NCBI RefSeq assembly: GCF_003966335.1
Contig: NZ_CP034549.1
Coordinates: 1,440,001 to 1,472,000, forward strand
Origin: Nonlabens ponticola
Lineage (GTDB): Bacteria > Bacteroidota > Bacteroidia > Flavobacteriales > Flavobacteriaceae
Length of the DNA: 32,000 bases
Reading direction: 5' to 3'
Positions 1 through 32,000 of this stretch are shown here, one piece after another. The translations under genes were made by a program, and so were the position numbers. Numbering within the stretch: position 1 is the first letter of the stretch; every line of letters begins with the position of its first letter. The notes beneath the pieces were generated by a model. It worked only from the letters and a program-made list of their open reading frames with translations, was not told where the DNA came from and did not search any database.

Positions 1-352
1 GGCGCGCAAATAAATGATAAACCCAAAACACCAATGCCATGAGTAACGAGTTGACCAGCACTGCAAAGAACATCCCAAAGGCCGTTGAATTATATAACCA
101 GCCTGTTGTCGCGTAATTCCACAACACAAAGGTGAGATAGGCGAGTCCCAAAACTTTCCAGCCTCGCGCTTTTTTTGACTCAACTCTTATAGATCGCTCT
201 ACCAGCAGCAACGGCACAAAGGCTACAAATAATAAAGCAGGAAAACCATAGGTAGGCCACCCCAACCAGAGCAATAGTGCGCTGATCAACGATAAACCTA
301 AAAGTTGTGCGGTGGACAAAAGGATTGATTTTTTAAGACTGCAAAATAACAA
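1..352 (-). CDS. lnt: Apolipoprotein N-acyltransferase (Lnt), N-terminal part; the 3' end lies beyond the left edge of the window
   Basis: Absent from the ORF track because it is truncated. My translation of the minus strand from 352 downward is open to position 1: LLFCSLKKSILLSTAQLLGLSLISALLLWLGWPTYGFPALLFVAFVPLLLVERSIRVESKKARGWKVLGLAYLTFVLWNYATTGWLYNSTAFGMFFAVLVNSLLMALVFWVYHLFAR. This is a multi-TM N-terminus with the LxWPxxGFxxLxFVAFVPLL and WLYNST stretches I associate with Bacteroidota Lnt. There is an in-frame TGA at 353-355 and no ATG, so the start is probably TTG at 352 or 319. Confidence 0.6.
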   Translation of the reverse strand, partial: MLFCSLKKSILLSTAQLLGLSLISALLLWLGWPTYGFPALLFVAFVPLLLVERSIRVESKKARGWKVLGLAYLTFVLWNYATTGWLYNSTAFGMFFAVLVNSLLMALVFWVYHLFAR

Positions 353-372
353 TCAATAGTGTCATATCGCGA

Positions 373-1440
373 TTATCTAAAGACAGATAAATCAATATTG
401 AGCGAGAAAACGTTGCTGTACAGCGCGGCACTTTGATCGCCTATATCAGTTAATGCATAATCTACTGATATGCCCTTGTACTTAAATCCTATCCCGATAT
501 TAGGCTGGAAAGTCACGTCATCATTGCCATCGAGTTGCTGTACATTCTGGAAATTACCGACTCCGGCACGCACAAATACCAAATCTGTATAACCGTATTG
601 CAATCCTAGGGCTGGCGTGGCGCTTATGGAACCGCTGGAGAATATGTCGTTAGTCTGTATAAATCGCATGTTTAAATCGACCTCGGCGAGAAGCACATGA
701 TCATAGTGAAATACAAACTCGCGAGCAATGCCTAGTTGTAGTTTTGGTAAGGTGATTTCAGTCGTTTCTGGAAGTTCTTGATTTTGGTTTTCTACGGCAT
801 CGCTTACCGTCGCAAACTCGTCCTCATCGATGGACCACGTATTATAGGTGGTTGTAATATCTCTTACCATCGCGCCAAATTTCCATTTACCACGCTCCAA
901 TTGAACACCTAGATCAATACCAAAGCCAATTGAACTCGCAAAATCACCTATCACGCGACGTATGATCTTGACGTTACCACCATATGAAAAACCGTCCAGT
1001 TTTGATTCACGAGCATAGGATGCAGTGACAGCCCAATCTGCGGTAGAAAAGGTAGAAATACGATCATAATTAATGTTTCCTTGATCGTCGATAAGTTGTG
1101 TCGTATTCAAAATATCATCGACTGAAAATCTTATTACGGAAAATCCTATGGCACTTTGATCATCAATAGGCATAGCGTATGCACCGTAGTTGTATTGTGC
1201 GATGTTGGCAAAATAGCTTGAGTGCATCAGCGAGATTTCCTTTTCTTCCAGCTGCATGAGTCCTGCTGGATTCCAGTAACCTGCGTTGACATTGCTGGTG
1301 CTGGCAACCACGGCGTTGCTCATTCCCAATGCTGCTGCATCGACACCTATGTTCAAAAATTCATTGGAATAGGCTCTTGAGGTTTGCGCTTTCGCGAAAG
1401 CGGAACAAACTAAAATTAAAATAACACTATAGTATCTCAA
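373..1440 (-). CDS. PorV/PorQ-family outer-membrane beta-barrel protein (T9SS-associated family)
   Basis: 355-aa ORF with a signal peptide (MRYYSVILILVCSAFA|KAQ). The N-terminal stretch FLNIGVDAAALGMSNAVVASTSNVNAGYWNPAGL resembles the PorV-family signature (xxDARxxGMGxxGVA...WNPAxL). The alternating beta-strand pattern and the C-terminal aromatic residue (..LSVFR) fit an OMP. Confidence 0.6.
   Translation of the reverse strand: MRYYSVILILVCSAFAKAQTSRAYSNEFLNIGVDAAALGMSNAVVASTSNVNAGYWNPAGLMQLEEKEISLMHSSYFANIAQYNYGAYAMPIDDQSAIGFSVIRFSVDDILNTTQLIDDQGNINYDRISTFSTADWAVTASYARESKLDGFSYGGNVKIIRRVIGDFASSIGFGIDLGVQLERGKWKFGAMVRDITTTYNTWSIDEDEFATVSDAVENQNQELPETTEITLPKLQLGIAREFVFHYDHVLLAEVDLNMRFIQTNDIFSSGSISATPALGLQYGYTDLVFVRAGVGNFQNVQQLDGNDDVTFQPNIGIGFKYKGISVDYALTDIGDQSAALYSNVFSLNIDLSVFR
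1388..1401. repeat. GCTTTCGCGAAAGC palindrome, copy 1 (extended CGCTTTCGCGAAAGCGGAA, 1387-1405)
   Basis: Perfect 14-bp palindrome. It lies inside the PorV-family gene at codons 14-18 and encodes AFAKA within the signal peptide (CSAFA|KAQ). Confidence 0.95.
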
Positions 1441-1557
1441 GTAAAGGCTCGTTGTGATGGCAAATATCTAGGTTTATCAATTAATAACTATGTTTTATAC
1501 GGGATATTGCCTCTGGCAGTTGCGTTTAAAGGATGATATTTATGCATATTTGTAGAA

Positions 1558-2319
1558 GTGAAGAAATACGTCCCAAATCTTATAACGCTAGGTAATTTAT
1601 TCTGTGGTTGTATTGCTGCCATGTTTGCCTTTGCTGATGATATAGTTTGGGCAGGTGTTTTTGTAGCAGGTGGTATTTTTCTTGACTTTTTTGATGGTCT
1701 CGCTGCTAGATTATTAAACGTTTCTAGTGAGCTAGGTGGCCAGCTGGATTCACTGGCAGATATGGTGACAAGCGGTCTTGTTCCTGGGATCGTGATGTTT
1801 CAGATGTTATCAGATTCACTAGGAGTCGCATTTTTGGATGATATGGCATTTACAGCAGCTGCAGACCAAGCGATGTTCCTACTTCCTATAAAAAATTACA
1901 TACCATTCATAGGCTTTTTAATTACGGCAGCTAGCTGTTACAGACTAGCAAAATTTAATATCGACACCAGACAAACCGATAGTTTTATAGGCTTGCCCAC
2001 GCCAGCTAATGCTATTTTTATCATATCACTTGCTATCATTCTAGATATCACAGAGGTTGATTGGATTTATAACCTACTGGATAACCCGTACTTCTTGCTT
2101 GCCATAACAGGCTTGAGCTGCTTCATGCTTAATGCTGAGCTGCCATTATTTGCCCTTAAGTTCAAGAATTTTGGGTTTAAAGGGAATGAGATACGTTGGA
2201 TCTTTGTCGCCGTATGTCTTTCCATGATAATACTGCTTAAGATTTATGCAGTGCCGTTGATTATCATATTGTACGTGGTAATGAGCGTGCTGAATTTGCA
2301 GTTGAATCACGCGAAGTAA
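1558..2319 (+). CDS. pssA: CDP-diacylglycerol--serine O-phosphatidyltransferase (CDP-alcohol phosphatidyltransferase family)
   Basis: The CDP-alcohol phosphatidyltransferase motif DFFDGLAARLLNVSSELGGQLDSLADMV (DGx2ARx8Gx3Dx3D) is present. The protein is multi-TM. The start codon is GTG. Confidence 0.8.
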   Translation: MKKYVPNLITLGNLFCGCIAAMFAFADDIVWAGVFVAGGIFLDFFDGLAARLLNVSSELGGQLDSLADMVTSGLVPGIVMFQMLSDSLGVAFLDDMAFTAAADQAMFLLPIKNYIPFIGFLITAASCYRLAKFNIDTRQTDSFIGLPTPANAIFIISLAIILDITEVDWIYNLLDNPYFLLAITGLSCFMLNAELPLFALKFKNFGFKGNEIRWIFVAVCLSMIILLKIYAVPLIIILYVVMSVLNLQLNHAK

Positions 2320-2324
2320 TCTTT

Positions 2325-3071
2325 CTACTCAAAAATCTTCTTCTTTCTCAATTCAAAGTTTTGTCCTAGATAGACGCGACGTACGACTTCGTCTTCGGCG
2401 AGTTCTTCTGGGTTTCCTTGTTTTAGGATTTTACCTTCAAACATGAGGTAAGTACGGTCTGTAATGGCGAGTGTTTCTTGAACGTTGTGATCGGTAATAA
2501 GAATACCAATATTCTTCTTAGTCAGCTGCGCGACTATACGTTGTATATCTTCTACCGCGACTGGATCCACACCAGCGAACGGCTCGTCCAGTAGTATAAA
2601 GTTAGGATTTGTCGCTAGTGCACGAGCGATCTCGGTGCGGCGTCGCTCACCACCAGAAAGTAGATCACCACGACGTTTGCGACGCTCTGTCAAACCAAAT
2701 TCCTCCAGTAACAGGTCGCAACGCTCACGCTGCTCTTTTTTAGAAAGATCAGTTAATTGTAATACACCTAGAATGTTATCCTCGATGGATAGCTTGCGGA
2801 AAACCGATGCCTCTTGAGCCAGATAACCTATACCATTTTGTGCGCGCTTGTACATGGCATATTTGGTAATATCTATATCGTTTAAAAATACTTTGCCGGC
2901 CGTAGGCTTTACCAGACCTACCATCATATAGAATGTGGTAGTTTTGCCGGCACCATTGGGTCCTAGCAAACCCACAATCTCGCCTTGATTCACCTCGAGC
3001 GATACGCCTTTTACGACTGGTCTGCCTTTGTAGGCCTTCTGTAAATTGTCTGCGGTAAGAATTTCTTGCAT
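2325..3071 (-). CDS. lptB: LPS export ABC transporter ATP-binding protein LptB
   Basis: 248 aa with canonical Walker [10 protein letters not shown], signature LSGGERRR, Walker [13 protein letters not shown] and H-loop ITDHN. Size and N-terminus (LxAxNLxKxYKGRxVV) are typical of LptB. Confidence 0.85.
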
Positions 3072-3151
3072 GTCACAAATTTAGTTTTTCAATTTTACTT
3101 TATGTTATCTATATCTAGAATTTACTAGCTTGCGACTATATTACAATAAGC

Positions 3152-3382
3152 ATGCAATTACCCAGATTTCTCATAGGTGATAACTCACAACATCCCGAAG
3201 ATATTTTTGTGATACATCTAGATTATCCACGATTTATCATTAATCTCAAAGATGATGAGCTGGAGTTTCTCGAGGATATCGATAAGGCAGACAAGGAAGA
3301 TCTAGCCGAGGAAACTAAAAACCTAGTAGAAGAAGCCAGCAGATTCTATGATACAGAGTCTGAATTTTACGAAAATGAATGA
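3152..3382 (+). CDS. Small acidic hypothetical protein (76 aa)
   Basis: Clean ORF in an otherwise empty gap. Its stop overlaps the ATG at 3375 of the next gene by 8 nt (coupling). I recognise no family. Confidence 0.45.
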   Translation: MQLPRFLIGDNSQHPEDIFVIHLDYPRFIINLKDDELEFLEDIDKADKEDLAEETKNLVEEASRFYDTESEFYENE

Positions 3383-3944
3383 TGTAAAAGAGCTGGATTG
3401 GGATGCTACCGTTGCGCTCAATGATTGGGGAAACGACGGCGTCGATCTGTTTTTCAATATCATCACTCACAAACTATATGCGATACCTTTTTATCTGGTG
3501 TTGCTTTATTTTTTTTACCAGAAACTAGGCTGGAAGAACACATTGATTTCTTTGCTAGCTATAGCAATTTTAATAGCGGCAAGTGACCAGATTGCAAATC
3601 TTTTCAAAGATGGATTTGAGCGTTTGCGACCTTTTAGAGAACCAGCGCTGGATGGTATAATTTCTAAAGTGGGCCGCAGTGGTGGTACCTATGGCTTTTA
3701 CAGTGCACACGCCAGTAGCGCGATAGGTCTAGCGACATTTGTTTGTTTGCTTTTATGGCAATCGCAGCGAGTTTTATGCGTCGTAACCATCATTTGGGCT
3801 TTTTTAGTAGCCTACAGCCGTGTTTATTTAGGACTTCACTATCTAGGTGATGTGCTTATGGGCGGCATTATGGGCTTATTACTAGGTATATTGATTTTTA
3901 GAGGTTTTGCTTTCGCGAAAGCAAAATACAGAAAAACCAACTAG
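3375..3944 (+). CDS. PAP2-family phosphatase (undecaprenyl-diphosphatase/lipid phosphatase-like), membrane
   Basis: PAP2 tripartite motif: KDGFERLRP, YSAHAS (PSGH-like) and SRVYLGLHYLGD. The protein is multi-TM. I prefer the ATG at 3375 (MNDVKEL...) over the track start at 3348, which sits inside the upstream ORF. Confidence 0.75.
   Translation: MNDVKELDWDATVALNDWGNDGVDLFFNIITHKLYAIPFYLVLLYFFYQKLGWKNTLISLLAIAILIAASDQIANLFKDGFERLRPFREPALDGIISKVGRSGGTYGFYSAHASSAIGLATFVCLLLWQSQRVLCVVTIIWAFLVAYSRVYLGLHYLGDVLMGGIMGLLLGILIFRGFAFAKAKYRKTN
3909..3922. repeat. GCTTTCGCGAAAGC palindrome, copy 2 (perfect 22-bp palindrome TTTTGCTTTCGCGAAAGCAAAA, 3905-3926)
   Basis: It lies inside the PAP2 gene at codons 188-192 of the track ORF and encodes AFAKA, 7 residues from the C-terminus. 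Confidence 0.95.
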
Positions 3945-3956
3945 CAAATAATATGA

Positions 3957-4832
3957 TCAATTGGTCATCACCAGCTCTATAGCAAGTTCATAATCATTGC
4001 CTTTATTGAAGTTATTCTCAAGAGAAAGCCATTTCCCACCTGAATATCTACTCAAGCTAGAATTCCTGAATTGCCTATCACGTACGGCGATTTTAGGTTC
4101 GTATGAAATACCGTCCTTTCGTTTTTTACCATCGCTATCAGTATAGGTATAGGTATGCTTATTCTCATCTATGATAAGAAATTCATATACAATCATCAAT
4201 CCAGTATCTGGAAATCTAATATTCAATGAGTCCAGATCAACTTCGGTGATTTTCCTTCCCTTTTTAGCGTGACCGTAAATACGGTCGTCATGCAAGGGAA
4301 ATTGTTTCAAACTATCATTTCCAGCATAGAGTTGTATCTCAAATTTGGCATCCTTGATATCACTGCTGGTGACCAGTTTTAATTTGGAGAGGAAAGGAGT
4401 GTTGTGATAAGCAGAATCCTTGGGTATAATCATCCCAATCTTCCATGGTTTCAAACCACATGATATATAGAGACTCGATTTTCTGCTTTTAATTGCGCCG
4501 TAAGATTTGATTTCCGTGCCTTTAGGTTTCTCAATTATGACATCCTCAAGCTGTGTTAGGCTTTCTTTTAAACTGATCGTTTGATCAAGCTCGTCAGCAG
4601 CAATTTCAAGAGATTGATACCCTAAGGCACTCAATATTAGAGTATCTTTTTCTTTAATCATAATCCCAAAACGGCCGCTTGCATCGCTCGTTGTACCAGT
4701 GTTAGAATTTTTAATCCAAATATTTACTAATGGAATACCAGCACCAGTGCTATCATCTACCACCTGAAATCCTGATTGAGCCGCTAGGCTATAGGTGCAA
4801 AAGCTGATGAGAATCACAAATAAGCTCTTCAT
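3957..4832 (-). CDS. Secreted protein with N-terminal carboxypeptidase-regulatory-like (CarboxypepD_reg) domain
   Basis: Signal peptide MKSLFVILISFCTYSLAAQ. The pattern VVDDSTGAGIPLVNIWIKNSNTGTTSDASGRFGI...LSALGYQS is typical of CarbopepD_reg_2 domains. The remainder is unassigned. Confidence 0.55.
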   Translation of the reverse strand: MKSLFVILISFCTYSLAAQSGFQVVDDSTGAGIPLVNIWIKNSNTGTTSDASGRFGIMIKEKDTLILSALGYQSLEIAADELDQTISLKESLTQLEDVIIEKPKGTEIKSYGAIKSRKSSLYISCGLKPWKIGMIIPKDSAYHNTPFLSKLKLVTSSDIKDAKFEIQLYAGNDSLKQFPLHDDRIYGHAKKGRKITEVDLDSLNIRFPDTGLMIVYEFLIIDENKHTYTYTDSDGKKRKDGISYEPKIAVRDRQFRNSSLSRYSGGKWLSLENNFNKGNDYELAIELVMTN

Positions 4833-5866
4833 TAAGATTGTTTTAGAATAGCATCTGCTGCATCAAAAGCTGTTATTTCTCGCTTTAAAATCTGTTGTTC
4901 CAAATTTTTAATTCTTGAAACTACATCTGTTTTATGGTAAAAGTCAGACTTCAATCGATCCTCGATGGTTTGATGGAACCAGTAAAGTTCTTGTTGCTCT
5001 CTGCGTTTTTGAAAGTGATGGCTCTCCTTTGTTTGGCTTTCAAAATCGGTAAGATGTTCATGTATATCCTCAATTCCAGATGAATTGATAGCGCTACATG
5101 TAAATGCTCTTACTAGGAATTGATGAGATTTTACTGGCAGCATGTGCACGGCATTTTGAAACTCTCGTCTAGCCCGTTGTGCGGCTGATTCATTGTCACC
5201 ATCTGCCTTGTTGATCACGATAGCATCTGCCATTTCCATGATGCCACGCTTGATACCTTGTAAATCATCGCCGGCGCCGGCAAGTTTGAGCAGTAGAAAA
5301 AAGTCTGTCATACTGTGAACAGCGGTCTCGCTTTGACCTACACCAACTGTTTCAACTATGATAAAATCATAGCCAGCTGCCTCACATAAAATAATCGCCT
5401 CTCGAGTCTTGCGAGCCACACCACCTAATGTTGCACCGGCAGGACTAGGTCTGATAAAGGCTTTATCGCTCTTGACCAGCTCTTCCATACGGGTCTTATC
5501 GCCTAGAATACTACCACGCGATTGACTACTGGATGGATCAATCGCCAGCACGGCAACCTTTTTATCTGCAGTAATCAATTGAATTCCTAGCGCTTCAATA
5601 AATGTAGATTTACCAACGCCTGGCACGCCTGTTATTCCTAATCTAAATGATTTTCCAGAGTGAGGTAGGCTTTTTTTAAGTAACGCTTTCGCGAAAGCGG
5701 AATCGCCACCAGCAGTACTCTCAACCAAAGTAATTGCCTTGCTCAAGGCACTGATGTCGCCCTTTCTAAGATTGTAAAAAAGCAAATCCACGTCCAGATC
5801 CTTTTTAATGAATCGATGACGTGGATTGATGTGTGAGGTAGACAAATTGCGACTTTTAGGATGCAT
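4832..5866 (-). CDS. meaB: Methylmalonyl-CoA mutase-associated G-protein chaperone MeaB/ArgK (LAO/AO transport system ATPase family)
   Basis: P-loop GITGVPGVGKSTFIEALG, then AVLAIDPSS...GSILGDKTRM, VETVGVGQSE and INKADG (NKxD). Its stop TAA overlaps the downstream ATG by 1 nt (TAATG at 4830-4834). Confidence 0.85.
   Translation of the reverse strand: MHPKSRNLSTSHINPRHRFIKKDLDVDLLFYNLRKGDISALSKAITLVESTAGGDSAFAKALLKKSLPHSGKSFRLGITGVPGVGKSTFIEALGIQLITADKKVAVLAIDPSSSQSRGSILGDKTRMEELVKSDKAFIRPSPAGATLGGVARKTREAIILCEAAGYDFIIVETVGVGQSETAVHSMTDFFLLLKLAGAGDDLQGIKRGIMEMADAIVINKADGDNESAAQRARREFQNAVHMLPVKSHQFLVRAFTCSAINSSGIEDIHEHLTDFESQTKESHHFQKRREQQELYWFHQTIEDRLKSDFYHKTDVVSRIKNLEQQILKREITAFDAADAILKQS
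5685..5698. repeat. GCTTTCGCGAAAGC palindrome, copy 3 (extended CGCTTTCGCGAAAGCGGAA, 5684-5702)
   Basis: It lies inside meaB at codons 57-61 and encodes AFAKA (DSAFAKALL). Confidence 0.95.
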
Positions 5867-5897
5867 AAAGATCGCATTTTATCTCAATAGGAGATGA

Positions 5898-6242
5898 CTA
5901 GCAGTCCATTTCTTTGCATGGATCGTGGCCCCAGTTTTTTAAACTGTATCTCCAGTCGCTTTCTTTAATATCGCTATCAGGAGTCTGTGCTTTATGTCTG
6001 TGTACATAGCCTATGACCTTATTCATGTGGTCATAATTGGTGTCTGTAAGCTCGTCTTTTTTCTTGTTTTTGATCTTGATGATCTTGCGTCCAGATTTAT
6101 GACCTTTGGACTCGCCATCGCCGCTATCGCTGCCTACACTTTTTGATTTGTCTGTTTCTAGCCAGTCTTCCAGTTCGCTGGGCGTCATGTTGACTACATT
6201 ATAGAACTCGTCATAGATCTCGTCTTTGCTTTTATCGCTCAT
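5898..6242 (-). CDS. DUF3140-family protein
   Basis: The pattern TPSELEDWLETDKSKSVG...ESKGHKSGRKII...HMNKVIGYVHRHKAQ...WRYSLKNWGHDP matches my memory of DUF3140. I prefer the ATG at 6242 (MSDKSKDE..) over the TTG at 6257. Confidence 0.6.
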   Translation of the reverse strand: MSDKSKDEIYDEFYNVVNMTPSELEDWLETDKSKSVGSDSGDGESKGHKSGRKIIKIKNKKKDELTDTNYDHMNKVIGYVHRHKAQTPDSDIKESDWRYSLKNWGHDPCKEMDC

Positions 6243-6341
6243 CGTTTTTGTTGTCAAGATAAGAAGGATCAGGTAGGTATAAACTTTGAGGAATGTTAAG
6301 GTGAAAATTTTTCAGCAGTTGGTTCATGGGTCTTTGCTGAA

Positions 6342-7436
6342 TCAAAAATCATCTATCGCTTTGGCCAAGTTTTTAAAATGCTTGCTTTGTAGGTTTTTGG
6401 TAAATAGACCTTTTAGCGCTCGATTGCTGAAGATCACTTTACCTGTTTGAGATTGAACGACTTCAATATATTGAGACCGGAAAAGGTCGACATACCTCAA
6501 ATAATAAAAACTTTCTCCTGCCATGATCTTTTCGTTGATACTGTCTGTATCAACGACTTTGTACTCGTGATCATACTTCTTCATTTTTTTGATCAAAAAA
6601 TCCTTGTCAACTTCGTAGACACTGCTCAGGATATTAAGTTTGATGCGCGTGTATGAAGGAATGTACAGAGTGTTTGTTTTAAGGTTTTGCAATTCTGAAG
6701 AGGCGGTATTGTCATATCTGCTTATGACAAAGTCATTTTGTATAGCATCACTTATGGCCTGTAAATAATTTTTAAGCATGCCGTAATCAAGATTGTAGTA
6801 ATAATCCTTCTTATAGACATTAGTATAAATATCTGCGATATTGAGTTTGTCTTGATTTTTATCCATCAGCCCTTCGTCGACGAGTGAGCTCTTTTTATCT
6901 TTTAATACGCTTTGGTTAATATCAGCAACGGCAAGGTTATTATCGTGCAATGCTACAGTCGCAAACGATGTTTTTGATTGAACAATCATACGTTCTTTTG
7001 CCAAAGTATATTTTTCTTTATCAAAATCTGTAAGCCTCAGTTCTTCTAGATTTTCAAGCTGTTTAGATTTATCCCAAACATAAAAATCCAATTGATGATT
7101 TGCGAAATAGCTCATGAGACCATTAGTGGTAAGTGTGTTGACATTAGGAGAAAATCTGCAAACTGAATATTTGGGCAAACTGTACTCCAATGGATCGAAT
7201 TCTGCATGATCTATGATCAAAAATGGTGATATAGACCAAACTTCTTCAATCAACGACTGAAGCTTTTGTTTTTCTAAGTAATCTGGTTTGACAAAAATCA
7301 ATGTAGTATTTGAAAGCTGCTCTACAAATGACTCTTTTAATGGAGTAATTGTGCCCTTTTCTTCAATGCCCACATTTATTTGTCCCAGGCCAGTAGCTAA
7401 ATAAAAGAATATGGCAAATTGCAGTGATCGTATCAT
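6342..7436 (-). CDS. Hypothetical secreted protein (364 aa), no recognised family
   Basis: Long uninterrupted ORF with a hydrophobic N-terminus (MIRSLQFAIFFYLATGLGQ). Asn/Lys/Asp-rich, with no motif I recognise. Confidence 0.5.
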   Translation of the reverse strand: MIRSLQFAIFFYLATGLGQINVGIEEKGTITPLKESFVEQLSNTTLIFVKPDYLEKQKLQSLIEEVWSISPFLIIDHAEFDPLEYSLPKYSVCRFSPNVNTLTTNGLMSYFANHQLDFYVWDKSKQLENLEELRLTDFDKEKYTLAKERMIVQSKTSFATVALHDNNLAVADINQSVLKDKKSSLVDEGLMDKNQDKLNIADIYTNVYKKDYYYNLDYGMLKNYLQAISDAIQNDFVISRYDNTASSELQNLKTNTLYIPSYTRIKLNILSSVYEVDKDFLIKKMKKYDHEYKVVDTDSINEKIMAGESFYYLRYVDLFRSQYIEVVQSQTGKVIFSNRALKGLFTKNLQSKHFKNLAKAIDDF

Positions 7437-7497
7437 TTATAAGTAAAAGAAGTGAAATCAAATATAAAATAATCGAAATGATGAAGTGTTACCCAAC

Positions 7498-7525
7498 AAA
7501 AAATGCTCTACTATTTGCAGAGCAT
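7498..7525 (-). terminator. Rho-independent terminator downstream of secA
   Basis: The minus strand reads ATGCTCT-gcaaatagt-AGAGCAT followed by TTTTT. That is a 7-bp stem (7503-7509 / 7519-7525), a 9-nt loop and a T-run (7498-7502). It begins 37 nt after the secA stop. Confidence 0.6.
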
Positions 7526-7538
7526 CTCTTATAATTAC

Positions 7539-7552
7539 GCTTTCGCGAAAGC
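7539..7552. repeat. GCTTTCGCGAAAGC palindrome, copy 4 (extended TTACGCTTTCGCGAAAGCTA, 7535-7554)
   Basis: Intergenic. It sits between the secA stop (7562) and the secA terminator (7498-7525). Confidence 0.95.
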
Positions 7553-7561
7553 TACATCGCA

Positions 7562-10500
7562 CTAGTATTTATCCAACACCCATTCACCTTTATTAATCAA
7601 TGGGATTGCAGCTTTGTACTTACAATCCTTTGACTCACCTGTCATGATGTTTTTGATAGTGACTTTATCGTTGCGACCTATCTTAGGCTGCTCGCGTGTA
7701 ATGGTCTCAGTCACCGGTTGACGTTGACGGCTGGCACCAGCACCTACGGCTCTTGATTGAGCTGCTCGCTCATCACTGTTTAAGACTTCATCCTTGCTAG
7801 TGGTCGTCTTTTCAGCCTTTTGTTGGCGCGCTTCCTGGATGGCCTGTGAATCTCTAGTAGGCAAATCTCCTTTAAATAAGAAACCAATTACCTCTTTATT
7901 CACCTTGTCAATCATCTCACGGAATAGCTCAAAAGCTTCAAACTTATAGATTAATAAAGGGTCTTTTTGCTCGTGAACGGCTAGCTGTACGCTTTGCTTC
8001 AATTCATCCATTTTACGCAAGTGCGTTTTCCATGAATCATCGATGATTGCTAGCGTGATGTTCTTTTCAAAATCGTTTACGAGCGTCTTTCCTTCACTTT
8101 CATAAGCATCCTTAAGGTTGGTAGAGACGTTGATGGTCTTGATACCATCAGTGAATGGAACCGCGATACGCTCATAATTGCGTTCATCATTTTCTACCAC
8201 ATTCTTAATTACTGGGAATACCTCTTGCGCGGTGCGCTCCATTTTTTCCTTGTAATGCTGGTAAGCAGCCTTGTAAACAATACCAGCAATTTGTTGATCG
8301 CTTTTAGATTTAAATTCTTCTTCGCTGATAGGACTGCTCATTGAGAAGTAGCGTATCAGTTCAAAGTCAAAGTTTTTAAAGTCTTGCGAGATTTTATTAG
8401 TCTGCGCGATATTTTCTGAAATATCATAGATCATGTTAGCAAGATCCACGGCAAGTCGATCACCGTTCAAGGCATTGAAACGACGCTTGTAAATAACTTC
8501 ACGCTGTGCGTTCATGACATCATCATATTCCAATAAGCGCTTACGTACACCAAAGGCGTTTTCCTCTACTTTTTTCTGTGCTCGCTCGATGGACTTGGAT
8601 ATCATGGAATGCTGGATCACTTCGCCTTCCTTCATTCCTAGTCTGTCCATGGTCTTGGCCATACGCTCAGAGCCGAACAATCGCATCAAGTTATCTTCAA
8701 GCGACACGTAGAATTGTGAACTTCCTGGGTCTCCTTGACGACCAGCACGACCACGCAACTGTCTGTCTACACGACGAGAGTCATGACGCTCTGTACCAAT
8801 AATGGCCAGACCACCAGCTTTTTTAACCTCGTCTGATAATTTGATGTCGGTACCACGACCTGCCATGTTGGTAGCGATGGTGATTTGTCCAGCGTTACCA
8901 GCGTCTGCAACGATCTCTGATTCTTTCTTGTGTTGTTTTGCATTCAATACGTTGTGCTCTATACCAGCACGTTGTAGTGTTCTACTCAATAGCTCAGATA
9001 TATCAACAGATGTAGTACCTATAAGAACTGGCCTTCCTTGTTCTTTAAGTCTTGTAACTTCTTCTATAACGGCACCGTATTTTTCACGCTTAGTTTTATA
9101 AACAAGATCTTGACGGTCATCACGAGCGATAGGTCTATTGGTAGGAATTTCCACAACATCAAGTTTGTAGATTTCCCAGAATTCACCAGCCTCGGTTACT
9201 GCAGTACCTGTCATACCAGACAACTTGCGATACATGCGGAAGTAATTCTGCAGCGTGATGGTCGCAAATGTCTGCGTGGCATCCTGAATTTTTACGTTTT
9301 CCTTGGCCTCAATCGCCTGGTGCAATCCATCGCTGTATCGACGACCATCCATGATACGACCTGTTTGCTCATCAACGATCATCACTTGCTCCTCGCTGGT
9401 AGTTTTAACGCCACCAGTCGCAGCGTCGCGAACTTTCTTGTCTTTGGACATGACGACATATTCTGTATCACGTTCAAATAGGGTATAGGCTTTAAGTAAT
9501 TGGTTAAGCGTGTGAATACGCTCTGACTTTACCGCAAATTCACGGAAGAGTTCTTCCTTCTTCTCAGCTTCTTCTTCCTTGCTTAATCCTTCACTCTCGA
9601 TGCGACCTATTTCTAGACCTACTTCTGGCATTACAAAAAAGTCTGGATCGTCCTCACCAGATAGGAACTCAATACCTTTATCGGTAAGCTCTACCTGATT
9701 GTTTTTCTCGTCAATGACAAAGTAAAGTTCTGCATCTACTTTAGGCATCTCACGATTATTATCCTGCATGTAAAAGTTCTCAGTCTTTTGCAGCAATTGC
9801 TTGATTCCTTCTTCACTCAAGAATTTTATGAGAGCCTTATTTTTAGGTAATCCTCTATAAACACGCAATAGCTCAAGTCCACCTTCTTTAGTGTCGCCTT
9901 CACTGATAAGTTTTTTAGCTTTAGCCAGCGTCTGTACCAGTTGCTTGCGCTGTACACTAACAATATTTTCTACGGGTCTTTTAAGTACATCAAATTCCTG
10001 ACGATCACCTTCTGGTACGGGTCCAGAGATAATCAAAGGTGTACGCGCATCATCAATCAAGACAGAGTCAATCTCATCTATGATCGCATAATTGTGCTTG
10101 CGTTGCACAAGATCCTTGGTGCTGTGCGCCATATTATCACGCAGGTAGTCAAAACCAAACTCATTATTGGTTCCGTAAGTGATATCTGCTAGATAGGCTT
10201 GCCTTCTGGAATCAGAATTAGGCTTGTGGTAATCAATACAGTCTATGGAAAGACCGTGAAATTCAAAAAGAGGTCCTATCCAGGCGCCATCACGCTTTGC
10301 CAGGTAATCATTCACGGTAACTACGTGTACACCGTTACCAGTTAAGGCATTTAAATAAACAGGCAAGGTTGCCACAAGCGTTTTACCTTCACCAGTTTGC
10401 ATCTCGGCAATTTTGCCTTTGTGCAATGCTGCACCACCTATAAGTTGTACATCATAGTGAATCATGTCCCAGGTTACTGCTTTACCAGCGGCATCCCATG

Positions 10501-10975
10501 AGTTGTGCCATATGGCGTGATCACCATCTAGTTCTACATAGTCTTTCTCGCCGCTCAATTCTCGATCACGAGCAGTTGCCGTGACTCTAATTTCTGGGTT
10601 GTGGAAAAAGCGCTTTGCTGTTTCTTTCATCACGGCAAATGCCTCTGGCATGATCTCATGCAAGACATCTTCTGCCTGCTGGTATGCCACATCTTCTAGC
10701 GCGTCGATACGTTCATAGATTTCCTCACGAGCGTCGATATCTTCTTCCTTGTCAGCATCTTCTTTAAGAGTGGATATCTGTTGTAGTGTTTCCGCTTTCG
10801 CGAAAGCTATCTTCTCTTTAAACTCTACCGTTTTATGACGCAGTTCATCAATGCTCAATGCCTCTAGTGACGGTTCAATGGCGAGTACTTGATCAACATA
10901 AGGTCGCAGCTCTGCCACATCCTTTTTTGATTTATCGCCTACAAATATTTTTAAAACGGAATCTAATAGTCCCAT
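7562..10975 (-). CDS. secA: Preprotein translocase ATPase SecA
   Basis: 1137 aa. Walker [19 protein letters not shown]-like [21 protein letters not shown], and motifs [31 protein letters not shown] and [12 protein letters not shown]. Confidence 0.97.
10794..10807. repeat. GCTTTCGCGAAAGC palindrome, copy 5 (extended TTCCGCTTTCGCGAAAGC, 10790-10807)
   Basis: It lies inside secA at codons 57-61 and encodes AFAKA (KIAFAKAET). Confidence 0.95.
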
Positions 10976-11047
10976 GAATTGTTATATTACTGATTAATAG
11001 CTATTTAACTTAATTAAATCGCTCTTGCTAAGGTCTTAAATTTAAAA

Positions 11048-11077
11048 CAAAAAAAAAGCCTCTTGCGAGACTTTTTT
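11048..11077 (-). terminator. Rho-independent terminator downstream of the DUF2795 gene (flanked by A-run and T-run, so possibly bidirectional)
   Basis: The minus strand reads AGTCTC-gcaa-GAGGCT (6-bp stem with one G.U pair and a GNRA-type loop) followed by about 9 T. It lies 22 nt after the stop at 11094. Confidence 0.6.
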
Positions 11078-11093
11078 AAAGGGTCTATGACCA

Positions 11094-11315
11094 TTAATAC
11101 TCATCCTCATTCCAGAGGTAGTCGTCGTCTGTTGGGTAATCGGGCCAGATTTCCTGGATCGATTCATAAGAGTCACCTTCATCCTCAATGGCCTGAAGAT
11201 TCTCCACTACCTCTAGAGGCGCACCCGTACGGATGGCATAGTCGATAAGTTCGTCCTTTTCTGCTGGCCAAGGTGCATCACTTAAATACGATGCTAGTTC
11301 TAGTGTCCAATACAT
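11094..11315 (-). CDS. DUF2795-domain protein (73 aa)
   Basis: LSDAPWPAEKDELIDYAIRTGAPLEVVENLQAI...YESIQEI fits the DUF2795 pattern (FPAxKxELIxxAxxxGAxxxVxxxL...YxSxxEV). The tail is acidic. Confidence 0.65.
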   Translation of the reverse strand: MYWTLELASYLSDAPWPAEKDELIDYAIRTGAPLEVVENLQAIEDEGDSYESIQEIWPDYPTDDDYLWNEDEY

Positions 11316-11338
11316 AATTATACTCGTTTAATTTTTTG

Positions 11339-11346
11339 CAAAAATA
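11339..11346 (-). promoter_or_regulatory. Candidate Bacteroidota -7 promoter box (TATTTTTG = TAnnTTTG) for the DUF2795 gene
   Basis: The minus strand reads cTTG, then 19 nt, then TATTTTTG, then 23 nt, then ATG (11315). This matches the Bacteroidetes sigma-A consensus of -33 TTTG and -7 TAnnTTTG. Confidence 0.4.
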
Positions 11347-11512
11347 GAATTATTGCCTACCTGTGCAAGTTTTTTTTAAATTTTAAGACTCAAGATTTGA
11401 AAGAGCGTTTAAGCTTCTAGAAATCAAATTGTTCCTGCAAAAATGGTGAAGTACTTTTTCCCCTTATTTTAACAATGGTGAGAGCATTACTATGCTTTCT
11501 ACGACTCCATTA

Positions 11513-12085
11513 TTAGTGCTTTTTTGGGATCCACTTGATCTCTTCTGCTTGTAGGTCTTTTGACAATTTACGTGCCAAGACAAAAAGGTAGTCAGATAGT
11601 CTATTGACGTACTTCAATACTTGAGGATCGACTGGCGTTTGCGCATTGAGTTCTGCACACAAACGCTCTGCACGACGGCAAACGGTGCGTGTGATGTGAC
11701 AATATGACACAGATTCATGGCCGCCAGGCAATATAAAGTGAGTCATTTGTGGTAGGTCTTGATCCATGCGGTCCATCTCATGCTCCAATAGTTCAATATC
11801 TGCATCACTAATCTTTGAGATGTTTAGGCGTTCCTTACCGTTTTTTAAGGTCTCTTTTTCAGGTGGTGTCGCGAGAATGGCACCAATGGTAAAGAGGTGA
11901 TGCTGTATGGTGATGATGGTAGCCTTAACAAGCGCATCTACATCTTGATCTCTTATCAATCCCATCCATGAATTAAGTTCATCAATAGTGCCGTAGCTAT
12001 CAATGCGCAAATTGTGCTTGGGAACTCGCGTACCGCCAAAAAGTGCCGTAGTTCCTTCATCTCCTGTCTTAGTATATATTTTCAT
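11513..12085 (-). CDS. ATP:cob(I)alamin adenosyltransferase, PduO type
   Basis: N-terminus MKIYTKTGDEGTTALFGGTRVPKH. Also IDELNSWMGL and the RRAER motif (CRRAERLC), at the typical size of 190 aa. Confidence 0.85.
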   Translation of the reverse strand: MKIYTKTGDEGTTALFGGTRVPKHNLRIDSYGTIDELNSWMGLIRDQDVDALVKATIITIQHHLFTIGAILATPPEKETLKNGKERLNISKISDADIELLEHEMDRMDQDLPQMTHFILPGGHESVSYCHITRTVCRRAERLCAELNAQTPVDPQVLKYVNRLSDYLFVLARKLSKDLQAEEIKWIPKKH

Positions 12086-12102
12086 GGGGAATTGATTAGT
12101 AA

Positions 12103-12555
12103 TTAAATAGAAGCATAATCCTCTTCATCGCTCACAATGATCTCTGGATTGAGTTCTAGCAAATGCTCAATGAATTTGTCGGCTCTTTTAGGACTTATGT
12201 ACAGCTCGTCATAGCTGCCGTACTTAATAATGATACCGTTGCGAGCAGTGGCTGGTTTTAAACCTACCCAAAGCGTTGTATTCTTGATAATACGATTGAT
12301 GTCCTTGATCTCAATCGACCCACGCAATGGACCAGAGACGTACTTGAGTTTTCCATCGCCTAGTTTGTAATAGGTTTGAAACAATATCCATAGCAGCAAC
12401 AGCGGAATGATGAGCATGATGACAATACTAGGAATCCAAAAGGACAGTTCCTTCTGGCTATTGTGCAAGCCAGAATACATCAGGTAAAAAAGAATACTGC
12501 ATACGGTAACAACTACCAATATCATTAAAAATCCTTTTTTGCTCCTGTATCTCAT
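12103..12555 (-). CDS. Membrane protein with two N-terminal TM helices and a bacterial PH-like domain
   Basis: 150 aa. Two hydrophobic helices are followed by YYKLGDGKLKYVSGPLRGSIEIKDINRI...GIIIKY, a pattern resembling bPH/YdbT-like domains. This assignment is weak. Confidence 0.45.
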   Translation of the reverse strand: MRYRSKKGFLMILVVVTVCSILFYLMYSGLHNSQKELSFWIPSIVIMLIIPLLLLWILFQTYYKLGDGKLKYVSGPLRGSIEIKDINRIIKNTTLWVGLKPATARNGIIIKYGSYDELYISPKRADKFIEHLLELNPEIIVSDEEDYASI

Positions 12556-12561
12556 GTGATC

Positions 12562-12918
12562 TTATTGATTAGCCGCTTGCTCTTCAACAGCATCCCAATA
12601 TTCATAGGCGCGTCTCAGATGTGGTATCACGATGGTGCCGCCTACCAGATTTGCAATGGCGAGCGCCTCAACAACCTCTTCTTTAGAAAGTCCAGCCTTA
12701 TGACTTTCTTCTAGATGGTATTTTACACAGTCATCACAACGCAAAACCGTACTGGCGACAAGGCCTAGTAATTCTTTGGTTTTTTTATCTAGAGCACCTT
12801 CTGCAAAAGCGTTGGTGTCTAGATTAAAGATGCGTTTGATGATTTTATTGTTATCAGCTAGGATGGCATCGTTCATGCGAGCGCGATAGCTGTTAAATTC
12901 TTCTACTGGATTACTCAT
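12562..12918 (-). CDS. Carboxymuconolactone decarboxylase (AhpD-like) family protein
   Basis: 118 aa. LDKKTKELLGLVASTVLRCDDCVKYH carries the CxxC of the AhpD-like/CMD fold. Its ATG overlaps the tatC stop (ATGA). Confidence 0.7.
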   Translation of the reverse strand: MSNPVEEFNSYRARMNDAILADNNKIIKRIFNLDTNAFAEGALDKKTKELLGLVASTVLRCDDCVKYHLEESHKAGLSKEEVVEALAIANLVGGTIVIPHLRRAYEYWDAVEEQAANQ

Positions 12919-13748
12919 GTGGTATTTAATTTACGTTTGCGTCTTGCGTCGCGTTTCAAAACAAATTTTGAAATATAGATGCTTATCTCATAAAGTATAA
13001 GCACTGGAATAGCTACGATGACCTGGCTCGCTACGTCTGGTGGCGTTATAACAGCGGCAATCACCAGTACCGCAACGAGTGCAAACTTGCGGTATTTGCG
13101 CATGCCTTCTGGTGTGGCAAGACCTACTTTGGTCAAGAAATAAATGATGATAGGTAGCTCAAACAGGATACCACTGGCAAGTGCGCTGGCACGTATGTAG
13201 GCGATATAACTCTGCAAGCTAGGTTGGGTTTCTACCATGTCACTCAACTCATAGGTCAGCATAAAGTGAACGGATAGCGGCGCGATCACGTAGTAACCAA
13301 AAACTACTCCTATAAAAAAAAGTAAACTGCTTATTCCTATAAAACCCTTACTATACTTGCGCTCATTGGCCTTAAGACCTGGCGCGATAAATTGCCATAC
13401 CTGCCACAGTACCCAGGGAAATGCCACGACAAAACCTACCGTGATCGACGTCCAGATGTGAGCCGAAAATAAGTCGGACATCTCACGGGACTGAATGATA
13501 AAGTTGAAATTAGGATCACAAAACTCGCTTTCAAAACCTAGAAATCTACCTATGTTACAGAATACCTCATAGGTGACAAAATTTCTCTTGATAGGCCCAA
13601 AAATGATGGTGTTGAAGATAAAGTCCTTAGCAATAAAGGCAATAATCGCTCCTATAAATATGCCTATCAAACTGCGTATAAGTGCCCAGCGCAGCTCTTC
13701 TACGTGGTCAAGAAAGGACATATTATTTGGATCAGCCTTGCGTGCCAT
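12915..13748 (-). CDS. tatC: Twin-arginine translocase subunit TatC
   Basis: MSFLDHVEELRWALIRS is the typical TatC N-terminus. There are six TM segments, and the gene directly abuts the kpsF stop. The start could instead be the internal Met (MSFLDH, 13721). Confidence 0.85.
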   Translation of the reverse strand: MARKADPNNMSFLDHVEELRWALIRSLIGIFIGAIIAFIAKDFIFNTIIFGPIKRNFVTYEVFCNIGRFLGFESEFCDPNFNFIIQSREMSDLFSAHIWTSITVGFVVAFPWVLWQVWQFIAPGLKANERKYSKGFIGISSLLFFIGVVFGYYVIAPLSVHFMLTYELSDMVETQPSLQSYIAYIRASALASGILFELPIIIYFLTKVGLATPEGMRKYRKFALVAVLVIAAVITPPDVASQVIVAIPVLILYEISIYISKFVLKRDARRKRKLNTT

Positions 13749-14774
13749 TTATACGATACCTTCTCTTATAACATCGTGAATGTGCACCACACCAGCATAA
13801 TTGCCATTTGCATCTACTGCGATAAGCTGCGATACATTAAGTTCTTCCATGAGCTCGCGTGCCTGCACGGCCATACTATCTACTGTTATCGTTTTAGGCT
13901 GGCCGCTCATGATATCTGTAGCTGTTAGACTATCGATATCCTTACCGCTGGACAGCATGCGACGCAAATCACCATCGGTAATAATGCCAACTAGTTGATT
14001 GTTTTCTACTACAGCTGTCATGCCTAGCATGTGTTCTGAAATGGTGACGATTACCTCACGCAAACTAGTCGCTGGCGATACGGCAGGTTTAGGACGTTGT
14101 TCTACTAGATCTTGAACGCGCAGATATAATTTTTTACCTAGCGCGCCACCTGGATGATAGCGTGCAAAATCCTGATCAGTAAATCCTTTGAGCTCTAATA
14201 AGCAAATAGCTAATGCATCACCAATGACAAGCTGCGCCGTCGTGCTAGTGGTGGGCGCTAGCCCATTGGGACACGCCTCTTCTTGAATAGGCGCGTGCAG
14301 GACATAATCTGCTTCTTGACCTAAGAATGATTCTCGATGACTTGTAATGGCGACAAGCTTGTTGTCAAAATTCTTGATCAGTGGCACGAGCACTTTGATC
14401 TCTGGCGTGTTTCCGCTTTTTGAGATACAGACTACCACGTCGTTTTTTTGAACGATGCCTAGATCTCCATGAATCGCATCTGCTGCATGCATGAATATGG
14501 CTGGCGTGCCCGTGCTGTTCATGGTAGCCACGATTTTCTGGGCGATGATAGCACTCTTGCCTATACCAGTAATGATGACTCTTCCTTGCGAGGAGTGTAT
14601 GTGTTGTACCGCTTTCGCGAAAGCGGAATCAATAGAATTCTCTAACTCTTTAATAGCATTTGCCTCGATGCGCACAGTGCGTCGAGCCACTTGCAAGATT
14701 TGATCTACGGTATTCAAAAAAGCCTGCGGATTTAAAGTGTTTGTGTAAAAAGAATTTAATCGTAAATTGAGCAT
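13749..14774 (-). CDS. kpsF: Arabinose-5-phosphate isomerase KpsF/GutQ family (SIS domain plus tandem CBS domains)
   Basis: GRVIITGIGKSAIIAQKIVATMNSTGTPAIFMHAADAIHGDLG (SIS domain) and a C-terminal CBS pair. I prefer Met13 of the track ORF (14774), because the 14810 start would overlap the divergent recQ start. Confidence 0.85.
   Translation of the reverse strand: MLNLRLNSFYTNTLNPQAFLNTVDQILQVARRTVRIEANAIKELENSIDSAFAKAVQHIHSSQGRVIITGIGKSAIIAQKIVATMNSTGTPAIFMHAADAIHGDLGIVQKNDVVVCISKSGNTPEIKVLVPLIKNFDNKLVAITSHRESFLGQEADYVLHAPIQEEACPNGLAPTTSTTAQLVIGDALAICLLELKGFTDQDFARYHPGGALGKKLYLRVQDLVEQRPKPAVSPATSLREVIVTISEHMLGMTAVVENNQLVGIITDGDLRRMLSSGKDIDSLTATDIMSGQPKTITVDSMAVQARELMEELNVSQLIAVDANGNYAGVVHIHDVIREGIV
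14611..14624. repeat. GCTTTCGCGAAAGC palindrome, copy 6 (extended CGCTTTCGCGAAAGCGGAA, 14610-14628)
   Basis: It lies inside kpsF and encodes AFAKA (DSAFAKAVQ). Confidence 0.95.
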
Positions 14775-14803
14775 ACAAAGATAAACAAAAAGCGAGCAGC
14801 CGT

Positions 14804-16993
14804 ATGGCATTTAAGCAGTCTGAATTAGAAGCGCATCTCAAGAAATATTTTGGTTTTGATCAGTTTAGAGGACTGCAAAAACAAGTGATTACCTCATTAC
14901 TCAATAAGGAAGATGTCTTTGTGATAATGCCTACTGGTGGCGGTAAATCCTTGTGTTATCAATTGCCTGCCTTGATGCAGGATGGTACAGCGATCGTCGT
15001 GTCACCGCTCATCGCACTCATGAAGAATCAAGTGGATGCCATACGTGGTATTTCTGACAATGATGGTGTGGCGCACGTACTCAACAGTAGCTTGACTAAA
15101 GGTGAGGTGCAGCAAGTCAAGGAAGACATCACTAATGGAGTTACCAAGTTATTGTACGTTGCACCAGAATCGCTCACTAAGGAAGAATATGCAGAGTTTT
15201 TAAAAGAGCAGAATATATCATTTCTTGCTGTCGATGAGGCTCATTGTATTAGTGAATGGGGTCATGATTTCAGGCCTGAATACCGCAACTTGCGCAAGAT
15301 CATTGATCGCATAGGCGATGAGATTCCCATCATAGGACTTACCGCAACGGCAACGCCCAAGGTTCAGGAAGATATCCTCAAGAATTTACAAATACAGGAT
15401 GCCACCACTTTTAAGGCATCGTTTAATAGACCCAATCTCTATTATGAGGTGCGACCTAAAACCGCACAGGTAGATGCAGATATCACACGTTTTATCAAGC
15501 AAAACGAGGGCAAGTCTGGCATCGTGTACTGCTTGTCTCGCAAGCGCGTAGAAGAGCTAGCTCAAGTACTGCAGGTAAACGGCATCAAGGCTGTTCCCTA
15601 TCATGCTGGACTGGACGCCAAAACCAGAGCGCTGCATCAGGATCAATTCCTGATGGAAGATGTGGATGTGGTGGTGGCGACTATCGCCTTTGGTATGGGA
15701 ATCGACAAGCCCGATGTGCGATTTGTCATTCACCATGACATTCCTAAAAGTATTGAATCCTATTATCAAGAAACAGGTCGTGCAGGTCGTGATGGTGGTG
15801 AAGGTCACTGTCTTGCCTACTATGCCTATAAGGACATTGAAAAGCTTGAAAAATTCATGAGCGGTAAACCCATTGCCGAACAGGAAATAGGACACGCGCT
15901 CTTGCAGGAAATGGTAGGCTACTCAGAAACTAGCATGAGTCGCAGGCAGTATATCCTACATTATTTTGGCGAAGAGTTTGATCCAGCCACTGGTCTAGGT
16001 GGCGATATGGATGACAATATGCGCAATCCCAAACCACAGCGCGAGGCCATTGATGACGTCAAGAAATTAATCAAGGTAGTTGATGCCGCTGGCGAGCGCT
16101 ACAAGGCCAAAGACATAGTGCGCATCCTTATAGGAAAGAGCAACGCCATGATCTCAAGCCACAAGTTAGAGGAACAAGATTTCTTTGGTAGCGGTAAGGA
16201 TAAAGAGGCGTCCTATTGGACGGCACTTATACGCCAGGTTCTCGTAGCGAGATACATAAGAAAGGACATTGAATCCTATGGCACCATCAAGATGACCGAC
16301 GCTGGTCGTGCGTTCCTTAAATCAGGAACCAGCTTCATGATGAGCGACGACCATACCTATCATGATGATGCACCATCAGGCAATGCTGCCGTTGCTGGAT
16401 CCATGGATGCCACGCTGGTAAAGATGCTCAAAGAGCTGCGTAAGAAAGTGGGCAAGCAAAAAAACGTGCCGCCCTACGTAGTCTTTCAGGATCCATCCAT
16501 TGATGATATGGCGACAAAATATCCATTGACCATAGAGGAGCTGGCAAATATTCATGGTGTAGGCGATGGTAAGGCAAGGAAATTTGGTAAACCATTTATC
16601 GAGCTCATCAATCGATATGTCGAGGATAACGACATCTCGCGTCCCGACGAGATGGTCATTAAATCCACAGGTGCAAAAAGTGGTAATAAGCTTTATTTTA
16701 TCACCAGTATCGACCGTAAACTAAGTTTTGAAGACATCGCCGACGCCAAGGGCATGGAGATGGACGAGCTTATCAAGGAACTGGAGAGCATCGTTTACAG
16801 CGGTACCAAACTCAACATAAGCTACTGGGTTGATGAGATGCTGGATGACGACCAGCAAGAAGAACTTCACGAGTACTTTCTAGAGGCAGATAATGACAGC
16901 ATCGATGCCGCGATGGAAGAATTTGACGGCGATTATGACGATGATGAACTGCGCTTGTATCGCTTGAAGTTTATAAGCGAGGTAGGTAACTAG
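14804..16993 (+). CDS. recQ: ATP-dependent DNA helicase RecQ
   Basis: YFGFDQFRGLQ, MPTGGGKSLCYQLPA, DEAHCISEWGHDFRPEY, TATAT, and IAFGMGIDKPDVRFVIHHDIPKSIESYYQETGRAGRDG. An RQC region and a C-terminal HRDC region follow. Confidence 0.95.
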   Translation: MAFKQSELEAHLKKYFGFDQFRGLQKQVITSLLNKEDVFVIMPTGGGKSLCYQLPALMQDGTAIVVSPLIALMKNQVDAIRGISDNDGVAHVLNSSLTKGEVQQVKEDITNGVTKLLYVAPESLTKEEYAEFLKEQNISFLAVDEAHCISEWGHDFRPEYRNLRKIIDRIGDEIPIIGLTATATPKVQEDILKNLQIQDATTFKASFNRPNLYYEVRPKTAQVDADITRFIKQNEGKSGIVYCLSRKRVEELAQVLQVNGIKAVPYHAGLDAKTRALHQDQFLMEDVDVVVATIAFGMGIDKPDVRFVIHHDIPKSIESYYQETGRAGRDGGEGHCLAYYAYKDIEKLEKFMSGKPIAEQEIGHALLQEMVGYSETSMSRRQYILHYFGEEFDPATGLGGDMDDNMRNPKPQREAIDDVKKLIKVVDAAGERYKAKDIVRILIGKSNAMISSHKLEEQDFFGSGKDKEASYWTALIRQVLVARYIRKDIESYGTIKMTDAGRAFLKSGTSFMMSDDHTYHDDAPSGNAAVAGSMDATLVKMLKELRKKVGKQKNVPPYVVFQDPSIDDMATKYPLTIEELANIHGVGDGKARKFGKPFIELINRYVEDNDISRPDEMVIKSTGAKSGNKLYFITSIDRKLSFEDIADAKGMEMDELIKELESIVYSGTKLNISYWVDEMLDDDQQEELHEYFLEADNDSIDAAMEEFDGDYDDDELRLYRLKFISEVGN

Positions 16994-17007
16994 AATCTAA
17001 ATCAATT

Positions 17008-17550
17008 CTAATTAGTTAATACATAGTCTACGTCAAGTATTTCGTATTCATTGATAATTCCATAAATGAGACTTTCTTCATAATCAACTGTAAATAGGCA
17101 GTTTGAATTTGCTTCAATGCTAGTGCAATTATTAGTAGCGATATTTCTAAAGAACGGACCACTGCCCGTAATTTCATCACTTCTTGTAGTCAAAATAGGT
17201 ACACCTGTAACATCTTCATCACTCAAATTATTCATACGAATGCTGAAATTAAAGTATCTCGTATTATTACCAGTGTCAGGTATAAATTCAAAGGACTCAA
17301 TCTCGTATGAGAATTCTGCAAGGTAAGGTGGTTCAATAACTTCTATTCCTGTAGGTTCTGGAAAATCGCAAGGTACTTCTAGGGAACTTTCTGTGGTAAA
17401 AGTTTGATTACCGACCGTATAAGATTGTGGAATTGTGATTGTTTTCATACAGTCCTCATCGTCGTCTGAGCTGCAGGAAATTATTACCAATGAAATAAGC
17501 ATTATCAATAATAATCTGAATGTATTTATGCTAAGTTGTTTAAACATCAT
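17008..17550 (-). CDS. Hypothetical lipoprotein (180 aa)
   Basis: Lipobox LVIISC followed by an acidic stretch SSDDDED. No recognised family. Confidence 0.5.
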   Translation of the reverse strand: MMFKQLSINTFRLLLIMLISLVIISCSSDDDEDCMKTITIPQSYTVGNQTFTTESSLEVPCDFPEPTGIEVIEPPYLAEFSYEIESFEFIPDTGNNTRYFNFSIRMNNLSDEDVTGVPILTTRSDEITGSGPFFRNIATNNCTSIEANSNCLFTVDYEESLIYGIINEYEILDVDYVLTN

Positions 17551-17661
17551 AATTCAAATCTATCAAAACTCTACATAAGATATGTGCTGTGCTAAAAAAT
17601 ATTGTGTCGTTCTAAAGGGTGTTTCTGAAATCTTAATACCAAAAATATACATGGTTTTTAG

Positions 17662-18012
17662 CTATTTCTCCAAAGCCTCATAAGACACTCGAGCCCTAGT
17701 CTTAACCTGTGTATCCAGATATAGTTCTTGATCCTTGAGCAAGTTGATTTTTTTAGTTTTTCCTTTTTTGACGGCTATTGTTTTGATGACTTTTCCCTGC
17801 TTTTGTATTCTAATAGAAAACTCTCGTTTGCCAATGTTTTCAATAACGGCAATACAATCTTGTCCAGTATAAGGATTGATGGTAGCGTCTTGACCTGGGC
17901 CTTTGCCCGTCATGATCATGCTTTGTGTGGGTTCCAATTCAAATTCGGTCTGGGCAGTAGCGCTAGTCATAAAGGCTACAGATATTATTGTGAGTAGGAT
18001 TAAGGTTTTCAT
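17662..18012 (-). CDS. Hypothetical small secreted protein (116 aa)
   Basis: Signal peptide MKTLILLTIISVAFMTSATAQ. The mature part is lysine-rich. No recognised family. Confidence 0.5.
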   Translation of the reverse strand: MKTLILLTIISVAFMTSATAQTEFELEPTQSMIMTGKGPGQDATINPYTGQDCIAVIENIGKREFSIRIQKQGKVIKTIAVKKGKTKKINLLKDQELYLDTQVKTRARVSYEALEK

Positions 18013-18340
18013 CGTCGCCTGCTTTGATCTTCAGATTACAAGATAATAGATATAAATCGATATTGTTATTCTTGGTTGGTTTCGCGTTAAGGATCGCAGC
18101 GGCATCCTTTTAATGGCTACCGTAGCCATAAAAAGATATAGCGTAGAGCCTGGCCAAGCGATGAGCGAGGAAACGCCCTTAAAATAATCCCATAGGATAA
18201 ACTGCTTATTATCAGGTGATTTATAAGTTCTCTAAATACTAGTTACGCAAACGTTGTAGTAAATGGCACGATCGTTGAAATCTACCTAGCAAGCGGAAGC
18301 CGAAAAGCTACTAGAGTAGGCAGATCTTAAACTTATAGTC

Positions 18341-18940
18341 ATGAAAAAACTATTACTATTTATGGCAGCTGGTCTCATGATGACCACTGCACAGGCAACC
18401 GACCAAAACATTGAAGGGCCGATAGACGGTTTTTCTAATCGCTACAGATGGATGGAACCGGTAACGTTCTCCATGAATCAAGCGGACTTTTATGTGTATC
18501 CAGATGGGCACATCGAGTTTGATCTGCGACGTAACAATCAAATCTATCACTACTCAAGACGTGCGGTAGATCGCCGTAGAGGCTTGCGCGGCAGACAGGT
18601 GCGATACAATCGTCAAGGCTTGCCGATACGGGTGAACAATACACAAATCTTTTATGATAGACGTGGTCGTGTAACGCAGATAGGTAGGGTAGATGTTGGG
18701 TACCATCGCGGCACGCTGGATTATGTAGGTGGCCTGGATGTGAGATATCACCGCAATGGTCAATTGCTGGCCGCTCGCGGACAGGTGAAGTTCTGGAAAA
18801 ACTATGGTAGGAACGATCGTAGATTCCGCAACTTTGGAAAGATCGATAAGCGCCATTATAATGATGTTGCCTATAACGATCGCGGTCGTGGCAATAACAA
18901 GTATAAAGTCAAGGATAAAAAACGTAGAAGAGACTTCTAG
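18341..18940 (+). CDS. Secreted, extremely arginine-rich protein with YD-like repeats (199 aa)
   Basis: Signal peptide MKKLLLFMAAGLMMTTAQA. I count about 32 Arg in 199 aa. Four repeats resemble YD/RHS-type units: VRYNRQGLPIRV, IFYDRRGRVTQIGRV, VGYHRGTLDYVGGL and VRYHRNGQLLAARGQV. A strong terminator follows the gene. Confidence 0.6.
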   Translation: MKKLLLFMAAGLMMTTAQATDQNIEGPIDGFSNRYRWMEPVTFSMNQADFYVYPDGHIEFDLRRNNQIYHYSRRAVDRRRGLRGRQVRYNRQGLPIRVNNTQIFYDRRGRVTQIGRVDVGYHRGTLDYVGGLDVRYHRNGQLLAARGQVKFWKNYGRNDRRFRNFGKIDKRHYNDVAYNDRGRGNNKYKVKDKKRRRDF

Positions 18941-18958
18941 AAAGCATATTAAATCAGG

Positions 18959-18986
18959 AACCCGATTCATGTAATCGGGTTTTTTT
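18959..18986 (+). terminator. Rho-independent terminator
   Basis: AACCCGATT-catgt-AATCGGGTT forms a perfect 9-bp stem and is followed by TTTTT. It lies 19 nt after the stop at 18940. Confidence 0.85.
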
Positions 18987-19027
18987 ATGCGATGATGTTA
19001 CTGTTGGCGAGCACGGTTTGTATGCTT

Positions 19028-19035
19028 TACCTTTG
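19028..19035 (+). promoter_or_regulatory. Candidate Bacteroidota -7 promoter box (TACCTTTG) for the PPIase gene
   Basis: TACCTTTG matches TAnnTTTG. A TTG lies 21 nt upstream, and the ATG (19058) lies 22 nt downstream. Confidence 0.45.
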
Positions 19036-19057
19036 CACTTTTAAAAATTGATTTGAT

Positions 19058-19990
19058 ATGAACGATGGTATTTACGCACATTTTGACACGAGTAAAGGCG
19101 AGATTCTTGTGCAATTACACTATAAACGCACACCAGGAACGGTAGGAAATTTTGTTGCCCTTGCCGAAGGTAATCTAGAGAACGACGCCAAGGCTCAAGG
19201 AACGCATTATTACGACGGTCTTAAATTTCACCGTGTGATTCCTGACTTTATGATTCAAGGTGGTGATCCACAAGGAACTGGCGCTGGTGGCCCAGGTTAC
19301 AAGTTTGATGATGAATTTCATCCAGAATTGCGTCACGACGGGCCTGGTGTCTTGAGTATGGCAAACGCTGGTCCTGGAACTAATGGATCCCAGTTTTTTA
19401 TCACGCATGTGGAGACGGCATGGCTGGATGACAAGCACACCGTTTTTGGTAAGGTGGTAGAAGGCATGGATGTCGTCAATAAGATCGAGCAAGGTGACGA
19501 GATCAAATCGGTCACCATCAAACGACAAGGCGCCGATGCCGAGGCTTACAACGCCGTGGAATCTTTCAGAAAATTTGAAGGCGCTGCAAAGCTGCGTGAA
19601 GAGCAAGCTAGAAAACAAGCTGATCAGGAACTGGACGAGATCGCTGCTGGCTTTGATAAAACCGATAGCGGTTTGCGCTACAAGATCATCAACAAGGGTG
19701 ATGGTAAAAAAGCCAATAAGGGCGATCAGGTAAGTGTGCACTATAAAGGTATGTTGCCAGATGGTAAGGTATTTGACTCTAGTTTTGAACGTAAGAAACC
19801 TATTGATTTTCAGGTAGGTGTAGGCCAGGTCATCGCTGGTTGGGATGAAGGAATCACCATGTTGCAGGTAGGCGATAAGGCGCGGTTTGTGATCCCATCG
19901 CACCTAGGTTACGGCAGTGCTGGCGCTGGTGGCGTGATACCGCCTAATGCGACGCTGGTTTTTGACGTAGAGTTAGTGGACGTTAAGTAG
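19058..19990 (+). CDS. Dual-domain peptidyl-prolyl cis-trans isomerase: N-terminal cyclophilin fused to C-terminal FKBP
   Basis: The cyclophilin part has [47 protein letters not shown] and HTVFGKV. The FKBP part has [19 protein letters not shown]...[54 protein letters not shown]. Confidence 0.9.
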
Positions 19991-20012
19991 TCGATCCTTT
20001 AATGATATTATA

Positions 20013-20044
20013 AAGCCTTGGATCATTTGGTTCAAGGCTTTTTT
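20013..20044 (+). terminator. Rho-independent terminator downstream of the PPIase gene
   Basis: AAGCCTTGGATC-attt-GGTTCAAGGCTT forms a 12-bp stem including two G.U pairs and is followed by TTTT. It lies 23 nt after the stop. Confidence 0.8.
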
Positions 20045-20053
20045 GTGGGTTAC

Positions 20054-20067
20054 GCTTTCGCGAAAGC
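20054..20067. repeat. GCTTTCGCGAAAGC palindrome, copy 7 (extended GTTACGCTTTCGCGAAAGCTAAC, 20049-20071)
   Basis: Intergenic. It lies 10 nt after the PPIase terminator (20013-20044) and 38 nt before the next ATG. Confidence 0.95.
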
Positions 20068-20104
20068 TAACTAGCATCCTTATATTTAAACTTTTGAAAA
20101 GCTT

Positions 20105-21196
20105 ATGAAGTTTCTAGTACAATTTTGCCGCTGTTTTGTTGGTATACTGTTCATTTTTAGTGGATTGGTAAAGCTCAATGATCCTGTAGGATTCTCGTTT
20201 AAGTTAGAAGAATACTTTAGCGCTGCGGTATTGGGTCTTGAGTTTTTGCAGCCATTTGCATTGCCGCTGGCTATATTTCTGGTGATTCTTGAAGTAGTGA
20301 TGGGTGTGATGCTTATACTAGGATTTCAGCGCAGGTTTACCGTATGGTCGCTGCTGTTGATGATCTTGTTCTTTACCTTTCTCACATTTTATTCGGCTTA
20401 CTTCAATAAGGTGACCGATTGTGGCTGTTTTGGTGATGCGATACCGCTGGTGCCATGGGAAAGTTTTGCCAAGGATGTGTTCCTACTCATCATGATTGTC
20501 ATCTTGTTCATGAACGTTTCCTTGATCAAACCATTCTTTTCAAAATTCACATCGATGATAGTTACATTATTGGTGACGATTGCATGTTTTGGATTGGCTT
20601 ATTATGTGTTGATGCATTTACCGGTGCTGGACTTTAGAGCTTTTAAAATAGGAACCAACATCGATCAAGCGATGCAGGAAGATCCTAATCGACCAGACGT
20701 GTATGGATTTGACTGGTACTATGAGGTAGATGGAGAAGAAGAAATAGTTACTACTAGCGGCTTACCACCAGAAGGAAGACCTAATTATTCTAAAGTGGAA
20801 ACACGACTACTAGAAAAAGGATATGAGCCACCTATCCACGACTTTTCTATTATGCAAGGCGATCAGGATTATACGCAAGAATATTTGAATAAGGAAAAGG
20901 TAGTATTTGTCATCATGTACAGACTGGTACAATCAGAAAGTGATGGCATGTACAAATTACCAGAGTTTATTCAAAACGCTCAAAATAATGGATACGAAGT
21001 CATCGCGCTCACAGCATCAGGCCCTGATGATATTAACGAGGCAAAAGAGAATTACAACCTAGATATAGAATTCTACACTACAGATGCCACGGCGCTTAAA
21101 ACCATGATACGTTCTAATCCTGGAATCATGGTGGTTGAAAATGGTGTGATCACACAAAAAGCGCACTGGAATGACCTGGAAGAAATTTCTCTATGA
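20105..21196 (+). CDS. DoxX/MauE-like integral membrane protein with a C-terminal thioredoxin-fold-like soluble domain
   Basis: The N-terminal part has 4-5 TM segments, with FIFSGLVKLNDPVGF and a DCGCFGD motif typical of MauE/DoxX-like proteins. The C-terminal ~170 aa are soluble and look TlpA/thioredoxin-fold-like, but I see no CxxC there. Confidence 0.55.
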   Translation: MKFLVQFCRCFVGILFIFSGLVKLNDPVGFSFKLEEYFSAAVLGLEFLQPFALPLAIFLVILEVVMGVMLILGFQRRFTVWSLLLMILFFTFLTFYSAYFNKVTDCGCFGDAIPLVPWESFAKDVFLLIMIVILFMNVSLIKPFFSKFTSMIVTLLVTIACFGLAYYVLMHLPVLDFRAFKIGTNIDQAMQEDPNRPDVYGFDWYYEVDGEEEIVTTSGLPPEGRPNYSKVETRLLEKGYEPPIHDFSIMQGDQDYTQEYLNKEKVVFVIMYRLVQSESDGMYKLPEFIQNAQNNGYEVIALTASGPDDINEAKENYNLDIEFYTTDATALKTMIRSNPGIMVVENGVITQKAHWNDLEEISL

Positions 21197-22266
21197 TAGG
21201 CTACCTGCTGCGTAAATTAGGCTATGCTGTTCTAACTCTCTACGGTGTGGTTACCGTAGTATTTTTGCTGTTCTATCTGTTGCCTGGTGATCCAGCCCAA
21301 ATGATGATGGGACAAAATGAAAGCGAGGAACAGCTAGAAAATCTTCGCAACAAGTACGGATTCAACCAGCCGCTGTTAACTCAGTATGGTTATTTCCTGA
21401 ATGATTTGAGTCCGTTGTCTTTTCATAGCATGCAACCAGAAGATTTTACTTATGATGATGGTAAATACACAGGTATAGATGTGGTTACCGTATCATCTAT
21501 TACGCTCATGTTCAAATGGCCTTATCTGCGAGAATCCTTTCAAAAAAACGGTAAGCGAGTAAGTGCTGTGATAGGCGAGACCTTGCCTAATACGCTATTG
21601 CTCGCCAGTAGTGCGATTTTGGTGGCATTGTTTCTAGGTGTTTTACTCGGTGTATTTTCTGCTTTGTACAGAGATTCATGGATTGATCGATTAATTCAAG
21701 TCGTGAGTACGTTGGGAATGAGTGTACCCAGCTTTTTTAGTGCGATCATCTTTGCATTTGTTTTTGGTTATGTGCTGCATGAGGTCACTGGTTTAAGCAT
21801 GAGCGGTAGTCTTTATGAACTAGACGATTATGGTGAGAATCTAGAACTCAAATGTCGCAATTTGATCTTACCAGCAGTGGTTTTGGGAATACGTCCGCTA
21901 GCGGTAGTCACCCAATTGATGCGCAATAGCCTGCTGGAAGTATTGTGTCAAGAATACATCACAACCGCTTATGCCAAAGGTCTCACGCGCTATCAGGTCA
22001 TCATGAAACATGCGCTTAAAAATGCACTCAATCCAGTCATCACCGCAGTGAGCGGCTGGTTTGCTAGTATGCTTGCAGGTGCCGTATTTGTGGAATATAT
22101 CTTCAATTGGAATGGCATAGGCAAGGAAATTGTCGAGGCACTCAATACGTTGGATTTACCTATTGTAACTGGCGCTGTACTAGTCATCGCTACCATGTTT
22201 ATCCTGATCAACTTGTTAGTTGATTTGATTTATGTCTGGCTGGATCCACGAGTAAATCTACAGTAG
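21193..22266 (+). CDS. ABC transporter permease, DppB/OppB (binding-protein-dependent inner-membrane component) family
   Basis: N-terminus LLRKLGYAVLTLYGVVTVVFLLFYLLPGDPAQMMMG. An EAA-like loop (YITTAYAKGLTRYQVIMKHALKNAL) is present. The start overlaps the upstream stop (ATGA). Confidence 0.8.
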   Translation: MIGYLLRKLGYAVLTLYGVVTVVFLLFYLLPGDPAQMMMGQNESEEQLENLRNKYGFNQPLLTQYGYFLNDLSPLSFHSMQPEDFTYDDGKYTGIDVVTVSSITLMFKWPYLRESFQKNGKRVSAVIGETLPNTLLLASSAILVALFLGVLLGVFSALYRDSWIDRLIQVVSTLGMSVPSFFSAIIFAFVFGYVLHEVTGLSMSGSLYELDDYGENLELKCRNLILPAVVLGIRPLAVVTQLMRNSLLEVLCQEYITTAYAKGLTRYQVIMKHALKNALNPVITAVSGWFASMLAGAVFVEYIFNWNGIGKEIVEALNTLDLPIVTGAVLVIATMFILINLLVDLIYVWLDPRVNLQ

Positions 22267-22295
22267 GCTTTCTAGAGGTCGTCACCTTATTTCTC

Positions 22296-22303
22296 TATCT
22301 TTG
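22296..22303 (+). promoter_or_regulatory. Candidate -7 promoter box (TATCTTTG) upstream of the lipoprotein/tpiA/prmA block
   Basis: TATCTTTG matches TAnnTTTG and lies 20 nt upstream of the ATG at 22324. I did not see a clear -33 TTTG. Confidence 0.3.
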
Positions 22304-22323
22304 AGACAAAAATTACAGTAACT

Positions 22324-22932
22324 ATGAACACGAGAATATTACAACCTGTTTTAATGCTTTTATTAGTCTTCACTTCCTGCGTGGGAACTTCTCAAAACGA
22401 AGAGGTAAAAGAGGACTTCAATAAATACATTAGCGCGATACAGGATAAAGAATACGAGAAAGCATTGGATCTTACAATCCCATCCATTTTTCATTTAGTT
22501 TCCAGAAAACAATTATCACAAAGCTGGAGAGCTGCTGTGTCTACTCCAGGTATGGACATGATCATAGGTGACGTAGAAATTTTAGCAGTCAATGAATTAC
22601 AGGACGTAGAGGATACTGCCTACAAGACGCTAGAGTACAATCAAAATCTCAAAATGAGATTTGACGAGAAAACAATGAATGATAGCGGCGCTTCTCAAGA
22701 TGAATTTTTGAAACAAACCGAAACGGCCATCAAGGCACAATTTGGTGAAGAGAATGTATCACTAGATCCAAATACCATGTACTTTACGATCAAGTCTAAC
22801 AAAAAAGTACTAGCCGCGCAACCAGAAGATGCTGAACACTGGCAGTTTATGGTGCTAGAAAAAGGAAATGAGAACTATATCAAGCAACTCATTCCAGAAA
22901 CTACTTATAACGAGGTGTACAATGAGAAATAA
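22324..22932 (+). CDS. Hypothetical lipoprotein (202 aa)
   Basis: Lipobox VFTSC. No recognised family. The 3' end overlaps the tpiA start by 11 nt. Confidence 0.5.
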   Translation: MNTRILQPVLMLLLVFTSCVGTSQNEEVKEDFNKYISAIQDKEYEKALDLTIPSIFHLVSRKQLSQSWRAAVSTPGMDMIIGDVEILAVNELQDVEDTAYKTLEYNQNLKMRFDEKTMNDSGASQDEFLKQTETAIKAQFGEENVSLDPNTMYFTIKSNKKVLAAQPEDAEHWQFMVLEKGNENYIKQLIPETTYNEVYNEK

Positions 22933-23674
22933 TATACTAGCAGGAAACTGGAAAATGAACTGTGACCTACCGGGAACACAGTCGCTTATTGCAGAAATTC
23001 AAGCCGAAGGTATTGATAACCTAGATTGCGAGATCATGGTCGCGCCTTCCCATCTATTTCTTTACGCCGCTTTCAACGCCAGCCTCAATTCGCCTATTGA
23101 AGTCGTGGCGCAAAATGTATCACAACATCACAAAGGTGCTTACACCGGTGAGGTTTCTATCGATATGTTGCAAAGCGTTGGTATAAAGACTGTCATCATA
23201 GGTCATTCTGAGCGTCGCGATATTTTCAAGGAAAACGATGACCAGCTTAGAGGAAAAGTATCAGCCTGTATTAAAGAAGGTATGCGAGTGATTTTTTGCT
23301 GTGGTGAGCATCTTGATGAACGCAATAGTGGTAATCACTTTAAGACCGTAACAAACCAAGTAGAAAAAGCACTGTTTCAGCTAGAGGACAAAGACTGGAA
23401 ACAGATCGTCATTGCCTATGAACCAGTCTGGGCCATAGGAACTGGTGAGACCGCATCACCAGAACAGGCTCAGGAAATGCACGCGCATTTACGCACATTT
23501 ATTGAGAATAAATACGGTGGCAAAGTCGCTAGCAACACCAGCATTTTATATGGCGGTAGTGTAAAACCGGCCAACGCACGTGAGATTTTTGCAAAGCCAG
23601 ATGTTGATGGTGGTCTAGTAGGCGGCGCATCGCTGGATGCCAACTCTTTTGTGCAAATCGCACGTTCTTTCTAG
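22922..23674 (+). CDS. tpiA: Triosephosphate isomerase
   Basis: ILAGNWKMN, VIIGHSERR, IAYEPVWAIGTG and YGGSVKPANA. I prefer the ATG at 22922 (MRNNILAGNWKMN) over the track start at 22868. Confidence 0.93.
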   Translation: MRNNILAGNWKMNCDLPGTQSLIAEIQAEGIDNLDCEIMVAPSHLFLYAAFNASLNSPIEVVAQNVSQHHKGAYTGEVSIDMLQSVGIKTVIIGHSERRDIFKENDDQLRGKVSACIKEGMRVIFCCGEHLDERNSGNHFKTVTNQVEKALFQLEDKDWKQIVIAYEPVWAIGTGETASPEQAQEMHAHLRTFIENKYGGKVASNTSILYGGSVKPANAREIFAKPDVDGGLVGGASLDANSFVQIARSF

Positions 23675-23677
23675 AAT

Positions 23678-24526
23678 ATGAGTAAGGTTACAGACCAGCT
23701 ATATGTAGAGTACACGTTTACGGTAATGCCTGTGCAGCCTTGGGTCGATGTGCTTGCCGCGCAATTAGGTGAGCTAGGTTTTGAGAGCTTCATGGAGACT
23801 GAGACAGGACTTTTGGCTTATGTGCTGGAAGATATCGACAGCGATGACCTAGTAAAACAGTTGGACTTGTGGCAGTATGATGATGTTGAGTTAGCTTTCG
23901 CGAAAGCAAACATACCACCAACCAACTGGAATCATGAATGGGAAAAGAACTTTGAACCTATCACCGTGCAAGACCGCTGCGAGGTGCGAGCGCCATTTCA
24001 CGAGTCCAAAGGCCTGGAATATGACATCGTGATAGAGCCAAAAATGAGTTTTGGCACGGGTCACCATCAAACAACGCACATGATGATCGAGCATCTACTC
24101 GAGTTAAATCCTACTGATCAAAAGGTACTGGATATGGGTAGCGGTACTGGGGTTCTCGCCATTCTTGCAAGGTTGACAGGTGCAGCGGCGGTAGATGCGA
24201 TAGATATTGACACGTGGTGTTATGAAAATGCACTTGAAAATGTGCAGCGCAATCAAGTCGATAAGGTTGAGGTTATTCTGGGTGGTGCAGAGCAGCTTGG
24301 AGATCGCTACTATGATTTAATCATTGCAAATATCAACCGCAATATCCTACTGGCCGACATTCCAACTTATGCTGGTTGTTTGTCGAGCGGTGGCAAAATC
24401 TTGCTAAGCGGTTTTTATCTAGAAGATCTTGACCAGATAAAAGCAGCTTGCACACAGGTAGGACTAGAATACATATCGCATAGACAGCGCGATCAATGGG
24501 TGTCGCCATTGTTCATCAAAAAGTAA
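23678..24526 (+). CDS. prmA: Ribosomal protein L11 methyltransferase PrmA
   Basis: NWNHEWEKNFEPI, IEPKMSFGTGHHQTT, and the SAM motif VLDMGSGTGVLAI. Confidence 0.88.
   Translation: MSKVTDQLYVEYTFTVMPVQPWVDVLAAQLGELGFESFMETETGLLAYVLEDIDSDDLVKQLDLWQYDDVELAFAKANIPPTNWNHEWEKNFEPITVQDRCEVRAPFHESKGLEYDIVIEPKMSFGTGHHQTTHMMIEHLLELNPTDQKVLDMGSGTGVLAILARLTGAAAVDAIDIDTWCYENALENVQRNQVDKVEVILGGAEQLGDRYYDLIIANINRNILLADIPTYAGCLSSGGKILLSGFYLEDLDQIKAACTQVGLEYISHRQRDQWVSPLFIKK
23894..23907. repeat. GCTTTCGCGAAAGC palindrome, copy 8
   Basis: It lies inside prmA at codons 73-77 and encodes AFAKA (ELAFAKANI). Confidence 0.95.
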
Positions 24527-24565
24527 ATGAGTAGTTAAAGATTTTTGAGCAAGGCATAGTTTTTA

Positions 24566-24573
24566 TAATTTTG
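24566..24573 (+). promoter_or_regulatory. Candidate promoter for clpS (-33 TTTG at 24544-24547, -7 TAATTTTG)
   Basis: TTTG, then 18 nt, then TAATTTTG. The ATG is only 7 nt downstream, so the mRNA would be leaderless or have a very short leader. Confidence 0.35.
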
Positions 24574-24580
24574 TACTGTT

Positions 24581-24862
24581 ATGATGATGAGTACACAAAT
24601 ACAGGAGTTACCAGAATTAGATATTGAGGTAGCTGAAAAGAAAGAGAACAAGATCGTTCTTTTTAATGATGAGGTCAACACTTTTGACCACGTCATTGAT
24701 ATGCTCGTTGATGTATGTGAACACACGCCACTTCAAGCCGAACAATGCAGCCTGATCGTACATTATAAGGGCAAGTGCAATGTAAAAACCGGTGAATACG
24801 AGGATCTAGAGCCACGATGCAGCGCGTTGTTAGATGCAGGCCTGACGGCAGAAATACAGTAG
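24581..24862 (+). CDS. clpS: ATP-dependent Clp protease adaptor ClpS
   Basis: VLFNDEVNTFDHVIDMLVDVCEHTPLQAEQCSLIVHYKGKCNVKTG is the typical ClpS core. 93 aa. Confidence 0.88.
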   Translation: MMMSTQIQELPELDIEVAEKKENKIVLFNDEVNTFDHVIDMLVDVCEHTPLQAEQCSLIVHYKGKCNVKTGEYEDLEPRCSALLDAGLTAEIQ

Positions 24863-24865
24863 ACT

Positions 24866-25537
24866 CTAGACAGCTACCTGCTCAAAAAAAGCACCTATTT
24901 CTTTTTTCTTATCCACGATATGGATCTCGATGATCCAGTGACGTTGATTTCCTGATTGATCCAGTGCGTTCATTGGCACATGATTTTCTGGATGTATGTA
25001 ATTGGTTTTCAATTCTTTTTCTAGCTGCTCATGTGGAAAGTGACCTATCAAGTGTCCAGCTATAGGTCCACCATATTCCCAACCGTGATCTGCAGCAAGT
25101 TCCGCACAGTACTCATACAATTGTGAACCAGTCATAGACGGATTGTCGGTCAAGTACTTCTGAGCGATATACCAAAGCTTTTCAGAATCTGCTGCTAGTT
25201 TCTTTTTTATTTCATCGTTTCCTAAGACGTAGGTACGGCCGTAATCAGCTTCCCATTCTTCTATGATAGGCCCGAAGTCAAGAAATACAATATCGTCTTC
25301 TTGAACCACTAGATTTTCTGGATTTTCTTCATATGGATGAAGCGTATTTCTACCAGCACGCACTATGCGTTTGTGCCAGTATTTCTCAATCCCGTATAAT
25401 TCTCTGGCAAGCTTAAATATTGCCTCATTGATCTCTTTTTCAGTCTGTCCAGCACGTATGATGTTGCGCTTGACGGCTTCTTGAAAAAGGTTTTCCGCTT
25501 TTTGCTCTGCTTGCTTAAGGTGTTCAATACTTGTCAT
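24866..25537 (-). CDS. M24-family metallopeptidase (pita-bread fold, catalytic domain only)
   Basis: Candidate metal ligands are spaced as in M24: FLDFGPIIEEWEADYGRT (D/D), GHLIGH (H), and IEIHIV (E). At 223 aa the protein lacks an N-terminal creatinase-like domain. Confidence 0.65.
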   Translation of the reverse strand: MTSIEHLKQAEQKAENLFQEAVKRNIIRAGQTEKEINEAIFKLARELYGIEKYWHKRIVRAGRNTLHPYEENPENLVVQEDDIVFLDFGPIIEEWEADYGRTYVLGNDEIKKKLAADSEKLWYIAQKYLTDNPSMTGSQLYEYCAELAADHGWEYGGPIAGHLIGHFPHEQLEKELKTNYIHPENHVPMNALDQSGNQRHWIIEIHIVDKKKEIGAFFEQVAV

Positions 25538-25610
25538 GATTCAAAGATACTACTCGCTGGTAAGACCTAGACGTGTTAAATAATACTAAATTAATCACTT
25601 AACGATAGTA

Positions 25611-26321
25611 TTGCTATTAATTTCGTCTAAAACTAACCGTTTGGATACCATACTCAAAAATTTGAGAGTTGAGATCAACTCAAATATCTATGTCAAAGAT
25701 CCTGAATCTTCTGATCTAGGTAAAAGAATCGTAGAATCAAGTATCTTGATGATACATGAAATGGGCTTTGAGACCTTTACTTTTAGAAAGCTAGGTAAGG
25801 CTATTGGTTCCAACGAGAGCTCCATTTACAGATACTTTGAGAATAAACATAAACTGTTGTTATACTTAACATCCTGGTATTGGGGTTGGATGGAATATCA
25901 GCTAGTTATTCAAACACTGTCTTTATCACAGCCAAAAGATAAGCTCAGAAAAGCTGTGCAAATTCTAACCAAAGAAATCGTACAGGATTTAGACTTTGAT
26001 CATATTGATGAAGTGCTCCTCAGTAAAATAGTGGTAGAAGAATATTCAAAATCCTATTTGACTAAAGAAGTAGATCAAGAAAACAAGCAAGGTTACTTTT
26101 CAATCTACCAGCGACTGGTAACGAGATTGAAGGATTTGATTCACACGGTCAATCCACATTATAAGTTTCCAGCATCCTTGAGCAGTACGATTATTGAAGG
26201 CGCATTACACCAGCATTTTTTAAAAAGGCATTTTCCAGCGTTGACAGATTGTAACGCTACCGTTTCTCCTACACATTATTTTATGGATTTAATTGACTTA
26301 ATAGCCGATAGCCATGAGTGA
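25611..26321 (+). CDS. TetR/AcrR-family transcriptional regulator
   Basis: HTH region LGKRIVESSILMIHEMGFETFTFRKLGKAIGSNESSIYRYFENKHKLL. There is no in-frame ATG before the HTH, so the start is a non-ATG codon (TTG at 25611 or later) and is uncertain. The stop overlaps the ABC gene start by 8 nt. Confidence 0.75.
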   Translation: MLLISSKTNRLDTILKNLRVEINSNIYVKDPESSDLGKRIVESSILMIHEMGFETFTFRKLGKAIGSNESSIYRYFENKHKLLLYLTSWYWGWMEYQLVIQTLSLSQPKDKLRKAVQILTKEIVQDLDFDHIDEVLLSKIVVEEYSKSYLTKEVDQENKQGYFSIYQRLVTRLKDLIHTVNPHYKFPASLSSTIIEGALHQHFLKRHFPALTDCNATVSPTHYFMDLIDLIADSHE

Positions 26322-28008
26322 TAATAAGAACAAAAATATACTTACCGCATGGCAACGTCTGGTACGCATGCTAGAATTAGACAAACGCGATGTTTATCAG
26401 ATTTTTTACTATGCGATTTTTGCAGGACTAGTAGGTTTATCATTACCGCTAGGTATTCAAGCCATCATTAACTTGATACAAGGTGCACAGATCAGCTCTT
26501 CCTGGATTTTGTTAGTAGTCTTGGTGACGCTAGGTGTAGCCTTTGGTGGTGCGTTGCAGATCATGCAAATAAGAATCACAGAGAATATACAGCAGAAAAT
26601 ATTTACCAGATCATCTTTTGAATTCGCTTACCGATTCCCTAAGATCAAGATGAGCGAGTTGAGCAATTACTATCCGCCAGAGTTAGCCAATAGGTTTTTC
26701 GATACCCTAAATATCCAAAAAAGTCTATCAAAGTTGCTAGTTGATTATCCTACTGCGATTCTTCAAATTGTATTTGGATTATTGCTGCTCTCGTTTTACC
26801 ATCCGTTTTTTATCGCCTATGGCTTCCTGCTATTGATGTTAGGATTACTATTATTCAAATACACCGCGGAACGTGGATTAAAAACCAGTATCAAAGAGTC
26901 AAAAAGTAAATATAAGGTTGCACACTGGCTACAGGAAGTTGCACGATCCATCATCAGTTTTAAACTATCAGGAAAAACATCTCATGCAGTAGAACGTAAC
27001 GATGAATTAACAACCGAGTATCTAGTCTATCGAGAGAAGCACTTCAAAGTGCTGATTTTACAAGCTATACAGTTGATAGGATTTAAAGTGTTGGTGACCG
27101 CTGGTTTATTAATCATAGGTGGATTTTTGGTATTGAATCAAGAAATGAATATAGGTCAGTTTGTAGCGGCAGAGTTGATCATCATTATTATTATTGGTGC
27201 AGTTGAGAAGATCATCACCGGACTGGAATCCTTTTATGACATGCTGACCTCACTAGAAAAGTTAGGTGAGGTAGTAGATAAGGAATTGGAACAGGCAAAA
27301 GGCGATAAACCATTTAAAGAGAACGAAAACTTTGAGGTACAGTTAGAAAATGTATCCTACTCAGTTCCAGATAGGTCAGAACCTATTATTGATCAGGTCA
27401 ATCTACACATGTCGAGAGACTGCTCGATATTACTCAATGGCGCTAACGGTAGTGGTAAAGCAACTTTGTTGCGATTAATCGCTGGTATTATTGAGCCTAC
27501 AGGTGGTAACGTGTTTTTGAACAATATCAATTTAAAAGGAGTTAATCTGAATTACTATAGATCTAGTTTAGGTCAATCGCTAACTGAAGAAACACCATTT
27601 GAAGGAACCTTGCGCAACAATATCACTTTTGGAAACAAAGAAGTTTCAGATGATGATGTTTATAAGGTGATTGAGAATGTGGGCTTGACCAAATTCTTGA
27701 AAAGATTACCAGAAGGTCTTGATACCTTTTTGTTTCCAGAAGGTAAACGCCTTAGCTATACCATTAGTAAAAAGATCGTGTTGGCAAGAGGTATCGTCCG
27801 TAAACCAAAAATGTTGATACTCAAGGATCCATTGGATCAATTTGATAATGATGAAAGTGATCGCATCATGAATTTCCTTACTGATAAAAGTAACGGCTGG
27901 TCACTCATAGTGGTGAGTCAAAACGAGCGATGGCTCAACAAATGTGGTCGCATCGTGACCCTAGAGAAAGGTAGAATCATTGAAGATAAATCCATAAACA
28001 ATGCTTAA
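26314..28008 (+). CDS. ABC exporter half-transporter (6-TM domain fused to an NBD, HlyB/bacteriocin-exporter-like, no C39 peptidase domain) with a degenerate ATPase domain
   Basis: An N-terminal TMD is followed by a C-terminal NBD of ABC architecture, but the motifs are non-canonical. Walker A is GANGSGKAT. The signature reads LSYTI instead of LSGGQ. Walker B reads LILKDP instead of LILDE. The H-loop reads SQ instead of xH. Confidence 0.8.
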   Translation: MSDNKNKNILTAWQRLVRMLELDKRDVYQIFYYAIFAGLVGLSLPLGIQAIINLIQGAQISSSWILLVVLVTLGVAFGGALQIMQIRITENIQQKIFTRSSFEFAYRFPKIKMSELSNYYPPELANRFFDTLNIQKSLSKLLVDYPTAILQIVFGLLLLSFYHPFFIAYGFLLLMLGLLLFKYTAERGLKTSIKESKSKYKVAHWLQEVARSIISFKLSGKTSHAVERNDELTTEYLVYREKHFKVLILQAIQLIGFKVLVTAGLLIIGGFLVLNQEMNIGQFVAAELIIIIIIGAVEKIITGLESFYDMLTSLEKLGEVVDKELEQAKGDKPFKENENFEVQLENVSYSVPDRSEPIIDQVNLHMSRDCSILLNGANGSGKATLLRLIAGIIEPTGGNVFLNNINLKGVNLNYYRSSLGQSLTEETPFEGTLRNNITFGNKEVSDDDVYKVIENVGLTKFLKRLPEGLDTFLFPEGKRLSYTISKKIVLARGIVRKPKMLILKDPLDQFDNDESDRIMNFLTDKSNGWSLIVVSQNERWLNKCGRIVTLEKGRIIEDKSINNA

Positions 28009-29356
28009 TATTTCCAAAACAGAACTGGTAAAGCGCTTGGATTTGGATGAATTTGATTCCGGCAAGCGTGTGTTGCACCGCACCCATTTTGAATACTTCA
28101 ACAGGTTCTTAATTGGGTTTGCCATCATCATGATTATCGTGCTTTTCCTACCATGGACGCAAACCGTTACCGGTAATGGTTTTGTAACAACCTTGACACC
28201 AGATCAACGACCGCAAACCATACAATCACCTATTCCTGGTCGATTAGAGACATGGTTTGTTCGTGAAGGTGATCGTGTTTTCAAGGGCGATACGATCCTA
28301 CAAATAAGCGAGGTAAAAAGTGAATACTTTGATCCAGAGCTGGTCAATCGTACCGATTTACAAATTGACGCCAAAGAGCAATCCGTTGAGTCATATGATT
28401 TTAAGATTCAATCGTTGAGGCAACAAACCGTTGCACTGCAGTCAGAGTTGCAATTAAAATTAAACCAGGCAGCAAACAAACTAGAACAAGCAAAGCTCAA
28501 GGTGGTGAGCGATAGTATCGATCTAGAAGCAGCAAGAACAAATCAAACCATTGCAGAGCGTCAACTGGAACGTACCGCAACACTTGAAGATGAAGGCCTC
28601 AAATCTCAGGTAGATGTAGAACAAAAACGCTTGAAACTACAAGAGACTCAAGCTAAATTAATATCGCAACGTCAAAAATTACTGCAAAGTAAAAATGAGG
28701 TGACCAATGCTCAAATCGAGATAAGTCGCACCAGACAAGAGTATGCAGAAAAGATAGCCAAAACTAGAAGCGATTTAGGTAGCGCCCAGTCAGACCAGCT
28801 GGATGTAGCTGTTCAAGTGAGTAAACTGCAATCTGACCGTGCAAATTACAGCATGAGAAACGATTTGTATTTTATCACAGCACCACAGGATGGCTTTATC
28901 AATAAAGCCATCAAATCGGGTTTAGGCGAGACTTTTAAAGAAGGTGAGCCGCTGGTCAACATCATGCCGTCCAACTATGATCTTGCGGTAGAGACTTTTG
29001 TCGAGCCTATCGACTTGCCGTTACTCCATAAAGGAGAACACGTACGCGTACAATTTGATGGATGGCCGGCAATCGTTTTCTCTGGATGGCCCAACGCTTC
29101 AGTAGGTACTTATGGAGCAGAGATTGTTGCCGTAGAAACCTTTACGTCAAGCAACGGTAAATACCGCGTGCTGCTGGCTCCTGACAACATCGATGATGAG
29201 TCCTGGCCAGAGGCACTGCGTCCTGGCGCCGGCGCCTACACCATCGCATTACTAGAAGATGTGCCTGTTTGGTACGAGATATGGCGACAATTGAATGGTT
29301 TCCCACCTGATTATTACACACCAGAAAGCGACAGCAAGGATGATAAGAAAAAGTAG
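28001..29356 (+). CDS. HlyD-family membrane fusion (periplasmic adaptor) protein
   Basis: It has a single N-terminal TM segment, a lipoyl-like segment (SPIPGRLETWFVREGDRVFKGDTILQI), a long coiled-coil, then a beta-barrel (APQDGFINKA..GE.F.EGEPL..I). The start overlaps the ABC stop by 8 nt. Confidence 0.85.
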   Translation: MLNISKTELVKRLDLDEFDSGKRVLHRTHFEYFNRFLIGFAIIMIIVLFLPWTQTVTGNGFVTTLTPDQRPQTIQSPIPGRLETWFVREGDRVFKGDTILQISEVKSEYFDPELVNRTDLQIDAKEQSVESYDFKIQSLRQQTVALQSELQLKLNQAANKLEQAKLKVVSDSIDLEAARTNQTIAERQLERTATLEDEGLKSQVDVEQKRLKLQETQAKLISQRQKLLQSKNEVTNAQIEISRTRQEYAEKIAKTRSDLGSAQSDQLDVAVQVSKLQSDRANYSMRNDLYFITAPQDGFINKAIKSGLGETFKEGEPLVNIMPSNYDLAVETFVEPIDLPLLHKGEHVRVQFDGWPAIVFSGWPNASVGTYGAEIVAVETFTSSNGKYRVLLAPDNIDDESWPEALRPGAGAYTIALLEDVPVWYEIWRQLNGFPPDYYTPESDSKDDKKK

Positions 29357-30803
29357 CACCATACTGCTCTCGCTATGCACAATGATGACTTATGCAGTGC
29401 AGATTGATGAAGTTACGCTTTCGCGAAAGCTAACAAACCCACAAGCTACAGTGCAACCAGTGGAGGATACGGTAGTGCTAAGTTTGAGGGAATATCTGGG
29501 CTATGTCAAGCGTCATCATCCAGTAGCTTTACAGGCAGAATTGCTACTTGATGAAGGGCAAGCAAATTTACTGCAAGCGCGTGGCGGTTTTGATCCAAAA
29601 ATCGAGGTAGATTATCGTCGCAAGGATTTCAAGGACATTGAGTATTACGATGAATTGACGGGTGTTTTTAAGATTCCAACCTGGTATGGCGTCGAGTTCA
29701 AAGCAGGAGCAGAGCGTAACGAAGGTGAGTTCCTGGATCCATCGCTAACTGTGCCTGACGGTGGTTTATACAGTGCTGGTGTGCAGGTAAATCTAGGTCA
29801 AGGATTGTGGATCAATGAACGTATGGCCACTTTGAGAAAAGCCAAGTTATTCCAACAACAATCACAGGCCGATCGCGATCTTGCAGTCAATGCGGTACTT
29901 TATGATGCGTCAAATGCTTATTTTGAATGGTGGCGCGCGACACAAGAAGTGGCTTTCTTCAAATCCATACTGGCAAATGCGATACAACGCAAGCAAGCTG
30001 TTGTGGTAAGTGCTAGGCTAGGAGATAAGGCCGCGATTGATACTGTAGAAGCGGGAATTGCTGTCCAGACAAGGAGATTGAGTCTTGAAAAAGCACAAAT
30101 CCAATTGACTAAAAGACGATTGCAGGTATCCAATTTTCTATGGCTAGATGGCGTACCGGTTGAATTGCAGGATAATGTCGTACCGCAAGAGCAATTGCAA
30201 GAAGTGACCAACGATGTGCTGGCGCTAGAAGGTCAACAGCTCAATGAATTTAATGTAGAGAATCACCCAAAAATCGTATCACTCAATTTTAAGTTAGATC
30301 AACTAGATGTGGATCGACAACTCAAAGCCAATAAATTGTTGCCCAAAGTAACCGTCGATTACAACTTTATCACTCCAGACTGGAACGAACTTAATTCAAT
30401 CAATCAAAATAATTACAAAGCTGGACTCACGTTTGCCTATCCTATTTTTACTAGGAAAGAACGTGGCGATTTGCGACTTGCCAAAATCAAGATCGACGAT
30501 GCCAGATACGGCCTGCAATCTGAATCATTGATCCTGCGCAATAAAGTAATTGCTATATTCAATGAGCTAGATAGTTACCAGCGTCAAGTCATCCTAGCAG
30601 ATGAGCTTGTCAACATGGCGGAAACCATGTTGCGAGCAGAGAATCGAAAATTTGAATTGGGTGATAGCTCGCTGTTTATTATCAACTCACGAGAGGCAAA
30701 ATTGATTGATTCTCAAGTAAAAGCGTTGGAAGTTCAGGAAAAACTATTGAGCGTCAAAGCAGAACTTTTTCGTAGTCTAATGGTGTTGCCAGAAAATTTG
30801 TAG
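29340..30803 (+). CDS. TolC-family outer-membrane efflux protein
   Basis: Signal peptide MIRKSSTILLSLCTMMTYA, then LSLREYLGYVKRHHP... with two TolC-type repeat halves. I prefer the ATG at 29340 over the track start at 29295. It overlaps the HlyD stop by 17 nt. Confidence 0.8.
   Translation: MIRKSSTILLSLCTMMTYAVQIDEVTLSRKLTNPQATVQPVEDTVVLSLREYLGYVKRHHPVALQAELLLDEGQANLLQARGGFDPKIEVDYRRKDFKDIEYYDELTGVFKIPTWYGVEFKAGAERNEGEFLDPSLTVPDGGLYSAGVQVNLGQGLWINERMATLRKAKLFQQQSQADRDLAVNAVLYDASNAYFEWWRATQEVAFFKSILANAIQRKQAVVVSARLGDKAAIDTVEAGIAVQTRRLSLEKAQIQLTKRRLQVSNFLWLDGVPVELQDNVVPQEQLQEVTNDVLALEGQQLNEFNVENHPKIVSLNFKLDQLDVDRQLKANKLLPKVTVDYNFITPDWNELNSINQNNYKAGLTFAYPIFTRKERGDLRLAKIKIDDARYGLQSESLILRNKVIAIFNELDSYQRQVILADELVNMAETMLRAENRKFELGDSSLFIINSREAKLIDSQVKALEVQEKLLSVKAELFRSLMVLPENL
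29417..29430. repeat. GCTTTCGCGAAAGC palindrome, copy 9 (extended GTTACGCTTTCGCGAAAGCTAAC, 29412-29434)
   Basis: It lies inside the TolC-family gene just after the signal peptide. It is read in a different frame (LSRKL, within VTLSRKLTN). Confidence 0.95.
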
Positions 30804-30808
30804 CATTT

Positions 30809-31525
30809 TTATTTTGCAAGAAATAGGGTCAACGCTTGTGGTTCAACTGCGTCCAGATGTCCCATGGCATTGCGGTTTGTAGTCATTAGATGAACGTGAA
30901 TATTAGAATCGTGGTGCGTGTAAATTCCTTTATGGTGTTGAGAATAGAAACCTACCATGACTACTTCTTCATTTTCCAGTGTAAAATTTCGCTGGCCTTT
31001 ATGAGCATCTTGAGGCGATTTTATAACAGATCCAGGCGCTAGATTTTGCACATGGATAAAAGCGTTGCTCACTTTTCCCTCTAATTTAAACATCGTTTCA
31101 ATAGATTGATCTTTAAGTTGTGATTGAATAAATAGTTCGAGAGACGATAAGTCAGACACAGTGGCTGGAACTTCAATTTCCTTCCATTGATACGCTTGGG
31201 CATAGACAAAAAACGGTGCACTCGCGTTGGCAGTTTTCTCGACCTTCATGAGACCATCGTTTTCTATTCTTGATATATAGATATCACCATCAAACACCAT
31301 GAGTTCACCAGTAAGCGCAGTCGCTGGACCTATACCGTACAAATTTTGAGTGTCAAGTGTATCGAGTTTGATGGTATTGCTTAGATCACCTCGCAGCATT
31401 ACATTTCTCATGGCACCAGTATGCCGCACTTGAGAAGAAATACTCTCCGTTTTTTGATCGCAAGAAATAAGTAGGAACGAGAACAATATGGCAAGAACTG
31501 TAGTAGATATTTTCATTATTTTCAT
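30809..31525 (-). CDS. Acetolactate decarboxylase (AlsD/BudA) family homologue with a lipoprotein signal peptide
   Basis: Lipobox FLLISC. GAMRNVMLRGDLSNTIKLDTL...LYGIGPATALTGELMVFDGDIYIS matches the pattern I recall for flavobacterial proteins annotated as acetolactate decarboxylase. A C-terminal His cluster (HHKGIYTHHDSNIHVH) could be the metal site. Confidence 0.55.
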   Translation of the reverse strand: MKIMKISTTVLAILFSFLLISCDQKTESISSQVRHTGAMRNVMLRGDLSNTIKLDTLDTQNLYGIGPATALTGELMVFDGDIYISRIENDGLMKVEKTANASAPFFVYAQAYQWKEIEVPATVSDLSSLELFIQSQLKDQSIETMFKLEGKVSNAFIHVQNLAPGSVIKSPQDAHKGQRNFTLENEEVVMVGFYSQHHKGIYTHHDSNIHVHLMTTNRNAMGHLDAVEPQALTLFLAK

Positions 31526-31546
31526 TTGATAGATTTTAGTAAGGCT

Positions 31547-32000
31547 CTAATCCATCTCGTCATCGACTATAGGTTCTATGGATTTACTGCTAGATGCCGT
31601 GAGTCTTTTGATCTCTTGTAATTCTTCGCTCGTTAGATTGCGATAGGTTCCCTGCGGTATGTCAAGCTCAACATTCATGATGCGCACGCGCTTGAGTTTG
31701 GTCACGCGATAATCTAGGTATTCACACATACGACGTATTTGCCTGTTGAGACCTTGCGTGAGCACAATTCTAAAGGTCTTACGGCCTAGTTGTTCTACCT
31801 CGCATTCTCTGGTAACGGTATTGAGAATAGGCACGCCAGCAGCCATACGTTTAATGAATTGATTGTTGATGCTGTGATTGACAGTCACAATGTATTCTTT
31901 CTCATGATTATTACGCGCTCGCAGGATTTTATTGACAATGTCGCCATCGTTCGTTAGGAAGATTAATCCTTCGCTGGGTTTGTCTAATCGACCTATGGGA
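31547..32000 (-). CDS. Pseudouridine synthase, RsuA/RluB/RluF family (C-terminal two-thirds; the 5' end lies beyond the right edge)
   Basis: The track ORF starts at 31888, but the frame stays open upstream to 32000. My translation there gives [42 protein letters not shown], which contains the catalytic GRLDxxSEGLxxLTNDG motif. Downstream is [11 protein letters not shown]. Confidence 0.85.

Follow-up and report, generated by a model that had tools for sequence, protein, structure and literature searches.

Why should a single perfect 14-bp palindrome, GCTTTCGCGAAAGC, recur letter for letter in one 32-kb stretch of DNA (the window, by which we mean the whole stretch analysed)? The word has a CGCG/TCGCGA centre, and all nine exact copies listed in an earlier note on this DNA, at 1388, 3909, 5685, 7539, 10794, 14611, 20054, 23894 and 29417, are confirmed. 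None of 100 dinucleotide-preserving shuffles of the window contains it. Markov expectations for the window are 1.7e-4 copies at order 1, 2.5e-5 at order 3 and 2.6e-7 at order 5 (trained with the word masked), so the excess suspected in the note is real; over-representation is 1e4-1e5-fold. When up to 3 mismatches are allowed, only the same nine sites are found, where 1.7 are expected by chance, and window copies with 1-3 mismatches number zero. Seven of the nine lie in ORFs, and the claim that their hosts are unrelated is borne out by Pfam for six (PAP2, MeaB, SecA, SIS+CBS (KpsF-like), PrmA and OEP (TolC-like)); the seventh, ORF 373-1440 on the minus strand, had no match in the Pfam search. 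Six of these seven copies share one frame, in which the word reads A-F-A-K-A. The features are as follows, with no strand assigned to the palindrome itself and the strands of the ORFs in brackets:

1388..1401, copy 1: ORF 373-1440 (minus), signal-peptide region, ..LVCS-AFAKA-QTS..
3909..3922, copy 2: C-terminal tail of PAP2 ORF 3348-3944 (plus), AFAKA
5685..5698, copy 3: MeaB GTPase ORF 4832-5866 (minus), residues 57-61, AFAKA
7539..7552, copy 4: intergenic, 10 bp 3' of the secA stop codon, flanked as ..attac-core-tac
10794..10807, copy 5: SecA ORF 7562-10975 (minus), residues 57-61, AFAKA
14611..14624, copy 6: SIS+CBS (KpsF-like) ORF 13749-14810 (minus), residues 63-67, AFAKA
20054..20067, copy 7: intergenic, between ORF 19058-19990 (plus) and ORF 20105-21196 (plus), flanked as gggttac-core-taac
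23894..23907, copy 8: PrmA ORF 23678-24526 (plus), residues 73-77, AFAKA
29417..29430, copy 9: OEP (TolC-like) ORF 29295-30803 (plus), in another frame, L-S-R-K
1363..29455: strand-polar flanks, ~18-25 nt either side of each copy

Directly upstream of copy 7, a hairpin followed by a T-run can be seen by eye.

The iterated palindrome is hyper-abundant and specific to one lineage, the Dokdonia/Nonlabens clade of the Flavobacteriaceae. Of the 120 genome stretches with the word, 83 belong to Dokdonia, Nonlabens, strain BBFL7 or uncultured Flavobacteriaceae; multi-copy stretches all come from flavobacterial-type low-GC genomes, and stretches from outside the Flavobacteriaceae hold one copy each. 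The word is confined to one clade with a sharp boundary: among contigs picked through RecQ, blind to the word, those whose RecQ shares at least 81% identity with that of the window have 18 copies in 108 kb, and those at 73% or less have none in 1.03 Mb. Density in the Dokdonia/Nonlabens group is ~1 per 4-6 kb, in genes and spacers, and we infer ~600 copies per genome; independent assemblies from Dokdonia, Nonlabens and their relatives in the Flavobacteriaceae show the hyper-abundance too. A phage contig (portal, major head protein, protease) with 3 copies in 12 kb apparently belongs to the same clade. The suggestion that the family is all-or-none holds within the window and fails in the wider clade, where 811 kb contain ~174 exact copies, 19 one-mismatch and 15 two-mismatch variants, or ~1 one-mismatch near-word per 9 exact copies. 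As the earlier note supposed, GCTTTCGCGAAAGC appears to be undescribed so far; full-text literature searches found no earlier description of it.

The copies were created by point substitutions, not inserted, at change-tolerant positions that already resembled the word. Orthologues without it are of equal length at all sites examined (the KpsF-like gene, ORF 373-1440, SecA and the L110/L071 pair), and the view that the copies are neither tandem nor CRISPR-like nor transposon-borne stands, the word having arisen without indels. Signal-peptide ends, domain margins, linkers and spacers are its typical sites; copy 2, for example, begins directly beyond the Pfam domain (residues 70-187) of the PAP2 protein, and copy 9 directly follows the predicted signal peptide of the OEP protein. 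The orthologous site with the best documentation is that of copy 6, where the word is intact (14/14) in all 8 in-clade metagenome loci with flanks 71-79% identical, neighbouring residues are recoded too (VELIYNSKGR to VLHIHHSQGR), and more than 35 out-of-clade orthologues read D-[DE]-F-A-x-A-V with position and length unchanged. Copy 1 has its counterpart at the orthologous position (5484) in L015, in DNA otherwise 68% identical, and out-of-clade orthologues have ..IAFAQST.. there without an indel. Copy 3 is kept 14/14 in L121 (flanks 74% identical), and copy 8 in L124 and L127 (69-70%). For copy 2, L015 carries the word at 7975, and the C-terminal peptides match (..FGVF-AFAKA-RYG in L015, ..FRGF-AFAKA-KYR in the window); the DNA alignment stops short of the site. 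Copy 5 is specific to the lineage of the window: L121, at 89% amino-acid identity, reads GCTCAAGCGAAAGC (3 mismatches, AQAKA) and L128 has 6 mismatches, neither with an indel. Copy 4 has no alignable orthologue among the in-clade loci. Overall, the word is 14/14 identical at orthologous positions as against ~70-80% for its flanks (74-78% in the orthologous pairs compared), and formed copies stay letter-perfect while the DNA around them diverges, which upholds, for this single clade, the proposal that the word is actively maintained as DNA.

Copies in genes bring rare codons and residue changes, and the pressure acts at the DNA level, because codons of RecQ have shifted, AFAKA is always coded by the word and the word is used in every frame. 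Outgroup loci code the invariant RecQ peptide CLSRKR almost always (71 of 72) as TTA-AGT-AGA-AAA; in the clade, its Ser is TCN in 9/9 loci, Leu, Arg and Lys are mostly CTN, CGM and AAG, and two of the nine loci match the word at 13/14 positions. AFAKA occurs 16 times in 42,000 in-clade residues, each time coded by the word, and is absent from 356,000 residues outside the clade. The frames are used 72:21:23.

Two further properties concern how the copies are placed and what surrounds them. Copies avoid one another and are much more evenly spaced than chance: the smallest of 70 gaps is 856 bp, and no gap falls below 500 bp where 9.5 are expected, a result that none of 5000 simulations equalled. 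Each copy also sits within a ~50-bp motif. The 14-bp unit of the earlier note is right as an exact core and too short as the conserved unit: 67% of copies have C at -1 and G at +1, the usual extended form is CGCTTTCGCGAAAGCG, and in free DNA the word tends towards TTAC-core-GTAA. Across ~170 clade copies, C is almost missing from the ~18-25 nt that lie 5' of the core on each strand, which are G/T-rich, and the 3' side is G-poor and A/C-rich. TGTG, GTGG, GGTG and TGGT are enriched in the flank, whose preferences are position-specific and reach ~-18, with C permitted at -8 and -14. Neither chance copies of the word in other phyla nor TCGCGA sites that are not part of the word show the skew. The most informative features are the flank asymmetry, the frame bias and the even spacing, all of which the earlier note lacks.

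Which processes could have produced such a pattern? Spread by insertion of a miniature mobile element (a MITE, REP/RAYT-type or resembling the in-frame Rickettsia palindromic elements) would suit a dispersed identical palindrome, with intergenic copies at ~2x expectation and carrying a longer palindrome (TTAC..GTAA). We consider it very improbable, contradicted as it is by word-free orthologues of the same length at each examined site; moreover, 14 is not a multiple of 3 and reading frames are nonetheless intact, the flanks share composition alone, with no target-site duplication, terminal repeats or homology, and repulsive spacing is not expected from random insertion. REP/BIME and Rickettsia palindromic elements are likewise short dispersed palindromes, some tolerated within genes, but they are inserted, length-changing, imperfect and variable, whereas the word overwrites the bases already there, with no change of length, and is invariant. 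Just as hard to credit is a function of the RNA or peptide, as a terminator/attenuator hairpin or through selection for AFAKA. The 22-mer does fold at -7.3 kcal/mol (z = -2.4), and AFAKA suits the signal-peptide cleavage regions in which many copies reside; the frame and codon data contradict both, however, the word occurring in all three frames and in spacers, and the AFAKA codons being always identical, rare GCG and TTC included. The core hairpin is weak (-2.1 kcal/mol) with invariant loop bases, compensatory double variants are absent among the clade copies, and no Rfam family overlaps any copy. No terminator was called at either intergenic copy (7539 and 20054): the scan of 7400-7620 around copy 4 gave nothing, promoters included, and the hairpin at copy 7 has a loop longer than the limit of the scan. 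As for an assembly, vector or linker artefact, which has nothing but the oddity of a perfect repeat to recommend it, the chance is negligible, and that reading is refuted by the many independent assemblies with the word: isolate genomes (including the complete chromosome CP138998.1), MAGs and metagenome contigs from many projects, with copies at orthologous positions, in frame, in intact genes.

Proteins that recognise the word deserve more weight. An orphan methyltransferase, alone or together with a partner nickase, might recognise the palindrome or its CGCG/TCGCGA centre, either for strand discrimination in mismatch repair or in a biased short-patch repair that propagates or restores the word. 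We regard this as rather unlikely. The perfect palindrome and its centre fit, and a precedent exists in HIP1 (Highly Iterated Palindrome 1, GCGATCGC, of cyanobacteria), for which PMC4390886 gives the methyltransferases DmtA and DmtC and a repair hypothesis. Scarce near-words fit restoration of mutated copies, the multi-nucleotide codon shifts in RecQ go towards the word, a need for one site per few kb would account for the even spacing, and repeated strand-specific resynthesis from a nick could in principle yield a polar flank. Yet TCGCGA and CGCG, when not part of the word, are about as frequent as base composition predicts, which gives no sign that the short core is under pressure of its own; a purely neutral repair bias would give Poisson spacing, whereas repulsion is observed; a specificity of 14-16 bp is unusual for a methyltransferase; and many flank changes are transversions to G/C, unexplained by deamination alone. 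A role in chromosome architecture, with the word bound by an abundant dimeric nucleoid, segregation or condensin-loading protein and the ~50-bp footprint reflecting wrapping or bending, is in our judgement similarly doubtful. It agrees with a palindromic site whose position-specific flank preferences extend to ~-18, with regular spacing and with presence in coding and non-coding DNA regardless of gene orientation, and nucleoid organisation has been proposed for HIP1 (PMC5861425). Against it, half-sites of the word are not enriched, its TTTC/GAAA half-sites lie 2 bp nearer each other than in parS or NBS by our own alignment, and the copies in a phage genome have no obvious explanation. Known sites such as parS, NBS, SBS and matS are counted in tens and limited to certain regions, and those of nucleoid-associated proteins are degenerate, unlike the inferred ~600 letter-perfect copies per genome.

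Uptake-like signal, dimeric-protein site, conversion/repair signal and methylation word all remain candidate roles. The reading we tentatively favour, by analogy with known systems, is that the word may mark DNA as self, a tag that a symmetric protein would read during DNA exchange or recombination. A putative dimeric, highly sequence-specific protein found only in this clade would read the word on duplex DNA; duplex recognition is suggested because all 14 positions are invariant, hairpin loop included, compensatory variants are absent and the hairpin is weak. Such a tag would be a functional analogue of DUS/USS, HIP1 or Chi, and drive or selection with diminishing returns per 1-2 kb fragment might lead to both accumulation and even spacing. 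The flank polarity suggests that DNA may be opened or cut at the word, in which case the strands ending 3' at the word would be the GT-rich ones preferred by RecA, which favours TGG/GT-rich ssDNA (PMC3763553). The flank pattern could also be an extended protein footprint without relation to RecA. Since near-words are rare, per-site purifying selection or exact-match restoration fits better than a graded uptake drive, which does not obviously predict phage copies. Natural competence has not, to our knowledge, been reported for the Dokdonia/Nonlabens clade, and a perfect 14-22 bp palindrome has no precedent among known uptake sequences or Chi.

HIP1, like the word, is a perfect palindrome with a CG-containing centre, hyper-abundant within one lineage in coding and non-coding DNA. 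Selection on HIP1 is argued for by its conservation at orthologous positions (PMC5861425), and its core is often extended outwards (PMC4390886); the word shares both the conservation and the frequent extensions. Recent work also ties HIP1 to transformation and a Chi-like effect (bioRxiv 10.1101/2024.09.10.611283, 10.64898/2026.06.24.733823). Its function is still under debate, as methyltransferase-linked, nucleoid or transformation/Chi-like. HIP1 differs in being an 8-bp word of other sequence in cyanobacteria, as against 14-16 bp in Bacteroidota, in having cognate methyltransferases where the word has no known cognate, and in being ~5-20x denser than the word (about 1 per 4-6 kb). One-off variants are common for HIP1 (PMC4390886) and rare for the word, and the HIP1 texts available contain no mention that we found of a strand-polar flank such as that of the word. 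Neisseria DUS and Pasteurellaceae USS are, like the word, lineage-specific dialects of hundreds to thousands of copies, substitution-built in genes at tolerant sites, with a motif that reaches past the core. Uptake sequences have a reading-frame bias with the encoded peptide enriched in the proteome (PMC2817400) and a fairly even distribution (PMC7811141), and the word shows all three properties. DUS and USS are asymmetric 9-12-mers, unlike the palindromic word, and they occur in bacteria whose natural competence is proven and whose receptor is known (ComP for DUS). One-off variants of USS are common, and graded near-matches, common for DUS/USS, are rare for the word. Chi, a clade-specific self marker against RecBCD/AddAB degradation, occurs ~1 per 5 kb in E. 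coli; the word is of similar density, also clade-specific, and shares the GT-rich context on the strand ending 3' at the site. Chi is 5-8 nt, asymmetric, read as ssDNA, replication-oriented and only modestly over-represented, whereas the word is a 14-bp palindrome over-represented by four to five orders of magnitude.

Chi-like self marking would benefit phages also. In being letter-perfect between species and evenly spaced, the word resembles the tags by which Neisseria, Haemophilus and cyanobacteria label their own DNA.

The 14-bp perfect palindrome GCTTTCGCGAAAGC, hereafter the word or core, occurs nine times without mismatch in the 32-kb window, and the coordinates we recovered are the same nine that the earlier note had reported. 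The window has a G+C content of ~41% and a gene content typical of Flavobacteriaceae, and it carries the copies at the following positions, where all gene names rest on Pfam matches.

1388, in ORF 373-1440, which has a signal peptide and is without a Pfam match
3909, in a PAP2 gene
5685, in a MeaB gene
7539, intergenic
10794, in secA
14611, in a SIS+CBS gene (KpsF-like)
20054, intergenic
23894, in prmA
29417, in an OEP/TolC-like gene

Six of the seven coding copies lie in one frame, translating to Ala-Phe-Ala-Lys-Ala, and the remaining one reads Leu-Ser-Arg-Lys; they sit at or beyond the margins of Pfam domains. The word is absent from all 100 dinucleotide-preserving shuffles of the window, and a search allowing up to three mismatches returned the nine exact sites and none besides, with a chance expectation of 1.7. 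Against the third- to fifth-order Markov models that the earlier note had named as a check, nine observed copies compare with expectations per 32 kb of ~2e-5 (order 3) and ~3e-7 (order 5), and with ~2e-4 at order 1. In-clade DNA collected independently of the word, where in-clade denotes the Dokdonia/Nonlabens group of the Flavobacteriaceae, holds 27 copies in 140 kb against 1e-4 to 5e-4 expected. The word is thus a short perfect palindrome over-represented in coding and non-coding DNA alike, as HIP-type elements are.

An exact-word scan of one genome for each of 185,579 species (596 Gb) returned at least 120 stretches. Among the matches listed, Dokdonia accounts for 33 stretches, Nonlabens for 21, strain BBFL7 for 3 and uncultured Flavobacteriaceae for 26, with many 8-kb blocks holding two or three copies; the 29 listed stretches from beyond the Flavobacteriaceae, in other phyla and two other Bacteroidota, have one copy each, as expected by chance for 596 Gb. 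The comparison across sister species and genera that had been proposed at the outset was extended with a sample unbiased with respect to the word, consisting of 80 metagenome contigs fetched through the window's RecQ protein. Where RecQ is at least 81% identical to that of the window, all eight contigs carry the word (18 copies in 108 kb), whereas the 72 contigs with a RecQ identity of 73% or less, our outgroup, are without a single copy in 1.03 Mb, and the boundary of the clade is therefore sharp. Over the window and the non-redundant in-clade contigs the density is ~1 copy per 5 kb, which would correspond to ~600 copies per 3.3-Mb genome.

A few stretches retrieved for comparison (L-numbers) bear the labels of other genera. 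L071 and L110, both labelled uncultured Aquimarina, carry the word with its typical flanks, L110 twice within 1 kb of a single gene, which means either that the clade extends beyond Dokdonia and Nonlabens or that the bins have the wrong label. Single copies in Leeuwenhoekiella (L030 and L112), Altibacter (L107) and Flavobacterium sp. (L101) may be due to chance. A scan of the outgroup contigs for similar iterated words gave nothing convincing: the candidate GCAAATATTGCA in L179, L181 and L182 proved to have only two true copies. One outgroup metagenome contig, L199, has a dense array of repeated units at ~18570-19890, with spacings of ~210-450 bp and recurrent motifs that include ACCCCAGCGGGGTC and AACCCAGAGGGT; it is unrelated to the word.

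Within the clade the word is held exact. At orthologous positions the core is almost always identical at 14 of 14 bases while the surrounding 400 bp are 69-83% identical (fully conserved sites comprise nine sequences at the KpsF-like gene, three at prmA, two at MeaB and two at the signal-peptide ORF), and a neutral 14-mer at 72% identity would be expected to survive in ~1% of pairs. Conservation of the site beyond that of its neighbouring sequence is likewise a HIP-type property, and it bears out the earlier proposal that the word itself is actively maintained. The accompanying claim of an all-or-none family stands for the window, with no copy at one to three mismatches, but gives way in the wider clade, where 811 kb of DNA contain ~174 exact copies, 19 one-mismatch variants (about one per nine exact copies) and 15 two-mismatch variants. 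Several of these near-words bear typical flanks and look like recently damaged copies, and none of the 15 two-mismatch variants is compensatory. The flanks of orthologous pairs are neither hyper-conserved nor hyper-variable, their identity staying at 74-78% across all bins between -90 and -1.

The copies arose in place. Orthologues with and without the word are of equal length at every alignable site, and the KpsF-like site (14611) is the most informative: in each of the eight in-clade contigs the word encodes the AFAKA of x-AFAKA-V, and the outgroup orthologues, more than 35 of them, read D-[D/E]-F-A-x-A-V (GAT GAT TTT GCn nAn GCn GT). The outgroup site is thus already word-like and of the same length, and it therefore took three to six substitutions to produce the word; these include an Asp-to-Ala replacement and, without change of residue, TTT to TTC and GCA to GCG, both contrary to the AT-rich codon habit. 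The copy in secA (10794) is restricted to the lineage of the window; its nearest relative, in-clade contig L121, has GCTCAAGCGAAAGC (11 of 14 bases) and a more distant in-clade contig matches at 8 of 14, which looks like a stepwise approach to the word; it also shows that the word was still being gained after the clade diversified. In the Aquimarina-labelled pair, likewise, one of L110 and L071 has the word and the other CTTCTTGCAAAAGC, without an indel. As a DNA element the word is specific to the clade and owes its origin to substitution.

The target of the pressure on the word can be read from codon usage, as at a conserved peptide of RecQ.

15527-15544, RecQ residues 242-247, invariant peptide C-L-S-R-K-R; the same site is present in L121-L200

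In 71 of the 72 outgroup contigs Leu-Ser-Arg-Lys is encoded by TTA AGT AGA AAA. The Ser codon is AGY in these 71 contigs versus TCN in all nine in-clade sequences, most of which also use CTN, CGM and AAG for Leu, Arg and Lys, a shift towards CTT TCG CGA AAG. L121 and L128 have reached cCTTTCGCGAAAGCG, 13 of the 14 bases, the first base being blocked by the Cys codon; the window's own site has drifted to TTG TCT CGC AAG. Among 42,000 in-clade residues there are 16 occurrences of the pentapeptide AFAKA, encoded by the word in 16 of 16 cases, and among 356,000 outgroup residues there are none. Together, the RecQ codon shift and the invariable encoding of AFAKA by the word place the pressure on DNA and not on the peptide. 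Copies in long ORFs use the frames AFAKA, LSRK and FRES in the ratio 72:21:23, many AFAKA copies falling at the ends of signal peptides; ~68% of copies are coding and ~23% intergenic, the latter by our own estimate roughly twice the non-coding share of such genomes. Peptide selection is excluded by the fixed codons, the three frames and the copies in spacers.

Neighbouring copies repel one another. Among 70 neighbour gaps in 48 loci, which range from 0.86 to 9.7 kb with a minimum of 856 bp, none is shorter than 500 bp (9.5 expected) and two are shorter than 1 kb (18 expected); a simulation of 5000 random placements gave no case as extreme, and in the window alone the coefficient of variation of the gaps is 0.41 (P = 0.008). 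This repulsion argues against a purely neutral Poisson process and suggests some benefit or drive that reaches saturation at one copy per 1-2 kb fragment. Uptake sequences would follow such a logic, and so, equally, would Chi-like self markers or sites that direct repair.

The word is embedded in a strand-polar motif of ~50 bp. On either strand the core is preceded by C at -1 in ~80% of copies and followed by G at +1, so that the 16-mer C-core-G is found in 114 of 170 copies, and copies in spacers tend towards the context TTAC-core-GTAA. Between -4 and about -18, C is depleted to 1-10% (background 19%), with a weaker depletion as far as -25; G is raised at -18 to -15 and -6, and T at -14 to -9, -7, -4 and -3; the 3' flank is by symmetry without G and rich in A and C. 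Enriched flank k-mers include TGTG, GTGG, GGTG, TGGT and TTGT, and those containing CC are nearly gone. GC skew reaches +0.3 to +0.56 within 25 nt of the core and is zero past 30 nt, with equal strength in spacers, in all three frames and on sense and antisense sides; it was not seen at chance copies in other phyla or at TCGCGA sites outside the word. The skew alters proteins, as on both sides of the KpsF-like copy, where the residues went from IANLENLVDN to ITDLVDGIDS on the 5' side and from VELIYNSKGR to VLHIHHSQGR on the 3' side.

Several more familiar identities were considered and rejected. A longer hairpin or inverted repeat is contradicted by arms that are not complementary (past -4, the left arm resembles the reverse-complemented right arm no more closely than it does shuffled partners) and by a core fold of only -2.1 kcal/mol as DNA. 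A structural RNA or DNA hairpin fails on this weak fold, on invariant loop bases without compensation and on the lack of an Rfam family. No compared site has an indel, which excludes insertion of a mobile element (MITE, REP or in-frame palindromic element), and the flanks share composition only, being neither homologous nor complementary as a MITE or REP would require. As the earlier note had held, the copies are neither tandem nor CRISPR-like: their gaps extend across unrelated genes, with no regular short spacing in one locus. The data also exclude an artefact. Nor is the word a restriction target, since such targets are avoided in host and phage genomes, whereas host DNA has an excess of the word and a phage contig also carries it; TCGCGA occurs elsewhere at about its expected frequency, and neither avoidance of TCGCGA or CGCG nor half-site enrichment was seen.

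Other features of the window lie apart from the word. An Rfam scan found only two elements, neither at a copy and both above their gathering scores.

18079-18159, + strand, Flavo-1 RNA (53.2 bits), upstream of ORF 18341-18940
18290-18322, + strand, DUF805b cis-regulatory RNA (39.9 bits), upstream of the same ORF

Terminator and promoter scans at the intergenic copies were negative or uninformative, the terminator scan being limited to loops of at most 8 nt. By eye, a hairpin with a loop above that limit, followed by a T-run, adjoins each intergenic copy.

7497-7528, - strand, ATGCTCT..AGAGCAT and TTTTT, after secA
20014-20044, AGCCTTG..CAAGGCT and TTTTTT, after ORF 19058-19990

The intergenic copies thus adjoin likely terminators but are separate from them. 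GC skew across the window is negative between ~4 and 14 kb and positive thereafter up to 32 kb, and the switch near 14.8 kb coincides with a flip in gene orientation at the divergent, overlapping KpsF-like and RecQ starts (14804-14810). Because these starts have no spacer between them, the switch looks linked to the coding strand and not to a replication origin.

Matches in viral contigs are mostly single chance matches or single conserved sites. Several low-GC viral contigs, however, carry two or three copies with host-like C(-1) and G(+1) neighbours; the word-bearing low-GC set comprises L289 (1-12060), L205, L314 and L317, L236/L240/L254/L280, L253, and L286/L307. L289, with three copies in 12 kb, encodes a portal, a head maturation protease-like protein, a major head protein and an HNH endonuclease, and its low G+C, together with a density of the word like that in the hosts, leads us to regard it as a phage of the Dokdonia/Nonlabens clade. 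If that is correct, the word is common to the clade and its phages, and it might serve as a host-prediction marker for the latter.

The earlier note knew of no description of this element, and our search of the full-text literature, whose coverage leaves out most subscription journals, likewise returned neither the 14-mer nor any such word in Flavobacteriaceae, and nothing relevant on the 10-mer core, Dokdonia palindromes, HIP in Flavobacteria, methylomes of the clade, uptake sequences in Bacteroidetes, or competence in Dokdonia and Nonlabens. The closest analogue is HIP1, the cyanobacterial GCGATCGC with its cognate GATC and CGATCG methyltransferases, from which the word differs in sequence and phylum. 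HIP1 is reported to raise transformation efficiency in a methylation-dependent manner, possibly by uptake together with a Chi-like effect, and to co-vary with Type IV secretion system proteins, which its authors link to DNA uptake (bioRxiv 10.1101/2024.09.10.611283; 10.64898/2026.06.24.733823). Uptake sequences are documented to be distributed relatively evenly, to be biased in frame and to enrich the proteome in the peptides they encode (PMC7811141, PMC2817400), and all three are found in the word, which is also built by substitution within genes. DUS and USS mark DNA that competent cells preferentially take up by way of a specific receptor. Their core, though, is asymmetric and their graded near-matches are abundant, where the word is a perfect palindrome with few, and Chi is a short, asymmetric, replication-oriented single-stranded word that modulates RecBCD/AddAB, where the word has 14 bp and palindromic symmetry. 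The word does not belong to HIP1, DUS, USS or Chi in sequence, taxon, symmetry or length, and it is set apart from all four by its long exact core, scarce near-matches, strong on/off phylogenetic boundary and strand-polar flank. In its population-genetic signature, nonetheless, it behaves like a HIP-type palindrome and an uptake sequence.

We infer that the word is read on duplex DNA by a symmetric, very specific protein, because all 14 positions are invariant. What such reading might achieve we can suggest only tentatively: by analogy with these systems the word may be a tag of self DNA in DNA exchange or recombinational processing, a proposal to which we give somewhat less than even credence. 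Two other roles compete chiefly with this one, a site coupling methylation to repair and a site of chromosome architecture, and we regard each as improbable. parS, NBS and SBS are palindromes bound by dimeric proteins, and the word shares their palindromy, but they number in the tens and cluster regionally, and neither exactness nor a density of ~1 per 5 kb everywhere sampled fits them.

If the word were a point of cutting or opening of the duplex, the two strands with 3' ends there would be GT-rich, a composition that RecA prefers (PMC3763553). The flank could also be no more than an extended protein footprint. A fuller version of the self-tag proposal, and one that we consider rather doubtful as a whole, would make the word the core of a hitherto unrecognised 50-bp strand-polar Bacteroidota element that is both uptake-signal-like and Chi-like. 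Here a putative clade-specific protein would open or cut duplex DNA at the element and the GT-rich 3'-ending strands would be passed to the recombination machinery; pressure on the word would be strong enough to recode conserved proteins, creating AFAKA and shifting flanking residues, and phages of the clade would copy the word.

Whatever its role, the word bears on long-standing questions, namely whether such words originate by selection or by molecular drive, and what HIP1 does. To our knowledge, hyper-abundant genomic words are known from few lineages only (the DUS of Neisseriaceae, the USS of Pasteurellaceae and cyanobacterial HIP1), and the word is an independent example in another phylum with unusually clean properties: a long exact core, an on/off boundary between close relatives, recoding of conserved proteins, repulsion between copies and a strand-polar flank, the last of which is indicative of a directional DNA transaction. 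Because the boundary is sharp, the gene responsible can be found by phylogenetic profiling, and cultured Dokdonia and Nonlabens strains make these hypotheses directly testable. As a taxonomic signature the word could assist binning and phage-host prediction, and if it behaves like HIP1, it may aid the genetic transformation of marine flavobacteria.

Follow-up and report, generated by a model that had tools for sequence, protein, structure and literature searches.

Hyper-abundant genomic words are rare, and every known case has been informative. The USS of Pasteurellaceae and the DUS of Neisseriaceae, asymmetric 9-12-mers found about once per kb and with many imperfect copies, revealed sequence-specific DNA uptake. 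We know of no report of such uptake in Bacteroidota. Palindromes of 12-16 bp are also familiar as protein-binding sites: those of Noc (NBS) and SlmA (SBS), as well as parS and matS, lie mostly within genes and are bound as duplexes by dimers, and in the chromosomal arrays known so far the sites are degenerate, number in the tens and are often restricted to a single part of the chromosome. REP and BIME elements are likewise short repeated palindromes, the REPs being extragenic, imperfect, 20-40 bp long and prone to form stable hairpins. HIP1 (GCGATCGC), a cyanobacterial octamer with cognate orphan methyltransferase sites, has been a puzzle for 30 years and is now being tied to transformation. 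It reaches more than 1 copy per kb, is enriched and conserved in all reading frames as well as in non-coding DNA (PMC5861425), entails no insertions or deletions, and has been reported to improve transformation (bioRxiv 10.64898/2026.06.24.733823).

The window analysed here, a 32,000-nucleotide stretch of the Nonlabens ponticola chromosome (NZ_CP034549.1, positions 1,440,001 to 1,472,000), contains nine exact copies of the word GCTTTCGCGAAAGC, compared with none in shuffled sequence, and no variants with one to three mismatches were found in it. Seven copies lie in long ORFs and two are intergenic:

1388..1401, PorV-like ORF (373-1440, minus strand), codons 14-18, read as AFAKA
3909..3922, PAP2 ORF (3348-3944, plus strand), codons 188-192 of 198, in the C-terminal tail, read as AFAKA
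5685..5698, MeaB ORF (4832-5866, minus strand), residues 57-61, read as AFAKA
7539..7552, intergenic, 10 nt 3' of the SecA stop codon
10794..10807, SecA ORF (7562-10975, minus strand), residues 57-61, read as AFAKA
14611..14624, KpsF-like SIS/CBS protein ORF (13749-14810, minus strand), near the N-terminus, read as AFAKA
20054..20067, intergenic, between a PPIase gene (19058-19990) and a MauE/DoxX gene (20105-21196)
23894..23907, PrmA ORF (23678-24526, plus strand), residues 73-77, read as AFAKA
29417..29430, TolC-like OEP protein ORF (29295-30803, plus strand; likely start the ATG at 29340), just past the predicted signal peptide, read as LSRK

The initial annotation had described the same seven coding copies, six AFAKA and one LSRK, in host genes on both strands, and its peptides were recovered exactly as quoted. 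The span that it gave for them ended at 23907 and so missed the TolC-like copy. Its gene names are supported by Pfam apart from PorV, whose match scores 24.8 bits and so misses the cut-off of 27 bits. Neither a competence gene nor a methyltransferase gene is present in the window.

The complete unit is the 16-mer CGCTTTCGCGAAAGCG, a perfect palindrome of which GCTTTCGCGAAAGC is the core. The 14-mer is preceded by C and followed by G in 78-87% of copies, coding and non-coding alike, and a weaker extension (TAC...GTA) is visible beyond the 16-mer. In 149 kb of Nonlabens DNA, from loci picked independently of the word, 34 exact copies were counted. The density of the 16-mer is about 1 per 4.4 kb, which corresponds to several hundred copies per genome; this is sparser than HIP1, but like HIP1 the word is a perfect palindrome over-represented by orders of magnitude, with about 90 copies observed in 168,000 codons for which codon usage predicts about 0.0014. 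Exact copies outnumber one-mismatch copies by roughly 7-11 to 1 (146:13 in ascertained loci, 34:5 in the unbiased loci), so that, unlike USS and DUS, few imperfect copies accompany it. No other dispersed word is over-represented, the only other repeated k-mer being a local 8-bp tandem repeat. Apart from the word, TCGCGA occurs 6 times where we estimate about 5 from composition; thus no short core is driven, and in this respect, as in its unrelated sequence, its length (14-16 bp against 8 bp) and its phylum, the word differs from HIP1.

The word was found in Nonlabens, Dokdonia and related uncultured Flavobacteriaceae, with Dokdonia and Nonlabens loci dominating the genome scan, and in Dokdonia R86516 the matches are spread across the chromosome (0.88, 1.38, 2.15 and 2.82 Mb). 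The SecA regions of Salinimicrobium and Winogradskyella hold neither copies nor near variants, and no related 'dialect' words were found in these small samples of about 23 kb each. Hundreds of copies common to related genera, together with absence from outgroups, are features shared with USS and DUS. No copies were present in two Nonlabens phages (35.7 kb each), and a scan of IMG/VR returned mostly single matches, compatible with chance on a rough estimate, and two or three copies on a few contigs. No description of the word was found in the literature on over-represented palindromes of flavobacteria or Dokdonia. GCTTTCGCGAAAGC, or in full CGCTTTCGCGAAAGCG, is hence a clade-specific, hyper-abundant perfect palindrome of the marine flavobacteria Nonlabens and Dokdonia.

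Most copies are intragenic (about 74%, in both gene orientations), while the 9 of 34 copies (26%) that are intergenic in the unbiased loci represent an approximately 3-fold enrichment; the combination of mainly coding copies with an intergenic excess is also seen for USS and DUS (for USS, PMC2817400). In the window, none of the seven coding copies is more than 72 codons from an end of its gene. Across the clade the excess is mild, with 25-33 copies in the first 80 codons vs about 19 expected. The predicted folding is weak: −2.1 kcal/mol for the 14-mer (z=−0.2), −6.3 kcal/mol for a 20-mer, and −4.4 kcal/mol (z=−0.8) for the intergenic copy at 20054.

The reading frames were counted for 86 coding copies in ORFs of at least 200 aa from 85 Dokdonia, Nonlabens and related loci. 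AFAKA accounts for 47 (55%), LSRK for 19 (22%) and FRES for 20 (23%); a stricter coding call, requiring 50 coding-like codons on each side, gives 31/11/13, and non-coding copies make up 23-33% of the total in the clade loci. Uniform frame usage was rejected (P=1.5e-4), as was the expectation from codon usage (65/2/33, P~1e-39), which fails because LSRK is far too common; measured against the codon expectation, it is this frame, with its rare codons TCG and CGA, that shows the strongest enrichment. A null built on amino-acid composition predicts 63/23/14, a rough fit (chi-square P=0.035). The word shares with USS and DUS a frame bias linked to how commonplace the resulting peptide or its codons are (PMC2817400), but its frame use follows amino-acid composition, not codon preference. 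Consequently, the proposal that coding copies are almost always read as AFAKA holds for the window (6 of 7) and not for the clade. The window value has P=0.007 under the uniform null and P=0.10 given the clade-wide 55%, and is a small-sample effect. Nor is a strong purifying filter for the least harmful frame needed, as had been suggested, since composition roughly predicts the split. Although AFAKA is used more often than either other frame, it has no privileged status, and frame usage roughly tracks the composition of the peptides. The case also serves as a caution, in that amino-acid composition alone can yield a bias as striking as 6 of 7.

Several observations place the constraint on the DNA. 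AFAKA peptides are spelled with the codons of the word in 70 of 71 cases. All 58 synonymous positions compared within the word are identical, whereas outside it the identical fraction is 0.43-0.53, near saturation. Orthologous word sites are identical in 15 of 19 cases (79%), against 0.7-4% of control 14-mers. As with HIP1, all three frames and intergenic DNA carry copies, and these are letter-perfect even within essential genes. AFAKA with other codons in distant orthologues, which the initial annotation had named as the outcome that would point to a protein-level cause, was not encountered in SecA, PrmA or MeaB. In SecA, 13 of 48 Nonlabens sequences carry AFAKA and the outgroups AEARK or KDALK, with no indel; the ASAKA of the related loci L239 and L241 is encoded by the one-mismatch word GCTTCCGCGAAAGC. 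PrmA has AFAKA in all 88 Nonlabens-type homologues and TYNTK, SHTKS or NYSKA in outgroups, and MeaB has it in 44 Nonlabens homologues, with EQAKK, KQAKE and similar peptides in outgroups. The peptide is helical in the predicted model of MeaB and forms a beta-strand in that of PrmA, and of 57 AFAKA copies at least 7 close a signal peptide, as does the copy in the PorV-like protein (LILVCSAFAKA followed by QTS); the earlier description of AFAKA as helix-compatible is thus true of MeaB but not general. With a high degree of confidence, the constraint acts on the DNA word and not on the peptide, as the initial annotation had argued.

Conservation of individual copies is marked. The PorV-like site is exact in L239, L241 and L015, the KpsF-like copy in L239 and L241, and the MeaB copy is conserved in L239, L240 and L241. 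The PAP2 copy is kept in L239, L240, L241 and L015 despite protein identity of just 51-84%, and a one-mismatch version of the intergenic copy at 7539 occupies the same place in L239. Existing copies persist at orthologous positions across species, despite near-saturated synonymous sites elsewhere; conservation of orthologous sites above neutral expectation is likewise known for HIP1 (PMC5861425; bioRxiv 10.64898/2026.06.24.733823). Some sites turn over inside the genus, as in the F/S polymorphism of SecA, and no site was shared between Dokdonia and Nonlabens in the one orthologous pair compared. An origin by insertion was rejected, the orthologue columns at the word sites of SecA, PrmA and MeaB being ungapped and variable, and a longer mobile element at the intergenic copies was also rejected, similarity ending about 3 flanking bases out. 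Judged from these alignments, new copies arise by point substitution at variable stretches of the protein that already resemble the encoded peptide (e.g. A-x-A-K-A to AFAKA in SecA). Origin by substitution without indels is shared with HIP1 (PMC5861425; bioRxiv 10.64898/2026.06.24.733823), and, like USS and DUS, the copies build up through point mutations at weakly conserved residues (PMC2817400).

These properties tentatively suggest that the word is recognised, as duplex DNA, by a dimeric DNA-binding protein of high sequence specificity and would serve as a genome-wide mark of self DNA, a reading which we put at somewhat below an even chance. Among the possible roles, we rank first, again provisionally, one in which DNA of the same species is preferentially taken up or recombined; if this role holds, biased uptake and recombination would drive the creation and restoration of exact copies. 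For USS and DUS the uptake bias was demonstrated experimentally; for the present word it would be a prediction. Several points weigh against this reading: USS and DUS are shorter, asymmetric, denser and rich in imperfect copies, the window has neither a competence nor a methyltransferase gene, and sequence-specific uptake is not known to have been reported in Bacteroidota. In addition, the strong conservation seen at site after site is as compatible with selection on each of them, as in a structural binding array, as it is with drive.

Such an array, bound by a protein that organises the chromosome or associates with the nucleoid, as at NBS, SBS, parS or matS, with every site selected individually for the effect of its bound protein on chromosome shape and with no part in DNA exchange, is a serious though somewhat unlikely alternative. 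A perfect 16-bp palindrome is typical of sites for dimeric DNA-binding proteins, the known sites of this kind are similar in length and also lie mostly within genes, and the weak hairpin energy makes recognition of the duplex likelier than that of a structure. The very high position-specific conservation between species would be expected, the copies in the window are spaced more evenly than random (CV 0.39, P=0.008), and a role in chromosome organisation has been proposed for HIP1 on similar grounds (PMC5861425). However, even spacing was not seen in the three syntenic loci L239-L241, there is turnover of some sites among Nonlabens (SecA F/S), and several hundred nearly invariant sites distributed chromosome-wide are unlike the arrays described so far.

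It is improbable that the word has no function of its own and results from a ratchet of sequence-specific repair or methylation, in which an enzyme that recognises the word would bias mismatch correction in its favour and so let copies build up and be restored, as Elhai proposed for HIP1 (PMC4390886). The extreme excess of exact over one-mismatch copies, their origin by substitution and the strongest over-enrichment being in the rare-codon LSRK frame, as if coding cost were ignored, would all be accommodated, but TCGCGA stands at composition level outside the word and uncorrected one-mismatch sites persist, in SecA of L239 and L241 and downstream of SecA in L239. Moreover, an exact specificity of 14-16 bp far exceeds, to our knowledge, that of methyltransferase or very-short-patch repair sites. 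That the word works as a hairpin in RNA or single-stranded DNA, for instance to terminate transcription, to stabilise mRNA or in the manner of REP elements, is very improbable. The word is palindromic, it is enriched in intergenic DNA, one copy lies 10 nt past the SecA stop codon, and its 3' half GCGAAAGC is a stable DNA mini-hairpin. Against this, and unlike REPs, the word is perfect and mostly intragenic in either orientation, and its predicted stability is low; no T-tract follows the copies, a terminator scan called none of them, including the SecA-downstream copy, and none matches Rfam. Finally, the notion that AFAKA is a selected protein motif, such as the AXA site of signal peptidase, with the DNA word as its by-product, would suit the copies that close signal peptides, where A-x-A is functional, but codon choice and reading frames refute it: the single spelling, the 45% of coding copies in the other two frames, the roughly one quarter of all copies that are intergenic, the flanking C and G outside the peptide, and the absence of AFAKA from distant orthologues leave it practically no probability.

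The preferred reading, a mark of self DNA, can be carried a step further: the word could conceivably act in DNA uptake or self-recognition in marine Flavobacteriaceae through a putative dimeric receptor, and would then be the first signal for sequence-specific DNA exchange in Bacteroidota, although we consider this rather unlikely. Whatever its role, it constitutes a second, unrelated and much longer palindrome with HIP1-like signatures in another phylum, and thereby an independent test system. Being 16 bp long and nearly invariant, it should make the protein partner easy to find. If the exchange signal is real, Nonlabens and Dokdonia would be naturally transformable and would exchange DNA preferentially with their own kind.

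The palindromic 14-mer GCTTTCGCGAAAGC (the word) is constrained at the DNA level as an exact unit of 14-16 bp, in all reading frames as well as between genes. Nine exact copies are present in the 32-kb window, none was found in dinucleotide shuffles of it, and no variants with one, two or three mismatches were detected there:

1388: exact copy, gene of the PorV-like protein
3909: exact copy, long ORF
5685: exact copy, long ORF
7539: exact copy, intergenic, 10 nt past the SecA stop codon
10794: exact copy, SecA gene
14611: exact copy, long ORF
20054: exact copy, intergenic, between the PPIase and MauE/DoxX genes
23894: exact copy, long ORF
29417: exact copy, long ORF

Seven of the nine copies are located in long ORFs, six in the frame GCT TTC GCG AAA GC, read as AFAKA, and one, in the TolC-like gene, in the LSRK frame; the remaining frame gives FRES. 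The six AFAKA peptides quoted in the initial annotation matched the translation exactly and its gene names were backed by Pfam, with the PorV match under the gathering score, while the range it gave for the copies ended short of that in the TolC-like gene. For the TolC-like protein the probable start is the ATG at 29340, which places its copy directly after a signal peptide, still within coding sequence. The SecA, PrmA and MeaB sequences encoded in the window match proteins of Nonlabens ponticola at 100% identity. All window occurrences of TTCGCGAA and GCGAAAGC fall within word copies, and TCGCGA occurs six times outside them, close to the expectation from composition by our own estimate. All seven coding copies lie at most 72 codons from one end of their gene, the N-terminal end in six cases and the C-terminal in one; if placement were uniform, the chance of this would be roughly 0.001 by our estimate. 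Across the clade, N-terminal copies are only mildly in excess (25-33 observed vs about 19 expected). The spacing of the copies (1388-29417) is more even than random (CV 0.39, P=0.008, smallest gap 1776 bp); three syntenic Nonlabens loci gave no significant result in the same test. The Flavo-1 RNA (18079-18159, + strand, 53 bits) and the DUF805b cis-regulatory motif (18290-18322, + strand, 40 bits) both exceeded their Rfam gathering scores in the window and lie just upstream of an unannotated ORF (18341-18940).

The real unit exceeds the 14-mer first described. Flanking C at position -1 and G at position +1 occur in 78-87% of copies, whether coding or not, and T at position -3 in 67-77%; the full 16-mer CGCTTTCGCGAAAGCG was found in 21 of 27 copies of the unbiased Nonlabens sample, in which the word is the sole over-represented dispersed word. 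Since similarity around the copies stops at about 3 flanking bases, a longer mobile element was rejected. Loci found by scanning for the word contained 146 exact copies vs 13, 14 and 17 with one, two and three mismatches; likewise, the window together with the loci fetched by SecA homology contained 34 exact vs five one-mismatch copies. In the annotated loci of the latter set 9/34 copies (26%) are intergenic, by our estimate a roughly three-fold excess over the fraction of such genomes that is intergenic. The other repeated k-mer of the Nonlabens sample is an 8-bp tandem repeat, (GTGGTAAT)x11, at 20727-20814 of the syntenic locus of Nonlabens sp. YIK11, directly 3' of the apolipoprotein N-acyltransferase gene and absent from the window.

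Copies are kept at orthologous sites. When N. ponticola is compared with five other Nonlabens genomes and a related MAG, orthologous genes show 67-75% nucleotide identity, and four-fold degenerate sites are near saturation (0.32-0.43). Synonymous third positions within word copies were nevertheless identical in 58/58 cases, and 15 of 19 orthologous word sites were letter-perfect vs 0.7-4% of control 14-mers from the same genes. No mismatch was seen at the PorV-like, PAP2, MeaB or KpsF site in any genome with an aligned orthologue; polymorphism, in the form of one-mismatch versions, occurs at the SecA site and at the intergenic one that follows SecA. In the single orthologous pair comparable between Dokdonia and Nonlabens, the site was not shared.

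The word is restricted to one clade. One genome from each of 185,579 species was scanned, giving at least 120 stretches with the word; among the matches listed, about 85 belonged to Dokdonia, Nonlabens and uncultured Flavobacteriaceae, where 2-3 copies within 8 kb were frequent, and the remainder were single copies in unrelated, mostly GC-rich genomes. Regions fetched by SecA homology, hence independently of word presence, contained 6, 6, 6, 5 and 2 exact copies per 23.4 kb in five further Nonlabens species, and neither copies nor near variants in Salinimicrobium and Winogradskyella. Adding the window brings the total to 34 copies over 149 kb; this density, roughly one every 4.4 kb, corresponds to several hundred in a whole genome. 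Two uncultured Aquimarina genomes contain the word, likewise flanked by CCG...CGG (L071 7055; L110 157 and 1090), one of them with two copies within the same 409-aa ORF, so that its range may reach beyond Dokdonia/Nonlabens at lower density. The word is absent from the two 35.7-kb Nonlabens phages examined (P12024S and P12024L), which are near-identical and count as one observation. TCGCGA is also absent from both, vs about 3-4 expected in each by our own estimate, a possible sign that NruI-type restriction sites are avoided. A literature search returned no paper containing the word or reporting such a repeat in Dokdonia/Nonlabens.

The perfect palindrome, the weak hairpin and the all-or-none sequence requirement are best accounted for by a duplex recognition site for a putative dimeric protein. 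A chromosome-organising binding array is a possible role, a little less likely than a self-DNA tag. Word matches are dispersed along the chromosome in complete genomes, and they exceed known palindromic binding arrays by a wide margin in both number and uniformity. A functionless repair or methylation ratchet (PMC4390886) is a distinctly weaker candidate. A hairpin element is very improbable, as single-stranded DNA folds only weakly (-2.1 kcal/mol for the 14-mer, -6.3 for the 20-mer), and neither a terminator scan of the copies nor Rfam families gave a match at them. The 3' half of the word on either strand, GCGAAAGC, has the sequence of a DNA mini-hairpin reported by Hirao and colleagues as unusually stable; the nearest-neighbour model assigns it zero stability.

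A protein motif has next to no chance of being the cause, and the constraint is clearly on DNA. Consistent with the DNA-word reading of the initial annotation, 70 of 71 AFAKA peptides in 214,000 residues scanned are spelled by the word, the single exception being a one-mismatch variant. In SecA, AFAKA is found in only 13/48 Nonlabens sequences, the rest having ASAKA, AAAKA, AQAKA or ALAKA; outside the genus the residues are AEARK, KDALK or QEALK, all versions being equal in length. The ASAKA of two species (syntenic loci L239 and L241, 10169) is encoded by GCTTCCGCGAAAGC, one T/C transition from the word, and the alternation of AFAKA and ASAKA among close Nonlabens species at the site at 10794 indicates repeated gain or loss. 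In PrmA the site is fixed (AFAKA in 88/88 Nonlabens-type homologues; TYNTK, SHTKS or NYSKA in outgroups), and in MeaB AFAKA occurs in 44, with EQAKK, KQAKE, TLAQE and similar in outgroups. Distant taxa thus show other residues at the site in all three proteins. Alignments there are ungapped, so copies are created by point substitution in variable segments already part-similar to the peptide, altering amino acids. AFAKA had also been described as helix-compatible, which holds in the MeaB model, where it is helical; in the PrmA model it forms a beta-strand, and in PAP2 it lies in the C-terminal tail. At signal-peptide ends, word and real protein feature coincide: at least 7 of 57 AFAKA copies overlap the A-x-A end (L-numbers, retrieved comparison loci):

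window 1388: PorV-like protein
L015 5484: A-x-A overlap
L026 4855: A-x-A overlap
L057 5241: A-x-A overlap
L089 1667: A-x-A overlap
L100 6347: A-x-A overlap
L103 3355: A-x-A overlap

Coding copies had been said to read almost always as AFAKA. It is the commonest frame, yet accounts for about 55% of coding copies, and given this share 6/7 in the window is unremarkable (P=0.10). Taking the longest stop-free frame per copy in Dokdonia/Nonlabens-type loci among the matches listed, ORFs of at least 200 aa gave 47 AFAKA, 19 LSRK and 20 FRES; a stricter call, which asked for 50 coding-like, stop-free codons to either side of the copy, gave 31/11/13. Dokdonia (20/6/8) and Nonlabens (19/7/8) agree, and with only about five orthologous site pairs duplicated the tally is not inflated. 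Chance matches in unrelated genomes rank the same (13/4/8). A uniform null (33/33/33 predicted) was rejected (P=1.5e-4), as was a codon-usage null (65/2/33; P~1e-39), and an amino-acid-composition null, codon-level only at partial flanking codons, fits roughly (63/23/14; P=0.035). Frame use tracks the ordinariness of each peptide, and the rare codons TCG and CGA are no barrier to the LSRK frame. Such a frame bias is a known type of observation, here largely accounted for by amino-acid composition. For uptake sequences a 'common peptide' explanation has been discussed and a codon-preference correlation found (PMC2817400); frame use of the word fits the former, not the latter.

The word behaves like HIP1 and uptake sequences, yet fails defining features of both: HIP1 differs in sequence, length and phylum, and USS and DUS are asymmetric with demonstrated uptake bias, the word having neither property. 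It is neither a REP nor a terminator, and we file it among hyper-abundant genomic words. Of the roles considered, a putative self-DNA tag ranks first, at less than even odds; it would serve in DNA uptake or recombination, resembling USS/DUS and what is now reported of HIP1.
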